Shown here: piece by piece, positions 1 through 64,000 of the stretch
Numbering within the stretch: the stretch's first letter is position 1
How the letters are laid out: each line of letters begins with the position of its first letter
Made by a program: the position numbers and the translations under genes
Virus record (IMG/VR): IMGVR_UViG_3300042860_003408
Coordinates: 21,866-85,865 of that record
From: a virus
Length of the DNA: 64,000 nucleotides
Reading direction: 5' to 3' (one strand)
The notes under the pieces: generated by a model
Seen by the model: the letters and a program-made list of their open reading frames with translations, nothing else
The model's database searches: none
What the model was told of the DNA's origin: nothing

Positions 1-2
1 AA

Positions 3-218
3 AGGCTTAGAGTAGACTTTAAGGCTACAAAGGATTTAGGCAAGACTGTACTTCATTTAAACGAGCACTCAAATGGGTTTAATTATATGTTTAGATGGAG
101 AAAGAAAGACTCTAGAGCTGCATATGTCAATATGTATGAACTAATAATGTCTAGACAAAATAAAAGAGAACTGGCGAAATCAATAAAAGAAAATAGAACA
201 GATTATTTAGAATACTAA
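3..218 (+). CDS. Partial (5'-truncated) crAss-like IHF/HU-like protein of the capsid-tail module
   Basis: Open frame from the window edge: RLRVDFKATKDLGKTVLHLNEHSNGFNYMFRW...SRQNKRELAKSIKENRTDYLEY-TAA. It lies directly before the tail tubular gene, matching crAss-like gene order. Confidence 0.65.
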   Translation, partial: RLRVDFKATKDLGKTVLHLNEHSNGFNYMFRWRKKDSRAAYVNMYELIMSRQNKRELAKSIKENRTDYLEY

Positions 219-219
219 T

Positions 220-1161
220 ATGATTTATAATACAATTAGCGTTATGCAAGTTATATCAAAAGTACTTGCTGACCTAGACATAAAAGAAGATCCACAGCGC
301 ATAGCAGATATGATTGAATGGGCTAGCGAGGCTGTCGAAAAGATAGGCTCAGTTAAGCAGCTAGAGAGAGCAGTGTCTGGTGTAGATGGAGAAGAATACC
401 TAGAGATAAAGAATAGCCAAGCGAAATTACCGTTTGGCCTTTTCCGTTTAAATCAAGTAGGTTACAGCACATCAACTAATGGCCCATGGTTTCCAATGAA
501 GGTATCACAATCATCATTCAATAAATGGTCTGAATCAGGAACAAGCCCATACGACGTATCGGACATGGTAGTAAAAGATGCAGACATGATAGAGATGGTT
601 AAAATACTGTATCAAAAATACGAAGAGAATCCTGTATATGCATGGTTTTCTAAAGTAGACTATGAGAAGGCTCTCGAGATACTTAATACAAACCAGAATG
701 TAAGAACCCTCTTGTCAAATATGATCAAGAGAAATACAGGAAACAATACTAAGGTAGATAATTCCAATTTAGTATATTCAATTAAACCTGGATACATAAA
801 CACCAATGTTTCGTCTGGATACTTAAAATTAAGCTACGACAGGCAAATAACAGACGAGAATGGATTTCTAATGATACCAGATAAGCTTTCTTATATAGAG
901 GCAGTATATTGGTATATAGTAATGAAGTTGTCGTACCCGGAATGGAGAAGCGGAAAGATTAGGACTGATATATATATTGACGCCAAGACATCTTGGGCGT
1001 TCTATTGCAAACAGGCTTATGCTGAATCAATGATGCCAAACCAGGATGAAATGGAAACCATAAAGAATGTGTGGAACAGATTACTTCCAGATATGACTGC
1101 AGACAATGATTTCTATAGCAATATATCTAGCAGAGAAGTAGTATACAATAAAAATAGATAA
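220..1161 (+). CDS. Tail tubular / ring protein (crAss-like Ttub)
   Basis: 313 aa with motifs IEWASEAVEKIG and YSIKPGYINTN..SGYLKLSY....DENGFLMIPD..SYIEAVYWYI; located directly upstream of the muzzle gene. Confidence 0.7.
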   Translation: MIYNTISVMQVISKVLADLDIKEDPQRIADMIEWASEAVEKIGSVKQLERAVSGVDGEEYLEIKNSQAKLPFGLFRLNQVGYSTSTNGPWFPMKVSQSSFNKWSESGTSPYDVSDMVVKDADMIEMVKILYQKYEENPVYAWFSKVDYEKALEILNTNQNVRTLLSNMIKRNTGNNTKVDNSNLVYSIKPGYINTNVSSGYLKLSYDRQITDENGFLMIPDKLSYIEAVYWYIVMKLSYPEWRSGKIRTDIYIDAKTSWAFYCKQAYAESMMPNQDEMETIKNVWNRLLPDMTADNDFYSNISSREVVYNKNR

Positions 1162-1163
1162 TT

Positions 1164-4100
1164 ATGCAAAGCAAAATAGGATCCGAACAAATAAATACGT
1201 TCACTGGAGGTATGAATCCAGATGTTGATGTCTCATCATCTAAGGCTAATTCATATATACATGCAGAAAATATTCGCATATCTCCTGATTCGTCTAGTTC
1301 TTTTGGAGCAATGTCTCCTCTAGAAGATGAGATCGTTAGCTTAAATGATGCGTTTGATGAGTCTACTATAGTGCATTCTGACTCTGTTAGGGATATAGCA
1401 GTAGTGTTTACAACAGACTCTTCATACACATATATCTATAGGATTTCTAAATCTGGAGAATCGCTCGTATCTAAGAAAATATTAAAGGTGGACTATGTTG
1501 TACAACCAAAAGTGTCTACTGTATTGAGATATGAGGACGACGACAACATTAGATTATATTGGACTGACGGAGTTGGTCAAATAAAATCCTATAATGTAGC
1601 TCCATCAAATGATAAGCCAACAATAACTATTACTCCTGAATCATCTATAAATATTATACCAGCATCAAATTTATCTGCTCCTATAATATCTGAGATAACA
1701 AGTGGCAAGTTAAATAGAGGTAGAATTCAATATGTATATAGAGGAACTAATGAATCAGGGTCATCTTCAGTTATGTCATCTGCAAGTAAGATTGTAGATT
1801 TAAAAGAAGAAGGAACTAATGAGATATTATTAGTTGACGATGGACAGCCAAATTCTGGGCTAGGAGTTAAATTAAAGATAGATAAAACAGAGTTAACTGG
1901 ATTTAACAGAATCAAATTGTATTCTATTTATTATGATAATTACTCGTCCACTCCAAAGATATCACTAATACTAGATACAAAGGTATTGGATATCACAGGA
2001 ACGCAATTGATATTTAATGACTATGGGACTTCTTATTTACAGGAGTTAACAATAGAAGAATTCGCACAAATAGGAATTTCATTTTTCTCGGCAAAATATA
2101 TAGACTCAAAAGATAATATATTATTTGCTGCTAATATATCTGATATAGAGTTTGATGTAGACTATGATACTAGGGCATACCAATTTAGCAATACAGAATA
2201 TGAAGATGCAATCATAGTAGAGGCTGGATATGTAAGACAATTTAGTACAACTAGTGGTTACTTGTATAATGCTATAAATATAATTCCAGAAGCAGGGATG
2301 GTATTGTCTGATTTGGTAAAAGAATGGGATATACTTACTTTAATTGATGGAAATGATTCATTTATAATAGTTGATAGTGTAGATGATTTAAATTCAAGAA
2401 TAGTATTTAAGAGCGCTATATACCCTAATTATTCGTCAGGCGACGATATAGAAATATCAGAAGGAGTATATGCAAAATATAGAGAAGCGACTGTATATAA
2501 TTCTAATGATGCCCCGACTATAATATTTTCTACAGACAGTATGGCCTTGGCTGATAATCACGATTGTATTCATAGAGAGATTTATGAAACTGAAAAATGG
2601 TCAGACTTAGAATATATATATAACAAGAATGGATTTCTAGGTGGAAGCGGACCAAACGTAAGTTATAAATATGTAAATACATATCTAATTGGAGCAGCAG
2701 AAGGATTAAGAACATCTACATATGAAGCATCTCCTTCAAATAAATTCATAGACGATAGGATAGTTAGATTAGGCGGAAATCAAAGCACTGTAGATAGCCT
2801 TCTGATAAACAAATCTGATGGAGCTCTTGAGTATCAGGATATATCTGAATTTGGAATTGAGGCTCATTCTGGTAAATTAGATTACTCAAACAGGCTGATA
2901 TCTGGAGCGCTTCAAAGCTACAAGAGAGATGAGATATACAGGTTTGGGGCTGTATTTTATTCAAAAGACGGAAGAAAGACAGATGTTAAATGGATAGCTG
3001 ATATACGATTTCCAGCAGGATATTTTGAAGACACTGTTAATAGATGGACTTCTTCTATGTTTGAAATGCCGGAAGACTTCTTAGCGAACTATGATGTAAA
3101 TTCTACGATAAAAAATAGACTAGACAAGCAGGAATTATTAGTGAAGCCGCTTGGAATTGAATTTGAATTTTCCAATCTAGATAGTATACCTGAAGTAGCA
3201 AAAATAGAGATAGTTAGGTGTAAGAGAGATGTTAACAATAGGACTATATACACGCAAGGAGTCTTGCAGAAAATAGGAACATTTACAAATCCTACAAAAG
3301 GCGACGAATTATACAATGACATAAAATACTATGACAGAAATAATTTAAACACATTAAGGCCACACTCAATCATATCTATGGGAGAGAATTATGGAATGGC
3401 ACCACTGGTCGCAGATACATACACCTCTTCTGGGTTCTCAGGAGCACAAACTCTTGGTTTCAATGAATTCTACAATACAAACCCTCTTAAGATTGGTAGA
3501 TTACTAGCAGGCGATTCAGCATCTATAACCATGTCTCCATATTACTCCTCAAGAACAAATAAGATGCTTATCTCTCCGGAGGTTTCGTATTACGGCGAAG
3601 ATTTCGCAATACAATTAGCTAGGATTCCGTCGAAGTATTTATCAATGGAAAGAGTTGTTAGTCCAAAAATAACGCCAGCTACAAGTAATACATCTTTAAG
3701 CGGAGGAGAGTCCGTGTCATATATTGGGTCTCCCCTGCATAGTAATCTTAGGTTTGAATACGAATCTGTCTTATGGCCATCAGCAATGTATGCTGGAGCT
3801 GATTTAACAGAAGATTTAATGGCTACTGGATATAAAGATACGATGTTCTTTATTTTAGGCCTAGCAGGAATGGACGTATTGAATTCAATGACATCTGAAA
3901 CGCTAGGAACAAATATAACTGAAAATGACTATAATGAGAAGTCTTATGATTTAACTCTTTCTTCGCCATTTTTAGAAGACTATTCTCCTAAGGTACTAAT
4001 ATCAGGAACCGGTCTTTTGTCTAGGGTTAATTTTGGAGATATGCCTCAGCTATGGACAAATCAATATACTTATAAAAGCGGATTTCCTGGATGTGATATT

Positions 4101-5840
4101 TTAAATATAGGCGGAACTAGCACTAGCAAGCCAATATACGCAGAGACTGCAGATGATTTATTTAATTCAGGATACCCATCACTAACATTTAAGTTTTATT
4201 CATCTTTAAATACAAGAGACGCCAATCTTGCTGCAAATGATAGCTATATATCTGAGCTTAAAACAATAGTAAGGAGCAGTAATGATATAGAAAGTTACAA
4301 TATAATGCGCAATCAGAGCGCTAGTTCTATGCCTGTGTTTAATATATTAGAATCTAGTTATGCGGCGCAGACGTCAGAAGCTGTAGCTCACCAGGATTAT
4401 ACTAATTCTACGTCAGTGGGGGGAGTATTATTTTATAATTTTTCAAAATCATTATCCAGTCAAATACCTTACGTTGTAAATGAGAAGTCAGACATAATAA
4501 GGGCTGAACTATTCTGGGATGACGACAAAAATAATAGGGCTAGCGCAACAAACATAGCTTCTCTAATAAATAGATCTAAAATATCTGGATTGCATGGAGC
4601 TGGACTTCTAATCAATACAGAAAGTGAGATTCCCTCTATATTTGGTATTGATGAGCACATGCGAAAATATAATGCAGGAACTTTAAATAGTAGATTTAGT
4701 GCATTAGAATCAAAGATAAGAGCTGGATTAACTACATATATTGTAGATATAAAGGCAAATAACATAGGAATCTATGGTGGTCCATCATACCAGGACAGGC
4801 AGTTCTCAGAGTACATATCTACTGGATACTATTTCTCTAACGATTCGGATGTTAAAAGCAAGGCTGTATTTGGCGGAGATACGTTTATATCAATGTTTGA
4901 ATATACGATAACATCTGCAAACGATCAAACTAAAGTAGGCTCAGAAGCAATGATGAGTAAGAATAACTGGTGGAATGACGTAGTTTTATCTCAAAGTACT
5001 AGAACCGCTGCCATCATACCATTGGAAACAGGTATAAATGTATTTAACGATGACGGTGTGTCTTTCACGGACTCAAACAATACCGTTATACAGGTGTTAT
5101 CAGGAGTATATTCTCCAGGAGCTAGCCATGGCGTAAAATATAGCAAGGCTCAGCAAAAAGACCAATACAATTATGATTCAGTATTTTCATCAGAAACTAC
5201 TGCAATTGGATTTACATCTGATATACTAAATGAAGAGCAATACAATAAGTACGACTGCAGGATAGTAAATTCTGAAAAGAAGTCCAACGACGAACTAGAT
5301 GATTCGTGGGCTATATTTAAGCCAGCAAATTATATAGATGTCGATACTAAATTTGGAGAAATAACTAGAATAGTAAGTCATTTTAATAAATTGTACTATT
5401 TCCAAGAAGATGGTATTGGCGTTGTCTCTGTAAATGAAAGATCTCTTATAACATCAGACGATGGGGCTGATTTAGCGCTTGGAACAGGAGGCATATTAAC
5501 TAGATACGACTACATATCTACTAGCGCTGGACTGTCTAAATTAAGCATAAAAGGGCTACTTCCAACTGAAAGTGGGATATATTGGGTCGACAAAGATAGG
5601 AATGCTATATTCAGAGTTGCTGGAGACGGTATAGACCAAGTATCTAGAACTAAGGGAGTTCAGGCGGATATAAATAAAAGCACTGATACATTTGGAACCA
5701 GGTCTCTTATTTGGAAGAATAAAAAACATGCCGAGGTTGTATTTTCTAATTTATATATTCCTAATAGAGAGTCTTTTGGATTGATGTCAAACACAGGAGA
5801 TGTCTTAGAGACAGACGATGAAAAAATAATTACTACATAA
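1164..5840 (+). CDS. Tail stabilisation / muzzle protein (crAss-like Tstab), N-terminal major part
   Basis: 1558 aa. N-terminal NTFTGGMNPD..YIHAENIRI, internal SYKRDEIYRFG, YGGPSYQDRQFSEYISTG, VFGGDTFI and DSWAIFKPANYIDVD motifs recalled as typical of crAss muzzle proteins. Confidence 0.8.
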   Translation: MQSKIGSEQINTFTGGMNPDVDVSSSKANSYIHAENIRISPDSSSSFGAMSPLEDEIVSLNDAFDESTIVHSDSVRDIAVVFTTDSSYTYIYRISKSGESLVSKKILKVDYVVQPKVSTVLRYEDDDNIRLYWTDGVGQIKSYNVAPSNDKPTITITPESSINIIPASNLSAPIISEITSGKLNRGRIQYVYRGTNESGSSSVMSSASKIVDLKEEGTNEILLVDDGQPNSGLGVKLKIDKTELTGFNRIKLYSIYYDNYSSTPKISLILDTKVLDITGTQLIFNDYGTSYLQELTIEEFAQIGISFFSAKYIDSKDNILFAANISDIEFDVDYDTRAYQFSNTEYEDAIIVEAGYVRQFSTTSGYLYNAINIIPEAGMVLSDLVKEWDILTLIDGNDSFIIVDSVDDLNSRIVFKSAIYPNYSSGDDIEISEGVYAKYREATVYNSNDAPTIIFSTDSMALADNHDCIHREIYETEKWSDLEYIYNKNGFLGGSGPNVSYKYVNTYLIGAAEGLRTSTYEASPSNKFIDDRIVRLGGNQSTVDSLLINKSDGALEYQDISEFGIEAHSGKLDYSNRLISGALQSYKRDEIYRFGAVFYSKDGRKTDVKWIADIRFPAGYFEDTVNRWTSSMFEMPEDFLANYDVNSTIKNRLDKQELLVKPLGIEFEFSNLDSIPEVAKIEIVRCKRDVNNRTIYTQGVLQKIGTFTNPTKGDELYNDIKYYDRNNLNTLRPHSIISMGENYGMAPLVADTYTSSGFSGAQTLGFNEFYNTNPLKIGRLLAGDSASITMSPYYSSRTNKMLISPEVSYYGEDFAIQLARIPSKYLSMERVVSPKITPATSNTSLSGGESVSYIGSPLHSNLRFEYESVLWPSAMYAGADLTEDLMATGYKDTMFFILGLAGMDVLNSMTSETLGTNITENDYNEKSYDLTLSSPFLEDYSPKVLISGTGLLSRVNFGDMPQLWTNQYTYKSGFPGCDILNIGGTSTSKPIYAETADDLFNSGYPSLTFKFYSSLNTRDANLAANDSYISELKTIVRSSNDIESYNIMRNQSASSMPVFNILESSYAAQTSEAVAHQDYTNSTSVGGVLFYNFSKSLSSQIPYVVNEKSDIIRAELFWDDDKNNRASATNIASLINRSKISGLHGAGLLINTESEIPSIFGIDEHMRKYNAGTLNSRFSALESKIRAGLTTYIVDIKANNIGIYGGPSYQDRQFSEYISTGYYFSNDSDVKSKAVFGGDTFISMFEYTITSANDQTKVGSEAMMSKNNWWNDVVLSQSTRTAAIIPLETGINVFNDDGVSFTDSNNTVIQVLSGVYSPGASHGVKYSKAQQKDQYNYDSVFSSETTAIGFTSDILNEEQYNKYDCRIVNSEKKSNDELDDSWAIFKPANYIDVDTKFGEITRIVSHFNKLYYFQEDGIGVVSVNERSLITSDDGADLALGTGGILTRYDYISTSAGLSKLSIKGLLPTESGIYWVDKDRNAIFRVAGDGIDQVSRTKGVQADINKSTDTFGTRSLIWKNKKHAEVVFSNLYIPNRESFGLMSNTGDVLETDDEKIITT

Positions 5841-6331
5841 TGAATAGCATAATATTTTCAGAACAAATAGATGCATTTTCTACATATGCCGACTCTAATC
5901 CAATTGAAGTATTCCACTTAGATGGAGATACGTATGGGATATATGAAACAGGCGAGATAAAGAACATTAACGGCGGATATAACGTTGGAGATAATATACA
6001 ATTTGTATCATTCTCTGTAAACACTAATCCGTCGGAAACAAAGGCTTTTGATAACGTAGAATTGCATTTTACAAATAACAATAGTAATCCACCGTCATAT
6101 GCATGGTTTACTAATACAAAGCAAAGTAGCTTGCAATCAACGAGCTCTGATTTCGACAACAGAGAAGGAACACATAAATTATCAATCCCAAGAGCTTCAT
6201 CAGACTTATTTGCTGACAGGATGAGGGACAAATTTATAATATGCAATTACGAGTTTATAAGAACTACGCATGATTCAAAATATTTCTCTTTGCCATATAT
6301 AAAAACAAAATTTAGATATTCATCAATATAA
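5840..6331 (+). CDS. Probable C-terminal segment of the muzzle protein encoded as a separate ORF
   Basis: TAATG overlap with the upstream ORF. Motifs IIFSEQIDAFST, KAFDNVE, RMRDKF and terminal KFRYS resemble the usual muzzle C-terminus. Confidence 0.6.
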   Translation: MNSIIFSEQIDAFSTYADSNPIEVFHLDGDTYGIYETGEIKNINGGYNVGDNIQFVSFSVNTNPSETKAFDNVELHFTNNNSNPPSYAWFTNTKQSSLQSTSSDFDNREGTHKLSIPRASSDLFADRMRDKFIICNYEFIRTTHDSKYFSLPYIKTKFRYSSI

Positions 6332-8583
6332 TGAAGAAAACTAATAAGAAATTAAAAAAATATAAAGATGGTACTCCATGGTATATGGATGGCGCTATAA
6401 CAAAAGAAGGCAGTAGGGCTGCTAGTACTATAGGCGGAGTAGGCAATGTGGTATCAGGCGCTAGTACACTTGCGTCCTATTTCAATTCTGGCGACGAGGG
6501 GGATTTGTCAAACTACGTCACATCAACACTTGGGATGGCTGGGCAAGGAGCTGCAGCTGGAGCTGCATTAGGGCCATGGGGAGCTATAGCTGGAGGTGTT
6601 ATAGGAGGAGCAGCTGGACTAGTTATGCAGAAGAAAAAAGAAGCTGAATACAACAATAAAGTAATCCAGAAATCTATAAACAGCAATTTAGACTCAATAA
6701 GCATGGCGTCAAATAATATCAAGTCCCGCAATTCTATTTATTCTCCAAGGAATTATTCAGTTCCTGGATATAAAGATGGGGTTGCATCGGCAATCAATCC
6801 AAATGCACTAGTATCTAATGGAGAAGGGTTTAGGGACCCTATAACAGGCAGAGTTGGAACATTCCCAGGCGAGCCAAATAACAATGATAGTCTTGCTGTA
6901 CAATTACAAGAAGGAACATCTATATACTCAAATGCATACAAGCTTCCTTATGGTAAGAAACTAACACCGGCAAAGGCAATAGCTAAAATGGAAGCAGTAC
7001 AGAAAATTGACGACAAGATGGCTAAGTTTGGTGGACAAATAAATGATAACACTAAGAAGCTTAACGATATAAATAGAAAGAAGCAAACTGAATTGCTTAA
7101 TATGAATACACAAATAGAGAATATGGGAAAATCAAAACCTAAATTTATGCCTAAGTTTGCAGGAGGGACGCATTATTACACAGAACCATTGTCTACGTAC
7201 AGTAAACTTCCATTTGATAAAGCTACAGCAGAGAGGATGGCAAAACAAGGCATGTACTATTCTGGTGCAGACGAGAGCGGAAGACATAATTGGCATGCTC
7301 AGTTTAAACCTGAGATATCAGATAAATTTAATGAGGCGCAAAGAGCCGGTAAAATATATGCTGCTTTAACTGCTGATGAAAATGGATTAATGAGAATAGG
7401 TGGTGTTAGCAAGCTAGACCCAGTTGCAACTACAAATCTAGGAGCAGATAAAGAGCAGCTGCCTATATCTACCCAAGTAGCATCAGCGCAACAAGCTAAT
7501 CCATCGTACAATGGTATAGTGCCAGGAGTACTAGAGTCTGATTGGAATACAATGATGAATAGAGGAATTAAAGCTGGACAGCCTGGATATAACCCTGATT
7601 GGGTATTTAAAGGACAGGCGGTTCCGTTGTCAGAAGTACGAAGATCTGCAGCAGCAGGGGAACAAAATAGATATACTTTAGATAATACAGGTACAGCATG
7701 GATTCCAATGACTAATACGTCCACTAAGCCTATTTTAAAGCCCTCTACGGCAGTTTCTCCTCAAAAAGGTTCTACCCTACAGCAAGCACCAGCCGCTCAG
7801 GAAACGGCCTTAAAACAAGCCGAAACGCCAGCAGTAGCTACTCCAGCAATTGCGCCTAAAGTAGCAGCAGTTGAACCTCAGAAAGCAGCGACTGTTGAAG
7901 AGCCTAAAAAAGAGTTTACTGCAGAGAATGGATTGACAACAGAAGTGTTCAATAAAGGATTTGGAGACTATGCGTCCGAGCTTGGATACAACTTAGCATC
8001 ATTAGCGCCTGTAGCAGCCAATTGGTTTGGAGCTAAACCTGAATATGAGACTCCAAGATACGAAACTGCAATCAATCCAACATTGAGGGTTAATATGTCT
8101 AAGCAAGTGGAAGATGCTAGAAAGAAAAGTCAGATAGCTAGATATAACCAACGTGTTATGAATTCTGGAACTGGAGCGGGCACTACATTTGGAGCTTCTA
8201 CGTATGCAGCAGGGCTAAACAATTTAAATGCCATATCTGCTAATGCTGATAATATCAATAATGAATATAGAGCTAAATCTGCGGCAATATCAAATGAGAT
8301 AGCGTCTAGAAATGCTAATGTATTTAGAGAAAATCAGAAAAGTAGAATGCAGACTGATGCAAATGTTAGAGCACATAAGAAAGCAGCATTAGCTCAATTC
8401 TCTGATTATGCTCAAAATAAGCAATTGATGAAGAATCAGAAAGAAAGAGATATATTAAACTCAGAAGTGTTTGCGTCATTCGCTAATTTACCGGAAGCAG
8501 AAAGACAGAAGTTCTTTGGAATGATGACGTCTAAGAGGCCTGTATTTAAAAAGAAAACTACAACTAAAACAGCAACAACATAA
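6331..8583 (+). CDS. Internal virion (cargo/ejection) protein with Gly/Ala-rich membrane segment
   Basis: 750 aa with LGMAGQGAAAGAALGPWGAIAGGVIGGAAGL segment and ALVSNGE motif; lies between the muzzle and vRNAP genes; TAATG coupling. Confidence 0.65.
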   Translation: MKKTNKKLKKYKDGTPWYMDGAITKEGSRAASTIGGVGNVVSGASTLASYFNSGDEGDLSNYVTSTLGMAGQGAAAGAALGPWGAIAGGVIGGAAGLVMQKKKEAEYNNKVIQKSINSNLDSISMASNNIKSRNSIYSPRNYSVPGYKDGVASAINPNALVSNGEGFRDPITGRVGTFPGEPNNNDSLAVQLQEGTSIYSNAYKLPYGKKLTPAKAIAKMEAVQKIDDKMAKFGGQINDNTKKLNDINRKKQTELLNMNTQIENMGKSKPKFMPKFAGGTHYYTEPLSTYSKLPFDKATAERMAKQGMYYSGADESGRHNWHAQFKPEISDKFNEAQRAGKIYAALTADENGLMRIGGVSKLDPVATTNLGADKEQLPISTQVASAQQANPSYNGIVPGVLESDWNTMMNRGIKAGQPGYNPDWVFKGQAVPLSEVRRSAAAGEQNRYTLDNTGTAWIPMTNTSTKPILKPSTAVSPQKGSTLQQAPAAQETALKQAETPAVATPAIAPKVAAVEPQKAATVEEPKKEFTAENGLTTEVFNKGFGDYASELGYNLASLAPVAANWFGAKPEYETPRYETAINPTLRVNMSKQVEDARKKSQIARYNQRVMNSGTGAGTTFGASTYAAGLNNLNAISANADNINNEYRAKSAAISNEIASRNANVFRENQKSRMQTDANVRAHKKAALAQFSDYAQNKQLMKNQKERDILNSEVFASFANLPEAERQKFFGMMTSKRPVFKKKTTTKTATT
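7726..7829 (+). repeat. Dispersed phased element E1
   Basis: AAGCCTATTTTAAAG (7726-7740) ... GGCCTTAAAA (7806-7815). The 15-mer is identical to the one in E5 on the minus strand. Confidence 0.65.
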
Positions 8584-10523
8584 TGGTTAATTTATACGAT
8601 AATCCAGCACAAGCAAAATTTATAAATACATATGTTCCAATTCAATTTGAGCATCTATATAAATTAGCAGACAAAAGAGAAGCTGATATGGAAAAAGCAT
8701 ATGCAGCTATTGAGAAAGCAAGCTCTGTTGAGGCATTAGGCTCACTATCAGACGTAGACAATAAGTTATATGAACAAGAGTATATCACTCCAATAAAAAA
8801 CTTTATAGCTAATAATGTAAAAGATATGAGTTCGCTTGCAAATCCAAAAGTAAGGGCTCAGCTTAGTCAGTTAGTTCATAATGCAACAGCATCATCTGGG
8901 GCTAAAAATGCAATGGCCTCAAAAGCTATGTATGGTGAATATTTAAAGAATCTAGACCCTAGATGGGGTCAGGCTGGGATAGAACAGATAAAGACTCATA
9001 ATACATTCCAAAATGGTATATTCACTGGAAAGCCGTTGGAGTACTTTGATGTAGATGCAGTGGGCCAAAAGGTAATAAAAGGGATGGGTAGTAAATTAAT
9101 TAAATCTGCAACACCTGGAGATTGGAATGATTATTATGGACAGAGTCCAGAAGACATACGGTCTTATGTAAATGAAAGAGGATTGGAATTTGCGAATGAT
9201 CCATCTGCTATGTTGTACGCAAAGCAGGCACTGTCATCTGGCAGGGCATCTAAGGAGTATTATGAGCTAGACGAGAAAGGAAATCCAACAGGCATAAAGC
9301 CAGGCGCTGAAATTCAATTCATACAAGACGCCGTTTATGGTGCTGCATCAAAAGCAGCTACATTAGAAGGAAAGCCAAATAGAAGAATGGAGGCTATGTA
9401 TGACAGGTCTACTCAATTCGCATTACTTGGCGCAAGACAAGCTCATGAAGAAAAAATGAAGGACAAAGAGGATGCCCCAGAGCAAAAAATAAGCGTATTG
9501 GCCTCTATAAAAGGAATGGCAACTGACAACTTTGGTCAATCATTGGTACAGACAGCTGGCTCTAGAGTAGAAGAATTGCTTAAGGCTGGAGCTTCTAGAG
9601 CGGAATTAGTCGGACAGGTTGGCTCAGAGATAGTTCTTGCTGCTGAAAAGAATATAGAAAAACAACAATTAGAAGGGCAAATAAAGGAGCAGGAATCAAA
9701 CCTAAATTATCTACAAGCATCTGGGGATAAAAGTGCTGAGACGACAAGTAAGATAGCTGAGCTATCTAAATCAGTATCTGCTGCTAAAGCTAAATTCGCT
9801 GAAGTTGACAAACAATACGCATATGCAATAAGGTCTGCCGCACCAGTTATAATGAATAATGTAAGAGGGTTGAATAATTCAGTAGAAAAAGCTGGAACAC
9901 AAAGTTCTAGAATGATAACAATTAATGGAAAGAAACATCCATTCTTATCGACTGCAGATGTAGAGGACGCATCAACTGGATATGTAGATCCATTAGTTAT
10001 GAACGAATATGCTGGCATTTCACTTGGCGGAAAAACAAAAGCTACAGTTAAATCTACTGGGTCTCAAAGAGATATGATATCTGTATCATCAGCAAATCAA
10101 TTAAATGTTGTAAATCCAGTATCAAATTCTAAAACTAAATTTACAGAGACTGCTGTAATTAATAGAGCTACAGACGCAATAAACAATGCGTTAGCTAGCG
10201 GTAAATTAAATGGCAAAGTATTAGCTGAGGCTTCTGGGAAGATTAGAGTTACTGGGGCAGATGTAGATGCTCAATACTTAATGTATATACCAAAAGAGGA
10301 ATTAGAAGCAGCTTTAAGTTCAGTGCCAGGCTTTTCATCAGGAACTACAATATTAGCACTTAAGAATGCAGGGTATATATCAGAGGAGACTATATCTACA
10401 GAAAAAGGATTATATGGTGTAGTTGGAGATAGAAAGATGTATGTAGTACATGCAAACTCCAAAATACAAGATAATGCCATAACTGACAGGCTGACCAGTT
10501 CGGCAACGAAAATAAACAAATAA
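8583..10523 (+). CDS. Internal virion (cargo) protein 2
   Basis: 646 aa, helical, N-terminal NLYDNPAQAKFINTYVPIQF; directly upstream of vRNAP as in the crAss-like cargo cluster. Confidence 0.6.
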   Translation: MVNLYDNPAQAKFINTYVPIQFEHLYKLADKREADMEKAYAAIEKASSVEALGSLSDVDNKLYEQEYITPIKNFIANNVKDMSSLANPKVRAQLSQLVHNATASSGAKNAMASKAMYGEYLKNLDPRWGQAGIEQIKTHNTFQNGIFTGKPLEYFDVDAVGQKVIKGMGSKLIKSATPGDWNDYYGQSPEDIRSYVNERGLEFANDPSAMLYAKQALSSGRASKEYYELDEKGNPTGIKPGAEIQFIQDAVYGAASKAATLEGKPNRRMEAMYDRSTQFALLGARQAHEEKMKDKEDAPEQKISVLASIKGMATDNFGQSLVQTAGSRVEELLKAGASRAELVGQVGSEIVLAAEKNIEKQQLEGQIKEQESNLNYLQASGDKSAETTSKIAELSKSVSAAKAKFAEVDKQYAYAIRSAAPVIMNNVRGLNNSVEKAGTQSSRMITINGKKHPFLSTADVEDASTGYVDPLVMNEYAGISLGGKTKATVKSTGSQRDMISVSSANQLNVVNPVSNSKTKFTETAVINRATDAINNALASGKLNGKVLAEASGKIRVTGADVDAQYLMYIPKEELEAALSSVPGFSSGTTILALKNAGYISEETISTEKGLYGVVGDRKMYVVHANSKIQDNAITDRLTSSATKINK

Positions 10524-10539
10524 CAACAATTGCAAAATA

Positions 10540-13500
10540 ATGACAAGAGAAGACATTAAAAGGGCTTTGCAGGGTGAAGATACGAGATTTGGCGAATATG
10601 TTAGGTCTCGTAGCTCTGTTTATGGCCAAGGAAGAAGCGAACTTGACGAACTAAAACGCAGAAATGAATACGAAGAGGCTAAGCGCAAGCGCCCCTCTAA
10701 AGATGAACCTAAGCGCAAAGCGGCTCGCGATGAGTCAAAAGACGCAGAAGATGGGCAGAAAAAACTGCCACTTGAAAATGAAACTAAAAAAGGAAATGAT
10801 TATAACTTCTTTGCCGATTCATATAGAACGTTTGTAGGCGGAAAAAACCAGACAGAAATAGACAATGCTCTAGGAGAGTTAAAATACAACCTTCCTGTGT
10901 TTAAGTATTCATCAGATATGCTCTCATCAAAGGAGGTTCAATCTGATGAGGATTTATATAAGGCAGCTAGGTTTGCAAGGGAAATGCAGTCGAATGCCAA
11001 AGCACAGGCTTTATTTCAAAAAAATGAAGAACTGTCTGCAGAACAAGCCAGGCTTAAATCTCTATATGAAAGTGGAGATAAAAGCGTTTCTGCTGCATTC
11101 ATAAATAACGAGCCATGGAACCCAGAATCAAAAGGCAAAACAATATATAGTTTAACTGGGGCTGTGCAGCAAGGAGAAGGGCCTAGTTTTCTTGAGAAAG
11201 CAGATATGATGATGGGCGCGTCTCATGGATATGCTGAGTGGGAGCAAATGAAAGGAATGGTGAGTGGGTTATTTAGAACCGTTGGCACGTCATTGGTAGC
11301 AGCCGCTGTTGCTCCTGTTATATCTGTAATGGGCAAAGTATCTCTAGGAAATGCAGTTGGCAATATACTTGGAGGGCTTACACTTAAAACTGCAGCAGAT
11401 GTCGCAATTGATAAGCCGGTAGATCTAATATCAAATCTATCTGATGCAACTAGATTCTCAATGGGATATGTTCCAGCTGTAGCAGGTGGCCTAATCGGAG
11501 CTGGTGTTAATAAGTTTATGCCGTCTGGTGATGTAAGACAAGGTTATATTGATATAGACGACTCATTGGTTCCAGAAGATACTAAATATGCCTATTCAAA
11601 ATACAAGGACTTAATAAAAAACTGGTCAAAGGTTGGTGGAGATTTTGATGGTACAATTCCATCCATAGATGACGTGCTTGACGGAAAGGAGTCTCTACAC
11701 TCATATACTGGAGAAAAGGTTGGTAAATTTGACTCGGTATTAGCTAAAAAAACAAAAGATGCACAAGAAAGCATAAAGACTGACTTGAATGATCTTAGGA
11801 TGTGGGGAGCTCCATCTGAATATGCTACAAAGAAAGTAGAAGAAAATGACTGGTATTGGGGCAAGATGCTTAATACAAGTGGGATGTCTATGTCTGAGTT
11901 TGAAGGGCAGGTCGGCTTAATAGCATTAAATTCTGCTATATCTTTGGCTACAAAAAAGCCAACAATTGGAACTAAATTATTGTCTTCTCTAGCTCTTACT
12001 GGAGCTAACGCTGCTTTTGCTGTAAGAAGTAGAGATAGTGAATTCTTTTCTCAGTTTAGTCAAGCCTTTAACGAGAAGCAAGATGCTATACTTGGAGAGA
12101 ATGCTATATCTAAGATGTCATACGAAGAACTTCTATCTCATATATCTGAGCCAAAGGAAACTATGGACAAAGTAATGTCGCAATTTGGGAAGTATGATAA
12201 ATCTCAAGAGAGACATAAAAGAGAGACGCTAGAGATGCTTATTAGAACTGGAATTGTTAAATCAGATATACCTGGAATAAATGAAGCAGCAGTAGCCGCT
12301 AGCGATGGCTCGGATGAGCTTGCTAGACAATATAGGTCTATGATATACTCAGATATGGGTCAAAATGGATTAATGCTAGCTAGTTTAATGCCTATAAAAG
12401 GTGGTATTCCAAAGGCCATGCAAGGACTGGCAAAATCTACTTCTGATTATTATAAGAATCTATCATTATCGTCTTTTATTAGAAACAATAGAGCAGGAAG
12501 AGTTCTTGGAAAAACAGCTCAATTAGCATCAGAAGTTGGATGGGAGGCGTTTGTAGACGAACCTCTATTTGAAGAAATCCCACAAACAATGATGGATATG
12601 AAATTCAAAGAAGGCTCATTAAAAGAAAATGCAGGAATCTTTGGATCTTATTTGGATAAAAACAAAACCATAAGCACTGGCGCTAAAGCATTATTTGGAT
12701 TATCTGGAGACGAAAGATATGATAAAAACGCAGAATTGCTTGATACCTATTGGTCTACTGTTATGTCTGTAGCGTTTATGGGTGCAGGCAGAAACGTGAT
12801 ATCATCTCCTGCTCATATAAAAGAACTAAATAGAAGCTTTAATGCTGATAAATTATTTGATTCAGTTATAGAGCCAGGTATTAAGACATCTGCATTTAAA
12901 GCAAAGGCGTCTGCATATATAGGAGCTGTTAAGAATGGTCAATTTGATTTTGTAATTGAAAACTTAAAAGAACTTCAAAAGAATCCACCAGAAGGATATA
13001 CTGCAGAAGATATTACTAATGAAATTAAACTGGCTAAAAGAATTGCATCTATAGCTGATAGTAAATTTGTAAGAGAATATGCCAAGAAATCAGGTGGCTA
13101 TGGTTCAGAGGACCACTTATTGCTTACATCATTAATATCAGACCATGAGAACGCTGCAAGAGAAGGATATCTTGAGAGCAGAACGGCTAATGAAGCTGAG
13201 GCTAATCTTCTTGCTAATTTTGACGAGACTACATTTTCTAAATTAGTTACATCTATAAATACAACTAGGGAGGACGCAGATAAAATAAGCACTGGAGCTG
13301 CAATAGGTATTGCCATGCTTAGAAATAAACTAGCTGCTATTGCTACGATATCAGTGAATGACCCTCTTGAGTCTAAGGCTTCAAAAATAAAAAGCAACTT
13401 AATAACGAGAGCCGCATCAGATGATTTAGGAAGTGTATCTTCTAATTTAATAGATGCATTATTAAATGCTAAATTAATAACAGAGGAGCAGGGGGCTGAA

Positions 13501-16500
13501 CTTCTAAAAATAGAAAACTCTAAAGATCTTAGTGATGCAATTGATGAATTTGTTCCTATTGAGCTTAATGATGATATTAAGGACATGGCTTATGGATTAG
13601 TATCTTCATACGGAGCTCAATATGAAGAACATATGGCATCCATACTTAGAGGAGATCAAACTCTTTACAATAGAGAGAAAGACACAAAAGTAGATAGATT
13701 CCATGATGTAGACGAGCTCCTTGATATGCATAGAAAGTCTCTTGAATCTAATGAAAAAGAGCAGAGAGTTCTAGAGGCTGCTGAAACCAAAAGAGAAGAG
13801 AAAAAGAGGGAAGCTAAAACAAAGCCAGAAACAACTGTAGTAGCCGAGCCTGTTGTAGAACCTATTGTAGTTGAATTGGAATCATTAGAGCCAAAGTGGG
13901 AAATACCATCTGCTCCTGAAATAGTTGAATACGAAAGCCTAGAGTCTGCTCCAGAAGTAGAGACAGAGCAAGTTCCACCACTAGACGAGACAGATATTCC
14001 TCCATTAACTGAGGCCGACTTGAACTCATCAGTAAATAGAGCCGAGGAATTGTTAGCAGATGACAACTTCGATCCATTTAGCGATTACGATAAAGAGGAG
14101 GAGGCTGCTAAACAGGCCGCAGATAATCAGGAGGAGCAGGCTCCCACACAAGGAATTACAAATAATGGGACAATTTACCCAGTGCTGGACTTAAGTAAAA
14201 TAGATACAGATAATTTTATATATGTAACTCACCAAACAGATATCGTCGGGCTAGAACAAATTCTTTCAAGAGGGTTTGATATAAGGAATGGGCTAAATGG
14301 AACATCATTGTTTGGGAATACAGAATCTATTCAAAGCCAAATGGACAGTATTAATTCTGGACACGGCCATAGAGGGGCTAGCAGGATGATTGTATTCGCA
14401 TTCCCTAAATCAAAATTCGGGAATGTAAGGCAGCTGGATGAAATATCAGATATGCTTATCGATGAGGGAATATTTTCTATTCCCGGCCAATATGTATTTG
14501 GAGTATTCACCGAAAATAATAAGCCAATCACACAAGAAGCTGCTCCACAAAAATCCAAACAAGACGAGCTTAAGGAGAAATTAAACGCTAGACTAGCTCA
14601 CTTGGCTGATGTTGCCACGGATGTTCTTGGATCTAAAATGAATGCTACTGGAAAGCAATATTCAAGCAAAGACTTCTTACCAGCAATGACTGGGGTACTA
14701 GAGGTTATTATGGAGCTTGGATATACATCATTCGTAGATGTAGTATCTAATGCATCTGATGCTATGAAAGGAAATGCAGTACTTGCAGGTCTTATTGATA
14801 GAATTAGCCCTAAACAATGGAGAGCTGCTTATAACTCGGCTGCAGACTTTGCAGAAGGTACACAATCAGAGGAGGAAGTTATAGCCTATTCTAATGATGA
14901 TGTAAAAGCTATTGTTGCTGGAACATATAAGAAAGAAGAAGAGATCGATATCAATGAAGATTTAGAAGATCTTAATCAGCCAGAAAAGACTGAGGAAGAA
15001 GAGAATAAAGAAGCGTCTAAAGAGATATCAGAAATAGTTAAAGGCGCTGCTGCTATATCTATTGCAATGGAGAAAGAGGATTCTTCTGACTTTGTAAATA
15101 TAGATGACGAGGCTCCTGGCACAATTGACGAGGATAAAGTCTCAGTTAGATTTGGTAGATTGCCACATACACTATTTACGTCTAATCCAGAAATAATTAA
15201 ATGGTTAAAAACTCCAAAAGCCTTAGAAGGCGCTACATTTGAAATAGAGATATCTACAATACCTTTTGATAAAGTGCCACAATCTAGAAAGGACGCAGGA
15301 GACTATATCCCATTCGACATCAATAATCCTAATTCATGGAACGAGGCTGCAATATTTGTTAAAATAAAAGATAAAAATGGCGTAGTTAGACCATTGAATA
15401 TAAGCTTCCACAACATAGCAGTTAATAGCATGTTTGAGGATTCTGATGGCAATATGTATCCTAAGTTCAACGAACAGGATATCGCTGATTTAGTTGATTT
15501 TAGAAATAAGATAATAGCTTTATATGCAGAAAGCTTAGCAAATGGTTCTAATAAGGAATTAGTTGTATCTGGCGTATCTATAGGTAGAGCTAAGATAAAA
15601 TTAAACAGAAAGAATGGTAAGCCGGTACAGAGAAGCCTGTCTAAAATCAAAGGACTAATAGAAGGCTTTAATGGAGATTTCTCTACTATAAACAACAATA
15701 CATTAAGCTTAGCTTACGGTAGGGGGTGGAGAGGTAATTTTACTGTAGTTGGAATTGACGGAGTGATAGGTGATACTGATGAACAGAACTCTGGTAGTAT
15801 GTTTGCAGTAAAGATTGACCCTGTACTTGGAACTAAAAGAAAGATAAAATTAAATAAACGTAGATTCTCAGAAGATAAAGATACTGCAGAATTTATATAC
15901 AAACTACTTATAGACTGGAACATGTCTAAAGGTGAGTTAGCGTTAGACCGAGACGGAAATGTTGTTTTGGCCGGAGACGGTGCGTCTAATAGGTTAGGTA
16001 TATCAGCAGAAGGCTTATTGTCTAAGATAGTTAACTTTGGAAAAAGAACTCAAATTAATAAGAAGGACTTGCCAATGTTGACCCACCTGCTTCCAAAGCA
16101 ATTCTACGTAGAAGGCAATTCACTATATCTAGGAGAAGCTAAGTTTGACATATCAAATCCAGCTGGAATATCTCCTGAAATTAAAGCTCAGATAATAGAC
16201 TACATTAAGAATAACTTTAACTGGTCTATCAATGCTCATGACTTATGGAATCAAACTGGAGCTAATAGAAAGGTGGCTGATGTGTTTTCAGGTATCACCG
16301 ACTACTTCAGATCTAATCCAGAAGCTAAATCAATTAAGTTCTTTGAAGGAATGGAAATTAAGAGAGAGGACTTAGGTTTAACCTGGGAAGCTTGGATTGT
16401 TAAATACGATAAGCTTATATCTGACGTTGCCGATGATATCTTTGAATCTCCGTATACATTCTTAAATGATGTAGAGCTTGCAGATAGAATGGATAAGCCA

Positions 16501-19500
16501 ACTATCAAGAAAGTTGCAAAGAAAAAGACAGATGCCAAAGAAGCCGCTTTAGAGCCTGTTTCTGACACGCAAAAAGCAGATGTAGTAGAAACATCAACTA
16601 ACACTCAAAAGTCGCTAGAATCGCCTGAAAATGGCCTTAAAAGCGATGCTAGCGAGCAAGTTTCTGGTAAGAAGAAATTTAAGAAGAGGACTAGTGGCGA
16701 TGTAGATAAAATATCTGACTTAGGTGTAAATGCTGTTGGTCCTACAAGACTGTCAACTAGTCATGCAGAGGAAGATAATTTAACTAATAGCGAACAAGCT
16801 TGGGCTAGAAAAAGGATATCATCTCTTATTGAAATCAGTGATACTGAAATTGAAATGGAGAACGGTGATATTGCTATGGGTGTAGCTAACATCTTAAAGA
16901 ATATTATTACACTATTCTCTGGCGCAGAAAGAGGCACTGCTTACCACGAAGCATTTCACATTGTGTCTCTTGGGTTAATACCAAGAAATAGAAGGATGAT
17001 GATATATGACTCAGTTAGGCGTACTATACCATCATTGAGTGATGCTACAAATAAGGATATAGAGGAATACTTAGCCGAGGAATTTAGAGTATGGAGAGAG
17101 ACTAATAAGATCGGCATTAAGATACCGATGCTTAGATCTGTATTCAGAAAATTCTCCAACCTATTTACTGGAATGAAGTCTGCAAACAAGTCTGATATAA
17201 ATAGATTATTTGAGGATATCGAATACGGTATATTTAAAAACAAAAAAGGTCCAAAGGCTAAATCTGAGCAATCTAAATTCTTTACTAGATTCTATGTAGA
17301 TGGAGCTGCTAGAACTTTGAAGTCAAAAGGATTCAATGCTATCAATACATTGGATATGCAATACGAAGTAGCCAAGGGGTTAGCATTCTCATTCATAGAA
17401 TTATCTGGAGTTGAAAAAGTTTCTGATATCCGCAATATGAGTAAAGACGTACTATATGATAGTATTCTTGCAGAGTATGAATATATGGAAGAAAATGGAA
17501 TGGAAGATACATTGAAATATAAAATATATGAAGATATATTGGATAAATTTGATGAGGAAATAGTTCCATTAATAAATAAAGAATTATCTTCATTTGGGAT
17601 AGCCCCAGCTGTATTCGATGTAGATGGAAACGAAATAGAGGATAACGATAAAGATATCGTAAGTAACGAGATAGCTAAACATACAGTAGAATCATATAAG
17701 GTTCCTAAGTCTGATAATATTCCAATGGAGGTTAAATTCTTCTTATGGACTATCCCTCAAAAAGAGAAAAATGCAGACGGTGTTGTTGTAGATAAATTTA
17801 ACCCATTAACTGGCTTTAAATTATTCTACGACCAGACCACGTCGTGGGTTACAGTTGCAAGCGATTTAGGTCATTTGAAATCGTACACCGAGATGAGGAA
17901 TAAAATATATTCTCTTGGTGTTGTATCTGGTAATTTATTCTATAGAAGCGTATTAGATAAGCTTGACAATTCTAGCGATAGATTTAAAACAGCATTCTTT
18001 GCCGCAGTAAAATGTCATAGACATGACTTTGCGAGTATAGCATTTACTGGAGACAAAAATGGAAACATGGCTGAAGCCGACAGAAGACTTAGGGTTATAG
18101 AGTCAAAGGCTACAACTGCCAAGATAACTAAGCCAAAAGAATGGGGTGAGAACATGATGTCTATTGGATTTTTATTCTCTGATAGTGTTGATGGGCCAGT
18201 ATTTAACAAGGCTAATGCCGAGTCTATAATAGCCAGACATAAAGCACTTGTATCATTTGCCGGTAGATTAACAAATCCACTAGAAGCTGAAAAGATTACT
18301 GACGAGCAAATTACTGCTGCTATTAATGAGTATATTGATATATTTAATAAAATAGGCATATCTATAAACGATGCAACTATAGATGAGATAATCAAACATT
18401 CTTATCCAAATGCATCTAGAAAAAACGCTATAGCTAGTTTAATCACCCAATCAAAACCAGAACACCCATCATTTGTTCTTACCAACATCATAACAGACCT
18501 AGTTAAGAATGATGGAAAGCTTATAGTAAACAGGAAAGAGAAGGTAGATAGAAAAGAGATCTACAAGTCTCAGAAGTCGACAGGATTTATAGCTATGATG
18601 TATTTCAAGGCCAATCCAAATATAACAGAGACCACTTCTACCGGGGCTGATGGAGCCAAGGTATATGAGATATCTCTACCAAACTATGTGACAGAGACGG
18701 CAGAAAGAATATCTACTGACACTGAATACAGGGATAAAGTAATGCAATCTAGTTTTGCTTCAGGCAGGATTGGAGGAGCAGCTTTCGAAGGAGACAGAAC
18801 TACTGTTGGAGGCTCTATAGTACTAGACCAATTACAATCAGGTGAATCAAAGGGATTAAAGGTTAAGACATTCTTGAAATTCTATGAAGATAATTCTGGA
18901 GATAAAGGTAGAGATTACTTTGCACTATCTCCTATGGAGGATTATATGATGAAAATGGCAGCCACTAATTCTGGATATATGTTATGTCCTACTATGGCTG
19001 ATAAGAAATCGTGGTACATGTTTGCTGGCATTAAAATGCCGTCATTTAGCGTATCTAAACAAGAAGGAACTCCTATTGCTGTTGATATGAATTCATTGAA
19101 AGATGGGCTAGTTAGACAATCAATCACATTCCCTACAAAAACAGTAGCTATATTCAATGGATACTTTGAGGCAGAATATCTTGCAATGCAGGATGCTTGG
19201 AGTGCATGGAAGGTTGCAATGGGTAATAAAAATAAACTAGAACAAACATATCACTACGGCGGATTCTCACAAAGAGGTGCAAATAAATATACCACAAAAG
19301 GCAAATGGAATTCAGGACTTGGTAATGGTATGAAATTTAGGCATTTCGATGAAATTTCTATTGACATAAAAGGCGACGGCTCATTTGTAAATCTAAATGA
19401 ATATCAAGAGGAATTGATAGACCAATATGGAGTAATTAATGGGATGACTAGATTCTTTGAGGAAATGGATAGTAAAATATTCAATGCATCAAATGAAACT

Positions 19501-22500
19501 AAATTCCAAATAATGAATGCCACCTTGGCTAATTCAATATCTAGAGAATTAAAGTGGCTTGTTAAGAATGGCGCTATAACTGTACAGCACAAAAAGAATG
19601 GCGTATTCTATAAAAATAAGAAGCTAGATAAATCTATATTTAAAGATACTAGAGCTTACTTCATCAAACAATCTAATTTAAACTCAAAAGAATCTCTTGT
19701 TAGTGACTATGCCGACACGTCTGCTATTTACAATATGGTTGCTGAGCATATGGTGAACACATCCATATCTACAATAGAATTTGAAAAGATATTCTCAAAA
19801 GACCCTGCATTCCATAAAGATCCTGATGCTAAGATAAAAAGGTTATCTTCTATACTATCAACAGGTACTCCATGTTTATCTGAAACAGGAAGATCCACAT
19901 TTGTGTCTGCTGAGTTAAATGACAATGAAATACCTTCTCCTAATTTATCTGAGATAAAATCAAGGATGATTGCTGCTCATGTAAACGAAAGACATGGCGA
20001 TGAATTAAATATGACTTTTAATGAAATATTAGAGGCTATTAATTCTGGAAATATGGACGAGATAAATAAGTTATCAGACATCAAAATGATAATGAATATA
20101 GTTGATGCTCAGACTGCTGGATATAATAAAGTAAATGAAACAGACGCTTCTGTGTTCATATCTCCTGTTATGTATAGAGATATACTTAGAAAATTAGGAA
20201 GATGGAATGAAGACTTAAATGAGGCATTTGATTTATTGGAATCAGAAGATATGTCTTGGATGGAAGATTCTGCTAAATATCTAAAAGTGATGGAGCTTGC
20301 TCTTAATCCGCTTAAGATGATATATTATGGAGATAAGTTCAGTAATGGGTTAAATATTCCAAAACTAGACAAGATGGCAATGTTCTGTTTATTTAGATCT
20401 GTCGCTACAGGTGCAAATAAAGCTCTATATGAAAGGATGAACAATCCAGAAGATGGTGCAAGCAAAATAGATATGGTCGCATTCTCATCTGCTGTTAAGT
20501 CTGGGAATAATAATCCAATAGACTTCTTTGACAAAGACGGTAATGTATCTAACCTTGATAAGTTTACAGAAGAAATTCAGCACTTTGAATTCCTTAGACA
20601 TCAGCTTGAAACTGAAGCTCACGAGGAAGAGGAGGTTGGATTGGCAACTCAGGTTCAAAAAGTTGCAATGTCCAATATAGTGTCAGATAAAGTTTATTCA
20701 AATATAACAATAGGCGGAAATAAAGGTGCTACAGGAAGACAGTTAATAGAGGAATGGTCAAATGCATTAACAGAGATATCTAATAGGGGTAGAAATGATG
20801 TAGAGAATGAATTAGGAATTAAATACGAAGGCGGAGTATTGACTTTCGATAAAAAGAAATTATACGGATTCTTGCATTCAGAGGCAATCAAGTCTAATAT
20901 GACTGATGATGTCTACGAGACCCTTATGAAGGCAGCTGAGCCAAATAGCAGGATAACACTTCAGGCCATGGCTGATAGAGATTGGATTGAGAGCAAACTT
21001 GTTTCATTTATTATGAAGAAGACTCTTGATGTCAATACCCCAGGTGGTGCATTTATTCAGATGTCTACATTTGGTATAAATACACTTACAGACAGCATAA
21101 CTAGCGAAGGATATAAGCTTAATGGTGGAAGAAAGTTAAATTACATGAATGCTGACGGAAGCATGGATTGTGTCGTTTCTCTATCATTATTTAAAGATGT
21201 TTTGCCAGAGGATGTTAAGTTGATGTCTCCAGTTAAGCAAAGAGATTGGCTTTTAATGCATAATATAATCGGTCCTGACTCAGATCCTGCTGCATTAGGA
21301 TATCGTATTCCAACTCAAGGTATGTCATCTGTATCATCATTAAAGATTATAGATGTTATCCCTAAGATAATTGGAGATACTATAATTCTTCCAACAGAAT
21401 TCACTGCGCTCACAGGCTCTGACTTTGACGTTGACAAGTTGTATTTAGCTAGATATAACTATGCTAAAAACCCAGCTGGTCGATTCGAAAAGGTTGAGTT
21501 TGATGACAACAAGAAAAGTGAGAAGAATCCAGAGAAGTCTAAATGGCAAGTAAATTCAAATGCTGCTATCCAAAATAGATTGTTGGATGTAATGATGGCT
21601 GCAATAACAGAGCCATCTTCTATACATGAAACAAGGCTTCCATTAGATGCTACTACTAGTGTAATAAAGGACGATATTCTTCCAGACATAGACTCAGTTA
21701 CTGGCACTGGAGAAAAGCGAGGAGCTCTTATGTTTACATCACCTTCATATCAAACAGATAAGAAAGTTGAGTATTCTACAGGCAAGAAGAATTTGGGTAT
21801 AATGGCACTTGCTAATACAAACCATATTTATACGCAGATGACTAATCTGACTATAAATCCAAAACAAAGGACAGCCGCTAAACACGGAATATTTGAACTT
21901 GGAGGAATATATGGAGCTGACGGAATGCGTATATTGGACTGGCTATCTGCCATGATTAATGCTCACGTTGACGTTGCCAAAGATCCATATATCATACGAC
22001 TAGGTGTTAATGAACATACTGTTAATATGGTTGCATTCTTACTTAGAGCTGGTATTGGCGGAAACGCATTCTACTTCTTATCACAACCATCTTTAAAAGA
22101 GGCTTATGCTGAGGTTGAAGAATTTAATGGCAAATATGAAGTAAATAAAGATTCTGTTAAGAAGTTGCATGAAGTAATAAAGGACAAGCTACAGAAATAT
22201 AGAGCTATGGCTGCTAGAATTGATGGTGGTAAAAACGCTCAATACGTAGAATCTTTATTCGTTGAAGATAAATATGGTAGACGTGATATGCCGACAGGAG
22301 ATGTACTTAATAGTAGATCTAAATTAAAGTCTGGCCTAAATAAAGACTTGTCTAATTTTGATTATCTATTGCACCAGATATTGGTAATGGAAACTTATTT
22401 AGAATTACTTCCATATTCTAACGAATTATCTGAGCTTGTCAAATACTCTCAAATTGAGACCAAAAAACAAGGTAAATCATTTATAGCAAATAATGAGTTT

Positions 22501-25500
22501 ATTTCAAAAGTAAATTCATTGATATTGGATGATGATAATGGAACGTCTGTATTTAGTGGCGTAAGAAACTATTATGAATCTACACCATTGATGGCAAGGC
22601 TTAGAAATAGCTCTGGGTTAATAGTAGGAATAAGTCGTGGTTTATTATTTAGAACCTCTAGACAAGTATTATCTATTCTTAACAAAGTAAATATACTTGC
22701 AGGAAGAGAAGGTTTTGACAATAGCAAATTCATGCATGGCGTATCAAGGTATGTCGAGACGGCAATTAAGGATTCTTTTTATAGAAAATATGCAGAACAA
22801 AACGATATAGATATAAATAGCTTGTTCTTTGGAGAAGACACTGTCGCTAAGGAATTATTCCATATCAAGTCTGCTATAAATAACGGTCATTTACCTGGAT
22901 ATGAAAACAATGTCTTCTTGAAGGTATTGTCATATACTATGCATAGTAAATCAGAGGAGTCTTATCCAGACCATGTTACTATAGACTCATCTGCGAAGGA
23001 CGATAAAAATATTCAAGAGAAGATAAAGTACTATTTTTCTGAATTATTAAATCCAATACTTGAAGATGAATCGCAAGAAGGCCTTAGTGAACAAGAAATA
23101 AGCGCACTTAAATCTAGAAATAAAGATAGGGTTATGCTTAAGGATTTTGCTAAGAGATTCATACTATATCAATTTTATAGCACTGGTGACAATAGCGCAT
23201 TAAATTACGTTAAATTATCTGAGGATGATAGAATTTCACTGGAGATTAATTCAGGGTTAGTAGATGCTAATACTGGAGCACCAATCAAGATTGCACTATA
23301 CGACTTTATAGATGATGTGTTGACGGAACTGAATGAATTATCATATGAACATACTCCTGGAGTAGCGCTTCAAAATGATGTTAAATTCTTGGAAGATTTG
23401 TTCATTAGTAGATGGTGGGATAATGAACTAGTTCCAACTACCACTGCATATAAAGTAAGAAAAGGTCAATTTGATGAAGATGGGCATCCATTAGTAGATC
23501 AGAAACCTAAGAAAATGTCGACTAAAAAGATGCTTGGTATTGAATATGAATTGGAATTTATAGACACTGCTGCTAGACCTATTGGATCTACATCTGATGG
23601 AAAACATCCAGTATTTAAGCCATTCGTTAAGATAATCAAGACAGGCACCAATGGAAGACAGTTTGAAATACTATATAAATACATAGGAAACTCGACAAGG
23701 TCTAATGCTAAAGGCGATGTGTCTATTAAACCAGTATATGTTGCTGTTGACAAAAAAGGTAGCAAAGCATCTGGTCTTGCACTTATAGAGTCTAATTCAA
23801 AGACTTCTGTAATAAAGACAAACGAACTTCCACAGTCAAATATAAATTCATCTATATTCTCGAAAGAGGCTGGATTTGATAAAGTAAGCTGGTTTGATAT
23901 GTTTATGGGTCTTGAAGATAAGTTCGTTGAGAGCTTAGGTGCTAGCACAGTAGATAAAGCAGTGACTAATGCAATAGATAACAATAGTTATTCTATGTCT
24001 TATTTAGATAATGCTATAGAAGATGCTGGAATTACAGATAGCGCAAGGATAGCCTCAATGAGGGAGGAATTCGCTAGAGGCATTTTAAGCCGTTTTAACG
24101 AACTCAATTTACCGGATAATACAATTGCCCAGGAAGATAGAGAAAGTGCCTTAGAAGAGCTTAAAACAAGCGCAGAGGCCTATCTAGGACAATTTATTAG
24201 GAAAGTAGAAATGCAACCTAGCAATAATGCTAGAAGCATTAACATATACGCTGGTACTGGAGAAAATGCAAACTTAAGTAATCTCGCAATAAGACCATTT
24301 ACTTTGCCAACAGGATCCTCTAGGCTGAATATGATTAAGGGAGATATCAGCTTTACTAGCGTAGAGCAAGCGTTCCAATTAGCCAAATACACGTATACTG
24401 GAAATGTAAGAGATGATGGTAGCTGGCAGCCGCAAATGCTGTCTGGTGGAGGCTTTGGGAATGAGATGTCAAAAGAGGATGATGAGTTCAATTGGAAACT
24501 GGCTGGACAAATACAGAACAGTAAAAACCCTGCTGAGGCCAAAGCCCTGGGAAGACAATTTAAACATTTGGACGTAGATAGATGGAATAAAGCCTCTTCT
24601 TCTATCATGAAAGAGTTATTGCTAGAATCATTTAAACAAAACCCTGATGCACTTCAAGAATTATTAGCAACTGGGAACGCAATACTTACTCATACGCAAG
24701 ATAAAGGCAAGTGGAGTACTGAATTTCCTCGACTTCTTATGGAGGTTAGAGATGAATTAAACGCAGATCTTACTACAGAAGCAGAAGGCGAACAGGATTT
24801 AACTAATATTAACGAATCTAGCACGCTTACTGGATATCAAGGAAGAAAGTCTGATGTAGCAGACAATAGAGAATATAATTTCTATTCCACATCAGAAGAG
24901 GAGGCCAGGGATTATGGAAGTAATGTTTCTAAAAAACGAATAAGCCTAAATAACTTCTTATTTAAAACAGAATTACTACCCAATGGGACGTCTGTCTATA
25001 CAGAGGCCTATGATAAGATATATAAAGCATTTCAGGAAAAATATGGATCTCCATTTGATATATTGAATAATGGAACACCAGAAAAAATAGAGCTTATGAA
25101 TAAGTTCTTTGAAATGGTAAGAGAGGCTGGATTTAGTGGATATACAGAGATAAGAAAGAATAATAATTTTAGTCAATCAGATAATAGGTATATTGTTACG
25201 TTTAATCAAAAGTCTACTGCTAAATCAATTTCGATTGCATCTGAATTCACTAATCATTCTGGTGGCGCTTATGGTGCTGACACCTTCTGGGATCAAATTG
25301 GTAGAGAATATGGTGTAACTGATAATAGGCATTACAGACAAGAAGATAATAAGTCTTTATCTCAAGCGCTTAGAAATAAGAAAGTTGAAGCCACTGTTCT
25401 TACAACGGAACAGATGGATAAAGCTAGAACTGAGATAGAGAAATTGCTAGGCAAGAAATACCCGGATACAAAAGAAGGCAACCTGCAAGTAAGAAATTAT

Positions 25501-28500
25501 TATCAAGTGTCTAATGCAGATGCTGTATTTGCAATAGCAAAAATATCTGGAGATGCCAAATTTAATTCTGGAACTGTGTTCGGCGGAACAAACACTGCAG
25601 TTCAATTAGGAGTTCAATTAGGAAAGCCAGTATATGTATGGGATGTAACCTCTGAGCAATGGATGCGGTTTGTTCCGGAAATGCGAAAAGATGATAAGAT
25701 TGTAGGAAAGTTTGTCCCAACAAGCACTCCTATGCTCACAAAGAACTTCGCTGGCGTTGGTACTAGAGATATTGAAAACTATAATACTTTAAATAAGACT
25801 ACTAATCAGTGGGAGCCAAGAAAAGAGTATTTAGGAATAGAGAAAGAAAATGCCGCAAAACAGGCTATTAGAGATGTGTTTGAAAATACATTTAAAAATC
25901 AAGAAAACACTACAGCTAGTGAAGAAGAGCATGAGTCTACTATAAAATCTATAGAGGGAAAACAAGAATCGTTAAGTAAGCAAGACCAGGAAACTGTTAA
26001 TGAAGTATTTAATGATGGAGGAAAACCTAAGATACTTATAGCCAGCGAGACGTCAGACCCAGTATTCCATGTTAAGAAAATAAAAGAAATTGTAGCCAAC
26101 AGAAAGACTAATGGGGTAAATGCAATGTATCTTATAACAAAACATGACGGACTCCCATTGAAAGAATTGGCTGAATTAAAAATTCCTAAATTCTATCACT
26201 TCAGCATAACTACTCTTGGCGGCACTAAGTATGAGCCAGGCGTTATGAAATACGACGACTTATTAGATAGGATTGAGACATTTATAAAAGAAGGCCTTTT
26301 AAATCCAAATCTAATAACAGTTAGGATTGACCCTATCATTCCAGGAGTTACTAATTTTGATGACGTAGAGCGTGTAATAAAGAGAGCGTCAGAAATGGGA
26401 ATTAGGCAGATTAAGTTCAGTGTAATGGATAGCTATTCAGGATCTAAAAACGATAGATTTATAGTAGCTAAAATGAAGGAACTTGGCTACGATTTTGCAG
26501 CATATAAAACAAATGACAATATTAAATTTAGCGCTAAACAGGAGATAATAGATGAATTAAGTGTTAAAATGCGCGATCTTTGTAAGAAATATGGAATACG
26601 ACAATTAAGTTCTTGTGCTGAAAAAGTAAACGTAGACGGAGTTCAAAAATTAGGTTGTTTAAATGTTCAATCTATAAACGCTGCGATGGGAAGGACTGAT
26701 GTTACTCATGTCCAAGGAAATCAAAGACAAGATTGTAGTTGCTACGGGAATAAGGTGGATGCATTAAGATATAATGATAAATGCGCAAGTAGCTGTGTAT
26801 ATTGCTATGCAGGACATAACAGTGTTGTTTCGCTTAAGTATTATAATGAGGATGGTAGTCTAAAGGTAAATGATTTTACGAAGACATCAAATACTGAACA
26901 AGCAATTATCGAGCCGGAAGTGACACAAGAAAGATTCACTGAATTTGGGACTACGTATGCTTTTGGATTTGTTGACGGAAAAATGACTTCGGCAATGTAT
27001 CAGCAAGGAAATGGCGAATTTAATAATATGAATATGTTATCTGCAGAGAAGGCATATTCTAGATTGAAATCAAAAAGTGAAAATGCTGTCGTTAGTGAAG
27101 TAACGCCTGATACTCCATCAGAAGCTGATATAAATCTATTTGGAAAAGATATTGACTTAAGTAAGATTGGTATTCCTTATCAATTAAACGATGAGCAAGA
27201 AGCTGCATTGAAAGCAATAGAAGCATGGGTTAAAGATAAAACAATAACTACCCCATTCTCGCTATTAGGCTCTGCTGGTTCTGGTAAAACATCCATAACT
27301 AGAGTACTTATAAATGCACTTAGCAATGCTGAGATTACATATCAATTATTAGCTCCAACACATAGAGCTAAAGGTGTATTATCTAGAGCTACTGGCAAGA
27401 AAGCTAAAACATATCATGCTTACTTTCAATTAGTCCCAGAGGCCAGAGAGGTTGGTATGAAGCTTGAGTTTGGCGGAGCTACTAATTATGAATCTAATGT
27501 AGATCTATATATAATAGATGAGGTTTCTTTAATCTCAGATAAGAGTGTAGATGAAATACTTAAAGTTGCGGAAGCTACTGGAGCTAAAGTATTGTTTATT
27601 GGAGATCATGCTCAGTTATATCCTGTTGGAAATACTGACGCAAAAGGAATGCCTAAACAATCAATTGGGTTAGAATCTCCAACCAGCATAGTTCTTAATA
27701 AGGTTATGCGTGTTGCGAATGGAAATCCATTAGCAGATGTATTAAGTATTATGAGAATGTATCAGGCTCCTGGGCTTATGAATATCAATGGAACTGAATA
27801 TAATTTTACCGACCAGTCTAAAGCAATCTTCTCTAAGAGAGATGCATTTAACGACCAAGGCGGCGTTGTATTTGTAGGCGAAGCTGATAGAGCGAAAGCA
27901 GTAGAGCAATTTGTTGATATGTTCTTTACGTCAGAAGACTATTCTAAGGATGTTAATTTCGCTAAGATATTGGCATTTAGAAATGATGTAATAGACTCAA
28001 TGAATGCCTATGTTAGAGCTAAATTAGGAAAGAAAGGATTGATTGAGGTTGGAGAACAAGTCATAGGATATAGTCAAATAAAGGCTGGAAAGGTAGACTT
28101 GGTTGCGAACGACGATGAATATGTTGTTGACAGCATAGGAGCTCCTAGAGAGATTACGTCATACGCAGTGCCTGGAGTAACATTGAAAGTTGTTCCAATA
28201 GAAATACGAATGACTACTGGTGCTTCCGCTGGAGGCGTATTTAATTTATTAACTGATTATAGCGAAGAGAATATGCTTGCAATACGAGCGGCTATTCTTA
28301 AGCGGAAACAGGAGATAAGTAATATGGACTATCAAGAAAAAAGAGAGGCTAATAGAAACTTCTTTATTGCATTGACTAAAGATTTCATTACGCTTAAACC
28401 TATAAAAAATAGCTTAACTGATAACGAAAATGCGTCAAATAATTTAAAGGATAGAACTATTGGATTTACATACGCATCTACAGTACACAAAGCTCAAGGC

Positions 28501-28752
28501 GGAGAATATCAAAACGTTCTTGTTCTTGATTCGGACCTCAGAGGAATAGATAAAAACTTTGATGGATTAATTTACAGGAAAGCATTGTATACGGCTGTAT
28601 CTAGAGCTCGTAGAACTGCTACTGTAATTACTAATACTAAAAAATTAAACTCAGAGAAAAAACAAGTTTCAGCTGATGGAACTAAAATACCTGAGTCGTT
28701 TAAACCAAATAATAGTCTGATTGGAAATGAAAGACCGTCAGATAAATGTTAA
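10540..28752 (+). CDS. Giant virion-packaged RNA polymerase polyprotein with accessory domains
   Basis: 6070 aa. YRIPTQG (21301-21321) and GSDFDVDKLY (DFDVD at 21421-21435) are the crAss vRNAP double-psi beta-barrel catalytic motifs. Also HEAFH zincin (16945-16959), NADAR, SLOG-like, DUF1848-like and SF1B helicase motifs toward the C-terminus. Confidence 0.9.
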   Translation: MTREDIKRALQGEDTRFGEYVRSRSSVYGQGRSELDELKRRNEYEEAKRKRPSKDEPKRKAARDESKDAEDGQKKLPLENETKKGNDYNFFADSYRTFVGGKNQTEIDNALGELKYNLPVFKYSSDMLSSKEVQSDEDLYKAARFAREMQSNAKAQALFQKNEELSAEQARLKSLYESGDKSVSAAFINNEPWNPESKGKTIYSLTGAVQQGEGPSFLEKADMMMGASHGYAEWEQMKGMVSGLFRTVGTSLVAAAVAPVISVMGKVSLGNAVGNILGGLTLKTAADVAIDKPVDLISNLSDATRFSMGYVPAVAGGLIGAGVNKFMPSGDVRQGYIDIDDSLVPEDTKYAYSKYKDLIKNWSKVGGDFDGTIPSIDDVLDGKESLHSYTGEKVGKFDSVLAKKTKDAQESIKTDLNDLRMWGAPSEYATKKVEENDWYWGKMLNTSGMSMSEFEGQVGLIALNSAISLATKKPTIGTKLLSSLALTGANAAFAVRSRDSEFFSQFSQAFNEKQDAILGENAISKMSYEELLSHISEPKETMDKVMSQFGKYDKSQERHKRETLEMLIRTGIVKSDIPGINEAAVAASDGSDELARQYRSMIYSDMGQNGLMLASLMPIKGGIPKAMQGLAKSTSDYYKNLSLSSFIRNNRAGRVLGKTAQLASEVGWEAFVDEPLFEEIPQTMMDMKFKEGSLKENAGIFGSYLDKNKTISTGAKALFGLSGDERYDKNAELLDTYWSTVMSVAFMGAGRNVISSPAHIKELNRSFNADKLFDSVIEPGIKTSAFKAKASAYIGAVKNGQFDFVIENLKELQKNPPEGYTAEDITNEIKLAKRIASIADSKFVREYAKKSGGYGSEDHLLLTSLISDHENAAREGYLESRTANEAEANLLANFDETTFSKLVTSINTTREDADKISTGAAIGIAMLRNKLAAIATISVNDPLESKASKIKSNLITRAASDDLGSVSSNLIDALLNAKLITEEQGAELLKIENSKDLSDAIDEFVPIELNDDIKDMAYGLVSSYGAQYEEHMASILRGDQTLYNREKDTKVDRFHDVDELLDMHRKSLESNEKEQRVLEAAETKREEKKREAKTKPETTVVAEPVVEPIVVELESLEPKWEIPSAPEIVEYESLESAPEVETEQVPPLDETDIPPLTEADLNSSVNRAEELLADDNFDPFSDYDKEEEAAKQAADNQEEQAPTQGITNNGTIYPVLDLSKIDTDNFIYVTHQTDIVGLEQILSRGFDIRNGLNGTSLFGNTESIQSQMDSINSGHGHRGASRMIVFAFPKSKFGNVRQLDEISDMLIDEGIFSIPGQYVFGVFTENNKPITQEAAPQKSKQDELKEKLNARLAHLADVATDVLGSKMNATGKQYSSKDFLPAMTGVLEVIMELGYTSFVDVVSNASDAMKGNAVLAGLIDRISPKQWRAAYNSAADFAEGTQSEEEVIAYSNDDVKAIVAGTYKKEEEIDINEDLEDLNQPEKTEEEENKEASKEISEIVKGAAAISIAMEKEDSSDFVNIDDEAPGTIDEDKVSVRFGRLPHTLFTSNPEIIKWLKTPKALEGATFEIEISTIPFDKVPQSRKDAGDYIPFDINNPNSWNEAAIFVKIKDKNGVVRPLNISFHNIAVNSMFEDSDGNMYPKFNEQDIADLVDFRNKIIALYAESLANGSNKELVVSGVSIGRAKIKLNRKNGKPVQRSLSKIKGLIEGFNGDFSTINNNTLSLAYGRGWRGNFTVVGIDGVIGDTDEQNSGSMFAVKIDPVLGTKRKIKLNKRRFSEDKDTAEFIYKLLIDWNMSKGELALDRDGNVVLAGDGASNRLGISAEGLLSKIVNFGKRTQINKKDLPMLTHLLPKQFYVEGNSLYLGEAKFDISNPAGISPEIKAQIIDYIKNNFNWSINAHDLWNQTGANRKVADVFSGITDYFRSNPEAKSIKFFEGMEIKREDLGLTWEAWIVKYDKLISDVADDIFESPYTFLNDVELADRMDKPTIKKVAKKKTDAKEAALEPVSDTQKADVVETSTNTQKSLESPENGLKSDASEQVSGKKKFKKRTSGDVDKISDLGVNAVGPTRLSTSHAEEDNLTNSEQAWARKRISSLIEISDTEIEMENGDIAMGVANILKNIITLFSGAERGTAYHEAFHIVSLGLIPRNRRMMIYDSVRRTIPSLSDATNKDIEEYLAEEFRVWRETNKIGIKIPMLRSVFRKFSNLFTGMKSANKSDINRLFEDIEYGIFKNKKGPKAKSEQSKFFTRFYVDGAARTLKSKGFNAINTLDMQYEVAKGLAFSFIELSGVEKVSDIRNMSKDVLYDSILAEYEYMEENGMEDTLKYKIYEDILDKFDEEIVPLINKELSSFGIAPAVFDVDGNEIEDNDKDIVSNEIAKHTVESYKVPKSDNIPMEVKFFLWTIPQKEKNADGVVVDKFNPLTGFKLFYDQTTSWVTVASDLGHLKSYTEMRNKIYSLGVVSGNLFYRSVLDKLDNSSDRFKTAFFAAVKCHRHDFASIAFTGDKNGNMAEADRRLRVIESKATTAKITKPKEWGENMMSIGFLFSDSVDGPVFNKANAESIIARHKALVSFAGRLTNPLEAEKITDEQITAAINEYIDIFNKIGISINDATIDEIIKHSYPNASRKNAIASLITQSKPEHPSFVLTNIITDLVKNDGKLIVNRKEKVDRKEIYKSQKSTGFIAMMYFKANPNITETTSTGADGAKVYEISLPNYVTETAERISTDTEYRDKVMQSSFASGRIGGAAFEGDRTTVGGSIVLDQLQSGESKGLKVKTFLKFYEDNSGDKGRDYFALSPMEDYMMKMAATNSGYMLCPTMADKKSWYMFAGIKMPSFSVSKQEGTPIAVDMNSLKDGLVRQSITFPTKTVAIFNGYFEAEYLAMQDAWSAWKVAMGNKNKLEQTYHYGGFSQRGANKYTTKGKWNSGLGNGMKFRHFDEISIDIKGDGSFVNLNEYQEELIDQYGVINGMTRFFEEMDSKIFNASNETKFQIMNATLANSISRELKWLVKNGAITVQHKKNGVFYKNKKLDKSIFKDTRAYFIKQSNLNSKESLVSDYADTSAIYNMVAEHMVNTSISTIEFEKIFSKDPAFHKDPDAKIKRLSSILSTGTPCLSETGRSTFVSAELNDNEIPSPNLSEIKSRMIAAHVNERHGDELNMTFNEILEAINSGNMDEINKLSDIKMIMNIVDAQTAGYNKVNETDASVFISPVMYRDILRKLGRWNEDLNEAFDLLESEDMSWMEDSAKYLKVMELALNPLKMIYYGDKFSNGLNIPKLDKMAMFCLFRSVATGANKALYERMNNPEDGASKIDMVAFSSAVKSGNNNPIDFFDKDGNVSNLDKFTEEIQHFEFLRHQLETEAHEEEEVGLATQVQKVAMSNIVSDKVYSNITIGGNKGATGRQLIEEWSNALTEISNRGRNDVENELGIKYEGGVLTFDKKKLYGFLHSEAIKSNMTDDVYETLMKAAEPNSRITLQAMADRDWIESKLVSFIMKKTLDVNTPGGAFIQMSTFGINTLTDSITSEGYKLNGGRKLNYMNADGSMDCVVSLSLFKDVLPEDVKLMSPVKQRDWLLMHNIIGPDSDPAALGYRIPTQGMSSVSSLKIIDVIPKIIGDTIILPTEFTALTGSDFDVDKLYLARYNYAKNPAGRFEKVEFDDNKKSEKNPEKSKWQVNSNAAIQNRLLDVMMAAITEPSSIHETRLPLDATTSVIKDDILPDIDSVTGTGEKRGALMFTSPSYQTDKKVEYSTGKKNLGIMALANTNHIYTQMTNLTINPKQRTAAKHGIFELGGIYGADGMRILDWLSAMINAHVDVAKDPYIIRLGVNEHTVNMVAFLLRAGIGGNAFYFLSQPSLKEAYAEVEEFNGKYEVNKDSVKKLHEVIKDKLQKYRAMAARIDGGKNAQYVESLFVEDKYGRRDMPTGDVLNSRSKLKSGLNKDLSNFDYLLHQILVMETYLELLPYSNELSELVKYSQIETKKQGKSFIANNEFISKVNSLILDDDNGTSVFSGVRNYYESTPLMARLRNSSGLIVGISRGLLFRTSRQVLSILNKVNILAGREGFDNSKFMHGVSRYVETAIKDSFYRKYAEQNDIDINSLFFGEDTVAKELFHIKSAINNGHLPGYENNVFLKVLSYTMHSKSEESYPDHVTIDSSAKDDKNIQEKIKYYFSELLNPILEDESQEGLSEQEISALKSRNKDRVMLKDFAKRFILYQFYSTGDNSALNYVKLSEDDRISLEINSGLVDANTGAPIKIALYDFIDDVLTELNELSYEHTPGVALQNDVKFLEDLFISRWWDNELVPTTTAYKVRKGQFDEDGHPLVDQKPKKMSTKKMLGIEYELEFIDTAARPIGSTSDGKHPVFKPFVKIIKTGTNGRQFEILYKYIGNSTRSNAKGDVSIKPVYVAVDKKGSKASGLALIESNSKTSVIKTNELPQSNINSSIFSKEAGFDKVSWFDMFMGLEDKFVESLGASTVDKAVTNAIDNNSYSMSYLDNAIEDAGITDSARIASMREEFARGILSRFNELNLPDNTIAQEDRESALEELKTSAEAYLGQFIRKVEMQPSNNARSINIYAGTGENANLSNLAIRPFTLPTGSSRLNMIKGDISFTSVEQAFQLAKYTYTGNVRDDGSWQPQMLSGGGFGNEMSKEDDEFNWKLAGQIQNSKNPAEAKALGRQFKHLDVDRWNKASSSIMKELLLESFKQNPDALQELLATGNAILTHTQDKGKWSTEFPRLLMEVRDELNADLTTEAEGEQDLTNINESSTLTGYQGRKSDVADNREYNFYSTSEEEARDYGSNVSKKRISLNNFLFKTELLPNGTSVYTEAYDKIYKAFQEKYGSPFDILNNGTPEKIELMNKFFEMVREAGFSGYTEIRKNNNFSQSDNRYIVTFNQKSTAKSISIASEFTNHSGGAYGADTFWDQIGREYGVTDNRHYRQEDNKSLSQALRNKKVEATVLTTEQMDKARTEIEKLLGKKYPDTKEGNLQVRNYYQVSNADAVFAIAKISGDAKFNSGTVFGGTNTAVQLGVQLGKPVYVWDVTSEQWMRFVPEMRKDDKIVGKFVPTSTPMLTKNFAGVGTRDIENYNTLNKTTNQWEPRKEYLGIEKENAAKQAIRDVFENTFKNQENTTASEEEHESTIKSIEGKQESLSKQDQETVNEVFNDGGKPKILIASETSDPVFHVKKIKEIVANRKTNGVNAMYLITKHDGLPLKELAELKIPKFYHFSITTLGGTKYEPGVMKYDDLLDRIETFIKEGLLNPNLITVRIDPIIPGVTNFDDVERVIKRASEMGIRQIKFSVMDSYSGSKNDRFIVAKMKELGYDFAAYKTNDNIKFSAKQEIIDELSVKMRDLCKKYGIRQLSSCAEKVNVDGVQKLGCLNVQSINAAMGRTDVTHVQGNQRQDCSCYGNKVDALRYNDKCASSCVYCYAGHNSVVSLKYYNEDGSLKVNDFTKTSNTEQAIIEPEVTQERFTEFGTTYAFGFVDGKMTSAMYQQGNGEFNNMNMLSAEKAYSRLKSKSENAVVSEVTPDTPSEADINLFGKDIDLSKIGIPYQLNDEQEAALKAIEAWVKDKTITTPFSLLGSAGSGKTSITRVLINALSNAEITYQLLAPTHRAKGVLSRATGKKAKTYHAYFQLVPEAREVGMKLEFGGATNYESNVDLYIIDEVSLISDKSVDEILKVAEATGAKVLFIGDHAQLYPVGNTDAKGMPKQSIGLESPTSIVLNKVMRVANGNPLADVLSIMRMYQAPGLMNINGTEYNFTDQSKAIFSKRDAFNDQGGVVFVGEADRAKAVEQFVDMFFTSEDYSKDVNFAKILAFRNDVIDSMNAYVRAKLGKKGLIEVGEQVIGYSQIKAGKVDLVANDDEYVVDSIGAPREITSYAVPGVTLKVVPIEIRMTTGASAGGVFNLLTDYSEENMLAIRAAILKRKQEISNMDYQEKREANRNFFIALTKDFITLKPIKNSLTDNENASNNLKDRTIGFTYASTVHKAQGGEYQNVLVLDSDLRGIDKNFDGLIYRKALYTAVSRARRTATVITNTKKLNSEKKQVSADGTKIPESFKPNNSLIGNERPSDKC
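16541..16645 (+). repeat. Dispersed phased element E2
   Basis: AAGCCGCTTTAGAGCCTGTTTCTGAC ... AAAAGTCGCTAGAATCGCCTGAAAATGGCCTTAAAA. Confidence 0.55.
24073..24180 (+). repeat. Dispersed phased element E3
   Basis: AGAGGCATTTTAAGCCGTTTTAACG ... GAAAGTG (24142-24148) CCTTAGAAGAGCTTAAAA. Confidence 0.6.
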
Positions 28753-28772
28753 TATAATAAGAGGAAAACAAC

Positions 28773-31700
28773 ATGTGCCCAAATATTAATGATAAAAAAA
28801 TAAGGAATGATTTTAATAAGATCGTTCAAGCGTTCGGTGGTCGACCAATGACTATTGATGAGTTTAAATACAAAGAATTGCGTGATGAGCGTAGCGGGGT
28901 CGATGACTTCGCTATGCAACATGCATACGCAGTTTGGGATAAAACAAATGGAGAGCCAAATTTAGACACTCCGGATATACTTAACTATTCTAAATTTGTA
29001 CTTAGTGGAGATAAGAAGTATAAGGCTGAATACGAGAAGAATGTAAATAATGGAGCTGGAATATTGCCTATATCTACAAATAGGGATTTATATAAAGAAC
29101 TAAATCTATTAAATGATGATGGAAATATCTTAACCTTCCCATACTCAAAGTTTCCTGACAATGAAAAAGGCGAGGCTAAATTCATAGAGGAGGTGTTTAA
29201 TAAAAAGTCGTCTAGAAATGACATCCAAGGTAAATACTCCTTATCGTTTAAAAAGTCCCCTAATAGTAAAGGTAGAGTTATATGGATAACTAAGCTGGAT
29301 GAGCCAAAAGAGCTGCAAGGCGAGATTGATTTTGATACTCCTGTATATAGCACACAAGAGAGATTGTCCGACTTATCTGAGGCTGATGAGATTATAGTTT
29401 CAAATTCGATTAAACAGACAGATGTTGTTCTATTTGGACATCCAACTATAGGAAAAAGTTTCCTTAAAAACAATGGAGCCGATAGTTTTATTTCTCTAGA
29501 TGACGACTATGCAGAAGAGATAAATAGAGAGGTTAGCGCCATTGCGATAAAATATAAAGTAGCCGAACATTTAGTGAAAGATGGCGGAAATATGCAATGG
29601 AACGTCGAGTATAACGATATGATGCAGAGGCTGTTTGATGCTGCCAAAAAAGAGGCCGCCTTATCTGGTAAAATGCTGTTCACGTCAAACACTAATTTAC
29701 TTAGAAACAATTCGTCTTCATTTGATAGAGTAATAAACTTAACTGATAAAGAATTCAAAGACAGGGCTAATGCTAGAGGAGTTAAGTATGATATTAATGA
29801 ATGGAAGGCTCAAATAAATGAAGTGGTAAGTAAATTTCCAAAAGAAAAAGTTATTACTACTGATAAATATCTATCCGACCTTCTTCCGAAAAAATCAACA
29901 GGAAATGACAGCGGAATAAATACTGTATTCGAGCAAAATCCAGAATTATCTAAAATTGGAACAAAGGAACAGTACTCACGGTATTTAGAAACGATATTTC
30001 CAGACAGCAAAGTAAAAGACATTGTATACCACGGAGGATCTCCTGCCGCAGATTTTAACAATCCTGAGTTTGGAACTAGTGGGTTCCATGGATTTTTTGC
30101 CACAATCAAAAGTGTTGCAGATGAATTCGCAAACAGATGGACTAGAAATAAGGGTACTACAGGAAAAACAAAGGCTATACTTGTTAACATACAAAATCCA
30201 GATATTACTGATAAATTGTACCAAGGAGAGTATAAAGAGTCTGTTGAATATATAAAAGCAAAGATAAATGAAGGCTCTAATGATGGAATTATAGCGACAA
30301 ATACAAATGATAAGTTCTCAGATAAGCTTGGGAGTTATGACCAATACGTCGTATTCGATAAGGAGCAGATTCATATTTTAGGCTCTAAGCAGGATATAGA
30401 AGGATTTAAGGCATTTGTAAAAACGACCGATTCTAAGGCGATTTCAGCCACTCAAAATAACGAGGATAGGCTAACCTCCATGTCTGCCGAGAAAGTGGCT
30501 CAGAACGTCTCTAAACGCCAAATAAAGGCCATTGTAAGAATAGCCGATGACCTTAGTAGAAGGTTTGGTGTAAAGTTCAATGTTATGAATAGAAATACAT
30601 CTATGTTTTATGGAGTTTCTAAGTCAATGAATACAGGAGCATATTATAAAGCTGGAGGCGCTGTATTTTTCTACGATACAATAAAGCCTAGTTATATTAT
30701 TCATGAAATGTTTGGTCACCCAATGATGTTTGCATTAAGAGCAAGCTCAGATCCAAAACATAGAGAGATATATGACGCGTTACTTGCGGAGGCAATGAAA
30801 AATACAGAGATAGTTAATGCTGTCAACAATTCATATATTGACGACGCTAAGACCATAAAAACATATGACGATGAAGTTGTAGGAGATGAAATAATTATTA
30901 GGTCTATAGAAAAAGAATATAACAATAGAGAGAATAGGAAGATAGCATACTTATGGTCTAGAGCTTTAAGAGCTCTGACAGAGACTATTAAAAGAATATT
31001 TGGAAACAACTCCATACCAACAGATATAAATCCATATATATCAATAGGAGATATGCTGGATTATGTATTGTACGGAAAGAATGCTGTTGATATATTATCT
31101 CTAGAGGATAAGGACTTAATGGCAAAGTCAGTCGACTCGATTACAAATGAAATAAAGGGAATAAATGGAGCTAACATAGCTATAGCTGAATTTCTTAATC
31201 TGTTTAAAAGCGATACTTCTAAGCAAAGAGCAATAGAGCATGGAATAAATGAATATTCAATTGAGAAAGAAAATGATTGTGCATATATTTTAGCATCATT
31301 CTCTCATCAGTTATACAAAATGTCTATTTCTAGAGATATAATAGTAGAAGATGGAAAAACAGGAAATCGCTTTGAGTTTAAAAAAGTTGATGATATATAT
31401 CAATTCCCAACTGACGATACTTTATATGGGTTAAAAAACTCTCACGTAATAGCATTTCTGAGGGCCGCTAGTAGGCTTGGAGATGGCGCCATTACAATTA
31501 AGTCAGATAGAACTGAGTTTATTGGCGTTATTATGAGATTTACTCCATCTATGCTTGTGTCTAAAATAGATGAAAATACAGTAGTCTTGTTTCCAGTAGA
31601 CAGAATGGCTGATATAGGCCCAGACTCATTTAATGTCTCATATAGAATGCTTGACTCAGAGATGGTTACATCGGATGAATTAAGTAAGTCTACAGCAATG

Positions 31701-34700
31701 GCTACAATGAATAGGGTTCTTTCTGGATTGAAATCTAAGCTGCATACAGCAGAGAGAAGTAAGAACGTTACTCAGTCCTATCTAGACTCATTGAAATTGC
31801 TAATAAAGGACGTTGAAAAACACGAGGCGATGGTTGGCATGATTAAATTTATAGAATTCTCTGCAAATGAAATCAAAGACGTAAGAGTCAAGCTTGATAA
31901 GATGGTAGTCCTTAAGAACACAGGCAAATGGCTTGATGATGAGCAGTTATTCGATATATCTAAGAACTTCCTATCTATGTATGACTCAGCAACAGCTGCT
32001 ATTAGTACAATTATAAACGACTCTCCGTCTATAGCCAAGGGCTTCCCAAAAGAAGATATAGATAGTCTTATTGCCACCGTAAGAAAGATTAGGTCTGAGA
32101 TTGATGATATCAAGTCAATGCTTATCGGGCTAAATGAATATCAATATGTCAATACTATAAAGAGAGAGGGGTTAAATTATAGATCCACTACAGTTAAAGG
32201 TATAACCAAGAAATCTTCAGACACTTCAGAGCAGACTGTATTTAGCGAGAGCGACGACATAGGTCAATTAACAATGCTTGTAGGTGCGATGGTGATGTCT
32301 CCTAAGGAGCAGCATAGAATACTATTTGCCAAGGTTGAGGAGGCTAAGATGAACGCTAGACGCACAATGGAGACTGATGGTGTGATTCTTGGTTTAAAAG
32401 AAAAATGGGACGCTGTTAGAGCTAAGAGAAAGTACGCTACATTCTCTAGATATATGGAGAAAAATGACAATGGCAAAACAACTGGATATCTTCTGTCTGA
32501 CTTAAAGTATGGTTCGTTCTACAAGAACTACGATATCTTTATGAATGACCTTAATTTCAGATACGGATTAACTGGTCATGGAGCAATTCCTATTGATGAA
32601 AAAGAAGCCGCTGAATTCCAAAAAGAAAAGAATGCTTGGATGGAGGCTAACGTTGAGCGCATATTCACTCCTGAGTATTATAAGCTAAGAGAGAATATAA
32701 GTCCTTCAACACAAGAGCTTATGACAGAATATGATGACATACTTAGATCTTTTTATTCTAAATTCAGAGATGAGAATGGAATAATAAGGACTGAAAGAAT
32801 GACCCTTGAAGATAAGGAAAGCTTGTTCGACATAAAGAAGAGAAAAGAAGCCTTATCTATGCTTACATACGCTGATGGTACCCCTAAGACTGTAGGTTCA
32901 TACGATTATAATGTAGCGATAGAACTTCAAGAATTCTACAAAGCTACCACTGATGGTATAAAATACAAATTCAATGTAGATGCATTTGAACGAGCCAAGG
33001 AAAACGCAAGAAAGACTTTGACTGCAGCTGAGTTCAAGGAATGGATGAAAGAGAATACTACCGTAAGACTTAAAGATGAGTTTTACGAGATGATTTCTTC
33101 ATCTGCCAATGAAATGCAATCTGAGAAATGGAAAGAACTCTACCAAATAAGAAAAGACCTACTTAAGTATAATAGAGATATGAATACTATGGAGGTTATA
33201 GGTACAAGGGTTGAGGCTAATAAGCACATAGCTGAGCTAATAAAAAGAATAGATAAAAAACTATCAGACACTCGAGTTAAGACAACATCTACTGCTAGAT
33301 TTAAATTTAAAGATATAGCGGAGGTTGTTCCTAATCAAGCCTATAATAGTGAAATAGAGAGATTATCAGCAGATAAATCATCGGCTGGCGTTAATGCTCT
33401 GAATGAATTTAAAAAGAATTCAGGGTATTATAATAAAAAAGGTAAATTTACTCTATATTCTCACTGGTCAAAAATAGTTCCAAAGAATAAGTCGTTTATA
33501 GAGATCTCTCCGAACTTCATATGGCAAGAGCTAGACGAAAGTTCTCCATTATATAATAAGGATTATGATAAGTCTAGAGAGAAATATGGTATGCAACCAA
33601 AACGCTCAATGTATGATAACTCTAAGGAATATAATAGATTAACTTCAAACAAAGAAGATAAGGAATTTTTAGAAGCGTATAGAAGTGCTATGCAAAAAGC
33701 AAATGAGAACTACTTCTATATGAATAGGTCTAATCCAAATAGATTGCCTCAAATATCTACATCATTCTTTGCAAAGGTTGTTAGAGGCAGCAATTGGATA
33801 TCTGGATTTATAAAAGCGTTGAAAGACTCTATGAATTATATGCCTGAGGATTTATTTATTGGGGATTCAGATTCGAGTGGTAAATATTATGCCGACGGCA
33901 CAGCTGTTAAGCATATACCAACTAGATATAGAACGATGCTTGAGGATACAAATATGATATCCAGGGATTTACTTGGCTCATTTGCTATGTATTACTCGTC
34001 ATCTCTTAATTTCGTTGAGATGTCTAAGGTTCGTGGAACCATAGAAACTATACTAGAAGGGCTTAGAAATGTTCAGATACATGATCCAAAAGGGAAAGAG
34101 GTTAAGACTGGCGGTAGAATGTACCAAAAAGCCGCAGAGTTTGTTAACTCAGAAGTTTATGGTGATGATAAAGTAAGCGCACTTGAATTCTCAATATCTA
34201 GAGGCAATATCGCTACGTCACTATATAATATGATTAGGCGAATGTTTAACAAAGAAAAAGTTACTTCTGGTAGAATCGGCTCCGTATCTGTAGACAAGTT
34301 TATAAAGGCAATAATATCTTATACTAGGATAGTCAATCTTGGATATAATATAAAATCTATATTCAGTAACTTTGGTGGTGCTAAGGTTCAGCAAAAAATA
34401 GAAGCATCAATGGGCTCATTCTTTACAGAAAAAGGACTTATGTTTGCTAATAAAGAAATAGCTCTACGTTTGCCTAGCATAGTAGCTTCATCCACTAATA
34501 GAAGCAATGATAAGATAACGTCTCTTATGAGATATTTTGGCATTACAAGAAGCAACGAGTCGGATATGAAAAACTTGCATGGATGGAAATTTGCAAGATA
34601 TGTAGAAGATAAATTCTGGTATGGCCCATACGAGGCTGGCGACTTTGCAATAAAGGCTCCGTCTATGATAGCTATACTAGACAACTTTAGGTTGTATGAA

Positions 34701-35804
34701 GGTGAATTTTATAGTAGAGAGCAATTCTTAACTAGATTTTTCCCTGGCGCTCAAAGAAAAGAAGGGGCTAGGGAATGGGATTTGATAAAAGATACACTAT
34801 ACTCTGCATACAGCGTTGCTGACAACAATCTAGTAATAGATCCAAAATATGCTGAATATATAACTCCAGAGCTAGAAAATCAAGTAAGCTTACTTTCAGC
34901 ATCTATGTCTCGTAAATTAGATGGATCGTTAACTGGAACAGAGAGAACTGCAGCACATAGAAATCTAGTTGGCTCAATGATGCTTTTACATAAGAATTAC
35001 TTATTGTGGGCAATCCAAGATAGGTTCCATCCAAAAATGTATAGGTACGATCTAGGGGTAGAGACTAGTGGTATCTATAGATGGGGTAATTTAAAGACGG
35101 CTCCAAAAATATGGATGAATATGTTGTTCATGAAAATGTCAAATGTCAACGAGAAATACGAGTACAGTCAAAGGTACTCAGCACAAAGGCTTGCTAAGGA
35201 ATTCACGTTCTTTATAGCATTGTCTGCTGCAGCAACTATATTTAGCAAGTACGCAATCGGGGACGATGATGATAAGATAAAAGAGTCATGGGAGATGTTA
35301 ATATATTTATTGATGGCTCGTGTTACTATGGAGGTTGGTGCCATGATGTCTCCATCCGATGTTTATAATCTGCAGAAAGAACCATTTGGTACTATAGGTA
35401 TAATTACACAAGGCAGAGAGATATTAGATATGGTTGGAGATGGTTCTTATGGAGACATAGTTAGAACCGGACACTATGAAGGCTTTAGGAAGATAGATAA
35501 ATCATTATTGAAAATCATACCTATAGCTAAGCAATATCAACCATACATTGGAAATCCCAACTTTAAGAAAGATGATGCGTTTCTAAATGAAAGTATGTTT
35601 ATACCATATAGTAGGGTTAGAGATTTTATTTGGCCTGAAAACTGGAATGCAAGAGCTAGAGAGAAATCTAAGCAATTGCTTCAAAAGAAACAAGACAAAG
35701 AAAATATGCTAAGAGATGCAGGCGTAGATCCTGAAGAAATAAAAAGAATGAGAAAAAAATCTGAACACATTCGGGATTCTATAAAAAGAGAATACGGTTA
35801 TTAA
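28773..35804 (+). CDS. Large polyvalent internal virion protein (P-loop, ART-PolyVal-like and zincin-like domains)
   Basis: 2343 aa. N-terminal CPN motif; GHPTIGKS P-loop (29436-29459); VYHG...GFF...NP...DGII...YVVF..QI ART-like domain (~29925-30419); HEMFGH (30702-30719); long helical C-terminal region with hydrophobic segments. Confidence 0.7.
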   Translation: MCPNINDKKIRNDFNKIVQAFGGRPMTIDEFKYKELRDERSGVDDFAMQHAYAVWDKTNGEPNLDTPDILNYSKFVLSGDKKYKAEYEKNVNNGAGILPISTNRDLYKELNLLNDDGNILTFPYSKFPDNEKGEAKFIEEVFNKKSSRNDIQGKYSLSFKKSPNSKGRVIWITKLDEPKELQGEIDFDTPVYSTQERLSDLSEADEIIVSNSIKQTDVVLFGHPTIGKSFLKNNGADSFISLDDDYAEEINREVSAIAIKYKVAEHLVKDGGNMQWNVEYNDMMQRLFDAAKKEAALSGKMLFTSNTNLLRNNSSSFDRVINLTDKEFKDRANARGVKYDINEWKAQINEVVSKFPKEKVITTDKYLSDLLPKKSTGNDSGINTVFEQNPELSKIGTKEQYSRYLETIFPDSKVKDIVYHGGSPAADFNNPEFGTSGFHGFFATIKSVADEFANRWTRNKGTTGKTKAILVNIQNPDITDKLYQGEYKESVEYIKAKINEGSNDGIIATNTNDKFSDKLGSYDQYVVFDKEQIHILGSKQDIEGFKAFVKTTDSKAISATQNNEDRLTSMSAEKVAQNVSKRQIKAIVRIADDLSRRFGVKFNVMNRNTSMFYGVSKSMNTGAYYKAGGAVFFYDTIKPSYIIHEMFGHPMMFALRASSDPKHREIYDALLAEAMKNTEIVNAVNNSYIDDAKTIKTYDDEVVGDEIIIRSIEKEYNNRENRKIAYLWSRALRALTETIKRIFGNNSIPTDINPYISIGDMLDYVLYGKNAVDILSLEDKDLMAKSVDSITNEIKGINGANIAIAEFLNLFKSDTSKQRAIEHGINEYSIEKENDCAYILASFSHQLYKMSISRDIIVEDGKTGNRFEFKKVDDIYQFPTDDTLYGLKNSHVIAFLRAASRLGDGAITIKSDRTEFIGVIMRFTPSMLVSKIDENTVVLFPVDRMADIGPDSFNVSYRMLDSEMVTSDELSKSTAMATMNRVLSGLKSKLHTAERSKNVTQSYLDSLKLLIKDVEKHEAMVGMIKFIEFSANEIKDVRVKLDKMVVLKNTGKWLDDEQLFDISKNFLSMYDSATAAISTIINDSPSIAKGFPKEDIDSLIATVRKIRSEIDDIKSMLIGLNEYQYVNTIKREGLNYRSTTVKGITKKSSDTSEQTVFSESDDIGQLTMLVGAMVMSPKEQHRILFAKVEEAKMNARRTMETDGVILGLKEKWDAVRAKRKYATFSRYMEKNDNGKTTGYLLSDLKYGSFYKNYDIFMNDLNFRYGLTGHGAIPIDEKEAAEFQKEKNAWMEANVERIFTPEYYKLRENISPSTQELMTEYDDILRSFYSKFRDENGIIRTERMTLEDKESLFDIKKRKEALSMLTYADGTPKTVGSYDYNVAIELQEFYKATTDGIKYKFNVDAFERAKENARKTLTAAEFKEWMKENTTVRLKDEFYEMISSSANEMQSEKWKELYQIRKDLLKYNRDMNTMEVIGTRVEANKHIAELIKRIDKKLSDTRVKTTSTARFKFKDIAEVVPNQAYNSEIERLSADKSSAGVNALNEFKKNSGYYNKKGKFTLYSHWSKIVPKNKSFIEISPNFIWQELDESSPLYNKDYDKSREKYGMQPKRSMYDNSKEYNRLTSNKEDKEFLEAYRSAMQKANENYFYMNRSNPNRLPQISTSFFAKVVRGSNWISGFIKALKDSMNYMPEDLFIGDSDSSGKYYADGTAVKHIPTRYRTMLEDTNMISRDLLGSFAMYYSSSLNFVEMSKVRGTIETILEGLRNVQIHDPKGKEVKTGGRMYQKAAEFVNSEVYGDDKVSALEFSISRGNIATSLYNMIRRMFNKEKVTSGRIGSVSVDKFIKAIISYTRIVNLGYNIKSIFSNFGGAKVQQKIEASMGSFFTEKGLMFANKEIALRLPSIVASSTNRSNDKITSLMRYFGITRSNESDMKNLHGWKFARYVEDKFWYGPYEAGDFAIKAPSMIAILDNFRLYEGEFYSREQFLTRFFPGAQRKEGAREWDLIKDTLYSAYSVADNNLVIDPKYAEYITPELENQVSLLSASMSRKLDGSLTGTERTAAHRNLVGSMMLLHKNYLLWAIQDRFHPKMYRYDLGVETSGIYRWGNLKTAPKIWMNMLFMKMSNVNEKYEYSQRYSAQRLAKEFTFFIALSAAATIFSKYAIGDDDDKIKESWEMLIYLLMARVTMEVGAMMSPSDVYNLQKEPFGTIGIITQGREILDMVGDGSYGDIVRTGHYEGFRKIDKSLLKIIPIAKQYQPYIGNPNFKKDDAFLNESMFIPYSRVRDFIWPENWNARAREKSKQLLQKKQDKENMLRDAGVDPEEIKRMRKKSEHIRDSIKREYGY
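30404..30530 (+). repeat. Dispersed phased element E4
   Basis: TTTAAGGC..TTCTAAGGCGATTTCAGCC ... GAAAGTG (30491-30497) GCTCAGAACGTCTCTAAACGCC. Confidence 0.55.
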
Positions 35805-35839
35805 TTTTGCGGTTACAACAATATAACTAGCAACAAGAC

Positions 35840-35884
35840 AAAAAAAAGACTACTATTGAGTAAAATCAGTAATAGTCTTTTTTT
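35840..35884. terminator. Bidirectional intrinsic terminator at the convergence of the two gene blocks
   Basis: A-run + GACTACTATTGA-GTAAAA-TCAGTAATAGTC imperfect hairpin + T-run, between convergent stops at 35804 and 35888. Confidence 0.8.
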
Positions 35885-35887
35885 ATT

Positions 35888-36478
35888 TTAAGCCAACTTG
35901 ATACCTTTTAGAGAATCAATTAAAGCGCTATCAAATTCATCAATATATGCTGTTGCTAAATCAAACTTCTTATCTTTCAATTGCAATACATCATTAGACG
36001 TTTTAATAGGCTCTATAGCAGATACCATTAAGGCATTATAGAGATTCGAATTAAATGTTGAATTCCAAAAGCTTAATATCTTCTTTTTTATTTCTACATC
36101 AATTTCGAAGTACTTGTTTAGCTTAACTTTCTCATAGGTTTCAATATATTTTTCTATTATAGAGAATGAGTATACATCTAAAAATGTAGGCTCATTTTCT
36201 TTATCAGAAAATCTAGCAGAATATTTTGATTTAAAATTTTCGTTTTCCTCAAATTGGTCAATCTTTAATCTACTGGACATCTCCGTATTAATTGCAACTT
36301 TAAATGAGTTTTCTATATCAGGTGTATTTAAATCATAAATATACCCATTATAGACAGCGTGGCAGTCATTTTTAAGCAAAGACCACCAATCTGCATATTT
36401 ATCAAATATTAGCGGCAATAATAAATAAAAAGATAGATTAAGACCATCAGGAAATTGTTTCAATTCCATCATTTTCAT
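35888..36478 (-). CDS. Hypothetical protein
   Basis: 196-aa ORF overlapping the end of the nuclease gene; no motif recognised. Confidence 0.7.
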   Translation of the reverse strand: MKMMELKQFPDGLNLSFYLLLPLIFDKYADWWSLLKNDCHAVYNGYIYDLNTPDIENSFKVAINTEMSSRLKIDQFEENENFKSKYSARFSDKENEPTFLDVYSFSIIEKYIETYEKVKLNKYFEIDVEIKKKILSFWNSTFNSNLYNALMVSAIEPIKTSNDVLQLKDKKFDLATAYIDEFDSALIDSLKGIKLA

Positions 36479-37442
36479 AATATTCTCTCCTATAATCCCA
36501 TAAATTATTGACTGTATGCCAATGTATTTCTGAGATAGTTTTATTTATTCTTGGTATTTCTGGTTCTAATAATTCAGGACTTACAGAGAAAACTCTACAG
36601 TCATATGGACTATTATTTTTGATTGCAACTATGTACGTCTCAAACGACCAATCAGAAAGGTCGACTTCTTTTATGTTTTTCATATACCAAATTATAGCCA
36701 TCCAGTAAAAAGCCATTTGACCTGCATATTCATACTCTACAAACGATTTTTTAAAGTTTGAGGTGTCTACAGTGGTCTTTATGTCTATTAGTTGAATCAC
36801 TTTATTTTCTTCATCAACAGTTAATCTGTCAATTAATGATTTGCATTGGTATACTATGTTGTCTTCTAACTTATACTCCCAGTTTATATGGAATTCGTTT
36901 TTAGCCCAGAATTTATCAGAGTCTTCTCTAAATAGCAATTCTTTGGCTTTTTTGTGTAATAACACGTTTTCTTTTGTTATTTTAAGACCATTTAACTCAG
37001 CCCAACTCATCGTTTTCACTGAATTTGACTCTGACCTCAAGAACTTAATGTACTGCTTCAATTTTAAGGCCATTTCTAGCCCCTTAGCGGCACTTTCTTC
37101 GTCTTTCTTACCTGTAGTACTATAGTTATTTTTAAATGCCTCTAAGGCCTTTAAAATAGGCTTCTCGGCCTTGCTATTAATATAGTCTTGACAGAATTTC
37201 TTTTGTTGCGCAGAGCTTGGTGTTTCAAAAGTTAATACCTTGTATTCTTTCTTGAACTCCTCCTGCTGTAGTAGATACATATGAGTCATTATGCCCTTAT
37301 CTATATACTTTCCTTTTAATCCCCCGTCTTTCCCATCTAACATATCTCGGTAGTCTTTAGGCGATATTTCAAATCGCTTAAGACCACTTCTTGAGATACG
37401 TGAATTGTCATCATAATAAGGGATAGTTATATCCATTGTCAT
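36447..37442 (-). CDS. PD-(D/E)XK (RecB-like) exonuclease
   Basis: ISRSGLK, G...H, E..I.W, CKSLIDRL...IDIKTT and Y..QMAFY motifs. Confidence 0.85.
   Translation of the reverse strand: MTMDITIPYYDDNSRISRSGLKRFEISPKDYRDMLDGKDGGLKGKYIDKGIMTHMYLLQQEEFKKEYKVLTFETPSSAQQKKFCQDYINSKAEKPILKALEAFKNNYSTTGKKDEESAAKGLEMALKLKQYIKFLRSESNSVKTMSWAELNGLKITKENVLLHKKAKELLFREDSDKFWAKNEFHINWEYKLEDNIVYQCKSLIDRLTVDEENKVIQLIDIKTTVDTSNFKKSFVEYEYAGQMAFYWMAIIWYMKNIKEVDLSDWSFETYIVAIKNNSPYDCRVFSVSPELLEPEIPRINKTISEIHWHTVNNLWDYRREYYENDGIETIS
37061..37170 (-). repeat. Dispersed phased element E5
   Basis: Minus strand AAGCCTATTTTAAAGGCCTTAGAGGC ... GAAAGTGCCGCTAAGGGGCTAGAAATGGCCTTAAAA. Confidence 0.65.
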
Positions 37443-37444
37443 AA

Positions 37445-37750
37445 TTACGCTGCCATTTTTTCACCAAAGAATTCTTCATACATTACTGTAATCTCTTCCT
37501 TAGTTTTAATTGCATTTCTTTTTTTGTTTCGAATTTGAAGTAATTTGTTCAAATCAACATTTTCAATATTCTCCATTGCTTTATTGAAATCATTTTCAGA
37601 TTCAATAATGGCATCTTCCAGCGAGTCATAAGACGATTGAAATTTGCGTTTAAACGCTCTTTCTACTAATGGCTCTTTCAACTTTTTCATGACATCTTCA
37701 GTCATGTTATAGAACTTTTTAAATAAAGTTACTTCTTTTTTTTCTGACAT
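37445..37750 (-). CDS. Hypothetical coiled-coil protein
   Basis: 101-aa ORF tightly packed with its neighbours. Confidence 0.7.
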   Translation of the reverse strand: MSEKKEVTLFKKFYNMTEDVMKKLKEPLVERAFKRKFQSSYDSLEDAIIESENDFNKAMENIENVDLNKLLQIRNKKRNAIKTKEEITVMYEEFFGEKMAA

Positions 37751-37754
37751 AATT

Positions 37755-38075
37755 TTAAAAATTTTGATTTACTTTTTCAAATGTTTCAAATTCAATTATT
37801 GTGATCTTAATAACATCTGTTTTTTGAGGTTGCTTTTCAGCAGTTTTTGTGTTCCAATTCGGTATAAACCCACTGAACGATCCGCCAATTGAGACAAATC
37901 CAGAATACCCTGTTGATGCATTTATATTCTTATCTCCTACTGTACCATTATATTGATTAGTACAAACAATAAAAGTACCAGGCTTATGCTCATATATACA
38001 TCCTGCATATCCATTTATTGTTCCAAAAAGCATGGTTCCAGGGCTAATTCCTCTAAATATTTCACTAACACTCAT
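37755..38075 (-). CDS. Hypothetical protein
   Basis: 106-aa ORF with operon-like packing. Confidence 0.6.
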   Translation of the reverse strand: MSVSEIFRGISPGTMLFGTINGYAGCIYEHKPGTFIVCTNQYNGTVGDKNINASTGYSGFVSIGGSFSGFIPNWNTKTAEKQPQKTDVIKITIIEFETFEKVNQNF

Positions 38076-38102
38076 TTCATTCCTTCTATAATTAAATAAG
38101 TT

Positions 38103-38124
38103 GCGAGCAGATTTCTCTGCCCGC
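38103..38124 (-). terminator. Intergenic GC-rich hairpin (possible terminator or processing stem)
   Basis: Minus strand GCGGGCAGA-GAAA-TCTGCTCGC with a GNRA loop; weak U tail. Confidence 0.45.
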
Positions 38125-38152
38125 TTCCAAATATTGCGAGTATTCGGAGTTG

Positions 38153-39385
38153 TTATTTTTTGATATATGATTCTATACTTTCTACATAAACAGCATCAGA
38201 TTTTTTAATCCATCTGTTATATAGTCTACACAAAACATATATTGTTCCGTTATCTTCTAGTTCGATATTTTTAATTATCTCACCGTCGTCTTCTATTTCC
38301 GCATTGCATTCTTTTTCGTTGCAGAAAGTGAAGTTATCGTAAGTCATATAGGCTATATCGCCTATTTTTCCGCATTCTGGACATACAGCTTTTTCTACTT
38401 CAATATATTCATCTCTGATTAAATTATAGTATCCGCTCTCCAATATTTCCTCAAACATTAACGACTGTTCTTTTCCTGAAACCTCTACGGCATTCATCTT
38501 CAGCAATGTTCTAGTAAAGAAATTCGATTCTAATACCTTATTTTTGCGTTTAGATTTTCCTGCTGGAAGCGCATACCTACTCGAAGGGATATATGTCACT
38601 ACTTCTTTCTTGTGATCATATCTTGTATTTCCCATTGTATTGAAAATATCAGATATCATAAGATATGTATTATCCAATACTTTGATATTTACTGTTTCGA
38701 ACCCACTGTGTGGTTCAAAATAACCAGAAGATATATTGGCTGCAGAAACTTCAAGCCCATTTCTTTTTAGCGCACCAACATCTGTCGATGTGCCGTAATT
38801 TGGAGAAAATCCATATTTTGTATAAATTTCGCTTGAATCCTTTTTGAATTTATCACTTGCAATGGTTAACCCATTTGTATGTGTAATAAAATCAGACGAA
38901 CCCTTTCTGTCCAATTGCAATACCATGTTACAGTCTTTGAAGAACTTCATGTTTGCAGCAGAAGATCCGTTGCATCCTGTTTCCTCAAATCTGAAAAATA
39001 CAGATTTAATATTATCAAAATCTGACATAGCTTGAAGACAAGCGTATACTCCGCATTTATCATCTCCTCCAACGCCAACTTGGCAAATATCAGATTGATT
39101 GTATGCGGTTCTCTCTTTTTCTGCTATCGCAAATAAAGTGTCTTCAAATATATATATTTTTCTGTTTTTGCACATCTGATGGACTGTATCTGTGTGAGAC
39201 ACTATACATTTATATCCATTCTCTCCAGATCCTTTAGTAGCATAAATGTTTCCAAATGAATCTTTTTCAATAGATACTCCATCTATCTTTGACAGATACT
39301 TCTCTATGAATTCGTTTATCAACTTGTCTTCCTTTACGGTTGACTGTATTGATAATACTTTTATTAATAAATCTTTGTTTATCAT
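38153..39385 (-). CDS. M20/M28-family zinc peptidase with C-terminal Cys-rich region
   Basis: GNIYATKG, SHTDTV, GGDDKCG, EETG..GS, DR.G..D, TDV and SGYFEPH motifs; CPECG...FCNEKEC at the C-terminus. Confidence 0.85.
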   Translation of the reverse strand: MINKDLLIKVLSIQSTVKEDKLINEFIEKYLSKIDGVSIEKDSFGNIYATKGSGENGYKCIVSHTDTVHQMCKNRKIYIFEDTLFAIAEKERTAYNQSDICQVGVGGDDKCGVYACLQAMSDFDNIKSVFFRFEETGCNGSSAANMKFFKDCNMVLQLDRKGSSDFITHTNGLTIASDKFKKDSSEIYTKYGFSPNYGTSTDVGALKRNGLEVSAANISSGYFEPHSGFETVNIKVLDNTYLMISDIFNTMGNTRYDHKKEVVTYIPSSRYALPAGKSKRKNKVLESNFFTRTLLKMNAVEVSGKEQSLMFEEILESGYYNLIRDEYIEVEKAVCPECGKIGDIAYMTYDNFTFCNEKECNAEIEDDGEIIKNIELEDNGTIYVLCRLYNRWIKKSDAVYVESIESYIKK

Positions 39386-41895
39386 TCTTGTACTAAATCT
39401 TTTAATTTGATTAATAGCGCTCTATATTTGAATGAAAAATATAATTCTTCATTTATCATAGACAAAGAAGATACAGTTTTCAATGTATAATCAGAAGAGT
39501 TCGCTATTTCTTTTTGAAGTGCCAATATTTCATTTTCATATCTTCCTCTTGTAGAGAGAATTGCTTCTTTCGATACAGACAGCTCTTTTGCAGTATACCC
39601 AGACAATAACATTACTTTTGCAACGTACTTATCGATATTCTTTTCTGCAAGCTTTATAATAGCCTTTCTGTTTGCATTATATAGATTAGACTCTAAAATC
39701 GGACCAATTATAGACAGTTGCTCTATCGCTTTAATTTCAATTTCTGTTGGATTTTTTGGAACAACTACTGTTAGTTTTGATTTCAATAATTGCAACGACA
39801 TGGTTGTACACGTTTCGTCATAATAAATTTTCTCAGCATCTGATATGGTCGTAGCTCCATAAATACAAGGCCTGTAAGAAACATCGCAATTGTGAGAAAA
39901 TAAAAATTCATGAATTCTATATTGCAATTCTCCGAATGAAGTATCCATTTTAATAAAATTTAACTTTGAATTAAATTCATATTTTCCACGAGTTCCTGTC
40001 GACAAAAAATCTTTTGTAACTGGTCCTTTAAGCATAGTCCCGTCTTCTGTCTGCAGGCCTCCTGAATTTATAATAATAACCTTGTTGTCAGTCATTAATT
40101 TAATATGCCTATTACATACAGCGCCTAATTCCAATTCAGTTAAATTACTCTTACTGCTCAGTACGGCTCCACAAATCTTACATGTGCGTTGTTTTGCGGC
40201 CTCTATGTATAATTCTGGACTATTGATATTTATAGCTCCAATTGGAAGTGAAATATCGTTTTTTCCAACTGCAGATGAAGTTGCTACAGCTAAACCGTCT
40301 TTATTTACAAGAACAGTGCTTAAACTGTCAAAATAAGGCATCTCTAGGGCTGCGTTTAAATTTGAAATTTTAATTTTTGGGAAGCCGCTTCTAAGGTGTC
40401 CTGCTATTCCTGATTCATTTGAATGAACAAGATTACAATTCTTAAGACCTTGTAGATATGCTACCATTGAATTATACGTACTGCTATCGGTGTAGTAAAG
40501 TCTGTCTGCGTACATTTTCTTTGTTTCTTTATCAAACCAAATTAATGCGCGACCTTTAATTTTTGTTAGATCCTCGTCAAGCCGTATATACAACTTAACA
40601 AGTTCTTTGTTTTTTGCATAAAACATAATTTTCTCCTTTTGCTCTGGATATCTCATACATGAGTTCCATAATGTGCCGCCATACGATGCACTATAAGAAG
40701 AGCTATTGTAATATTTGATTATATCATCTCCTTCTACAATTATGTTTTTTACATTATTTCTTTCTGCTAACGCTTTCTTATCTAATTCAATCTTTTCATT
40801 AATTTTTTCGATAAATTTATTCGTCTCAGAAACAACTTCAATTATCTTATTGCAATAATCAATATCACTGCATTTCGATTCAATTGGAGCTCTATATTTT
40901 ACGACAATTTGATTGCCGGTATATGTGTTTAATTCCGTTTTTTCTCTTACTTCGGTATTTTTTAAAAAATATTCTAGGTTATTCTCCATAAAATCAAATG
41001 TATTCGATATTATATTTGATATAGAATATTCAGAAAAGAACTTTTGCTTTACTTCTTTTTTAAATATATTTTCTGTGAATATAGCGGTATTTTTTAAATA
41101 CTCATCTATATACGTTAATATAACTTCGAATTCTTTAAGTTTTATAGCTATTTTATCTCCATGATTCTTTGAATATGAAGCATAATATCTTTCTGATACT
41201 TGTTTTGCTATTTTCTTTGTCTTTGATTTAGATATTGTCGTACCTATAATACTTGAGCGAAATGGGTCCATGTAGGATATCATGTGTCTAATAATCATAA
41301 TATCTATCATTTCATCACTTAATATCTCATAGAATCTAATTTCTTTCTTCTCTGTAGAGTCAGAATAAATTTTATTTGCGAAACAAGAAGCTATCCTGTT
41401 TAAGTTCGTAGTCATCTCTCCAAACTCATGTATTAATGAAGAAAAGATTAATGCCGAAAACTTAGACTTAGATATTGCTGTTATTTTTGACGAATCAGAA
41501 TCAGATATATAATCAAAGAAATTTAAATTCGAAGATTTAATATACCTTGTTTTTATAGCTCCATTTTTTAGTTTTTTTGATATGTAATCATTTTTATATG
41601 ATAATAATAGATTAGAAAAATTATTAGAAAGAACTAATTCTAGTGATTTATTATCACTTTTATAATAGTCATTTACAACATTCTCTGTATATACATTTAT
41701 TTTATCAAGAAAGCTAAACAATTTTGTTAAAAAAACAACATGATTATGCTTCTTTTTAGCCTTATTCTCTTCTATGATTTTATCTTTTGATTTATAAAAT
41801 CCATAAATTCCCATATTGCGAATAACAGCGCTAAATTCTCTTGCAATCAACAGTTGTTCGTTGATATGTTGCATTGTTATAATACTACTGCACAT
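39382..41895 (-). CDS. Large hypothetical protein with NSCMR...GRALIW...DRLY domain
   Basis: 837 aa with LWNSCMRY...IKGRALIW...YADRLY followed by CKICG...VCNRH; ATGA overlap with the peptidase gene. Confidence 0.6.
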   Translation of the reverse strand: MCSSIITMQHINEQLLIAREFSAVIRNMGIYGFYKSKDKIIEENKAKKKHNHVVFLTKLFSFLDKINVYTENVVNDYYKSDNKSLELVLSNNFSNLLLSYKNDYISKKLKNGAIKTRYIKSSNLNFFDYISDSDSSKITAISKSKFSALIFSSLIHEFGEMTTNLNRIASCFANKIYSDSTEKKEIRFYEILSDEMIDIMIIRHMISYMDPFRSSIIGTTISKSKTKKIAKQVSERYYASYSKNHGDKIAIKLKEFEVILTYIDEYLKNTAIFTENIFKKEVKQKFFSEYSISNIISNTFDFMENNLEYFLKNTEVREKTELNTYTGNQIVVKYRAPIESKCSDIDYCNKIIEVVSETNKFIEKINEKIELDKKALAERNNVKNIIVEGDDIIKYYNSSSYSASYGGTLWNSCMRYPEQKEKIMFYAKNKELVKLYIRLDEDLTKIKGRALIWFDKETKKMYADRLYYTDSSTYNSMVAYLQGLKNCNLVHSNESGIAGHLRSGFPKIKISNLNAALEMPYFDSLSTVLVNKDGLAVATSSAVGKNDISLPIGAININSPELYIEAAKQRTCKICGAVLSSKSNLTELELGAVCNRHIKLMTDNKVIIINSGGLQTEDGTMLKGPVTKDFLSTGTRGKYEFNSKLNFIKMDTSFGELQYRIHEFLFSHNCDVSYRPCIYGATTISDAEKIYYDETCTTMSLQLLKSKLTVVVPKNPTEIEIKAIEQLSIIGPILESNLYNANRKAIIKLAEKNIDKYVAKVMLLSGYTAKELSVSKEAILSTRGRYENEILALQKEIANSSDYTLKTVSSLSMINEELYFSFKYRALLIKLKDLVQE

Positions 41896-42740
41896 TTATA
41901 TTTATTTTCGTTAATATCAAATATTGCTTTAAACGTGAATGATGTTATTATTTTTTCATCTAATAGCATCAGTAAATATCTTGCCCATTTCTTAGATACT
42001 CTTATCATTGGAATTTTTAATTCATAAGTATCAAATGAAACTGTTATGACCTTTGTTCTTTCTTGGAAATCAGTTGTTCCAGAAAATTTATCATACCCAA
42101 TAATAGGCCTTGATAAAACCTCAAATGGATTTATTATAAATCTTTCTGCAAATTTTTTTGACGTATCAGAAGACATTCTCTGATATAAAGCAGTTTTCTT
42201 TCCAGAATACGCATTTGTAAGCATAAATGCCGTGAATGACTCCTTTGTAAGGCTCTCTCCAAATATCGAAGTTGAAGTGTAAATAAACCCTTCATTTGTG
42301 CTCGATCTTGACATCGAATACAACATCATTCTTTTTGTTCCGTATGAAATTGTTTCTGGCTCTAATTCAAATGAAAAATCATAAATCTCTATTGAGTATG
42401 ACTTTGAAACATCTGCATGTCTCTTCGCATTTGAGTTCATTGCAGCCTCTATTTCGGCTATGTCTGAAAATGAATACGTTATGGCACTTGCTGGAACTAT
42501 TGTCCCTAATACGACTGTTTTTGAGTTAGACACCCTTTCTGTAAAAAAAGAGGCCTCATCTTGTAGTGACTTGTTTTGGAATGGAACACCATTTACATCG
42601 CAAACGCTACCATTCATTATCTTGCATTTTAATCCAGTTTTTACTGAAAATGCAATATATTCAGACAAATCAAGTTCAGCTGCTTTCATTGTCGCCGCTC
42701 TACTGCCAAATATATTTTTACTAGTTGGTATCTTTATCAT
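41877..42740 (-). CDS. Possible degenerate ATP-dependent DNA ligase-like protein
   Basis: YIAFSVKTGLKCKIMNG...NGVPFQNKSLQ resembles the phage ligase motif I region (S.KLDG.RC.I.NG...K.IPN..Q) but lacks an intact KxDG. Confidence 0.35.
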   Translation of the reverse strand: MIKIPTSKNIFGSRAATMKAAELDLSEYIAFSVKTGLKCKIMNGSVCDVNGVPFQNKSLQDEASFFTERVSNSKTVVLGTIVPASAITYSFSDIAEIEAAMNSNAKRHADVSKSYSIEIYDFSFELEPETISYGTKRMMLYSMSRSSTNEGFIYTSTSIFGESLTKESFTAFMLTNAYSGKKTALYQRMSSDTSKKFAERFIINPFEVLSRPIIGYDKFSGTTDFQERTKVITVSFDTYELKIPMIRVSKKWARYLLMLLDEKIITSFTFKAIFDINENKYKCAVVL

Positions 42741-42758
42741 TTTTATTAATTTTAATTG

Positions 42759-42825
42759 TTGTCTATACAGGACTCGAACCTGTGACCTCGGATTTATCCG
42801 CGCACTCCCACCGCGCTAATAGACT
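42759..42825 (-). ncRNA. tRNA-like element TL1 (anticodon arm reduced to 4 bp + 4-nt loop)
   Basis: Minus strand GTCTAT-TA-GCGC-GGTGGGA-GTGC-G-CGGA-TAAA-TCCG-AGGTC-ACAGG-TTCGAGT-CCTGT-ATAGAC-AACA. Confidence 0.75.
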
Positions 42826-42834
42826 TCCAGTTTG

Positions 42835-43824
42835 TTATTGGATTGATATTTTTGACTTCATAAAAAGCTCGGCCTCTTTGAGACTAAACTTTTTTGCGAA
42901 ATCACTAATATCCTTTGTTTTGTATTTTTTATTAATGAACAAGAAATCGAAGCTATATTTGCTTACTATTTTTCTTGTAAACTGGACACCAGTTCTATCT
43001 CTATCATAAAAAATAACTATTTTTTTAAACCTCTCTTTGAGTTTGTTTAAAACAATCTCCGGAATCATTGTAGATTCACTTGGCGGAGAAATTGCATTAT
43101 ATCCTAATTCATGTAAAACCATTACGTCTTTCAGTGATTTAGTTATAATAAGCACATCCCCGCCTTCTGGAAGTTGCTCATATCCCATTATATCTAATGA
43201 CGATAAATTGCCCCTCCATTTGTTTATCTTTTTTCCAAGTGGTCTGTAGATTTTAAATTTGTCAAATACCTTATACGAATAAATTGGATCTTCTTTCGTA
43301 TAAGTTGCCTTTATCTCTCCATCTACTGAGTACAGAGATATCGCGTTAACTCGATAAGTGGAAAGTGTTTTTTCAGATATTCCAAATTCAGCCCAAAACG
43401 CAAGGTCTTGAGCTGTCATTGCTTTTCTTTTTACAGATATCTGCTTCTTCCTGCTAACGAATGTATATTTGCTACTAGGCTTATTGCTCATCTTATATCC
43501 GACATTAAAGTCACTAATAATCTGGCTCATCACTTCACTATACTTTCGTAGACCGAAAAGGTTTTTTACAAATTTAAATGCGTCTCCGCAATCGCCATTG
43601 GCTAAGTCTTTATATAATAGAGCGTTATCCCTATTGCTTACAAAAATGCCAAATGACGGATTTGAGTCTTCTCTGAGAGGAGATTTAATTGTCTGTCCGA
43701 CTCTTATATCTCCTATATACTTTCTAAAAATGTCATATTCTGACACTATTTCAAGTACATCACTTTTCGTTATCATGCTCTTAGACTCGGTATCGCTTAT
43801 ATGTTTTTTTGTATCATAAAGCAT
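42835..43824 (-). CDS. dnaG: DnaG-family primase (crAss-type)
   Basis: SPLRED.NPSF, GD.FKFV, TOPRIM-region IITKSLKDVM, FYDRDRTG and KDISD motifs. Confidence 0.9.
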   Translation of the reverse strand: MLYDTKKHISDTESKSMITKSDVLEIVSEYDIFRKYIGDIRVGQTIKSPLREDSNPSFGIFVSNRDNALLYKDLANGDCGDAFKFVKNLFGLRKYSEVMSQIISDFNVGYKMSNKPSSKYTFVSRKKQISVKRKAMTAQDLAFWAEFGISEKTLSTYRVNAISLYSVDGEIKATYTKEDPIYSYKVFDKFKIYRPLGKKINKWRGNLSSLDIMGYEQLPEGGDVLIITKSLKDVMVLHELGYNAISPPSESTMIPEIVLNKLKERFKKIVIFYDRDRTGVQFTRKIVSKYSFDFLFINKKYKTKDISDFAKKFSLKEAELFMKSKISIQ

Positions 43825-43837
43825 TTTTACTTTTTAT

Positions 43838-44440
43838 TTAGAATGGAGAATCTTCTACTGTTGCTGTTTTTGGCGTTGCTCCAAACACGCTTGCAGAAGT
43901 TTCAGCTTCTGGCTCGGTATCAAGAACTTGTCTTTCAAACTTATCAATAGATAATTGGCTAATTTTTGAATCCGACGAGCTAATCGTCATAGGCTCAATA
44001 AATGTGTATTTATAATATCTTGGAAGTCCGGTAAAACCGTTATTTCCATATACTACCTTAAGACGCACTTTGGTCTTTGGAGCGTTATTAATTAACGCAA
44101 CCACCCATGCAGCAAAACCTGCGAACGAGTCACCTGTAAATACTAATACTTCTTTAGGATAAAAACACTTAAGGATTTGCATAATCCTTTTTACCTGGCC
44201 ATCAGCCTTTGCTTGTAATGATTCATCTGATTCATCACCAAATTTCTTTGGTTCATATTCAGTTTGACTTACTTTAGCTCCATCTCTTTCGAACAAGATC
44301 TCAATGTATTCGTTTCCGTTAGTCGATCTGTCTTGTTTCGCCGATACAAGGTCCACATTCTCATGTATCCCTGCATCTAGGTATTTAACGTCTTTAGTTT
44401 CAACGTTAAAACCGATACTTGTATTAAATATCATATTCAA
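43838..44440 (-). CDS. Putative single-stranded DNA-binding protein
   Basis: Beta-rich, with acidic C-terminal tail ending EDSPF; lies between the AAA ATPase and primase. Confidence 0.55.
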   Translation of the reverse strand: MNMIFNTSIGFNVETKDVKYLDAGIHENVDLVSAKQDRSTNGNEYIEILFERDGAKVSQTEYEPKKFGDESDESLQAKADGQVKRIMQILKCFYPKEVLVFTGDSFAGFAAWVVALINNAPKTKVRLKVVYGNNGFTGLPRYYKYTFIEPMTISSSDSKISQLSIDKFERQVLDTEPEAETSASVFGATPKTATVEDSPF

Positions 44441-45174
44441 TCTTTTATATATATTCTATCCCAATGAGCAGTAATTCTGCCCTCATCATCACTCTCTGCC
44501 ACAACAATTTCTTTTCCACGTAAGTGAGCCTGTCTTGCTTCCACAATAAAGTCTCCTCCTCCATTGAAATTGAAAATTGTCTGATTTTTAACGCGATAAC
44601 AATACGCTATTGCGTCTGCATCTGCGGCTACCAATCTAGCAGTTTTTCCTGATAAGTCTATTGACATTTCTGACAACTCTTTTCCTTCTTTGTTAATCAA
44701 CGTATCTTTTACGTGGGCAACTAGAATTAAGTGAGGAGTTAGCGTCCTAAACATATCTATAACTTTAAAAAATGCTTCTCTAAGATAAAGGTATCCGCCT
44801 CCATTTGGAAGCTTTCTGACATCTCCAGTATAGGTTTTGCCCATTGGAGTATCTTTATATAGTTTAAGAGCTAAATCTAAAACTATATCCTCTAGCTTAG
44901 TTGCATTATCTATAGTTATATATTGATATGCATATCCTTTTACTTCTTCGTTTTTAGTCTTAATGCTTAATGCAATCTCAGATAAATCTGAAACTGATTT
45001 TGCTTTTACTACTAACGCTTCTATATAATCATATCCATCTTCTAAGTCAATTATTAAATTGCCTTCTAATCTAGATGCGACTTCTGATTTCCCCGCTTTT
45101 GGTTTCCCAAAATAAATGAAGAACTTAGGATTACTGCTTGTTGGTTTTTGTTTAATTGTAGGTAATGTAATCAT
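44437..45174 (-). CDS. AAA/Sak4-like ATPase
   Basis: Walker A GKPKAGKS, IIDLEDG, ITIDNAT, ILVAH and DADAIAY motifs. Confidence 0.8.
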   Translation of the reverse strand: MITLPTIKQKPTSSNPKFFIYFGKPKAGKSEVASRLEGNLIIDLEDGYDYIEALVVKAKSVSDLSEIALSIKTKNEEVKGYAYQYITIDNATKLEDIVLDLALKLYKDTPMGKTYTGDVRKLPNGGGYLYLREAFFKVIDMFRTLTPHLILVAHVKDTLINKEGKELSEMSIDLSGKTARLVAADADAIAYCYRVKNQTIFNFNGGGDFIVEARQAHLRGKEIVVAESDDEGRITAHWDRIYIKD

Positions 45175-45204
45175 TTTTTGATTATTTTTCTACGCATAAA
45201 AAAG

Positions 45205-45243
45205 ATTTGAATGTATTTGAATTTATTTGAATTTATTTGAATT
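45205..45243. repeat. 10-bp tandem repeat (ATTTGAATTT-type, ~4 copies)
   Basis: ATTTGAATGT-ATTTGAATTT-ATTTGAATTT-ATTTGAATT in the intergenic gap. Confidence 0.8.
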
Positions 45244-45254
45244 GCGCGGTTTTA

Positions 45255-45842
45255 TTAGCGAATTACGTTATAAATTAAGTAATTTACAGCATTGATTTCA
45301 GAACGGTTCAATCCGTAGATAGAAGCAGCACCAATAGTAGTTGTAGGGATTATGCTATAACCAACTTTGATGAAGTTGCTAAATACTTGAACTTTGATAC
45401 CGTCAACATAAGTCACATAAAGAGCGTCAGTTGTTGCTGGACGAGTATATACATAACTCATACGATAAGCATTTGCACGAGCAAATTCTGCACGACGAGC
45501 TTCTTCTTCAATGCGAGCTTTTTCTGCGGAAAATGCAGAGATTTTTGATACAATTGTAGACCAATCTTTGATTAAGTCATATACGGGCTTGTATCCTTTT
45601 TCACGGGCGTAATCAGGACGTTCTACCCAATTTACATCGTGATTTTTTGCAGTGCCGAATGTCAATAAGCTGCCTGCGCCTGCGTATTGAATGCCACGTT
45701 TTACATCAGGATTATCAAGGCCTGCTACTGTCAAGTTAGTATATCGTTTTGTAAGGATATCTACCAAACCTTTTTTGTAAAAACCACGTGGATCGTTAGC
45801 CAAAGTTGGCAATTCTACTGCAAATTTAAATGTATCTTTCAT
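45255..45842 (-). CDS. Hypothetical protein
   Basis: 195-aa ORF with CGT/GCT-rich codon usage. Confidence 0.75.
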   Translation of the reverse strand: MKDTFKFAVELPTLANDPRGFYKKGLVDILTKRYTNLTVAGLDNPDVKRGIQYAGAGSLLTFGTAKNHDVNWVERPDYAREKGYKPVYDLIKDWSTIVSKISAFSAEKARIEEEARRAEFARANAYRMSYVYTRPATTDALYVTYVDGIKVQVFSNFIKVGYSIIPTTTIGAASIYGLNRSEINAVNYLIYNVIR

Positions 45843-45855
45843 AAAATGAACGTTT

Positions 45856-46854
45856 TTAATTTTTTATATCTAATTTTAATTGACTGTCATTTTCGACGGT
45901 CGTTTGTTTTGGTTCTATTAAGTTATTATGCTTTAAATCATTAATGAATCTTAATATTTTAGAGTCTCCTTCCCTATTTTTAGTGAAGTGCAAGTACACC
46001 ATGTCTTTTGTTGGCAGATTCTCGTATCCATACGTCAATATGCCTAAGATTTCCGGTCTATGAATAATTATAACATAGTCGCTTGCTTGAAACACAGCAT
46101 CAGATGAGGCAATATCACTTCTTTGAGGATAATGCAATGAAGGGTTGTTAATCCTTTCTGGCGCTTCAATATTTCTATTCATTTGTGCTATTTGAATAAT
46201 TGACGTTTTGCCAATTTTCTTTAAAGCTATTAATTCCTTTTCTAGTTCCACTATTACAGATCTTTCAGAATCCGAGTTTGAATTTCCCCTTACCAATAAA
46301 GTGTGATCTATAATCACTACAAGCCATTTATCTTTGGCTATTGTTTTTTGGAAAAATTCTATTGTAGCTTTTATTTCGTTTACAGTTCCGGGATTATCCA
46401 CATAATATACTGGATAGTCCTTTATTGTTCGAGCCTTTGATTCTATCTCGCTAAATTCATCGTCGGATATAGCTCCTTTATCCGATGCCGAGTACAACTC
46501 AGAAGTAGTTTTTCTTAATTTATAAGAGAGTTTTCTACCGATTTGCTTAGCTGAAATCATTTCAAAGCTAAAGCTTAAAACAACAACTGCTTCATCTTTA
46601 TTTAAATCTATAATGTCTGTTTCTAATGTATTTACAAATGATGATTTACCGCTTCCAGATATACCTGCTATAGTATATACTGCATTTGGTTCAATTCCGC
46701 CCATTGCTAGCTTATTGAATTTATCCCATCTGGTTCGCAATGATCTTACAATAAATCTTCTTCTGTCATTAATGTATTTTACTATATCACTCGTAGCACT
46801 TGATATGTGCTTGAATTCAAGTATTTTTGGTTGGTTAAACAACTTCGGTTCCAT
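45856..46854 (-). CDS. dnaB: DnaB-family replicative helicase (motor domain)
   Basis: GISGSGKS, FSFEM, IIDH, AQMNRNIE, DAVFQASD and HFTKNREG motifs. Confidence 0.9.
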   Translation of the reverse strand: MEPKLFNQPKILEFKHISSATSDIVKYINDRRRFIVRSLRTRWDKFNKLAMGGIEPNAVYTIAGISGSGKSSFVNTLETDIIDLNKDEAVVVLSFSFEMISAKQIGRKLSYKLRKTTSELYSASDKGAISDDEFSEIESKARTIKDYPVYYVDNPGTVNEIKATIEFFQKTIAKDKWLVVIIDHTLLVRGNSNSDSERSVIVELEKELIALKKIGKTSIIQIAQMNRNIEAPERINNPSLHYPQRSDIASSDAVFQASDYVIIIHRPEILGILTYGYENLPTKDMVYLHFTKNREGDSKILRFINDLKHNNLIEPKQTTVENDSQLKLDIKN

Positions 46855-47401
46855 AGGAAATTGTTTTTGGCTCGTCTGAATAAATAATAGCTTTGGATTT
46901 TTCCAAATAAACTAAATATTCTTCTGAGGTTAACCATTTATACATTCTTTTCATATAACTCATTTTGTTTGAAGCTCTTTTTTCTGCTAGCTCAGCCTTT
47001 AGGGCTGTCATCACTTCGTTGTGCTTAGTTTCGCTTTTGCCTACTAATTTATTATAGACAACACGTGCTCTATTTACATCGCTTCTTAAGTAATCTCTAG
47101 ATCCGTCTGTTCGAATCGAGTATACTGGGTATGAGTCGTAAAATTCACTGAAAAAATCTTTTGTTCCGATGGCCTTTTCCATTTCTGGAGTCAATTTTAG
47201 TCTTGATAAGGTTGGAGTGAATAAAGAATCTTTTGTAAATATGTTTAAGCTAATTAGTTTATCAATATCTGAACCACTTATGTTTAGTGTTTCTTTTATC
47301 GGTGCGATATTAATTTTATCGATAACTAGCCTAATTAATAGAAACTGGTTGATTGTTAATTTGAGGCGTTTAGCCTCCAGCAAATCTAGTTCTACCAGCA
47401 T
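46835..47401 (-). CDS. Putative replication initiator / helicase-loader-like protein
   Basis: FSEFYDSYP...YMK...KWL..E.Y motif typical of phage initiator C-terminal domains; overlaps dnaB. Confidence 0.55.
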   Translation of the reverse strand: MLVELDLLEAKRLKLTINQFLLIRLVIDKINIAPIKETLNISGSDIDKLISLNIFTKDSLFTPTLSRLKLTPEMEKAIGTKDFFSEFYDSYPVYSIRTDGSRDYLRSDVNRARVVYNKLVGKSETKHNEVMTALKAELAEKRASNKMSYMKRMYKWLTSEEYLVYLEKSKAIIYSDEPKTISYGTEVV

Positions 47402-47645
47402 AGTATGTTTTTTATTGTGTTTAAAAAATCTGTACTATTTGGATATATTTGAATTGATTTGTATGGGAAACAATAAAATATATAAGTTCAAGGTCATGTG
47501 CACATCTTATATTACTGGCATGGCTCAGATTATTTTATTGTTTTTATTTTTAAATAAGTATATTTTCTACTCTCGTACCCTCACTTGAACGGTTAAAGTT
47601 CAATCTGTGTAGATTTAGGCTATTCATACATACTTATTTTTTTTG

Positions 47646-47712
47646 TTGAAATTAGGGACTCGAACCCAACTATTGATTTTTTGTCACAAAAATAATAGGA
47701 CCATTAATTTCT
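47646..47712 (-). ncRNA. Degenerate tRNA-like element TL2
   Basis: T-arm GGG-TTCGAGT-CCC, GAAAT/ATTTC closing pairs and GACAAAAAATC loop shared with TL4. Confidence 0.35.
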
Positions 47713-47713
47713 T

Positions 47714-48475
47714 TTACAAGACGAAGTCAAATTCTATTGCTTCAGGAATTGCTTCATTTGATATTGATTCTTGTCCTGCCTCAGCAGAACCGCTTTCTTT
47801 AAGAGCTTCGCTCTCTTTTACTAACTCATCAAACTTTTCAGTTTCAAAGGTAATAAACTTTTTTGTCTTTTCTGCTTTTTCCAAAGCAAGTATTAATGCA
47901 TCTTTCGTTAATACAGAGTCTTTTTCTACGAACTTCTCTATTATCTGATTAAGATTTAATCCTGCGATTGAAATGTTTTCAAGGCCAAATAATTTCTCTT
48001 CTTTTGAATTTGATATCATTTTGGCTGTATGAGAGCAATCTGCTAGAAAATATTTTACTAAATCTTCTGTTGTGTTAATTACAACATAGATTTGCTCTTT
48101 TACACCTCTAAAGTAAGAGGACATGCAATCTCTGTTAAAAATAGATGATACAACTCTTTCTGGCCCAAGCAATGACAATATGTTTTTTAATTCCACGTTA
48201 TCTTCTTTTGACCCAAATTTTATTAAATCATCGCCAATACATTTGTGTTTTAACACCTCTATATTGTGTCTTGAGCATTCGTACTTAAATGAATCTACTC
48301 CTGTTGAACTAAAATTATTTCTTCTAATTCTTTCAAGGGCTGTAGCTTTTATTATTCTTTTTGAATAATATTCAAAGTCAGTAACGATTGGAATTACTCC
48401 AGTCATATCAGACATCCTGTTTACTATGTCTATTACTAGGCTGTTCTCAACTCCTTTTTCTACTAAGTATACCAT
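47714..48475 (-). CDS. Hypothetical protein
   Basis: 253-aa ORF. Confidence 0.7.
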   Translation of the reverse strand: MVYLVEKGVENSLVIDIVNRMSDMTGVIPIVTDFEYYSKRIIKATALERIRRNNFSSTGVDSFKYECSRHNIEVLKHKCIGDDLIKFGSKEDNVELKNILSLLGPERVVSSIFNRDCMSSYFRGVKEQIYVVINTTEDLVKYFLADCSHTAKMISNSKEEKLFGLENISIAGLNLNQIIEKFVEKDSVLTKDALILALEKAEKTKKFITFETEKFDELVKESEALKESGSAEAGQESISNEAIPEAIEFDFVL

Positions 48476-48477
48476 GG

Positions 48478-48909
48478 TTATTCTTCAAATTTGAAATCGG
48501 TATCCTTATTGAAGTTGTCAATCATTTCAGATAGTTTATCTATCTCAACATTTATTTCCTGAAGATCACCATCGATTTTCTTTTTAGAAATAACGCCGTT
48601 TGTTGTGTACTTCTTAAGGCCCAATAGTTTTACTTTTTGTTCTTTAAGCTGTTGCAATGCGAAAATGGTTGGATATATACAATCCTCTGGCAAGTCTTCA
48701 ATTTTCTTTAAGCCCATATTAGCTGCTTGAATAGCAACTTTTATGCCTACTAATTTAATTGAATCCGAAATGATTGTTTTCATTAAGGCATCAACATTGT
48801 AGTGTGATTTTGATTTGTCAACTTGATTGAACGCATATATACGTTCCCAATTTTTTTTAATGTCACTTATTAGCGACTCGCGTTTTGAAATTAATTCGTT
48901 TGTTTTCAT
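48478..48909 (-). CDS. Hypothetical helical protein
   Basis: 143-aa ORF. Confidence 0.7.
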   Translation of the reverse strand: MKTNELISKRESLISDIKKNWERIYAFNQVDKSKSHYNVDALMKTIISDSIKLVGIKVAIQAANMGLKKIEDLPEDCIYPTIFALQQLKEQKVKLLGLKKYTTNGVISKKKIDGDLQEINVEIDKLSEMIDNFNKDTDFKFEE

Positions 48910-48959
48910 ATGATTTTGATAATTTTTTATTGATTAATTAAAATCATAGACTGGAAATC

Positions 48960-49035
48960 GTAAGGATTTTGGATTTGAACCAAATAGCCCACTAACTCAG
49001 GCTCGAATTATAAACCTGCCATAGTTGCATCCCCT
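48960..49035 (-). ncRNA. tRNA-like element TL3 (no proper anticodon arm, long variable arm)
   Basis: GGGGAT/ATCCTT acceptor, AACT/GGTT D-stem, GCCT..GGGC variable stem, TTTGG-TTCAAAT-CCAAA T-arm. Confidence 0.55.
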
Positions 49036-49042
49036 TATTTTA

Positions 49043-49120
49043 TACAGACTACACGCATGCTATCTTTTATGGAGTTACCCAATAGCAATACATGTAGTTT
49101 GACGGAGTTACCCAACTGTA
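49043..49120 (-). ncRNA. Structured motif with two TTGGGTAACTCC copies
   Basis: 12-bp direct repeat at 49071-49082 and 49104-49115 inside nested stems TACAG/CTGTA, ACTACA/TGTAGT and TGCTA/TAGCA. Confidence 0.5.
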
Positions 49121-49136
49121 ATTTTTTTTGAATACG

Positions 49137-49622
49137 CTATTCCTCGTTTTCGATAATGACAAGGTGATTGCCATTATGAATTCTATCAGCAATGATTTCA
49201 GCGAAGCTTAATCCTTTCTGATATCTAAAAATTCGGGACTTTCCTCCCTTTTTGTCTTTTATCCTAAGATTTACCTCATCCTCACCGTCGTCTGGTAATT
49301 CTGGGTCTTCGTCGCTTAAATAAGCTGAGAATAAAAGACGGATGACCGAATTTCGGTCGTTTGTGGCAAATAATACTGCTATTGATTTAGCGCAAAGACT
49401 AGAAGCATATACCAAATCTTTCTTTTCAACATCGAGTTTTGCCAAGATGTCTTGTACCACAGTAAGGAAATCCTTACGTGGTTGAGTTAGATTTAGTATT
49501 TTAATACGGCTAGTAGCCATTATTATGCTTCCATCGTCAAGAACAAGTACTTTGCTATCGTATACCGACAACTCCCCTATGAGGATTGTCAGCAATGCTT
49601 TTTCTACTTCTCCTAGCTTCAT
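49137..49622 (-). CDS. Hypothetical protein
   Basis: 161-aa ORF preceded by AGGAG. Confidence 0.7.
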   Translation of the reverse strand: MKLGEVEKALLTILIGELSVYDSKVLVLDDGSIIMATSRIKILNLTQPRKDFLTVVQDILAKLDVEKKDLVYASSLCAKSIAVLFATNDRNSVIRLLFSAYLSDEDPELPDDGEDEVNLRIKDKKGGKSRIFRYQKGLSFAEIIADRIHNGNHLVIIENEE

Positions 49623-49642
49623 GTCGACTCCTTTCTACGAGA

Positions 49643-50134
49643 TTACTCGTTTTCAGACTCGAATTGAGCTGCGGCCCGGTTGTTTGCTTCTTTTGCTGCT
49701 TTCAAGGCTGCAATTTGAGCGTCAACATCTTCGCGAATAATTGTCAAACGTACGATTTCTCCATCGTTTGCAGAATTTGCGATTTCGTTAGCTACAACGT
49801 AGTTGCCGAAAATATTACGAACTCCATCAGTCTCACCTTCGTATTGTGAAGATTTTTTGATGATTGACTCGATCTGTTGATCGTTTAGCTTCAATGGAGC
49901 GTTTGCATCTCCGTTAATTGCTGTGACCCGGATACCTCCAGTGAGGTCCAACTCGCGAATAGACTTAACGCGAACAGATTCAATTGTTGTAAGAACTGCT
50001 GGTTTAGCAATACGAACATCTTCTGATTTATTTTTGTGGTTGTCATCCACATCTACGGTTTTAAACGTGTGTAAGTGCTGGCCATAAAATTGACCGATTA
50101 ATACTTTTGGACTTACTTTTTTATTTGGGTGCAT
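49643..50134 (-). CDS. Hypothetical protein
   Basis: 163-aa ORF preceded by AGGAGG; CGT/CGC Arg codons. Confidence 0.75.
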   Translation of the reverse strand: MHPNKKVSPKVLIGQFYGQHLHTFKTVDVDDNHKNKSEDVRIAKPAVLTTIESVRVKSIRELDLTGGIRVTAINGDANAPLKLNDQQIESIIKKSSQYEGETDGVRNIFGNYVVANEIANSANDGEIVRLTIIREDVDAQIAALKAAKEANNRAAAQFESENE

Positions 50135-50471
50135 TTTTACCTCCTTTTTTAAAATTGATTTTTACTTGTTTTGATAACTTTTATTCCCAATGGTGCGCCT
50201 GAAAGGATTACATAACTCAAGGGAATCCATTTATAGGGTAAAAATATTTTTCCCAGACTCCTTCAATGCTAGTTGTTCCACACGGTACTAGACCCTGCAT
50301 TGGCACACCTAAGGTACTTAATATTTTTAAAGAAAATAGTCACGTTAATTACGATAACGTACAGGATCTTCACCTGCTCCGGATAACTTATATACTTACT
50401 CTGCAATGCTGGAGTGCATCGTTTTCGGTATAGCCATAGCCACTCAGACAATATTTATATGTAAATGCGAA

Positions 50472-50566
50472 ATAAGGCCATTTAGAGGCTCATACAGACA
50501 CTTTCTTGCAGGAAATGTAGTTCTGTACTACTCCAAAATCAGGATGGCTTAAAACGCCTTAAAATA
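50472..50566 (-). repeat. Dispersed phased element E6 (non-coding copy)
   Basis: Minus strand TATTTTAAGGCGTTTTAAGCC ... GAAAGTGTCTGTATGAGCCTCTAAATGGCCTTAT. Confidence 0.6.
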
Positions 50567-51943
50567 CGTTGTTGCTTTTATATACATATATGCAAATTTG
50601 AGATTTCTTCAACATTTGCCTCTATATCTCGGCATCGCGGGGAAATATGGTTGGGATAGAAGTATTGCAATGGCTAGTTGCCTGCGTTCTATAGCATTTT
50701 TTCTCGGATTTGTCCCGAGCCAGTACCATAATAAAGGAATGTATATAGGAATGTTTCCTGTTTGGAAATTGCCTAAATCATAATTGATCTTATAGCGACT
50801 CTCATCTAGTTCCTTCTATTCTAATGTGATAGGGTGTCCTAAGTCTTGTAGTGCCCCTTGAAGTGCACGCATCAATGGATTTGATTCCATCTAGATCTAT
50901 TGTTTTCTATCGGGCCAGCTGACCGATAATTTTAATTGCGCTGGTATGTAGACTACTATCGTGTGACTACTTTTATTACATCAGGCAAGGATTACTCGCA
51001 AAGGCTATGAATTCACTTTTACTTTCATTGGTGTACCGCCGCTCCTTTGGACAGATTGGTAGGCTTGCTTTCATGTGTTCTGCTTGGCTTGCAGTACCTT
51101 ATGTATTCGGTAGTTGGTCCAAGGATTCACGACTCGTAATATTGAATTCAATTTATGGTTTTTTACAGTGTTTGACCATCCACTGACTTATTTTCTGCGT
51201 ATTGATTGCAGGACTCATACTTACCGAGACAGGGTAGTACTACGAAATTCAAATAAGATTTGCTTGATGTCTGGCTAGGACATCTGACGCTATACACGCT
51301 ATAGCAGCGGGGATTTTTTTTCTCGTCCCTAGAGTAACAATTTCGTTATGCATATTTTAGCCTGCAGGACGGCATTAACTGTTTCCATGATTGTTTCCGT
51401 GTTATAAATCAGTTAAACTCGAACACGTCGATTGCGCTAAGACCATTCAGGGGGTCACGTATTATTCCAAATACTACTAGCCGTCTCAGTTTTCTATATT
51501 TTACCCTCTATAGATTGTGCACACTTGACTGTGCGTGTAATTACATTCGCTACTTACTCCGAAGATTTCACTACTAGTGCATACAATTTTTCTGTATTTT
51601 TCAGCGCGGTTCCAAAGCCTACAACTGAATATTATGTCATTATTTTAGCTGACTTGCATTACCGCATAAATTCGCATCTCTCCATCTAAGGATCAGGGTG
51701 TTTTACGGACGTCTTCCCCTCGGTTTTGTTTAAAATTCTTTTTACCCGGCTTTTCCCTCTCAACTACTTGCGTTCATTGCATGGTTAAATCCAACTCCTG
51801 TTTTTTATCGACCTTTAAACTAGTTCGCCTGCTTGTTATTTCACTTGGCTCGTGACTGCTCCATGTCGCTGAACTCGCGCATTACTAATAATAAAATGAC
51901 ACCAAAGTGCCCGTGTCTTCCATTTCCACCATCCCTACTTCGC

Positions 51944-52019
51944 ATTCAGGACTGAGATTCGAACTCAGAAATATTATTTCATAACGATTTTTTGTCTAAT
52001 AGGCAGATTTATTCCTACT
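51944..52019 (-). ncRNA. tRNA-like element TL4
   Basis: Perfect T-arm CTGAG-TTCGAAT-CTCAG, TAGGA/TCCTG acceptor pairs, GA-CAAAAAA-TC loop. Confidence 0.5.
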
Positions 52020-52327
52020 GTGCTGCTCGCAACCCCATGTTGCGCATTGCTTCGGATCCTAACTTAAACTTTAATTGTTAATATGTATTTGATTACACTC
52101 TATTTAGTATTGCAGTCCATCTCATACTGCGGTCTTTAAGCCAATTTTGCCGATTGGTTTTAGGAATACTGTTCGACAAGCTTTTGTTCTTGTCTAGCCC
52201 AATTACATTTCTGCAATCTTATCAGTAGTTTTATCGTCCACTACAGCTTAGCGATGACGCGCATGTTAACCGTTTTATATAGCGCCATGCATTGGCTGCG
52301 CTCTCCTATTTTTCAACATAGGATAAT

Positions 52328-52687
52328 TTAGTTATCTTTTGTTTCAACAAGGACAAATTGTCCGTCATCTAACTTAAGATACATGTTTCCGTTATCTACA
52401 GGGATATATCCATCTTCTACATCAGAAGAACTGATATAGTCAATATTATTGAACGAGTCTTTATAACCGTCCAATTTCCTGTAAAGTTCAAATATTCTTG
52501 ATTTTGCTAATTTTATTTTTATAGCCAAGCTATCAATTGCCTTTTTCATGTTGACTGAAACCTCTTCTTCTTTAATGTAGGTAATTTCTACTTGATAGAG
52601 TGTTTCCAACTGGCCTCTTACGTATATATACGGTTTAATTCGCTTAGAAATACTAAGCATAGAATTTACAATTTCTATGTTTGTCAT
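52328..52687 (-). CDS. Hypothetical protein
   Basis: 119-aa ORF. Confidence 0.7.
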   Translation of the reverse strand: MTNIEIVNSMLSISKRIKPYIYVRGQLETLYQVEITYIKEEEVSVNMKKAIDSLAIKIKLAKSRIFELYRKLDGYKDSFNNIDYISSSDVEDGYIPVDNGNMYLKLDDGQFVLVETKDN

Positions 52688-52698
52688 ATTCTTGTATT

Positions 52699-53103
52699 TT
52701 ATATTAGCATTATCACTTCTGAAATATCCATCCCAGGCGCTACATCGAGCAATACTATCGGAACTGGCAATTCTTCAATTTGAGCAACTAATTGCTCTTC
52801 ATCTCCAGTGTCACTGTCTACGCATTTTTCATTATGCGTAATATTGTCAGCTACTACTGTTAACTCTCGAAGTTCAACAGGACCAAACTCTTCTACCACT
52901 GGCATTTCCTCCTCCAAAACAACAGGAGATTCTGGCATGTCAATTAGTAGTTTTTGTTGAAATACAATTGATTTCTCAATTATTTTTCCCTCTTTGTATG
53001 CAAAGACTTCTTTTTCAGGCTTACTTGCACCTATTCCTACTGTCAACCCAAACGAGAACGACATGAAGAATAATATGGTACTAATTATACCCTTTTTCTT
53101 CAT
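52699..53103 (-). CDS. Hypothetical protein with N-terminal signal/membrane anchor and acidic tail
   Basis: MKKKGIISTILFFMSFSFGLTVG followed by an E-rich region. Confidence 0.65.
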   Translation of the reverse strand: MKKKGIISTILFFMSFSFGLTVGIGASKPEKEVFAYKEGKIIEKSIVFQQKLLIDMPESPVVLEEEMPVVEEFGPVELRELTVVADNITHNEKCVDSDTGDEEQLVAQIEELPVPIVLLDVAPGMDISEVIMLI

Positions 53104-53953
53104 AATCTTTTCGTTTTAAAAGTTCATTTCGTTTTAACGGAGAGCAGTGCTTTATAATCGAATCGATTCTTCTGCATACTGCTGTTCTATCACTCAAACC
53201 TTCCACCTCGCTTATAAAACTAATAGTTTTAGGGTCGTTTATGTAATAGTTTTTCATTGAAGACACTTTTGATAGAGTATCAACCACCATCATAGGGCGA
53301 CCTTCTTTTTCAAGAGGCGTTCTTCTGTTGATAGAATCATTCATAATCAAAGCAACATCCATATCGCTCCACGATTTTAAATGCTTCTTAATTGACAAAA
53401 ATGCTTTTGGTGCGCCATCATTCAATAGCGTATTTACAATGTATCTATCCCATAACTCAAATGGTTCATGGTTTTTGTACGCTTCGCGGATCGCTATCCA
53501 CGCTTTTGCATTTGGTAAAGCAGATTTATTCATTGAATTGAATATCTCCACTGCCTCTGCAATGTTTTTTGTAAACGAATGTGACATCAAAAAATCAAGC
53601 TGCTTCTTTTCAGGGTATTGCTTGTAGTTATCTTTTGTTACACGTTCATTAATTGTTTCCACCGGGGTAAACTCAATTACTTGTTGAGCTCCCATTGTTA
53701 TCGCTCTCATGCGATCTGGACCTACGACAAGAGATAATAAATCCTTGTCTATTTCAGACGGCGCCAATGCTTTCGCAATATTTTCAACATTGTTTCCAAT
53801 AGTGAATTGTAAGGCAGCCGACAATACTAGATATACTGCGTCCATTTGTTTTTCTAGAAAATCCTTTTCTTTGGAGCTTCTAGCTTTCAAAAAACGTTTC
53901 TCTAGTAATGAATGAAATTCCAGCATTTCTTTTGCGGTCATTTCAAATTTCAT
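53081..53953 (-). CDS. Hypothetical protein
   Basis: 290-aa ORF with AGGAGG upstream. Confidence 0.75.
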   Translation of the reverse strand: MKFEMTAKEMLEFHSLLEKRFLKARSSKEKDFLEKQMDAVYLVLSAALQFTIGNNVENIAKALAPSEIDKDLLSLVVGPDRMRAITMGAQQVIEFTPVETINERVTKDNYKQYPEKKQLDFLMSHSFTKNIAEAVEIFNSMNKSALPNAKAWIAIREAYKNHEPFELWDRYIVNTLLNDGAPKAFLSIKKHLKSWSDMDVALIMNDSINRRTPLEKEGRPMMVVDTLSKVSSMKNYYINDPKTISFISEVEGLSDRTAVCRRIDSIIKHCSPLKRNELLKRKDYEEKGYN

Positions 53954-54025
53954 TTTTCCCTCCTTTTTTGATAAAAGTTAATAATTTTTTTAAGACATTC
54001 AATTCAGTAATTTTTGGCCAAAAAG

Positions 54026-54406
54026 TTAGCTAGAATTTATGTCTATCAGATCAGATCTTGCTGCGTGCTCGCCTGGTGGCGCTTTTGCATTAAGATTAAT
54101 CACTTGCGACTTATCATGACTTCTTGAAACGAAAGTCATGGTAAGCATAGAGTGTCTGTTTGAATAGGACTCCACTTTCGTATTTGTCTGCAACTTCACT
54201 GAGACTGCAGTATACTTAATGGTATTCTCGGGCAAGACAACATCTAAATTAGTTACTAAGGCAGATATAGCTAGTACATCTTTCTTCAGCTCTGCTAGTT
54301 TAACTTCATCAGAAGCTATTATTGCAGAACTATAACCAACCGCGAAAAAGCTAAGGAGATACACTAGTCTTACTAGCATTTCCCATGTTTGATACATCTT
54401 CTTCAT
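54026..54406 (-). CDS. Hypothetical membrane-anchored protein
   Basis: N-terminal hydrophobic segment; overlaps the 3' end of the sigma-factor gene. Confidence 0.6.
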   Translation of the reverse strand: MKKMYQTWEMLVRLVYLLSFFAVGYSSAIIASDEVKLAELKKDVLAISALVTNLDVVLPENTIKYTAVSVKLQTNTKVESYSNRHSMLTMTFVSRSHDKSQVINLNAKAPPGEHAARSDLIDINSS

Positions 54407-54956
54407 CTTTTTTGAAATTGTTGATTAGTTTTTTTCTTTGACGACTTATTGTCGCTTTTACAGTTCCAATGGAAACCTTTAACTCATCTGCAATTTGCTG
54501 ATAAGTATATTCTTTTCCATATCGAAGGTCCATAATACGCCTAGAAGACTCTGGCATATCATCAATAATCTCCTCTATCGAGGATCTTGATTGTTTATTA
54601 ATAAGGTCTTTTTCAGGATTAGAGTTATCGGTGTAAATAACCTCGAATGTCTCATCATCGTCAATACTTATATTGCTATTCTCAAGAGCGCCACTCCTGA
54701 TTTTATCAATAATCACATTGTTTGTAACCTTTTTAACCCACATCTCGAACGAAATATCCTTTGAATATTTATGAATATTTCTGAAAATTTTAGCTATTAT
54801 TTCAGACGAAATATCTTCTTCATCTTCATTGTTTTTAAATACATTTCGCACTAATCGCCTTACAACTGGCTCGTATTCTTTGTATAAAACTAAAAATGCT
54901 TTCTGATTGTTTGATTTTGCCAAGTCGACAAATTCTTTTGTTTCTTCTTTTGTCAT
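54351..54956 (-). CDS. ECF-type sigma-70 family factor
   Basis: Region 2 AFLVLYKEY...EDISSEI..KIFRNI..Y...FEMWVKKVTNNVIIDKIR; region 4 HTH YTYQQIADELKVSIGTVKATISR. Confidence 0.88.
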   Translation of the reverse strand: MTKEETKEFVDLAKSNNQKAFLVLYKEYEPVVRRLVRNVFKNNEDEEDISSEIIAKIFRNIHKYSKDISFEMWVKKVTNNVIIDKIRSGALENSNISIDDDETFEVIYTDNSNPEKDLINKQSRSSIEEIIDDMPESSRRIMDLRYGKEYTYQQIADELKVSIGTVKATISRQRKKLINNFKKDEEDVSNMGNASKTSVSP

Positions 54957-54972
54957 AACTGTTATTTTTGTA

Positions 54973-55050
54973 TCCTTATGCTATATTCCAAGCATAAGGC
55001 CTATCCGGCTTTAATTACCACCATAACCGGACGTAGTTTTCCTGGTGGGT
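54973..55050 (-). promoter_or_regulatory. H-type pseudoknot plus hairpin in the sigma-factor leader
   Basis: CCACCA/TGGTGG stem interleaved with TCCGGTT/AGCCGGA, followed by a CCTTATGCT..AGCATAAGG hairpin. Confidence 0.5.
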
Positions 55051-55055
55051 TTCCC

Positions 55056-55715
55056 TCATTTCTTTTCATTTAGAATTATTTTAGGGGTTGTTCTTCTCAT
55101 TTTAACTCTTCCAAATTCATTTAAATAGTATTCATTTCCAGTTTTTGCTAAATATGTAGCTTTTTTATCAACTTTCCATGCATTTTTCATTAAATTCAAA
55201 ACTCTATCTAGCTCCAAAGTACTTTTTGGTCTATTAGTCGTCTTTATTGGATTTCTAAATTGTTCATAACATATTGAGTATTTTGCTTTTTCTACAATAT
55301 ACTCATTTTTTTCAGAATCCCATGGAGCAGTTATATCCCACTCTATTACTTTATATATATCTGGATTGCGCCAAATATCAATAAATGATTCTTTCTTCAA
55401 GTTTGAGCAATAAAATTTACCCATAGATATTTTAGCCAGGGTTTTATTTATTAATGAAGCTCTTTTCTCGTTTGTCATACCAAAAAATAATGTCCATAAC
55501 TCATACTTATATTTTGAATTAAATAGGATTAATAAATCTGGTAAGTTTTCATCACTTAGTCCAAGCGATATTCTTTTGCAAGCGCGACTCCAATATTCCA
55601 TAAATATATGATGACTTTGCGGATACAATATCTGCATTGCAACTCTATATTTAACGTCCTCTGACATCCAAATAGGACACCACCCAGGATTATTTTTGTT
55701 ATTTTCCCAATACAT
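55056..55715 (-). CDS. Hypothetical protein
   Basis: 219-aa Trp-rich ORF. Confidence 0.7.
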   Translation of the reverse strand: MYWENNKNNPGWCPIWMSEDVKYRVAMQILYPQSHHIFMEYWSRACKRISLGLSDENLPDLLILFNSKYKYELWTLFFGMTNEKRASLINKTLAKISMGKFYCSNLKKESFIDIWRNPDIYKVIEWDITAPWDSEKNEYIVEKAKYSICYEQFRNPIKTTNRPKSTLELDRVLNLMKNAWKVDKKATYLAKTGNEYYLNEFGRVKMRRTTPKIILNEKK

Positions 55716-55897
55716 ATTGATTATGTTAGAATTAAAAAAATTTATATCTGCTTAATGCATATCTTTAATACGCCAACACTTCGTATGGATGCTAAAGGCG
55801 TTTATGAATTGAATTCACAAATGCCAATGTAAGCAATAGTTTAGCTAGAATATAAGCTCAATTGGCCAAAACATTTGGTTTCTTTGCTTATATTTCA

Positions 55898-56326
55898 CTA
55901 GAACGGTAATTCGTTCAACATAAATTCTTTTAAATCTTGTTCTTTTAACTTTTGATTAAAACACTCATTTCTTGCTAAATTCAGCAATGACTTCTTAGCA
56001 ATAGAATTACTAATTTGTCTTTCAAAAATAGAAAATAATAAATTTAACGACGCATCAAAACCCTTAAACTTATTCAATGAATTTAAATTAGACTTCAAAT
56101 TGCAAAACAGATTCCATTCGTTTTCATTTATAAGATTTACATTCTTAATCGTGTACCTATTATTTTTCCATAATTTAAGACCTTCAATCTTTTCTAATTC
56201 TTCAAGGTCATTGCTTTCCTTTAATGTGTAAATGTTTAGTCCTAAGTAATCATTATAACCATATGTATCGAATCTATGAATGTTTATATTCTTATTCTCC
56301 TGGTCAAATGTTGCTAAGACTACCAT
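55898..56326 (-). CDS. Hypothetical protein
   Basis: 142 aa, ends NELPF; TAATG coupling. Confidence 0.7.
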   Translation of the reverse strand: MVVLATFDQENKNINIHRFDTYGYNDYLGLNIYTLKESNDLEELEKIEGLKLWKNNRYTIKNVNLINENEWNLFCNLKSNLNSLNKFKGFDASLNLLFSIFERQISNSIAKKSLLNLARNECFNQKLKEQDLKEFMLNELPF

Positions 56327-56691
56327 TATGTTGCTTCTTTAAATAATAAATAGTTTAATGATTTCTTTCTCTTTATTATTGTCTCCAGTGCAGTATCTTT
56401 GCTTGACGATCGCTGAAATATATCTTTATTATGAGATAGTTCAACAATTGCTATTACATAGAAAATGTAATTTACTACTGGTATCAATGGTTTTAGTAAG
56501 GCCAAGAAAAAAGCCCATGTCTTGAACATTGTCCGTCCAAGCGCCTTTGCTTCTTTTTCCTTAAAACCTCTGTTTTTGTACGCCCATACCTTTTCCTCGA
56601 ACAATATTCTTAGGCAAGATATTGTTAGGTCTAAGTATAATATCACTATAGCGATATATACTCCTAAAAATGTAACTAATAATTCTGTCAT
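56326..56691 (-). CDS. Hypothetical membrane protein
   Basis: Two hydrophobic segments. Confidence 0.65.
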   Translation of the reverse strand: MTELLVTFLGVYIAIVILYLDLTISCLRILFEEKVWAYKNRGFKEKEAKALGRTMFKTWAFFLALLKPLIPVVNYIFYVIAIVELSHNKDIFQRSSSKDTALETIIKRKKSLNYLLFKEAT

Positions 56692-56930
56692 TTCTCTTTT
56701 TTTTAATTGTTTTTTATTTTGATAATAAAGTTTGCAATAAGACAGGATTTATGAGTTGTTCAAATAGATACCCCTTCTTAGGTGTCCACAAATTAGCATT
56801 GATAGGTTTGCTAGCACCTACCTTCCCGTCTACATATTTTCATAATCAACTAAGTCTTTTGTTTAGTCTAATTTGAATTCATCCTCCACCGACCACTTTT
56901 ATGCTTATGTAGTCTTTTCTTATTGCAATC

Positions 56931-57106
56931 GTAGGCAGTCACCGCATTGAAGGGTAGGCCCGAAGCCCGACTGCCCTAGAGCATGATTAACCAGCGTAAG
57001 CTAGTTCAACATACTCATTTCTGAATTGAATTGTTTTGTTGCCATTTATTGGCGTATATAGTCCTATCTATACCAATTCTGACGCCAATCAATACTATAC
57101 ACCCCC
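56931..57106 (-). ncRNA. ssrA: tmRNA coding piece (permuted gene); 3' end approximate
   Basis: Starts GGGGGTGTATAGTATTGA; ATAAAT-GGC resume context; tag frame 57043-56987 encodes GNKTIQFRNEYVELAYAG-TAA; downstream GGCAGTC/GACTGCC stem. Confidence 0.8.
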
Positions 57107-57349
57107 TTTTGTTATCTTATTCCCTGAAAATGAAAAACCTTTCATCCTTTTTATTTGTGAGCAAAAATCATTAAATGTTTTTATTTCATTTTTTGGTTTT
57201 TGTTCAATATAAAACAAATGAGAATAAAATCTATTTTCACCTTCACTAGAATATACTCCTACACAAATTACTTGAATATTTTTTATTTCTTCAAATAAAT
57301 TTTGTATCGACTCTTTTAGTGTAGCTCCATTGCATGTAATTGTCTTCAT
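57095..57349 (-). CDS. Hypothetical protein inside the tmRNA intervening segment
   Basis: 84-aa ORF; its last codons (GGG GGT GTA TAG) overlap the tmRNA 5' end. Confidence 0.6.
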   Translation of the reverse strand: MKTITCNGATLKESIQNLFEEIKNIQVICVGVYSSEGENRFYSHLFYIEQKPKNEIKTFNDFCSQIKRMKGFSFSGNKITKGGV

Positions 57350-57366
57350 TCTTAATTTTTAATTAG

Positions 57367-57437
57367 TGGAGGTGGGGCTTTCGAGGTCCCGTCTTGCTCG
57401 TCCATGATACAGCCTATTCCATTGCTGGTTTTTCGGG
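57367..57437 (-). ncRNA. ssrA: tmRNA acceptor piece (permuted gene); 5' end approximate
   Basis: ...TAGGCTGTATCATGGACGAGCAAGAC-GGGAC-CTCGAAA-GCCC-CACCTCC-A. CACCTCC pairs with GGGGGTG at 57106 and gives G3:U70. Confidence 0.8.
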
Positions 57438-57767
57438 CTATATTTCGTATAGTTTTAGGCCGACTCTTCTATTGATTTCATCAACAAGAGCATAGCCTAT
57501 CCTAATTCCATCAGTTACTGAAATAATAGTATCGTTGTCATGAAAATCCAATAACTGAACCTCGCGATTCACTATTGCTTTTAAGTCAGCATTACTGTAA
57601 TTTTTCAATAACTTATTTCGTAATTTCTTTTGCTTTTTAATGTCGCGTATTCTTACAACAACCTTGATTGAATTTGTAAAATTAGTGAACAGTTTTATTG
57701 TGGCAACAACTTCCTCTCTGCTATCGTTTGAGTGCAAAGATACTCGATTAAAATCTTCTTGCTTCAT
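57438..57767 (-). CDS. Hypothetical protein
   Basis: 109-aa ORF. Confidence 0.65.
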   Translation of the reverse strand: MKQEDFNRVSLHSNDSREEVVATIKLFTNFTNSIKVVVRIRDIKKQKKLRNKLLKNYSNADLKAIVNREVQLLDFHDNDTIISVTDGIRIGYALVDEINRRVGLKLYEI

Positions 57768-57883
57768 CTTATATTATTGATTAATAAATTTATTGTTTAG
57801 GGTACTCATGTTCACACACTTTCCCCATGGGCCGTTTGGTAACGACATCCACCAATTGACGATTTAACTGGCTGTACGATCGT

Positions 57884-58165
57884 CTATTTCGTTCGGTAAA
57901 TCCAATCGTATTTAAATGATTTACCTATTTCTGGTATTTCGTCTCTTTCCAGTCTTAATGGAAAGTTTACATATGCTCCAGAATTGTTTTTTGAATTAAA
58001 TTCTACTCTGGGCATTTCAAATACGTAAATTTCATTGTTTTTTGATATTTCTATCTTATTACATTCGATTTCAATTGGATTTTTTGCTGTAGTCCACCCA
58101 TGCTCTTCCATTAATTTTGAAAAAGACACAGATATTTTTTCTCCTGGGTTAATTTTTGTTTCCAT
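57884..58165 (-). CDS. Hypothetical protein
   Basis: 93-aa ORF. Confidence 0.65.
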   Translation of the reverse strand: METKINPGEKISVSFSKLMEEHGWTTAKNPIEIECNKIEISKNNEIYVFEMPRVEFNSKNNSGAYVNFPLRLERDEIPEIGKSFKYDWIYRTK

Positions 58166-58398
58166 TGACTAGTCTATTTCTTTTATTTTCACTCTGAAGA
58201 TTTGACCCTCAATTTCAAATTCATGCAACTCTCCATCTGAATTATTGAACTCTTCTTTGTCTAAACATTCAATTTTTGTTGCATTACATGCTTTTTTTAT
58301 TTCATCTGAATGAAACTGCAATACTTTTTCTAATTCCATGCAATTCACTTGTACATAATACGCCTGTATTTAATAATTTTTCTTTTGTCCACTTCATA

Positions 58399-58530
58399 TC
58401 AAATCCTTTCCTTTTTAGTGAATGGATTCATTTTTGGCTTTTTCTTGCCTTTTATAGCAATTATCTCCTTGGCAATAATCTCCTTTGTCCCAGGACCGGT
58501 TTTGTCTCTTAATCTAATTGTGTTTCCCAT
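58399..58530 (-). CDS. Small basic hypothetical protein (43 aa, not in ORF track)
   Basis: MGNTIRLRDKTGPGTKEIIAKEIIAIKGKKKPKMNPFTKKERI-TGA. Confidence 0.4.
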   Translation of the reverse strand: MGNTIRLRDKTGPGTKEIIAKEIIAIKGKKKPKMNPFTKKERI

Positions 58531-58569
58531 ATTGATTACAGAATTTGTTGTTTTTAACTATTTTAATTG

Positions 58570-58771
58570 TGGGGATAGCCAGAGTCGAACTAGCTATTTT
58601 AATCTTCTTTAATGCCTATATCTACAATTGCTTTTCGAAATCCAATTATGTTTATTTGCATTCAGGTGAGATTACGTGATTAGGGTATGCCTAGTCTTGC
58701 AAGTCGGCGAACAGTTATCATCTGTTCTCGGCCTTAGGCATAGATTTCCCCATCCATTTCACTCTATCCCC
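58570..58771 (-). ncRNA. tRNA-like element TL5 with large structured insertion
   Basis: Perfect acceptor GGGGATA/TATCCCC-A, T-arm GCTAG-TTCGACT-CTGGC and D-loop-like AAATGGA; long interior with TATGCCTA/TAGGCATA and GAACAG/CTGTTC stems. Confidence 0.65.
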
Positions 58772-58779
58772 GTATTTTG

Positions 58780-58861
58780 TGCCACTTTAGAGATTCGAAC
58801 TCATCAGTCCATTTCTGGTTTCCGGTTCCTTATTAGGGCTATCATCCCAATAAGTAGTGGC
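58780..58861 (-). ncRNA. tRNA-like element TL6
   Basis: GCCACT/AGTGGC-A acceptor, GAG-TTCGAAT-CTC T-arm, CTTATTGGG/CCCTAATAAG hairpin in place of the D-arm. Confidence 0.55.
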
Positions 58862-59241
58862 GTTTGGTTAAAGCAATGAAGACTAATTTACTATCACCTA
58901 TCATTAATAGAAGATTAAGATTTGCGCTTGCATCATTGCTTTAATTTTTGACTCTTATTTGCAGTTAGTATCATACTGTATAAGTCAATTTCAGTCCTTG
59001 CAGTGGAATAAATATTTGTACGTAGTTTTCTCCACATGGGAGGACGTGGCTCGATTAGTATTACGATTGCAATCTCTACAAACTATTTCACGCTCTTTTT
59101 ACATATTTACATCTAACAAACTAATCACCTGCATGTGATTGATAATTATATCACTAAGCTACATTCACACTTAAGTGAAGAGGCTATTCTTAGATTTTTC
59201 GTCCTTAATTATCTATTGCTTCAATCTGAAATTGATTTATT

Positions 59242-59658
59242 TTAAAGCAGGCTTGTTTCTGAACTGCTTTTTAATATCTTTGTTATTTCTTCTATTTTTT
59301 GAATATCTGAAATATCTTTGTTGTTTGTTGACAATATTTGAACTAGCTTAGAAGCAGTATATTCTTCTTCTGACGAATACTTCTTGTATTTGTCAATCTG
59401 ACTTTGAATTAACTTTACCTTGGCATTTAATTTCTCTAGTTCATCTTCCTTTACCTTGACTAAATCTACCCATTCGTAAAGAGATATATTTGTTCCTTGA
59501 TTGATTGTCCACACCATTCCGAATTCATCTGATGCCGTTGCGTACTGATTATTTACTGATTTAACAGTATATATTCCATCTTTTAGACCATTGTTTCTCG
59601 CCCCTGTCACACTTATTGTCTCACCTCCTTTTAGGTCTGATACTGATATTTTTTTCAT
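59242..59658 (-). CDS. Hypothetical protein (small beta domain + coiled coil)
   Basis: 138-aa ORF. Confidence 0.7.
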   Translation of the reverse strand: MKKISVSDLKGGETISVTGARNNGLKDGIYTVKSVNNQYATASDEFGMVWTINQGTNISLYEWVDLVKVKEDELEKLNAKVKLIQSQIDKYKKYSSEEEYTASKLVQILSTNNKDISDIQKIEEITKILKSSSETSLL

Positions 59659-59817
59659 CTTTTTGTTTTTGTTTGGTTTTATTTTAAAAAGCGAGACAGA
59701 GTGAAAAGTGGTTTCACACCACTATCTGTCTCGCTAAAAACTATAAATATTCTTGCAAATATTGATTTTGCTCATTTGTAGCCCGCGCGGCAATCTTTGA
59801 ATATTTATGTTTTATTG

Positions 59818-59889
59818 TAGCCCCACGAGGAATCGAACCCCGCTTCTTAGACTGAAGGTCTATTGTCCTAACCGATAGACGATAGGGCC
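59818..59889 (-). tRNA. tRNA-Glu(TTC), atypical anticodon loop, no encoded CCA
   Basis: GGCCCTA-TC-GTCT-ATCGGTTA-GGAC-A-ATAGA-CCTTCAG-TCTAA-GAAG-CGGGG-TTCGATT-CCTCG-TGGGGCT-A; Glu-type D-arm. Confidence 0.75.
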
Positions 59890-60113
59890 GTGTACAAGGG
59901 CGGCAAATTAATGCACTAATTGTACTTCTTTTAACTTATAAAAGTTACCCTTGCAAGAACCATAATACTATTAAAGCATACACTTTTGTAGATTATGGAA
60001 AGAAATAAATAGAGATTCTAAATCATGATTAGGTATTTAGCACACATCAATGGATACCTCCTTTTAGAATTTGCTTTTACCTGAGTACTCTTAGATAGTT
60101 TAATCTTATTTAT

Positions 60114-60227
60114 TTACTTATTATTTTTTAGAGCATTTGCTTTTTGCTTGTTTTCAAGCTTTGCTTCTCTTACGAATGTTCTTAACTTGCGCTTCATTCG
60201 CTTAATTCTTCTCTGATTTACTGTCAT
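60114..60227 (-). CDS. Small highly basic protein (37 aa, not in ORF track)
   Basis: MTVNQRRIKRMKRKLRTFVREAKLENKQKANALKNNK-TAA, co-oriented and closely following the upstream gene. Confidence 0.45.
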   Translation of the reverse strand: MTVNQRRIKRMKRKLRTFVREAKLENKQKANALKNNK

Positions 60228-60245
60228 ACTGTTATTGATTAATAG

Positions 60246-60506
60246 TTAGTTTCTTTCTCTTAATGCATGAAAACAAAATAATTCTTCTCTTACTGAAATA
60301 TCCATAGATATTCCTGTTGAGATTTTAGATAAAAATGTATATGCATCTCTCAGTGACCTTCTTTTTCCCTCTACAGTTTCATCCATAGATAATTTTTCAA
60401 GCTTATGACTAAGCTCTCTCAACGACATCATTTCTGCGGCTGATAAATTTATTTGACACCCTTCAATTGAATTCGAAAATATACTTTTGATTTCCTGCTT
60501 TTTCAT
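60246..60506 (-). CDS. Hypothetical protein
   Basis: 86-aa ORF. Confidence 0.65.
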   Translation of the reverse strand: MKKQEIKSIFSNSIEGCQINLSAAEMMSLRELSHKLEKLSMDETVEGKRRSLRDAYTFLSKISTGISMDISVREELFCFHALRERN

Positions 60507-60508
60507 GT

Positions 60509-61063
60509 CTATTTAGTTTTATTGTTAATAAATCTTGCAGAGTCCCAATTATATAACCCTCTTAATTCAGATATATCACAATCAATTTTACCAGTTTTAT
60601 CTGATAATTTGAATTGAGATCGCATAGAAGCCCTTATTTCAAATATAGGTATTCTGTGCTTACTGGCGTATTGAATTATAATTTCACGTACTTTCCCTCT
60701 TCTCTCTACCAATACTTCTTGCTTTTCAGTTTCAACTAATCCGCAATATCTTGGTCCACATCCGAAATAACAATAACTCAATTTACATGAAATGCTTTTT
60801 GCTTTACATCCATTTTTTGTTAGATTTGAGCATCCTGTACAACAAAGCGTGTTGTCAGGTATCTTCGAATGAGATTCTCTGCTTTTAACACAAGTTGTAA
60901 TTCCGTTTTCAATTTTAATATCGCAAAAATTGCCTTGACGGTTTATTTCATCAAGAATACGACATATCTGTAAATACTTTTTCTTTTTTGTTGTTTTGTT
61001 CATATTGATTATGATTAGTTGTTTTTCGATTAAGCCATACATATCTATTTTAGGCGTCCCCAT
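60509..61063 (-). CDS. Cys-rich hypothetical protein (possible metal cluster); true start may be the internal Met at ~61003
   Basis: CDI...C...CCTGCSNLTKNGCKAKSISCKLSYC. Confidence 0.6.
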   Translation of the reverse strand: MGTPKIDMYGLIEKQLIIINMNKTTKKKKYLQICRILDEINRQGNFCDIKIENGITTCVKSRESHSKIPDNTLCCTGCSNLTKNGCKAKSISCKLSYCYFGCGPRYCGLVETEKQEVLVERRGKVREIIIQYASKHRIPIFEIRASMRSQFKLSDKTGKIDCDISELRGLYNWDSARFINNKTK

Positions 61064-61713
61064 AGGGATATTGCTCGCTTTGGATATGTATGGCTCAAGA
61101 TTTCCGGCTATAACGGGAATAAATAGAGGACACTTGCGCCTATTTATTGCTTGTATTTCACAAGGCTATTTAAATACTTATCTCGATCCTTTCGAGACAC
61201 CACTTCCTCTCCAACTCCTCTCTAATTAGCCAACCTATTCGAATAGGAAATGACAGTTGCCTAATCACTGACAGGTAGCAGTTCTTAACCAATCATGAAG
61301 TTTAATACGATTCTCACGTACCATCCCTTTCGACTCCGAAGAGACCTGCTTCCAAGGGCCATATAGTTCTTGTCTATATGGACAGATAACGATTCCGTAC
61401 GGGTTCTTAACCAATCAGCTTTGTGGGCTCACTACGCGATTGACCGCAGCATGCTCTTTTCTAAGAATAATACGCCTTACTTTAGCGATAGCACTCGTTT
61501 TACGGACGAAAAACCGTGATTAGAGCTTTAAGGTATGATAACCCCTGCATCATGTACAATAATCACAAGACACTCATTTCCCACTTGCTTAAGAACTGAT
61601 ACCAATTACCATAAGGCAATTAATGTCTACGCTTTTAAACAGTAGCTCAGGATTGAGAACGCTGCTACTTGCATTAACATGTGATTTTGGGATAAATCCC
61701 TTGTAGAGAACTC

Positions 61714-62070
61714 TTATTGAGCAGTTTTTTTATTACTTTCCCTGCCTAGAGCCAGTAATAATGTCGTTGTTACTACAATTATTGATAGGTCAACAATATG
61801 TATTTGTTCGCCTCCCATTATTTTCATGCTCATAGCTACTATGAACACCGAAAATATCATTACGATTATTCTAGTTTTTCTTTTTAATGGTTTTTCAAAT
61901 ATATTCCTTAGAAGCATTACCGCTAATGAAAAATTTGTCAATAAAAAGATAGACATAATAATAAGATCAAATGCTTTTAGTTTTCCCAATATCAATACAA
62001 GTGTCATGCTCATAAATGATATAATTAATAGAAACCAAGAGCCCATTTGGATAATTTTTTTCTCTTCCAT
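61714..62070 (-). CDS. Four-helix membrane protein
   Basis: Four hydrophobic stretches. Confidence 0.7.
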   Translation of the reverse strand: MEEKKIIQMGSWFLLIISFMSMTLVLILGKLKAFDLIIMSIFLLTNFSLAVMLLRNIFEKPLKRKTRIIVMIFSVFIVAMSMKIMGGEQIHIVDLSIIVVTTTLLLALGRESNKKTAQ

Positions 62071-62080
62071 ACATATTATT

Positions 62081-62150
62081 GATTAATAGTTTCCCGGCTA
62101 TAAATAGTTTCGTCTTAATTTTCAAAGACTCGTCAGGGGAATTTACAACC
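62081..62150 (-). ncRNA. Type I hammerhead ribozyme with non-canonical GCC cleavage triplet
   Basis: TTCCC-CTGACGA-GTCTT-TGAAAATT-AAGAC-GAAA-CTA-TTTA-TAG-C-C-GGGAA (core 62141-62091). Confidence 0.75.
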
Positions 62151-62244
62151 ACAAGCACGCTCTTCTTGCATACACGATATTTTTGCCGCTTGCTTTTTGA
62201 GTCGTCCTTGTGGTATTTTATTTTCTTACTACCATTGAATTGAA

Positions 62245-62502
62245 TTAGAATTTAAAGTTCCATTCATGCATCCTAAATGTTGGTTTGCAAAATTGCGGCT
62301 TTTCATTTATCTTTTGGTAGCTTATTTTCTTTTCAGATTGAATCTCATTTCGCAGAACTAATTCGTATTCGCGATTAATTATTTGCATTTCATAGATTGT
62401 TGAATTAACTCTCTTTGAATCGTCAATAACTATCACTTCTTCTTCATAGTTTCTTGGCTCATGAAATATTGGAGGCCCAGTTCCTATTATAATTATAAAC
62501 AT
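62245..62502 (-). CDS. Hypothetical protein
   Basis: 85-aa ORF. Confidence 0.6.
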   Translation of the reverse strand: MFIIIIGTGPPIFHEPRNYEEEVIVIDDSKRVNSTIYEMQIINREYELVLRNEIQSEKKISYQKINEKPQFCKPTFRMHEWNFKF

Positions 62503-62503
62503 G

Positions 62504-62728
62504 TTACAATGTATTATAGTATTCTATAGCATCTTTTATCTTTAAGTACTCATTTTTACCTCTTAATTTTGAGGTGTTCCATTGCACTTTATATCTAACA
62601 GAATTATCTATTAGATTAATTGCTATTATCAATTTAGCTGCAATGTGTTTCTTTACAAATCTGTGATATACAATTTCTTTCTCTGGTTTTTCGAGAACTG
62701 TTATTAGTTCAAAGTTTCTTGCTGCCAT
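62504..62728 (-). CDS. Hypothetical protein
   Basis: 74-aa ORF. Confidence 0.6.
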   Translation of the reverse strand: MAARNFELITVLEKPEKEIVYHRFVKKHIAAKLIIAINLIDNSVRYKVQWNTSKLRGKNEYLKIKDAIEYYNTL

Positions 62729-62733
62729 ATTGT

Positions 62734-63084
62734 TTATTTATTATGTTTTCTTCGTACTTGTTCACCAATCATCATAAATTTCCAAAATAGCACATATTGC
62801 AATTCCTTGTTAACCATTCCACCTCTTTCAATAAAGCTAATTATATTAGACAAGTGGTCGCTTCCTATATCTGCTAATGCAATTATAGAGTTATTTCCAG
62901 TTGTCCAAATTTCATTAACCCCATCATTTTCTGCACTTGCTGCAGCGGCTGCCGATTGAACTATTTTTAATAGGTACTGCTCTCTTTGAGTTAGACTCCC
63001 ATTCATTTGTAGCCTAATAGAGCCATGCTGAATCAATTTTAAGAAGTTTTTCTTTCTTGCCTTGACTTGATTGTCTGTTGCCAT
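62734..63084 (-). CDS. Hypothetical protein
   Basis: 116 aa with a W.T....I.L.D....HL.NII motif. Confidence 0.65.
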   Translation of the reverse strand: MATDNQVKARKKNFLKLIQHGSIRLQMNGSLTQREQYLLKIVQSAAAAASAENDGVNEIWTTGNNSIIALADIGSDHLSNIISFIERGGMVNKELQYVLFWKFMMIGEQVRRKHNK

Positions 63085-63247
63085 TTTTGATAAATGTTAA
63101 TTGTTTTATATTGAGTTTGTTATATTCAATTTAAAATACGGAGCAGAGATTTTGGCTGCCTTGCTAATAATTATTTCGCTTTCGGACTTATATCTCTGCT
63201 CCTCTACTTTTGTGGTTTATTACCACTAAACCCTAACGCTTTAGGGA

Positions 63248-63700
63248 TTATTTGTCGTCTAATAGACTTATTATCTTTACGAAGAACCACACTATTCCTA
63301 TTAACAAGAATATATTAAATGATATTCCAAAGTAAATCAAATAGAATATTATTGCTATCCATGTTGTATTGCAATAAGGGCATAGCCCTAATGGCTTAGA
63401 TAATTTTGCAATTAATCTATAATACCATTTTGCATTTATTTCTTCATCTTCCCAGCTTGCATCATCAAAACAGTCCCACACTTTAACCTTTACAATTTGC
63501 TTAGTTGTTGATTTTTCAACCATCTTAATAAGCCACAATGCATACCAATTGAATATTTGGCCAGGTCGCATAAATGCCTGAAATGCCATTCCAAGCATAG
63601 CTATTGCTGCTCCAAAAAGGAACAGCAATAGTATAGTTTGAATGTTAATCGACTGTAGCATACTTGTAGTTATTTGCATTGCTGAATCGAGCTGCCGCAT
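63248..63700 (-). CDS. Membrane protein, DUF1360-like
   Basis: Hydrophobic segments flanking KPLGLCPYCNTTWI. Confidence 0.55.
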   Translation of the reverse strand: MRQLDSAMQITTSMLQSINIQTILLLFLFGAAIAMLGMAFQAFMRPGQIFNWYALWLIKMVEKSTTKQIVKVKVWDCFDDASWEDEEINAKWYYRLIAKLSKPLGLCPYCNTTWIAIIFYLIYFGISFNIFLLIGIVWFFVKIISLLDDK

Positions 63701-63992
63701 ACAATTCTTCGTCTGCAGTTAAAGCGCGAACATCGTGTTTTTCTACCCATACAGTACAACCATTATTACAAAAACGTACATTCAATGGTTTGTGACCGCT
63801 TTTGTCGTTTTGAAGAATTTTTGCAATAGTTTTTGGATATATGTAAGAGCATTCACAATCAGCTACGCGATTAACAGTTACTACTAATGAGCCTACTGCT
63901 AATTCTTTTGGCTTTTCAGCTTCTTTTTCCGGTACATCGCTAACTACTGCCCCTGCAATAGCTTCAGTCATTTGAACTGCTGTCATTTTCAT
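63645..63992 (-). CDS. Hypothetical protein (SH3-like beta domain possible)
   Basis: 115-aa ORF at the window edge. Confidence 0.6.
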   Translation of the reverse strand: MKMTAVQMTEAIAGAVVSDVPEKEAEKPKELAVGSLVVTVNRVADCECSYIYPKTIAKILQNDKSGHKPLNVRFCNNGCTVWVEKHDVRALTADEELYAAARFSNANNYKYATVD

Positions 63993-64000
63993 TGTTAAAT

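Follow-up and report, generated by a model that had tools for sequence, protein, structure and literature searches.

What does a virion RNA polymerase of a crAss-like phage do with a tail of additional enzyme domains? This question is raised by a giant open reading frame (ORF) in a stretch of 64,000 nucleotides, referred to here as the window, which comprises positions 21,866 to 85,865 of the IMG/VR virus record IMGVR_UViG_3300042860_003408. The record is a linear metagenomic virus contig of 85.9 kb with an estimated completeness of 83%, and the closest annotated relatives of the phage are Suoliviridae. The first minute of infection by crAss-like phages is of wide interest, as these phages are the dominant group of the human gut virome. 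An original prediction, made from the letters of the window, had described a crAss-type virion RNA polymerase (vRNAP) giant with an HExxH motif and, in frame behind the polymerase core, a NADAR-like (24238-24759), an ART-like (24826-25200), a SLOG-like (25252-25893), and a DUF1848-like (~26030-26820) domain, followed by an SF1B helicase (27184-28620). The features found at this locus are compiled in Table 1.

TABLE 1 Features of the giant ORF and of the neighboring ORF in the window. Residue numbers of the giant ORF were converted into base positions by nt = 10540 + 3*(aa-1).
Feature	Position (nt)	Strand	Residues (aa)	Match or remark
Giant ORF	10540..28752	+	6070 aa	About 677 kDa; N-terminal region, HExxH domain, vRNAP, accessory tail
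HEAFH (HExxH, zincin-type) motif	16945..16959	+	2136-2140
crAss-type vRNAP core, best-matching part	19588..21468	+	About 3017-3643	PDB 6vr4_A, E 3.8e-40
Catalytic DFDVD of vRNAP core	21421-21435	+	3628	Motif search
Accessory block (NADAR, unnamed domain, SLOG, DUF1848)	24214..26930	+	4559 to about 5465	~900 aa
NADAR domain	24265..24702	+	4576-4721	Pfam PF08719, 48.1 bits, cut-off 35.1
Unnamed conserved domain	24817..25224	+	About 4760-4895	44 representative clusters at E<=1e-3
SLOG/DprA-like domain (putative)	25240..25893	+	Match 4901-5032	phrog_768, E 9.6e-11
DUF1848 domain	26035..26817	+	Match 5179-5424 (nt 26074-26811)	Pfam PF08902, 65.4 bits, cut-off 30.5
CASSCVYC (CxxxCxxC), C-terminus of DUF1848	26782-26805	+	5415-5422
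SF1B (Dda/RecD2-like) helicase module with small N-terminal accessory region	26935..28641	+	Domain matches 5545-6034 (nt 27172-28641)	AAA_30, UvrD_C_2, phrog_325
Helicase Walker A	27268-27291	+
Helicase Walker B	27511-27528	+
Other helicase motifs	27601, 28483, 28591	+
Second giant ORF of the block	28773..35804	+	2343 aa

The giant ORF and its polymerase core

The giant ORF is a single uninterrupted frame under translation table 11. Its polymerase core is homologous to gp66 of phage phi14:2, the protein in PDB entry 6VR4, and possesses the DFDxD metal-binding motif, so that both features of a gp66-like vRNAP are present. The HExxH motif was retained in 37 of the 37 relatives with a BLAST alignment spanning the site, and the region around it had no match in Pfam or PHROG. 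The assignment as a crAss-type vRNAP giant with an HExxH part was thereby borne out. About 1,500 aa C-terminal of the polymerase are made up of five additional conserved domains in the same open frame, as had been proposed, and the predicted domain borders agreed with the profile matches to within a few dozen bases. Acidic linkers are located at aa about 4740-4760, 5118-5165, and 5430-5465.

The gene is situated within a late-type structural/cargo block, and it adjoins the second giant ORF and a divergent replication block. The second giant ORF had no match in Pfam or PHROG either, and ART-PolyVal-like and zincin-like readings of it were consequently discarded.

Domains of the tail

The score of the NADAR domain was above the curated Pfam cut-off, which confirmed this part of the prediction. 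Further matches were to phrog_1017, to YbiA (2b3w), and to PDB entry 8bau, the best PDB match (E 7.2e-5, at low identity). The motif SVEQAFQLAK (aa 4607-4616) contains a Glu and a Lys that are 7 positions apart. This is the spacing of E88 and K95, the catalytic Glu and Lys of the Escherichia coli C7 NADAR (PMC11543638), a correspondence based on spacing rather than on an alignment, and the same Glu/Lys pattern recurs in the NADARs of the RefSeq crassviruses cr272_1 and cr130_1 and of the IMG/VR locus L004. A second motif, ILTHT, is located at aa 4715. The third catalytic position is Thr-His, compared to Glu-His in YbiA, and the substrate of the domain is uncertain because this position is neither Glu nor Asp.

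Behind NADAR, where an ART-like domain had been predicted, a real conserved domain is located; 44 representative clusters contain it at E<=1e-3, 15 of them at E<=1e-10. Its conserved residues are YQG, R, EA, YG, FD.L, GY.G, and DN.Y.V.F (alignment A1), while an STS of the window's domain is not conserved across the family. The label ADP-ribosyltransferase (ART) did not stand: Pfam at E<=10, PHROGs, a PDB profile, iterative HMMs, hhalign, PF18760, and Atlas look-ups all gave no significant support, so the domain was not assigned as an ART and is left unnamed here. The best Pfam match of the piece alone was DRAT at E 0.079, with nothing significant in Pfam and PHROGs. ART-PolyVal matches in 3 of 12 family members in a Pfam scan belonged to a neighboring domain, as indicated by a Pfam scan of 8 carriers; elsewhere, the unnamed domain directly precedes true ART-PolyVal domains in other giant proteins. 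Kinship with DUF7831, the domain behind NADAR in cr272_1 and cr130_1, was also rejected (hhalign probability 0.5%). No match to the unnamed domain was obtained by tblastn among 50,697 GenBank phage records, by BLAST in the 120 related giants described below, or by HMM in 120 of the 151 mid-sized homologs found.

The SLOG-like prediction was supported by a match to phrog_768, annotated as "DprA-like," and Pfam and PDB profiles contributed nothing to it. Glycine-rich nucleotide-binding loops are the hallmark of SLOG/DprA-like proteins. Two such loops are present, HSGGAYGAD (aa 4906) and FGGTNTAV (aa 5014), and alignment A2 shows no variation in HSGGA.G.D and GGT. Pfam remained empty even at E<=10, a profile of 3 SLOG sequences had no PDB relative, and the homolog in cr272_1 matched DNA_processg_A at E 0.0031 only. 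The putative SLOG/DprA-like identity is thus supported at the PHROG level only.

The DUF1848 domain, in agreement with the prediction, was clearly above the Pfam cut-off and also matched the PADLOC model RTasDUF1848 at 1.3e-22 over nearly its full length (model positions 3-240 of 242). There was a weak match to the radical-SAM protein PA0069 (E 0.0025). In addition to the CxxxCxxC motif, the domain contains five further Cys residues, and the cysteine cluster is conserved in cr272_1 and L004. The domain probably binds an Fe-S cluster and is probably radical-SAM-like. We know of no activity for the DUF1848 family.

The helicase prediction was substantiated by matches to AAA_30 (87.8 bits, 1e-24) and UvrD_C_2 (43.7 bits, 2.4e-11), both above the Pfam cut-offs, as well as to phrog_325 "Dda-like helicase" (2.2e-57) and RecD2 (6.7e-29). 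All motifs looked for were found: GSAGSGKT, IIDEVS, GDHAQL, VHKAQGGE, and TAVSRAR. A search of IMG/VR with the helicase part yielded no close relatives.

Variation of the tail among related phages

The nearest relative, P0002, does not contain the block of NADAR, unnamed domain, SLOG, and DUF1848 but a linker of 32 aa at this position, and it retains the helicase. The shared parts of both proteins are 86-97% identical, the linker before the helicase 71%, and the helicase 95%. SLOG is also absent from the second giant of the P0002 phage.

Giant relatives were retrieved by similarity to the window's tail, and 120 of the 134 found were examined. Due to this way of retrieval, the module frequencies among the 120 giants are biased, most strongly that of SLOG: 113 carried SLOG, 30 NADAR, 26 DUF1848, and 22 the helicase. 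The modules occurred in 31 different orders, none of them that of the window, and some modules were located N-terminal of the core. The giant of cr272_1 (6386 aa) has the order NADAR-DUF7831-DUF1848-SLOG, and that of cr130_1 (5801 aa) SLOG-NADAR-DUF7831. Two IMG/VR loci, L003 and L004, matched the block at 53% in the best segment; L004, the one of the two that was dissected, has the order DUF1848-NADAR-unnamed domain-SLOG. In many relatives, TAG encodes Gln, and a "protein" in the databases may therefore be a cut piece. Since many of the mid-sized homologs may be such TAG-recoded pieces of giants, they allow no inference on free-standing forms of the modules.

The modules of the tail are exchangeable between related phages. 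The absence of the block from P0002 and the reshuffling among the relatives agree with the proposal that the tail is an accessory set of the polyvalent type. A foreign origin of the block was not supported, as its composition resembles that of the rest of the gene: GC was 0.361 versus 0.362, GC3 was 0.277 versus 0.276, and 11 of 52 windows showed a codon-usage distance equal to or larger than that of the block. The phased elements suggested for the cassette borders received no support, since the repeat search returned only short, low-identity repeats that resemble chance.

Comparison with known systems

Polyvalent proteins, as described by Iyer et al. (2017; PMC5512222), include, for example, an N4-type vRNAP fused to a zincin metallopeptidase, ART, lysozyme, or PBECR. 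The window's protein shares with them a giant, probably virion-associated polymerase, a putative zincin-type peptidase, and several unrelated enzyme domains; likewise, their domain sets are variable, and they were proposed to be early-acting effectors delivered with the DNA. Their carrier is a T7-like N4 polymerase, whereas the carrier in the window is a two-barrel polymerase of the crAss type. The main text of this publication contains no mention of NADAR, SLOG, DUF1848, or crAss.

The second known type is that of gp65-gp66-gp67 of phi14:2, three neighboring virion proteins, one with a zincin, which are fused in some crAss-like phages into a "single huge polyprotein" according to the preprint text of Drobysheva et al. 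(10.1101/2020.03.07.982082). In crAss001, mass spectrometry identified gp47, gp49, and gp50 in the virions, and ejection of the cargo involves partial unfolding (PMC10172136). In the text of these two sources, virion packaging of vRNAP-associated giants is demonstrated for phi14:2 and crAss001 only. Giants of "up to ~6000 aa" are a size class already mentioned in a review (PMC10136315). The phi14:2 and crAss001 cargo proteins resemble the window's protein in the polymerase core with DFDxD, the HExxH part upstream of it, and the genomic position beside another giant ORF, but the text of the sources names no accessory enzyme domains, in contrast to the five behind the polymerase of the window. 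"Recognized conserved domains" of the same gene block are depicted in Fig. 3 of Yutin 2021 (PMC7886860). No paper describing such an enzyme tail on a crAss-type vRNAP was found in a search of main article text.

For single domains, the counterparts are as follows. AdfN proteins are phage NADARs that free phage DNA of ADP-ribose and overcome DarTG1 (PMC11825919). The window's NADAR shares with AdfN and the DarG1/NADAR hydrolases the family membership above the Pfam cut-off and the Glu/Lys pair 7 positions apart, and with AdfN also the encoding by a phage; T4-type phage NADARs possess a His, and the window's NADAR has a His at or beside that position. AdfN is a small, free-standing early gene product, whereas the NADAR of the window is embedded as a domain in a cargo protein of 6070 aa and, if injected, would act without prior expression. 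DUF1848 proteins adjoin UG25 defense reverse transcriptases (PMC9226505), the group represented by the RTasDUF1848 model; these are on the defense side, while the DUF1848 of the window is on the phage side, inside a cargo protein. The helicase has the same AAA_30 plus UvrD_C_2 architecture as T4 Dda and RecD2 (PDB 3upu, 3e1s) and is 25-31% identical to free-standing SF1 helicases of crassviruses. In contrast to these, the window's helicase is fused to the C-terminal end of a virion polymerase.

The fused enzyme cassette varies a strategy already known from phages. New are the absence of exactly the four-module block from P0002, the multitude of module orders, and the fusion of the sole SF1B helicase of the record to the polymerase.

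Possible functions of the tail

The tail is interpreted here as polyvalent virion cargo that would bring DNA-care and counter-defense enzymes into the host together with the genome. The probability is about 0.6, a joint figure that includes the reading of the giant ORF as a crAss-like phage cargo fusion composed of a gp65-like HExxH part, a gp66-like vRNAP, and an accessory tail. Domain identities, intact motifs, and module exchangeability are observed, and as in polyvalent proteins, several unrelated effector-type domains occur together in a late/virion gene context and vary from relative to relative; we infer injection, cleavage, and the enzymatic activities. By analogy to the phi14:2 and crAss001 orthologs, the giant would be packed in the capsid, cross the tail of the phage partly unfolded, and refold inside the host. 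The enzymes of its C-terminal part would then be on hand with the DNA ahead of any phage gene expression. NADAR may strip ADP-ribose from guanine when set by DarT1-type defenses, as the free-standing AdfN do; DUF1848 may repair or modify DNA; and the helicase, possibly with SLOG as a nucleotide- or single-stranded DNA (ssDNA)-binding protein, may open or clear the incoming DNA. Since the gene is part of a late-type structural/cargo block, the giant would also be present late in the infected cell and could act there, too.

If the tail is injected, counter-defense and DNA-care enzymes arrive as proteins with the genome and would beat defenses that act before phage gene expression, such as DNA ADP-ribosylation of the DarT type. 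This mode of counter-defense would be new for NADAR, and a biological setting would be supplied for DUF1848 and for the unnamed domain.

Alternatively, the helicase, perhaps with an ssDNA-binding SLOG, may feed the polymerase with an ssDNA template instead of counteracting defense, which is possible but rather unlikely and overlaps in part with the cargo reading. In vitro, gp66 of phi14:2 efficiently transcribed ssDNA or denatured DNA, and double-stranded DNA poorly or not, and QDE-1, which is related to the crAss-type vRNAP, needs RPA and the QDE-3 helicase (both 10.1101/2020.03.07.982082). The high identity of the helicase in P0002, a protein from which the other four modules were lost or in which they never existed, is consistent with such a role, but SLOG is missing from both giants of that phage. 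Conservation is much stronger for SLOG than for the polymerase core, the median identities in 104 giants being 50% and 30%. AAA_30 has no match in the 85.9-kb record besides the fused helicase; however, with an estimated completeness of 83%, the record could lack a second helicase gene. A homologous helicase is part of the same protein in just 22 of the 120 related giants, and other crassviruses encode an SF1 helicase as a separate gene (annotated, for instance, in cr118_1, cr50_1, cr3_1, and cr11_1), SF1 helicases being counted among the conserved crAss genes in the literature. The enzyme tail points to a testable answer concerning the source of the ssDNA template of crAss-type polymerases.

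A combination of both functions can be proposed tentatively, as a speculation that is unlikely to hold in full. The helicase, with an ssDNA-binding SLOG where present, would be the template supplier for the vRNAP, a phage equivalent of QDE-3 and RPA for QDE-1, and would account for the start of a polymerase with a preference for ssDNA in vitro on an injected duplex. NADAR, the unnamed domain, and DUF1848 would form a pre-loaded eraser that clears host defense marks from the entering genome ahead of phage gene expression. In this scheme, the unnamed domain would be a new module derived from an ART, perhaps with altered catalysis, and would guide NADAR or SLOG toward nucleic acid that carries ADP-ribose.

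It is improbable that the tail is never injected, being either removed prior to packaging or active solely in the cell that produces the phage, where it would serve late repair, de-marking, or replication, with the fusion as a device for co-expression. Cargo genes are late genes (PMC10136315), the SF1 helicase of other crassviruses does not reside on the cargo giant, and the conserved HExxH domain could cleave the polypeptide. However, the same module types occur at N-terminal or middle positions in related giants, where they would be spared by trimming of the tail. Polyvalent proteins of such a layout were described as delivered effectors, and the N4 vRNAP is packaged unprocessed (both PMC5512222).

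Equally doubtful is a writer/eraser pair, in which the unnamed domain would be an active ART that marks host targets while NADAR shields the phage DNA. The weak DRAT match would agree with this idea, and the adjacency of NADAR and the unnamed domain is conserved in L004. The language-model neighbors (scores 0.92 and 0.88) were clusters with ART-PolyVal in 22-92% of their members, but these may be clusters in which the unnamed domain is followed by the start of an ART-PolyVal domain, as in P0138. A forced global hhalign alignment paired YQG with the YHG strand and NY.T..EA..YG with the corresponding stretch of ART-PolyVal; the probability was nevertheless 6-7% in local and global mode. Moreover, a profile built from the unnamed domain recovered no true ART-PolyVal, not even the neighbors in the same protein, and a six-frame search of the complete record with PF18760 (ART-PolyVal) stayed empty at E<=10. 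The catalytic residues of ARTs are of the H-Y-E or R-S-E class. Neither class was recovered in alignment A1: an invariant YQG occupies the place of YHG, with Gln instead of His, and A, P, N, Q, or R is found at the position that would correspond to the catalytic Glu. As the ART-like label was not verified, the writer/eraser reading was not supported.

It is very improbable that the frame arose by chance or through chimeric assembly, as might be suspected in an incomplete linear metagenomic contig, because it is open over 18.2 kb in DNA of about 36% GC, GC and GC3 of the block equal those of the rest of the gene, and the same modules occur in frame on homologous giants of independent contigs.

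An ortholog of the second giant ORF, P0167, which is encoded on the same contig as P0002, does not contain aa 212-548 (nt 29406-30416). The window phage and the P0002 phage are near-isogenic and differ by the clean ~900-aa block in the polymerase giant and a ~337-aa block in the next giant. The pair represents a natural experiment on the benefit of such cassettes.

The polymerase giant and its neighbors

The tail of accessory domains belongs to the larger of two giant ORFs, which together with a smaller co-directed ORF form a three-ORF block followed by divergently oriented small genes, with the strand skew flipping at about 36 kb of the window. The middle of the 6070-aa ORF (aa about 3017-3643) matched chain 6vr4_A, the solved structure of gp66, which is the crAss-type virion RNA polymerase of phage phi14:2, with an E value of 3.8e-40, and the motif DFDVD is located at aa 3628, which bears out its identification as a vRNAP. 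A HEAFH motif is situated N-terminal of the polymerase at aa 2136. This HExxH was present in 37 of the 37 relatives with a BLAST alignment across the site; the region was recognized by neither Pfam nor PHROGs.

Features of the window discussed in the text
Feature	Position (nt)	Orientation	Basis
ORF, 646 aa	8583-10523	co-directed with both giants	ORF calling
Giant ORF, 6070 aa	10540-28752	+	ORF calling, open under the standard code; calculated mass 677 kDa
Domain X, aa about 4760-4895	24817-25224		
AAA_30 match within the polymerase-fused SF1B helicase	27181-27720		Pfam AAA_30
Second giant ORF, 2343 aa	28773-35804	+	ORF calling
Second-giant stretch, aa 212-548 (337 aa)	29406-30416		missing in P0167
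Both giant ORFs	10540-35804		open under the standard code

Among annotated genomes, cr272_1 and cr130_1, two RefSeq crassviruses (Suoliviridae, Oafivirinae), come closest. Their homologous giants measure 6386 and 5801 aa, respectively; “DprA-like DNA recombination-mediator protein” is the sole annotation on one of them. In cr272_1, cr130_1, and the IMG/VR locus L004, the homologous giant forms an open frame only when TAG is taken to encode an amino acid, with 37 TAG codons inside that of cr272_1 and 51 inside that of L004.

Domains of the tail

NADAR, DUF1848, and the SF1B helicase were all found where the original prediction had placed them and scored above the curated Pfam cut-offs: NADAR with 48.1 bits (cut-off 35.1), DUF1848 with 65.4 bits (cut-off 30.5), and the helicase with 87.8 bits for AAA_30 and 43.7 bits for UvrD_C_2. 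The helicase also matched the PHROGs “Dda-like helicase” (2.2e-57) and NCBIfam RecD2 (6.7e-29), and DUF1848 matched PADLOC RTasDUF1848 (1.3e-22) and, weakly, a PA0069 radical-SAM protein (E 0.0025). The expected functional motifs are intact in DUF1848 and the helicase and, as far as the spacing of a Glu-Lys pair shows, in NADAR. In the NADAR motif SVEQAFQLAK, Glu and Lys are 7 positions apart, the same spacing as in the catalytic pair E88/K95 of E. coli C7 NADAR (PMC11543638). The window NADAR has Thr-His, whereas YbiA has Glu-His at the matching place; a His occupies the conserved Glu position in phage NADARs (PMC11543638). DUF1848 carries CxxxCxxC at its C-terminal end, and Walker A, Walker B, and the later conserved motifs of the helicase are all present.

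The predicted SLOG-like piece was upheld in part. It matched the PHROGs “DprA-like” family (9.6e-11), and two glycine-rich loops are invariant in its alignment (A2). The SLOG label rests on these two observations because Pfam gave no match even at E ≤ 10 and a PDB search with a small profile found no relative.

The “ART-like” piece is probably a different domain

The segment predicted to be ART-like, here named X, is a genuine domain: an exhaustive HMMER search found it in 44 representative clusters when the limit was E ≤ 1e-3 and in 15 when it was E ≤ 1e-10. Invariant in a 12-sequence alignment (A1) are YQG, R, EA, YG, FD.L, and two Gly residues. A crAss-type core (BLAST) or a DFDxD motif was present in 13 of the 25 carriers longer than 1,000 aa, and X is therefore a recurrent add-on of crAss-type polymerases. 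It adjoins SLOG in the window, in L004, and in the carriers P0163, P0122, and P0134, and immediately precedes a true ART-PolyVal in P0126, P0149, P0129, P0125, and P0138. The 643-aa protein P0162 contains the N-terminal two-thirds of X in four tandem copies.

The ART assignment itself was not confirmed. The strongest Pfam signal was DRAT at E 0.079, with no other; the X profile did not detect the neighboring ART-PolyVal domains, the hhalign probability was 6 to 7%, PF18760 was empty across the whole record, and A1 does not conserve the residues that a catalytic triad would require. The language-model neighbors of X were ART-PolyVal-containing clusters (scores 0.92 and 0.88), and these may be clusters holding X plus the start of an ART, as in P0138. 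X is not itself detectably an ART. DUF7831 (PF25176), which fills the slot behind NADAR in cr272_1 and cr130_1 where the window has X, is unrelated to it (hhalign probability 0.5%).

Exchange of modules between related giants

A search limited to proteins of 3338 to 10623 aa yielded 134 giants with parts of the tail, 120 of which were examined. Their domain content varies, with 31 module orders (25 without the zincin flag), some of which have every module N-terminal of the polymerase core; the order of the window was absent from these 120. BLAST with the modules of the window located SLOG in 113 of them, NADAR in 30, DUF1848 in 26, a helicase of this type in 22, and X in none, frequencies that are biased by the choice of giants for similarity to the tail. 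The median identity in 104 giants was 50% for SLOG versus 30% for the polymerase core, so that SLOG is, at the level of sequence, much better conserved. Precomputed Pfam lists added DUF7831, ART-PolyVal, an AlkB-type oxygenase, AAA_33, SLT lysozyme, peptidase M15, and homing-endonuclease domains as extra modules.

The order is NADAR-DUF7831-DUF1848-SLOG in cr272_1, SLOG-NADAR-DUF7831 in cr130_1, and DUF1848-NADAR-X-SLOG in L004, the only one dissected of the two IMG/VR loci (L003 and L004) that share 53% identity with the window block in the best segment. A conserved stretch of about 130 aa (EKEGWS.EY ... VGD..), not present in the window, sits between or inside the accessory modules of L004 (about 11040-11440) and cr272_1 (last 1.8 kb of the giant ORF). 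In cr126_1 (NC_055884.1, 5842-12459; Steigviridae), a 2402-aa protein immediately behind the replication genes, annotated as “DUF1768 domain-containing protein,” carries near its N terminus a NADAR 40.6% identical to that of the window, and NADAR-giant fusions therefore occur in a second crassvirus family.

The closest relative, P0002 (5209 aa, on a 95,099-nt contig), is 86 to 97% identical to the window protein over the common segments and 71% in the short pre-helicase linker. It lacks exactly NADAR, X, SLOG, and DUF1848 and retains the helicase at 95% identity: ...RKVEM (window aa 4558) is followed by a 32-aa linker and then by the pre-helicase region (window aa about 5466). GC content, GC3, and codon usage of the block are those of the remaining gene, and a search for repeats flanking it found nothing meaningful, so that either gain or loss of the block is compatible with these data. 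The second giant shows the same cassette behavior, since its aa 212-548 are missing in P0167, the 90%-identical ortholog, which lies on a contig of equal length. This stretch contains a P-loop-like GHPTIGKS and a VYHGG...GFFAT resembling the start of ART-PolyVal; it matched nothing in Pfam, PHROGs, or our own ART-PolyVal profile.

Possible function of the tail

The polyvalent virion protein strategy is already published, as is the length that crAss polymerase genes can reach, given as “up to ~6000 aa” in a review (PMC10136315). We found no published description of crAss-type polymerases that carry a tail with NADAR, SLOG, DUF1848, or a helicase, albeit Yutin 2021 (Fig. 3, supplements) or Yutin 2018 may show some of the domains; the words NADAR, SLOG, DUF1848, and crAss do not occur in the main text of the polyvalent-protein paper (PMC5512222). 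The window stands apart in that its carrier uses the standard code, in the order of its five modules, in the clean indel that separates it from a nearly identical relative, and in that the module predicted to be ART-like is probably a different, unnamed domain.

The sequence shows the identities of NADAR, DUF1848, and the helicase, with SLOG as a probable fourth, as well as intact motifs and cassette-like exchange. Orthologs of gp66 and of its neighbors are virion proteins that are fused in some phages, and one of these proteins holds a zincin (10.1101/2020.03.07.982082); gp47, gp49, and gp50 were detected by mass spectrometry in crAss001 virions, the cargo being thought to exit partly unfolded, before or with the DNA, and to refold in the host (PMC10172136). 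The tail probably likewise enters the host together with the genome and would be active at once. NADAR would then be a pre-made de-ADP-ribosylase; free-standing phage NADARs strip ADP-ribose off phage DNA and overcome DarTG1 (PMC11825919). DUF1848 would be a DNA repair or modification enzyme, and the helicase would open or clear DNA.

A serious alternative for part of the tail is that the helicase, perhaps also SLOG, supplies the polymerase with single-stranded template. In vitro, single-stranded or denatured DNA was a good template for gp66 and duplex DNA a poor one or none, and the related polymerase QDE-1 depends on a helicase and RPA (10.1101/2020.03.07.982082). The fused helicase is moreover the sole SF1B helicase of the 85.9-kb record: AAA_30 had one match only in its 85,865 bases (estimated 83% complete). 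In other crassviruses, by contrast, the SF1 helicase is a free-standing gene.

Follow-up and report, generated by a model that had tools for sequence, protein, structure and literature searches.

The window analysed here, a 64,000-nt stretch of a virus record from IMG/VR, belongs to a crAss-like phage and carries six tRNA-like RNA elements (TL1–TL6) that fall into several unrelated families: TL1, TL2 and TL6 each represent a conserved family of their own, TL5 stands alone, and TL3 and TL4 are doubtful. Judged by position and shape, these elements may be cis-acting tRNA-like processing signals for RNase P and RNase Z, similar to the t-elements of plant mitochondria, a reading that we hold tentatively as a plausible account. 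The first-pass annotation had described a single family of six tRNA mimics between minus-strand genes; the six elements are indeed there, each on the minus strand between minus-strand ORFs, and the single family dissolves on comparison. The features are as follows.

42755–42825, minus strand: TL1, a cloverleaf tRNA-like RNA, identified by Rfam tRNA score, fold and ortholog covariation
47641–47719, minus strand: TL2, an AT-rich tRNA-like element, identified by fold, relaxed ARAGORN and orthologs
48960–49037, minus strand: TL3, with a perfect 5-bp T-arm and an acceptor of 6 pairs (2 G.U)
50135–52327, minus strand: ORF-poor 2.2-kb region holding TL4, recognised by synteny with four relatives
51944–52063, minus strand: TL4, a T-arm-like hairpin (51952–51968) in a multi-hairpin domain
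58566–58771, minus strand: TL5, a tRNA shell enclosing two long hairpins, with an insert of about 150 nt
58776–58861, minus strand: TL6, tRNA-like with a rearranged core, fold z-score −3.9 and family covariation
58862–59246, minus strand: conserved non-coding stretch, RNA-like, with TL6 at its end
59817–59889, minus strand: canonical tRNA-Glu(UUC), the flank reference

All six elements possess a recognisable T-loop (TTCGAGT in TL1 and TL2, TTCAAAT in TL3, TTCGAAT in TL4 and TL6, TTCGACT in TL5), closed by a T-stem of 5 bp in TL1, TL3, TL4 and TL5, 3–4 bp in TL2 and 3 bp in TL6. End-to-end acceptor pairing, proposed at first for every element, holds for TL1 (6 pairs plus A.A at 1–72), TL2 (5–7 pairs depending on register), TL3, TL5 (7 Watson-Crick pairs) and TL6 (6 pairs plus A.A), and fails for TL4 as originally delimited, which does not close and has a fold z-score of −0.03. 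With default settings ARAGORN calls only the tRNA-Glu in the window and none of TL1–TL6. TL1 scores 38.1 bits with the Rfam tRNA model RF00005, above the curated cut-off of 29, and TL2–TL6 give no match to that model even at E<=10. A strict descriptor, which demands a G53-C61 T-arm, a ..CRA.. loop, all of pairs 2–7 and an AC trailer, finds 10 matches on the gene strand and 0 on the opposite strand across 239 kb of six early regions, with a mean of 0.45 matches in 20 block shuffles. A canonical 7-nt anticodon loop on a 5-bp stem occurs in none of TL1, TL2, TL3, TL5 and TL6. The earlier statement that the anticodon arm is unusable is correct for TL1 and TL5 and too strong for TL2, TL3 and TL6, whose arms of 7–11 bp bear 6–8-nt loops with U33-like and NNN-purine features and anticodon-like triplets (GAC, AAU and GAU, respectively).

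TL1 lies directly behind the primase gene, starting 9 nt past its stop codon, and the next ATG follows 19 nt after TL1 position 72. It combines its acceptor with a D-arm containing GG, a T-arm and a terminal A73-CAA, and its anticodon stem CGGA/UCCG is capped by the 4-nt loop UAAA; the Rfam alignment leaves just 2 nt between the stem strands where the fold gives the 4-nt loop. Among 12 distinct primase loci of relatives (primase 52–60% identical), 10 clear elements and 1 weak one occupy the same position. The element starts 4–9 nt past the primase stop in 8 of 11 loci, irrespective of which gene comes next, and where that gene encodes 287–293 aa its ATG is 18–20 nt beyond TL1 position 72 (4/4). 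In seven orthologs aligned by fitting to model R1, three of them seeds of that model, 20 of 22 pairs are changed on both sides with 95% of cells paired, a level reached by 0 of 500 shuffles and compared with 28–43% in slid controls; nine sequences together have 158 of 166 cells paired. The anticodon-stem cap is GAAA in four family members and GUAA in one. The elbow is also maintained, with GG at the D-loop position and C56/A58 in every T-loop, even where AGCGATA or TGCAATT replaces TTCRA.

TL6 has a rearranged core. Its acceptor is followed at once by a 9-bp bulged arm with the loop AUGAUAG(C), then by CGGAAA, a 3-bp hairpin with a GAAA loop, the T-stem with its TTCGAAT loop, and A73-CAA. Among the elements only TL6 has this layout, in which D-stem strands flank the anticodon arm and a GG-bearing CNGGAA comes next. 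The element scores 82.6 bits with model R2, and its family comprises 13 sequences from crAss relatives and other viral contigs. In the MAFFT alignment of these sequences, 10 of whose 13 rows came from a pattern with three motifs fixed, 86.5% of cells are paired and 16 of 20 pairs are compensatory, compared with 23–52% in slid controls. Four crAss relatives retain both the AUGAKAG loop and CNGGAA. In other contigs TL6-like elements lie between same-strand ORFs, with the next ORF 14–28 nt past the extracted stretch.

The conserved stretch that TL6 terminates shares about 80% identity with relative G005 in its upstream part and gives a weak RAGATH-7 match of 20.9 bits, far under the cut-off. The eukaryotic nuclear RNAs mascRNA and MEN-beta offer a parallel, since there too a long non-coding RNA carries a tRNA-like fold at its 3' end, and RNase P uses the fold to form that end. 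The corresponding Rfam model RF01684 (mascRNA-menRNA) matches no TL element and only the true tRNA-Glu, at 22 bits against a cut-off of 42.5.

TL2 begins 1 nt past the stop codon of the ORF before it. Its T-stem, GGG/CCC with additional mismatches, is weak, and its long arm ends in the loop GUGAC(A)A. Orthologs occupy the same place in three relatives (G001, G004 and G005), the family as a whole starting 1–13 nt beyond the upstream stop. Three of the four sequences retain UGACA in the loop; the loop is a UAAU tetraloop in G005 and spans 10 nt in G004. An 11-mer, GACAAAAAATC, is common to TL2 and TL4 in the window, as had been pointed out, and because G004 retains GACA alone from it in either element, most of the shared run is probably due to chance.

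The tRNA shell of TL5 is convincing: an acceptor GGGGAUA/UAUCCCC, a 5-bp T-arm and A73-CAA, with the whole element folding at −53.7 kcal/mol (z −3.0). No homolog of any length was found in 23 records, three of which gave chance matches of 17–22 nt only. In layout TL5 resembles stable RNAs C and D of phage T4 (species 1 and 2), which belong to a tRNA cluster, carry acceptor and T-arm-like ends around a non-tRNA interior and are processed together with the tRNAs and have no known function; TL5 itself has no detected homolog. The tRNA-like domain of tmRNA similarly places an acceptor stem and T-arm around a large insert. A tmRNA has the alanine identity pair G3.U70 and a reading frame for its tag; TL5 has G3-C70 instead, and neither ARAGORN nor Rfam calls a tmRNA in the window.

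The case for TL3 is weak. It is without a D-arm, the 7-nt loop of its long arm reads AUAAUUC, and no ortholog was found in relatives. TL4 lies near the 5' end of its 2.2-kb non-coding region, which corresponds to 1.55–1.95 kb of syntenic sequence in four relatives with short conserved islands in the same order. Taken as 120 nt (51944–52063), TL4 closes through the stem UUAGGAU/GUCCUGA with 7 pairs including 2 G.U (z −1.0). The one clearly homologous copy of the domain, in G004, has a different hairpin that lacks a T-loop. The claim of selection rather than decay therefore divides: it is supported for TL1, TL2 and TL6, which keep the same gene junctions with compensatory changes in relatives whose primases are 52–60% identical, and does not extend to TL3, TL4 and TL5.

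The trailer A73-C-A-A of TL1, TL2, TL5 and TL6 is that of the clade's real tRNAs. ACAA follows these four elements and the tRNA-Glu, as originally noted, with TL3 and TL4 trailed by ACGA and ATGC. Among 34 distinct clade tRNAs called by ARAGORN, positions 73–76 are ACAA in 12 and positions 73–74 are AC in 24, and an encoded ACCA is present in none. An A at −2 is found in 22 of these 34 tRNAs and in all 13 TL6-family sequences.

From the folds, the selection on them, their positions and their flanks we infer cleavage and CCA tailing. The elements would be tRNA-derived structured RNAs embedded in long minus-strand transcripts of early and replication genes, and the features kept would be those that host tRNA-end-processing enzymes read: the acceptor/T-arm stack, the elbow formed by the T-loop with its GG partner, the A discriminator and the flanks of real tRNAs. 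RNase P cleavage at the 5' side of an element would give the upstream message a 3' end a few nucleotides beyond the stop codon, RNase Z cleavage after A73 would leave a short A/U-rich leader at the start of the downstream RNA, and the released tRNA-like RNA of 65–200 nt could then be tailed by the CCA-adding enzyme. Such processing punctuation is consistent with the positions and flanks of the elements. Two freshwater metatranscriptome runs contain 6–9% of sampled words.

Our literature search found no paper on such elements. The layout typical of t-elements, in which tRNA-like folds lie directly next to the ends of coding regions and on the same strand, is present here. Plant mitochondrial t-elements are located at mRNA ends according to Forner et al. 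2007 (PMC1920247), and by the account of a preprint RNase P and RNase Z cleave them, and they appear in Arabidopsis tRNA-seq as CCA-tailed and base-modified RNAs that are not aminoacylated (10.1101/2024.09.09.612099). As these two sources describe them, t-elements resemble the TL elements as non-decoding tRNA-like folds at mRNA ends in polycistronic transcripts, with no encoded CCA (PMC1920247; 10.1101/2024.09.09.612099). However, t-elements reside in organelle genomes and are homologous to organelle tRNA genes, whereas the TL elements belong to a bacterial virus, and unlike t-elements TL1 has its anticodon loop swapped for a designed-looking tetraloop and TL6 has a rearranged core. Cleavage has been demonstrated for t-elements; for the TL elements it is predicted from position and shape.

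In weighing the processing role we counted in its favour the selection on the folds of TL1 and TL6, the positions, the gene-strand bias, the tRNA-like flanks, the elbow and the t-element precedent. Counted on the other side was sequence kept beyond the needs of processing (AUGAKAG and CNGGAA in TL6, UGACA in TL2), which hints at an additional or different partner. The T-stems of TL6 and TL2 in the window are just 3 bp and would therefore make these two poorer RNase P and RNase Z substrates. TL5, TL6 and tRNA-Glu also cluster in an RNA-rich island, TL6 lying 8 nt upstream of TL5, in the manner of a tRNA array and not strictly between protein genes.

TL6 above all, and perhaps TL2 and TL3, could alternatively be working unconventional tRNAs in which the D-stem and anticodon stem merge into a single long hairpin followed by a GG-bearing D-loop-like stretch, TL6 reading Ile (GAU) and TL2 Val (GAC). 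We consider this unlikely. The TL6 arm can be parsed as 5 + 4 bp with a bulge, its loop A-U-G-A-K-A-G has U33-like and A37-like bases with CNGGAA next, and the small tetraloop hairpin is dispensable like a variable arm, being missing in G005 and L179. However, the loop may be 7 or 8 nt long, and covariation in columns 18–29 points to a loop of 8 nt with G19-C28 as its closing pair; on a single body, 8 of 13 sequences have U at loop position 36 and 5 have G, a difference that would alternate between Ile and Leu; and the T-stem has only 3 pairs in the window and G001 copies. Jumbo phage G024 provides evidence in both directions: a non-canonical tRNA-like gene in its tRNA cluster (330129–330210) has the same ACGGAA behind the arm, and none of its 39 ARAGORN tRNAs is for Ile, but its TL6-like element (GAG loop) lies 20 kb outside that cluster between ORFs. 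Similarly, ARAGORN at a relaxed −ps80 reports TL2 as tRNA-Val(gac) at 47645–47719, a reading that fits poorly with the tetraloop and 10-nt loop of its G005 and G004 orthologs. Neither TL1 nor TL5 can be read in this way.

A less probable alternative is that the released, CCA-tailed elements act in trans as decoys or sponges for defences or toxins that read the acceptor, T-arm or 3' tail. The conserved half is exactly the one that such enzymes read, an anticodon stem capped by a stable GNRA or UNCG tetraloop suits a compact stable RNA, and a defence of the matching type exists in Cas12a3, which is described as reading the acceptor/T-arm half of tRNA and which, according to its authors, viral tRNAs are not readily able to evade (PMC12851939). 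A decoy against defences of this kind is possible. Yet the elements are single copies per genome with no sign of high abundance, their tight wedging between ORFs is simpler under a cis role, and the phage has no known host or defence. The version proposed originally, decoys against anticodon nucleases, is weak because a decoy must still be bound, and TL1 and TL5 offer no loop to bind.

That the elements are decaying tRNA pseudogenes without present function is very unlikely overall, and already contradicted for TL1, TL2 and TL6, whose stems are wholly changed in sequence with pairing kept across relatives at 50–70% protein identity; no relative has the intact tRNA at the TL1 place that decay had been expected to leave (ARAGORN gives 0 calls in L002–L020), and what speaks for decay is the lack of conserved orthologs for TL3 and TL4 and of a homolog for TL5, the weakened T-stems of TL2 and TL6 in the window, and the apparent derivation of TL2 from tRNA-Val(GAC).

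Processing in cis remains our preferred reading. A slightly slimmer chance than that of trans action in general attaches to the most specific form of trans action, in which a set of mimics with absent or disabled anticodons would be released and tailed by host RNase P, RNase Z and CCA-adding enzyme and would soak up Cas12a3-type nucleases or toxins. If true, such a set would represent a new class of RNA anti-defence, carrying no translation-error cost to the phage.

Six tRNA-like elements, TL1 to TL6, were confirmed by inspection on the gene strand (here the minus strand), each outside ORFs and each with a TTCRA loop. As the first-pass annotation described, the trailer ACAA (A73-C-A-A after the acceptor stem) follows TL1, TL2, TL5, TL6 and tRNA-Glu. 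Its further claim of end-to-end acceptor pairing in every element holds except for TL4 as delimited.

42759-42825, minus strand: TL1; T-stem 5 bp; acceptor 6 bp plus A.A at 1-72; fold z -1.4; 38.1 bits with the Rfam tRNA model.
47646-47712, minus strand: TL2; T-stem 3-4 bp; acceptor 5-7 bp depending on register; fold z -1.1; AT-rich, register ambiguous.
48960-49035, minus strand: TL3; T-stem 5 bp; acceptor 6 pairs, 2 of them G.U; fold z -1.6; trailer ACGA instead of ACAA.
51944-52019, minus strand: TL4; T-stem 5 bp; acceptor open as delimited; fold z -0.03 (in a 120-nt version, closing stem of 7 pairs including 2 G.U, z -1.0).
58570-58771, minus strand: TL5; T-stem 5 bp; acceptor 7 Watson-Crick pairs; fold z -3.0; about 150 nt of hairpins enclosed.
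58780-58861, minus strand: TL6; T-stem 3 bp; acceptor 6 bp plus A.A; fold z -3.9.

A strict descriptor applied to six early regions (239 kb) returned 10 matches on the gene strand, none on the opposite strand and 0.45 on average in shuffles.

The window spans bases 21866-85865 of an 85.9-kb IMG/VR virus record that is 83% complete. Its layout is crAss-like, with giant plus-strand ORFs of 6070 and 2343 aa and an early/replication module on the minus strand from approximately 35.9 kb to the contig end, which encodes an AAA_24 ATPase in addition to the following landmarks.

42835-43824, minus-strand module: primase (phrog_12622).
45856-46854, minus-strand module: DnaB-like helicase (profile search).
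54351-54956, minus strand: sigma-70/ECF-type sigma factor (Sigma70_r2 E 6e-12; r4_2 E 7e-12), with orthologs in the crAss relatives G001, G004 and G005.
59817-59889: tRNA-Glu(UUC), the sole ARAGORN tRNA in the window.

The closest annotated phage is cr118_1 (Suoliviridae; helicase identity 65%), and neither megablast with 42000-60500 nor blastn with a TL6-like element found close DNA relatives among GenBank phages. No tRNA-processing or repair enzyme was found among 30 early ORFs (Pfam on all 30, PHROGs on 10), and a sigma-70 and terminator scan gave nothing informative. The proportions of sampled words from 50100-60000 present in two freshwater metatranscriptome runs of the same study, 0.09 and 0.06, are not evidence of expression. 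At 56931-57437 (minus strand), where a permuted tmRNA had been proposed, ARAGORN and Rfam made no tmRNA call, and both were silent on the proposed hammerhead.

TL1 belongs to a conserved family located behind the primase gene. Using this gene as bait yielded 80 related loci, which collapsed to 12 distinct ones (primase identity at least 52%) when those with an identical element were merged. A TL1-type element directly behind the primase is clear in 10 of the 12, weak in one (L018) and absent from one (L004). In 8 of 11 loci its start lies 4-9 nt past the primase stop regardless of the next gene, and where a 287-293-aa gene lies downstream the ATG follows 18-20 nt past position 72, after an A/U-rich leader. 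The anticodon stem of TL1 is capped by just 2-4 nt (CGGA-UAAA-UCCG in the Rfam alignment and fold), and all its orthologs are predicted to form cloverleaves in which a short capped hairpin replaces the anticodon arm, the cap being GAAA in four loci (L002, L005, L009, L020), GUAA in L015 and UAAA in the window. The relatives do not hold intact tRNAs at these places, the pattern that the first-pass annotation had named as telling against its reading: ARAGORN called 0 genes at the TL1 locus in L002-L020. Likewise, Rfam at its gathering threshold matched no TL1 ortholog in relatives' loci, and the G001 copy scores 27 bits with the tRNA model. Group I introns (77-80 bits) are present in L005 (545-794) and L007 (516-786), approximately 2.2 kb upstream of the primase.

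As MAFFT misaligned the 5' halves of the TL1 orthologs, three of them served to build a covariance model. With filters off and at E<0.001 it recovered four further syntenic copies (the window's own, L015, L006 and L020), with weak matches in L017 and L008 and the T-arm alone in L007; L013 and L018 were missed. In the resulting seven-row alignment, which is fitted to the model and includes its three seeds, 95% of cells are paired and both-side changes occur in 20 of 22 pairs, a level reached by 0 of 500 shuffles (slid controls 28-43%). Across nine sequences 158 of 166 cells are paired. Only 2 of 8 form pair 1-72, so the acceptor is effectively a 6-bp stem, and the conserved A at position 1 stays unpaired. 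A locus scan based on the helicase added breadth and no orthologs: it reached a clade farther away, where the primase is preceded by clusters of tRNAs and tRNA-likes. In more distant crAss-like phages, tRNA-shaped RNAs 114-176 nt long stand among the real tRNAs just upstream of the primase; they have a large insert where the anticodon would be, and mostly an ACAA or ACAT trailer (L021 2093-2207; L043 1854-2027, 2157-2277 and 2284-2434; L048 2411-2586; L055 2756-2910).

TL6 belongs to a wider family that also shows covariation. Look-alikes were found in G004 and G005 by descriptor search (82 and 69 nt) and in G001 by BLAST, and an IMG/VR pattern scan gave 13 stretches, including contigs of 405 kb and 116 kb. 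On a 13-row MAFFT alignment, the RNAalifold prediction combines an acceptor stem and a T-arm with a bulged arm of 9 bp, and 16 of its 19 pairs show compensatory changes; the covariation count over 13 rows gives 86.5% paired and 16 of 20 pairs compensatory (slid controls 23-52%). The arm loop reads AUGAKAG(C), and CNGGAA comes after it; an optional hairpin of 3 bp, capped by a GNRA or UNCG tetraloop, is next. Because 10 of the 13 rows came from the pattern, they contain three motifs by construction; the four crAss-relative copies, all obtained via descriptor or BLAST, show the same motifs independently. The TL6 covariance model exceeds 57 bits only in G000, G001, G004 and G005 among 44 sources searched. 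TL6 is the end of a conserved non-coding stretch, and in other contigs the next ORF lies 14-28 nt downstream of the TL6-like element. Upstream of TL6, the non-coding stretch 59108-59246 (minus strand) is 80% identical to G005, with only a weak RAGATH-7 match in Rfam (20.9 bits against a cut-off of 111.8). Over 224 nt, 59673-59895 (minus strand) is 83% identical to G005; it comprises tRNA-Glu and approximately 150 nt behind it, including GATTGCCGCGCGGGCTACAAATGAGCAA and a strong terminator hairpin, and is far better conserved than the neighbouring proteins (25-75% identity where orthologs exist; that stretch has no ortholog).

The remaining elements are conserved to differing degrees. TL2 has orthologs in G001, G004 and G005, directly past the stop of the same upstream gene, all with a short acceptor stem, a T-arm whose outer pairs show compensating changes, ACAA and a stretch containing GG; MAFFT misaligned the TL2 5' halves, so its covariation rests on by-eye reading of the orthologs. 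The gap holding TL3 is conserved, and the only other tRNA-like element in it, in G005, is unrelated to TL3 (16 bits). Within this gap, at 49069-49115 (minus strand), two copies of TTGGGTAACTCC(G/A)T are spaced 33 nt apart, and variants recur in the same gap of G001, G002, G004 and G005; the repeat may be a promoter or operator, the phage encoding its own sigma factor. TL4 lies in the 5' domain of a 2.2-kb ORF-poor region, a domain clearly homologous in G004, where a different hairpin takes the place of the T-arm. This region, 50135-52327 (minus strand), lacks credible ORFs and has syntenic counterparts of 1.55-1.95 kb in G001, G002, G004 and G005, with short conserved islands in the same order; each of the five regions has a GCGCTATATAAAA-like box near its start. 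The window's region probably represents one large structured RNA or several small ones in a row. TL5 has no homologs in 23 relatives' records, where matches are limited to chance ones of 17-22 nt, and blastn against all fetched loci gave none. The idea that TL5 is an intron-bearing tRNA was rejected: ARAGORN with introns allowed made no call, and Rfam detected no group I core.

The conserved part of these elements is the top and elbow of the L-shape together with the flanks used by true tRNAs, and the anticodon end is capped, replaced or altered. Of 34 distinct canonical tRNAs from the window and the loci of crAss relatives, 12 have ACAA at positions 73-76, 5 have ACTA, 4 have ACAT and none has ACCA, while 24 have AC at 73-74 and 22 have A at -2; the tRNA-like elements carry this flank signature as well. 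They sit inside operons at gene ends, TL2 close against the end of its upstream gene. The simplest mechanism would be cis processing of transcripts by RNase P and RNase Z at the elements. By analogy with plant mitochondrial t-elements, reported to be tRNA-like cis processing marks for the same two enzymes (PMC1920247; 10.1101/2024.09.09.612099), this is the reading that we tentatively prefer, stopping short of calling it probable.

It is unlikely that TL6, TL2 and TL3 are unconventional working tRNAs. The topology of TL6 fits such a layout; covariation favours an 8-nt loop, 8 of 13 sequences have U at loop position 36 and the other 5 have G, and the TL6-type element of the jumbo phage G024 lies 20 kb outside the tRNA cluster. 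For TL2, ARAGORN at relaxed threshold calls tRNA-Val(gac) among obvious false positives and the loop contains UGACA in 3 of 4 sequences, on otherwise unrelated stems; the UAAU tetraloop in G005 and the 10-nt loop in G004 mean that the family does not consist of decoders. By inspection, TL6 does not match an acceptor/T-stem layout of 9/3 or 8/4. In G024 (405 kb), ARAGORN reports 39 tRNAs at 312000-363000, for 19 amino acids plus a CUA suppressor and none for Ile, and 330129-330210 (L191 18130-18211) is a non-canonical tRNA-like gene with a TL6-like ACGGAA stretch behind the arm. That the elements act in trans as top-half decoys is quite improbable; Cas12a3 shows that defences reading the acceptor/T-arm half exist (PMC12851939). 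Neutral decay is very unlikely for TL1, TL2 and TL6, and less so for TL3 and TL4.

Literature searches found no paper describing these elements; a preprint on another crAss-like phage mentions two low-scoring tRNA 'pseudogenes'. As a kind, tRNA-like processing elements are already known; new as variants are their occurrence in a phage, the cloverleaf with a tetraloop cap and the architecture of TL6. Such families are overlooked by tRNA finders or classed as pseudogenes, and the TL1 and TL6 alignments are possible seeds for new RNA family models. Tetraloop-capped TL1 offers a clean natural substrate with which to ask what RNase P, RNase Z and the CCA-adding enzyme require, and TL6, if a working tRNA, would decode without a cloverleaf. 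Crassvirales rank with the most abundant phages known, and their RNA biology is, to our knowledge, almost unstudied. Should the elements act as processing marks, the use of tRNA mimics as transcript punctuation would extend beyond organelles and nuclear lncRNAs to a bacterial virus, and it would account for the cutting of long early/replication transcripts into units in hosts without Shine-Dalgarno-led initiation.

Follow-up and report, generated by a model that had tools for sequence, protein, structure and literature searches.

What fills 2193 nt without an open reading frame (ORF) in the genome of a crAss-like phage from lake water? The stretch lies at positions 50135–52327 of a 64-kb window, which represents bases 21866–85865 of an 85.9-kb viral record (83% complete according to CheckV) and to which all positions below refer. 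An earlier note, made from the sequence alone, had described it as a structured region and proposed that it encodes one giant non-coding RNA or an array of small RNAs. Here, we examine its coding potential, its composition and folding, its counterpart in related phages and its occurrence in sequencing runs, and weigh the readings that these data allow.

The region encodes no protein

The longest ORFs within the region span 61, 60 and 59 aa, and alternative genetic codes extended the stop-to-stop frames to at most 123 aa (TAG=Q), 134 aa (table 4) or 179 aa (TAA=Q). A six-frame read-through, with stops translated as X, matched no Pfam or PHROG family at E ≤ 0.1, the sole Pfam listing being DUF5362 at E = 0.13. 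Codon-usage scores trained on the phage's own genes ranged from –0.23 to –0.56 bits per codon, i.e. at the level of a non-coding strand, as compared to ~0 in the flanking genes. In the entire window, just one further segment of 600 nt or more (58613–59241) is devoid of ORFs reaching 70 aa. Given the absence of ORFs, protein families and coding signal, and with only one other such stretch, the region is truly non-coding and unusual for this genome: it encodes no protein. The statement of the earlier note that no credible ORF is present, and the retranslation in code 4 and with TAG=Q that it had suggested as a check, hence both came out in its favor.

Some crAss-like phages reassign stop codons, which lends initial appeal to a protein gene that escapes detection because of a reassigned stop, frameshifts or introns. 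However, none of the three alternative codes opened a long frame, the remaining genes in the window, one of them 6070 aa long, are all read in table 11, and family searches, codon scores and intron models were uniformly negative. This explanation is close to refuted, and we assign it a nearly negligible probability.

Known RNA families did not account for the region either. Rfam returned no match at E ≤ 10 within 49900–52600, and the covariance models for GOLLD, ROOL, OLE, HEARO, raiA, group I and group II introns, tRNA and tmRNA had no match there; at gathering score, two tRNA matches were all that the window contained, both located elsewhere. The Rfam comparison proposed in the earlier note thus yielded no family, and its observation that no group I or II intron core is recognizable holds at this threshold. 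A BLASTn comparison in a distant setting against 50,697 phage records likewise gave no match to the region.

Composition and folding

With respect to base composition, the region (GC 0.37–0.42) exceeds its upstream flank (0.31), but equals the two downstream genes (49137–50134; 0.38–0.42), so that the elevated GC content noted previously applies to one side only. All four hairpins named in the earlier note were found in the sequence (Table 1). When hairpins with a perfect stem of at least 5 bp and a loop of 3–10 nt were counted and compared to 200 dinucleotide shuffles, the segment 52000–52327 contained six, as opposed to 1.8 ± 1.5 after shuffling (six of the 200 shuffles reached this number), and the region as a whole 28, as opposed to 14.6 ± 3.5 (reached by no shuffle). 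The flanking coding DNA, however, showed an equal excess (27 vs. 16.9 and 30 vs. 16.7). Likewise, folding-energy z-scores in 200-nt windows averaged +0.17 on the plus and –0.10 on the minus strand of the region, vs. –1.35 and –2.50 in the flanks, rendering the region less structured than its surroundings. The dense hairpins reported earlier are thus present at twice the shuffled number, yet the neighboring genes match them and the folding energy stays near zero.

Promoter-like (sigma-70-type) and terminator-like sites occurred at the frequency expected from shuffled sequence, and a Bacteroidota-type TAnnTTTG box was absent from the region and from ~2.3 kb beyond either end. Repeats comprised short two-copy families, with no iterons or larger repeat families, and the region coincides with no turn in nucleotide skew.

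These features bear on the possibility that the region acts at the DNA level, as a replication origin or as a protein-docking or regulatory region ahead of the replication module. Its position upstream of the replication genes and on their strand would suit such a role, as would the two-armed palindromic DNA element dispersed in this phage, of which the region contains one copy (matched in its core; Table 1); besides, inverted repeats with perfect arms are as compatible with DNA as with RNA. On the other hand, the region shows no iterons, larger repeat families or skew turn, it is richer in G + C, rather than A + T, than most of the genome, and the syntenic element of related phages (see below) features G-U pairs and a hairpin-loop pseudoknot, which point to RNA. 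We therefore regard a DNA element as distinctly unlikely.

Table 1 Positions of the region, its internal features and the neighboring genes within the window
Feature	Position	Strand	Remarks
ORF-free non-coding stretch	50135–52327	–	2193 nt; candidate long non-coding RNA locus
Two adjacent hairpins	50311–50386	–	second hairpin: 6-bp stem, UCGUAAU loop; weak match to model R3
Core of the two-armed palindromic DNA element dispersed in the phage	50545–50569		20–24-nt matches to several relatives' loci
17-nt word (GCGAAGUAGGG core)	51933–51949	–	occurs unchanged as a conserved motif in the Oafivirinae element; adjoins the T-arm look-alike
T-arm look-alike hairpin	51952–51968	–	CUGAG stem, loop UUCGAAU, CUCAG; 5-bp stem
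Four hairpins named earlier	52028–52044, 52112–52130, 52141–52157, 52175–52194	–	read in the sequence
DnaB-like helicase gene (downstream anchor)	45856–46854	–	homology to relatives' DnaB
188-aa gene preceding DnaB	46835–47401		common to relatives, 28–36% identity
Downstream neighbor gene (163 aa)	49643–50134	–	no known family
Upstream neighbor gene (119 aa)	52328–52687	–	no known family
Sigma-70-family factor gene (upstream anchor)	54351–54956	–	Pfam Sigma70_r2 and r4

A conserved slot in Suoliviridae

Neighboring genes served to place the region among related phages. Along the gene strand, the sigma factor is followed by four small genes and the 2193-nt gap, after which come four more genes, the 188-aa gene and, finally, DnaB. 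With DnaB as the query, 90 related IMG/VR loci were retrieved at 50–55% identity (the range obtained for each of the 17 loci compared), as were GenBank genomes of Suoliviridae at 49–65%. The phage's DnaB is 53–60% identical to that of each subfamily, while the subfamilies share 52–61% among themselves. Further anchors are the sigma factor, which aligns to that of cr124_1 (25% identity over 170 aa, E = 4e-20), and, with weaker homology, a 143-aa gene in third position after the gap (27% identity to relative locus L040:4584-5135). Searches of viral contigs with the sigma factor and the 163-aa and 119-aa neighbors identified no relative, nor did an alignment of the 163-aa protein, used as the query against viral, metagenome and genome contigs, reveal a related locus. 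This protein has, however, five homologues of 71–91% identity in ENA and Logan assemblies (one of 91%, encoded on a 95-kb contig, and four of 71–80%), indicating that closer relatives of the phage exist.

All six GenBank records of Suoliviridae inspected (cr124_1, cr118_1, cr53_1, cr1_1, cr4_1 and cr50_1, from the Oafi-, Uncou-, Louti- and Boorivirinae) share an arrangement of sigma factor, three to four small genes, a gap, further genes, an ScpB-like gene and DnaB. Five records also list a DNA polymerase ahead of the ScpB-like gene, a stretch that the cr124_1 locus does not reach, and two list a tmRNA further upstream. The gaps measure 2162 (cr124_1), 1920 (cr118_1), 2125 (cr53_1), 2481 (cr1_1), 2147 (cr4_1) and 2514 nt (cr50_1). 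None of the records has an RNA gene annotated over the gap, and four have no annotation there at all. Similarly, all 23 IMG/VR loci whose upstream flank extends over 9.3 kb or more hold a ~2.1-kb ORF-poor stretch on the gene strand upstream of DnaB. The region occupies the same slot, which follows the sigma block on the gene strand and precedes the block ending in the ScpB-like gene and DnaB, and its length falls within the range of the six GenBank gaps.

The relatives' stretches are homologous to one another: an nhmmer profile joined 26 loci with E-values from 1e-43 to 1e-290. Their mean nucleotide identity was 0.59 (22 sequences), as compared to 26–44% for the flanking proteins; a single protein match reached 66%, in a locus that contains the gene only in part. 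Both observations argue for selection acting on the gap. The element has no Rfam match. One of its blocks (A2; 21 sequences), the one tested for covariation with controls, comprises 25 base pairs in five helices, one of them forming the hairpin-loop pseudoknot. In this block, 92.8% of the alignment cells were paired, vs. 29–40% when the pairing partners were slid by one to three columns; 15 pairs carried changes on both sides, and none of 500 shuffles reached any of the observed measures. RNAalifold windows over the whole element contained 13–44 pairs per 240 columns, of which 3–27 covaried on both sides (a control-free count), and a tRNA-like module is present as well. Based on the covariation of A2, the RNAalifold pairs and this module, the relatives' element most likely represents either one very large structured RNA or several RNA domains in a chain. 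The region is thus syntenic with a conserved element, in which covariation supports the one block tested with controls.

Even within the family, divergence of the element is fast. For instance, the gaps of cr118_1 and cr53_1 share no similarity detectable by nhmmer, and the Oafivirinae profile does not detect cr118_1 and extends over just 330 nt of cr53_1. A model of a block in the middle of the element (R1) is specific to Oafivirinae, finding none of five loci from other subfamilies. None of the papers searched on crAss-like phages and Crassvirales describes a 2-kb RNA, although their supplements may; a passage of PMC12386605 deals with DGR template repeats only, and a word search of PMC7886860 with six terms gave no occurrence.

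Does the region contain the relatives' RNA?

The most widespread part of the relatives' element is its conserved 5′ domain, present in 33 of 33 elements and described by model R2 (166 positions). This model retrieved all 23 IMG/VR loci with sufficient flank, ten of which lay outside the training set, and all six GenBank loci, the four untrained genomes (cr118_1, cr1_1, cr4_1 and cr50_1) scoring 40.7–92.9 bits. In the region, its best score was 6.7 bits, and neither the window nor the whole 85.9-kb record contained a match. The 26-locus nhmmer profile returned nothing in the window at E ≤ 10, the long conserved motifs of the relatives were not found in the region, and R1 and R3 (a model of the tRNA-like module) gave matches at chance level only.

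How much weight do these negatives carry? The element diverges fast even inside the family, which speaks against reading the missing similarity as absence of kinship. In the same vein, the relatives' element itself folds with z-scores close to zero (–0.12 and –0.47), its coding flanks being more negative, and the chance-level folding energy of the region is consequently little informative. The proposal of a giant RNA or small-RNA array in the earlier note gains indirect support from the slot of the Suoliviridae element, whose block A2 covaries, but has the failure of R2 and the chance-level folding z against it.

Small features within the region

The earlier note had also mentioned a tRNA-like element near the upstream end. 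A hairpin resembling a tRNA T-arm does exist (Table 1), but ARAGORN called no tRNA or tmRNA in the region, and Rfam provided no match (E ≤ 10). Of nine Suoliviridae elements scanned, six contain one T-arm look-alike each, with a UUCGAUU loop and differing stems. Such hairpins are also found in other minus-strand gaps of the window, at 48984, 58594 and 42783, the latter within an Rfam tRNA match.

Next to the look-alike, a 17-nt word coincides exactly with a motif conserved in the Oafivirinae element. With a BLAST E-value of 0.42, this identity may be due to chance; model R1, built on the block that includes the motif, did not match at this position, and a DNA pattern combining the T-arm loop with the GCGAAGTAGGG motif had no match in viral contigs. 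R3 scored 20 bits at the two adjacent hairpins (E = 0.0023 in a 9-kb search and 0.1 in one of 400 kb), which is not significant and no better than the R3 matches in other subfamilies.

A terminator-like hairpin at 51898–51911 could end a first unit of ~430 nt and is of relevance to a further possibility, namely that an unrelated RNA, or a set of small RNAs of different origin, has replaced the ancestral giant RNA in this slot. Equal slot and size with no domain in common would be expected from such a replacement, and the T-arm-like hairpins in other minus-strand gaps also speak for it. Yet, the number of terminators does not exceed chance, and the present data fit extreme divergence equally. 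Taken by itself, this scenario has a slim chance of being right.

Occurrence in sequencing runs

Among the 24 listed runs that contain sequence words of the region, 22 are DNA runs labeled as lake water or freshwater, and 15 hold at least half of the sampled words. Five lake-water runs, possibly with the source sample among them, contain all sampled words of the region, and four more contain a share of 0.90–0.96. The listed DNA contigs show zero differences within the region; across four runs compared, a single-base difference was noted, in one RNA contig of low depth.

Among the listed pieces from two metatranscriptome runs, RNA-library contigs overlap the region at 50843–50993, 51018–51168, 51998–52264 and 52299–52512. 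These pieces are 151–267 nt long, have a depth like that of the neighboring genes (2.5–3.3) and, being contigs, indicate neither strand nor transcript level; carry-over of DNA may contribute. The uncovered parts of the region in these runs constitute no evidence, and the RNA runs with a small share of the words (X23, X24) do not demonstrate transcription.

The occurrence of the sequence in these runs is pertinent to yet another explanation, according to which the region is a decayed remnant—of the ancestral RNA gene, a protein gene or a foreign insertion—that has lost its function and drifts as an undeleted spacer. A remnant would account for the missing 5′ domain that all 33 relatives' elements possess, for a folding energy at chance and a hairpin density no higher than in the flanks, and for the lack of a signal from any family. 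In contrast, the genome is tightly packed, with no more than two ORF-free segments of 600 nt or longer in 64 kb, the length of 2193 nt lies within the relatives' range of 1920–2514 nt, the stretch is recovered completely or nearly so in nine runs, and the listed DNA contigs are uniform; moreover, a z-score near zero is shared by the relatives' element despite its covarying block. On balance, we deem a remnant unlikely.

Interpretation

Taken together, we give roughly even chances to the region being the freshwater lineage's own long non-coding RNA locus, residing in the slot of the giant RNA of Suoliviridae. A joint account of this locus and the conserved slot, in which the RNA is either an extremely diverged orthologue or a replacement, is just as finely balanced. 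More tentatively, and with the odds against it, the slot may predate the split between gut Suoliviridae and the freshwater lineage and harbor here a second family of ~2-kb structured RNAs, diverged or replaced to the point of having no recognizable domain in common with the gut family.

If the region is such a locus, transcription would proceed on the minus strand, jointly with the regulatory genes upstream of it or shortly after them. This would yield a single ~2-kb RNA or several hairpin-rich RNA domains in a chain, the T-arm look-alike among them. As a speculative and rather unlikely extension, a stable RNA might persist through infection and bind or decoy RNA-handling proteins of host or phage as replication starts, i.e. 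serve as a decoy or scaffold for such proteins at the switch to replication.

Suoliviridae rank among the commonest gut phages. Their ~2-kb element, structured in the one block tested, went without an RNA gene annotation in the GenBank records examined here. The lake-water lineage—as distant by DnaB from the subfamilies as these are from one another—keeps slot and size while its sequence is unrecognizable, setting a limit to any family model, as the 5′ domain is not universal. It thereby offers a natural comparison for what is selected in this slot: sequence, fold, length or mere transcription through it. Should the second-family reading be true, selection would act on the slot and on RNA size and architecture rather than on sequence, and crAss-like phages in general would carry very large non-coding RNAs from several families. 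Should the stretch prove inert here, it would mark a lineage that lost the RNA, which would be equally useful for working out its function.

Comparison with known systems

The closest counterpart of the region is the Suoliviridae element, to which it corresponds in its slot between the sigma block and the replication genes, in strand, size and lack of ORFs, in a folding z near zero next to more negative coding flanks and in its single T-arm look-alike hairpin. The two differ in the 5′ domain, universal among the relatives' elements, and neither profiles nor covariance models detect similarity between them. They also differ in habitat, the phage described here stemming from lake water and its Suoliviridae relatives from the animal gut.

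GOLLD and ROOL are large ornate RNAs of phages and prophages that reside near tRNA-like elements. Large size, a phage genome and the proximity to tRNA-like elements are thus properties in common with the region, which matches neither family and is two to three times longer. The Suoliviridae element, if one transcript, would be far longer than both.

As to experimental precedent in the order, the only one found for abundant non-coding RNA is phage phi14:2. According to a preprint, two of its long intergenic regions are transcribed more strongly than most genes, starting at the earliest time point, and persist, giving rise to long non-coding RNAs at the g004–g005 and g005–g006 junctions (bioRxiv 10.1101/2020.03.07.982082). 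The phi14:2 stretches are transcribed, whereas the region is a candidate locus, and the genomic positions of the two may differ; both are long intergenic stretches of a crAss-like phage, read in the direction of the genes.

Conserved domains of the Suoliviridae element

The 5′ domain of the Suoliviridae element, the 1.9–2.5-kb non-coding stretch that relatives carry between the sigma-factor block and DnaB, proved universal, being present at the three loci listed in the table and at 20 further ones, with TCCGAGAAUAUGU and CAAAAGGUAGGAU as its core motifs. A 4-bp helix within this domain reads AUCC/GGAU in the majority of members and AUGG/CCAU in cr118_1. The mid block of the element harbors a hairpin-loop pseudoknot occurring as AGUC/GACU, AGCG/CGCU, AGCC/GGCU or AGUG/CACU.

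In the subfamily Oafivirinae, the element additionally contains a tRNA-like module (L050 and 10 further loci; alignment A5), composed of a D-arm-like hairpin and an anticodon-arm-like hairpin (loop CCGUAAC or GGUAAAU), together with a long spacer and a UUCGAUU-loop T-arm. Its stems vary from genome to genome; the D-arm-like and anticodon-arm-like hairpins comprise 11 pairs, 7 of which keep double changes. A search of seven of the loci, L050 and L059 included, returned no Rfam tRNA match on the module.

Coordinates of features in the window and in loci of relatives
Feature	Location	Detail
Flanking coding DNA	49335–49534	z-score –8.3
Flanking coding DNA	52335–52534	z-score –4.1
Flanking coding DNA	52935–53134	z-score –4.5
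Weak R3 match	50311–50386	
X23 contig	50344–50378	38 nt; depth 33
UUAAGGCGUUUUAAGCC-type word	50545–50569	20–24 nt
T-arm-like hairpin	58594	
Second ORF-free stretch	58613–59241	
tRNA-Glu	59817–59889	
Element with 5′ domain	L059:1471–3479	
Element with 5′ domain	L007:1135–3278	
Element with 5′ domain	L082:4885–7046	
tRNA-like module	L050:1829–1915	
DNA polymerase, cr118_1	L083:7611–9898	two CDSs
DnaB helicase, cr118_1	L083:12977–14300	two CDSs, 355-nt gap
DNA polymerase, cr53_1	L084:9563–12375	two CDSs

Foldability and further features of the window

Folding z-scores on the minus strand were strongly negative in the coding DNA flanking the region, and likewise (down to –6.1) in genes adjoining the relatives' element; the non-coding region is less foldable than the coding sequence around 50135–52327.

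Within the region, a contig from the lake metatranscriptome run X23 (5 differences in 35 letters) overlaps the weak match to R3, the covariance model of the relatives' tRNA-like module. This contig could derive from an abundant RNA of a related phage or from an unrelated organism; being single and short, it does not count as evidence. The UUAAGGCGUUUUAAGCC-type word, which has matches at unrelated places in several relatives' loci, is part of a dispersed two-armed palindromic element. Elsewhere in the window, only one further stretch of 600 nt or longer is devoid of ORFs of at least 70 aa; it lies close to a T-arm-like hairpin and a tRNA-Glu.

Split replication genes in relatives

DnaB helicase and DNA polymerase are each annotated as two CDSs in cr118_1, as is DNA polymerase in cr53_1, where an HNH endonuclease gene lies in between. 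These splits likely reflect intron or homing-endonuclease insertions.

Follow-up and report, generated by a model that had tools for sequence, protein, structure and literature searches.

The locus examined here is read as a phage tmRNA gene in two pieces and in reversed order, with a protein gene lodged between them. On the minus strand of the window (the whole 64-kb stretch of DNA that was analysed), the 3' half comes first and the 5' half follows downstream. The 3' half ends GCCCCACCTCC-A, with A73 at 57367 and C74 at 57366; of the CCA, only C74 is encoded in the window. An earlier interpretation made from the letters alone (the sequence-only reading) had placed the end of the acceptor half at 57367, a 260-nt spacer behind it and the motif GGGGGTG at 57106, and all three are present at these positions. 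The parts of the locus are:

57367..57437, minus strand: acceptor piece (3' tRNA-like half), read from the sequence; conserved core 57416-57366
57368..57374, minus strand: 3' strand of the acceptor stem, CACCTCC, with U70 at 57370, from pairing
57107..57366, minus strand: spacer (intervening segment) of 260 nt, read from the sequence
57100..57106, minus strand: 5' strand of the acceptor stem, GGGGGTG, whose G1 at 57106 is the predicted RNase P site, from the 5'-end match and pairing

The strands GGGGGTG and CACCTCC pair over 7 bp, with G3:U70 at 57104:57370. This stem, which the sequence-only reading had described together with A73, is identical in 13 of 13 family members. Across the 64 kb and both strands GGGGGTG occurs twice and CACC[TC]CC six times; the minus-strand copies of the latter are at 57374, 29195, 15728 and 6598, and only the one at 57374 is near 57106.

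Standard programs do not recognize the locus. With default settings ARAGORN reported no tmRNA in the window or the native locus, and none in 12 re-joined and 3 spacer-trimmed constructs, so that the first check proposed by the earlier reading returned no call. The second, a search of the native sequence with the Rfam tmRNA models, was equally unproductive: no tmRNA family reached its gathering score, or E≤10 on 1501 nt or 466 nt; RF00023 had no match at the window locus; and RF04321 (cut-off 47 bits) gave 6.5 bits (E 2.2) on the window, over the tag region only, and nothing on 466 nt. No Rfam riboswitch family matched the window locus, and a scan of the locus for promoters and terminators stayed at chance level. 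Lowering the ARAGORN threshold (-ps80) on the three trimmed constructs recovered the same tag in a low-scoring standard form. These calls were rejected as support, as they do not represent a permuted model; they used other tRNA domains (57415-57391 and 56971-56931), and false calls are frequent at this setting (the window gives 5 calls and 320 kb of shuffles give 24). Taken alone, the negative results from programs and models would count against a tmRNA. The ARAGORN negative, however, says little, because the program also misses three tmRNAs confirmed by Rfam (G009, G017 and L130). At its defaults it thus overlooks even standard relatives to which Rfam gives 90-95 bits. We think that Rfam fails on the window mainly through the heavy penalty on a 260-nt insertion.

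The virus record holding the window is 85.9 kb long and 83% complete. Its DnaB-like helicase is 57-65% identical to those of the GenBank entries 'uncultured phage cr118_1, cr53_1, cr1_1...' (Crassvirales), and 50-55% identical to those of IMG/VR genomes of about 100 kb with terminal repeats. The phage hosting the locus is a freshwater crAss-like phage. Among the 24 lake-water metagenome runs listed (24 studies), 15 contain at least half of the sampled words of the locus, and 6 of these 15 are possible sources of the record. Contigs from other lake-water runs covering 57000-57220, 57275-57533 and 57226-57494 show zero differences to the window, and both junctions are reproduced by contigs from three other DNA runs. 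Since independent lake-water contigs repeat both junctions without difference, the two-piece arrangement is not a misassembly. The sequence is the same in lake-water runs dated 2020-2024, a uniformity that leaves no variants from which covariation within the population could be read. Contigs from one RNA library (Logan), 57038-57213 and 57279-57427, span both predicted processing sites; they may derive from DNA, and neither support nor refute processing.

Comparison with related phages supports the proposal of a permuted tmRNA with a protein ORF in its spacer. A permuted tmRNA is found in 14 of 17 related crAss-like records: ARAGORN at default settings calls it 'Permuted' in 11, and in three more (G007, G010 and G011) the same piece order was read by eye. 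RF04321 is passed by 10 of 18 records (the window's own included), with 3 more at 32-41 bits. Of the remaining three, G009 and G017 carry the standard form (95 and 91 bits), and G016, a record 48% complete, has no tmRNA. The RefSeq genome NC_055904.1 (cr273_1, Suoliviridae) carries a feature annotated 'transfer-messenger RNA, SsrA' that ARAGORN calls permuted. Within this phage order a permuted tmRNA is therefore nothing out of the ordinary, nor is it new with this phage: the permutation noted in the sequence-only reading is real, but it is not what sets the locus apart.

The two pieces have homologues among standard, unpermuted tmRNAs. Standard phage tmRNAs confirmed by Rfam match the 5' piece from its first nucleotide on, 5' end to 5' end (23/25, at E 1e-4 for the window; a second match, 21/23, E 0.002). 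A search with the 5'-end pattern found 19 stretches, including G009 and six freshwater phage contigs, in all six of which the match falls on tmRNA nt 1. One of the six (L130) scores 90.5 bits on RF00023, and the other five (L132, L136, L141, L142 and L144) are split by a group I intron. The 3' ends of these six contigs, which lay outside the search pattern, share GAGCAAGACG..TCGAAA..CCACCTCCAC with the 3' piece of the window. By nhmmer, the 3' piece is the best match in the window to a standard phage tmRNA 3' end, at a weak E of 0.28. Its pattern recovered 14 stretches from viral contigs, namely 11 standard tmRNAs, in which GGGGG precedes the 3' end by about 350-380 nt, and 3 copies of a closer relative, which we term R. 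In the tRNA-like domain the window is 97% identical to R, 80% on average to the 11 standard tmRNAs and 57% on average to 12 permuted crAss-type genes, the last mean including one unreliable value (cr273_1). Judged by these identities, the standard tmRNAs of freshwater phages are nearer to the window tmRNA than the other permuted crAss-type genes are. The difference between 80% and 57% is therefore a hint, and no proof, of independent permutation, and the kinship hints more generally that the tmRNA gene has been permuted repeatedly. Searching the locus by blastn against GenBank phages and the 17 related records gave short chance matches only; a recurrent 21-nt match was rejected as a motif, since it marks where a gene conserved among the relatives begins. 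Searches for related loci with ORF84, ORF109 and ORF121 as queries gave no match.

R is the closest relative found, with a helicase 69% identical to that of the window, and it was found again by a metagenome scan, on a 95.7-kb contig. It has the same gene order and a 34-nt 3' domain identical to that of the window (34/34), followed by an encoded CCA, a 122-nt spacer and then GGGGGTGCAAAGTATTGATTGGCGTC... The spacer of R folds into a cloverleaf-like form that no tRNA model matches. The full RF04321 model aligns to R with 31.6 bits (E 2e-4), below the cut-off; the window and R thus represent a conserved tmRNA variant that ARAGORN defaults and Rfam gathering scores both miss. With the pieces aligned separately, R and the window are 92% identical in the acceptor core (47/51), 75% over coding nt 1-63 and 62% in the tag. 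In the flanking ORFs DNA identity falls to 50-51%, as in shuffled controls (49.6 ± 1.5), and the proteins they encode show little or no recognisable relationship (E 0.5, 0.018 and 0.27). Because the flanking DNA stands at the shuffled level, the tmRNA pieces are, by alignment, islands of conservation between the two phages and appear to be under selection.

The pieces can also be joined by the two parts of helix 2, whose strands are:

57081..57088, minus strand: 5' strand of helix 2a, TTGGCGTC, pairing with 57402-57394
57394..57402, minus strand: 3' strand of helix 2a, GACGAGCAA, pairing with 57088-57081
57068..57075, minus strand: 5' strand of helix 2b, TGGTATAG, pairing with 57412-57405
57405..57412, minus strand: 3' strand of helix 2b, CTGTATCA, pairing with 57075-57068

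Both pairings had been proposed across the pieces, and both form: 8/8 pairs in helix 2b, and 7/7 in helix 2a around a 1x2 internal loop (G against AG). All 13 family members retain helix 2a together with its internal loop, with 6-7 of the 7 pairs; at one pair 9 sequences have G-C and 4 have A-U. R too has all eight pairs of helix 2b, and four of them differ between the window and R: both partners are exchanged in two (U-A to G.U and G-C to A-U) and a single partner in the other two. The search for covariation in related phages thus yielded two compensatory changes, a result that rests on two sequences and on a change pattern with a chance of about 2% by rough arithmetic. Helix 2a has a competitor in an outer local hairpin (57089-57082 with 57055-57048), 7/8 of whose pairs persist in R; an inner local hairpin, as a rival pairing, loses 2/6 pairs there. 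Cofolding of the two pieces brings a gain of -18.9, a modest advantage over the -11.9 ± 3.4 of shuffled sequences, of which 4/100 did as well.

The T arm is deviant:

57375..57390, minus strand: T arm of 16 nt with loop CTCGAAA and one A.C in the stem, from alignment to 11 standard relatives; identical in R

A canonical tmRNA T arm has 17 nt, with a 5-bp stem and a 7-nt loop of the TPsiC type, and stacks with the acceptor stem over 12 bp. That of the window is one nucleotide short on the 3' side, has C at position 54 and contains one A.C mismatch; the stack of acceptor stem and T arm comes to 11 bp rather than 12. The 11 standard relatives carry the arm GNGGG-TTCGAAA-CCCNC. In addition, the GG of the D loop is replaced by AG, a change common to the window and R, and three permuted relatives (G004, G007 and G010) likewise have neither the T-loop consensus nor the D-loop GG. 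The tertiary lock between these loops seems to be dispensable in these phages. Because the same form is conserved in R, we regard the T arm as a variant and not as decay. A stack one base pair short and kept under selection bears on how much RNase P, AlaRS, EF-Tu and SmpB tolerate.

The coding piece contains a resume site and tag, as the sequence-only reading had noted:

56987..57043, minus strand: tag frame, consisting of the resume codon GGC, then GNKTIQFRNEYVELAYAG, then TAA, read from the sequence

The motif AATAAAT-GGC at 57043 begins an 18-codon frame that stops at TAA (56989-56987). tmRNA tags usually end ..AA; the C-terminus in the window, AYAG, is atypical. R has a related tag in frame, GTKTIQINNYVGLMSA (16 codons), ending MSA. 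Several codon changes between the two are synonymous, and both indels comprise whole codons.

The spacer is filled by an open reading frame:

57349..57095, minus strand: ORF84, 84 aa, from the ORF list, codon score and shuffles

ORF84 is coding-like, with the codon usage and length of a real gene of this phage. Its codon score is +0.17 per codon when read in frame and -1.07 when read in either other frame; no shuffle of the spacer in 5000 gave an ORF of at least 84 codons (the median longest ORF was 16 codons). An 84-aa spacer ORF with its stop inside the tmRNA 5' end had been claimed, and the TAG (57097-57095) is indeed tmRNA nt 10-12, the last three sense codons and the stop together making up nt 1-12. 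Among 5.8 billion proteins ORF84 had no homologue but itself, on 14 contigs, and no PHROG or Pfam family matched it significantly. Its ESM Atlas model is a small alpha/beta fold of moderate confidence (pTM 0.66) with weak fold neighbours only. At 16 other permuted crAss-like loci the spacers are about 15-196 nt long, making the 260 nt of the window the longest of 17. Spacer ORFs of more than 13 codons occur in two of these 17 loci, the window and G010 (53 aa); in the latter the stop TAA abuts G1, and the protein is unrelated to ORF84. ORF84 is absent from R. What is unusual about the window locus is therefore the stack one pair short, the 260-nt spacer with an 84-codon ORF, and the position of the ORF's TAG at tmRNA nt 10-12.

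The shortened stack and the altered T and D loops, in a form conserved in R, might instead mark a tmRNA-derived RNA that no longer tags, acting as a decoy or inhibitor of host SmpB, AlaRS or EF-Tu, or rescuing ribosomes without a degradation signal; the unusual tag ends, AYAG and MSA, would fit such a role. However, the resume context and tag frame are kept between the window and R through synonymous changes and in-frame indels, which would be unexpected if the frame went unread, and both parts of helix 2 are preserved in the manner of working tmRNAs. We consider a non-tagging RNA unlikely. Somewhat less likely again is a decaying remnant, that is, a permuted tmRNA that lost its function when ORF84 entered the spacer and the T arm was damaged, and that is now drifting. 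That no model or program calls the window locus, that the T arm is defective by canonical rules, and that the spacer is the longest of 17 and its ORF missing from R would all agree with decay. Against this, the T arm is identical in R although the flanks have diverged to the shuffled level, helix 2b has changed in a compensatory manner, the tag frame is intact in both phages, and the sequence is identical across lake-water runs from 2020 to 2024. Chance resemblance or an assembly artefact, to which the short motifs, an AT-rich genome and an 8-nt repeat at chance level (AGACGGGA) might be held to point, is effectively refuted by the 5' end match (E 1e-4), the 34/34 match to R with the same gene order and the contigs from other runs that bridge both junctions. 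The same repeat (57393-57386 and about 56819-56812) was considered as a duplication junction and dropped, as chance suffices to explain it (about 0.4 expected, an estimate).

We thus favour, with a probability of roughly 0.8, the view that this freshwater crAss-like phage has a real tmRNA gene, kept by selection, that is circularly permuted and in two pieces. For such a gene we infer the following course of processing, charging and tagging. A minus-strand transcript would run through ORF109, the acceptor piece, ORF84, the coding piece and ORF121. In this precursor the pieces would pair via the acceptor stem, helix 2a and helix 2b to form an alanine-type tRNA-like domain. Host RNase P would cut before G1 (57106), a site that separates codons K81 and G82 of ORF84, and the acceptor piece would be completed at 57367/57366 by a 3' nuclease together with the CCA-adding enzyme. 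The two RNAs would stay base-paired, to be charged by host AlaRS and partnered by host SmpB. No SmpB gene (PF01668) is present in four phage records (G000, G018, G010 and G009), and host SmpB would therefore be needed. Translation would resume at GGC 57043, appending GNKTIQFRNEYVELAYAG.

In the same two-piece tmRNA gene, the spacer would have been taken over by a lineage-specific 84-codon gene whose fate is tied to processing. Because the TAG lies at tmRNA nt 10-12, maturation would remove the ORF84 stop only if RNase P cuts before 57106. ORF84 could then be read to its stop only from the unprocessed precursor, since the stop lies beyond the RNase P site, and the ORF84 message that remains after maturation would lack its stop; a given transcript could be either processed or translated through the whole of ORF84, not both. 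The locus would be a crAss-like example of a stable-RNA precursor that doubles as a messenger, with the mature RNA supplying the stop codon, an arrangement that makes coupling between RNA processing and translation directly testable.

A wider proposal is possible, though we hold it tentatively and consider it more doubtful than probable. The spacer of permuted phage tmRNAs may be a general slot for small genes, one that is wired to maturation in the window: the RNase P cut at G1 would strip the last three codons and the stop from ORF84, each transcript would give either full-length ORF84 protein or mature tmRNA, and the stop-less message would become a substrate for trans-translation, forming a self-limiting switch. 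The lineage of the window and R may, as part of the same proposal, be an independent permutation from standard phage tmRNAs.

The locus has partial counterparts in known systems. Bacterial permuted tmRNAs of Alphaproteobacteria, some Betaproteobacteria and Cyanobacteria (RF01849, RF01850 and RF01851, merged as RF04321; PMC11915505) have the same upstream acceptor piece, and share with the window an acceptor stem and helix 2 formed between the pieces, G3:U70, A73 and a removable intervening sequence. Unlike them, the window locus falls below every model, has a 16-nt T arm with the loop CTCGAAA and a 260-nt spacer holding a protein gene, and belongs by sequence to the family of standard phage tmRNAs. 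Among aquatic myophages (OM43 phage Melnitz and pelagimyophages), 53 of 133 unique phage tmRNAs are two-piece by ARAGORN, according to PMC9004378. These are like the window tmRNA in being phage-borne, permuted and presumably dependent on host SmpB; the window phage differs in being crAss-like and not T4-like, in receiving no ARAGORN call and in its spacer ORF.

The permuted tmRNAs of gut and rumen crAss-like phages (cr273_1 and G001-G015) share the phage order, the layout and tags starting GN with the window. They differ in their tRNA-like domain (about 57% identity), in their mostly canonical T loops and in their spacers of 15-196 nt, and only G010 among them has a spacer ORF. Conversely, the standard one-piece tmRNAs of freshwater phages (L130 and L170-L182) have about 80% identity in the tRNA-like domain, an identical acceptor stem and the same helix 2a loop, but are unpermuted and have the canonical 17-nt T arm. 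tmRNA genes with a group I intron in the T loop (the tmRNA_intron form, PMC11915505) likewise carry foreign sequence, sometimes with an ORF, that must be removed from the RNA. These self-splice to one piece, whereas the window has no intron match and the gene order itself is permuted. Passages of PMC11915505 mention intervening sequences holding a tRNA gene or a repetitive element, and do not mention a protein gene. Among the papers reached by a literature search, none discusses a crAss-like phage tmRNA or a protein gene in a tmRNA intervening sequence.

Downstream of the tag, the coding piece continues in a further segment:

56700..56986, minus strand: structured non-coding tail of the coding piece, from fold statistics

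The fold of 56700-57110 has a z of -3.58, with 0/100 shuffles as stable, and the coding piece probably extends past 56931 towards about 56700. The tail is only 41% alignable to R; it is structured at this z, with none of the pseudoknots PK1-PK4 established. The head of the acceptor piece (57425-57412) might form a further helix with 56936-56925. Such a helix is possible in the window as well as in R; the partner sites are non-homologous between the two phages and overlap strong local hairpins.

The coding piece of the window tmRNA contains a perfect local hairpin of 8 bp, in which ATTGGCGT pairs with ACGCCAAT:

57089-57082 with 57055-57048, minus strand: local hairpin in the coding piece

This pairing takes up the 5' strand of helix 2a, which otherwise joins the coding piece to the acceptor piece. 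In R, the closest relative found, seven of the eight pairs are retained via G.U-compatible changes. The coding piece may adopt this hairpin as another fold before it is assembled, or the hairpin may stand in for pseudoknot 1. Contigs from a freshwater metatranscriptome library match two stretches of the locus exactly (57038-57213 and 57279-57427) and span both predicted processing sites, before 57106 (RNase P) and at 57367/57366 (3' end); these contigs may be derived from DNA.

Features were also noted in the spacers of two related permuted tmRNAs:

L180 3313-3415, plus strand: cloverleaf-like fold in the 122-nt spacer of R
L124 1573-1734, minus strand: ORF in the spacer of the crAss-like record G010

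The R spacer is predicted to fold into a cloverleaf-like four-way junction with a closing stem of 8 bp; one of its hairpins, GTGGG-TTTGAGC-CCCAC, resembles a T arm. No tRNA was called here by either ARAGORN or Rfam. The cloverleaf may serve as a signal for processing, or it may be what is left of a tRNA that has decayed within the intervening segment. The G010 spacer holds a 53-codon ORF, making this a second crAss-like phage with a spacer ORF; its stop codon (TAA) immediately adjoins G1 of the coding piece, and its protein is unrelated to that of ORF84.

The permuted tmRNAs of G010 and two further crAss-like records, G004 (L117) and G007 (L123), lack both the T-loop consensus and the D-loop GG, while their tag frames are still intact. 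The two losses appear to accompany each other. The T loops read:

G004: GGCAGTA
G007: GTCGCA
G010: AGACATA

Although other relatives mostly carry permuted tmRNA genes, two crAss-like records possess a standard one-piece tmRNA, short at 282 nt and called by ARAGORN in neither case:

L102 1501-1782: tmRNA of G009, 95 bits
L103 1501-1782: tmRNA of G017, 91 bits

Five freshwater phage contigs (L132, L136, L141, L142 and L144) also carry tmRNA genes that belong to the sequence family of the window tmRNA and have the standard order; in these genes a group I intron splits the T loop (RF00028, 68.8 bits).

Elsewhere in the window, two minus-strand features were observed:

42759-42825, minus strand: tRNA by Rfam (38.1 bits), not reported by ARAGORN, in the gap that separates the primase gene from the next ORF
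58530-59240, minus strand: 0.7 kb without a credible ORF on this strand, with G+C elevated to as much as 0.45; motifs resembling a T loop occur at 58799 and 58639
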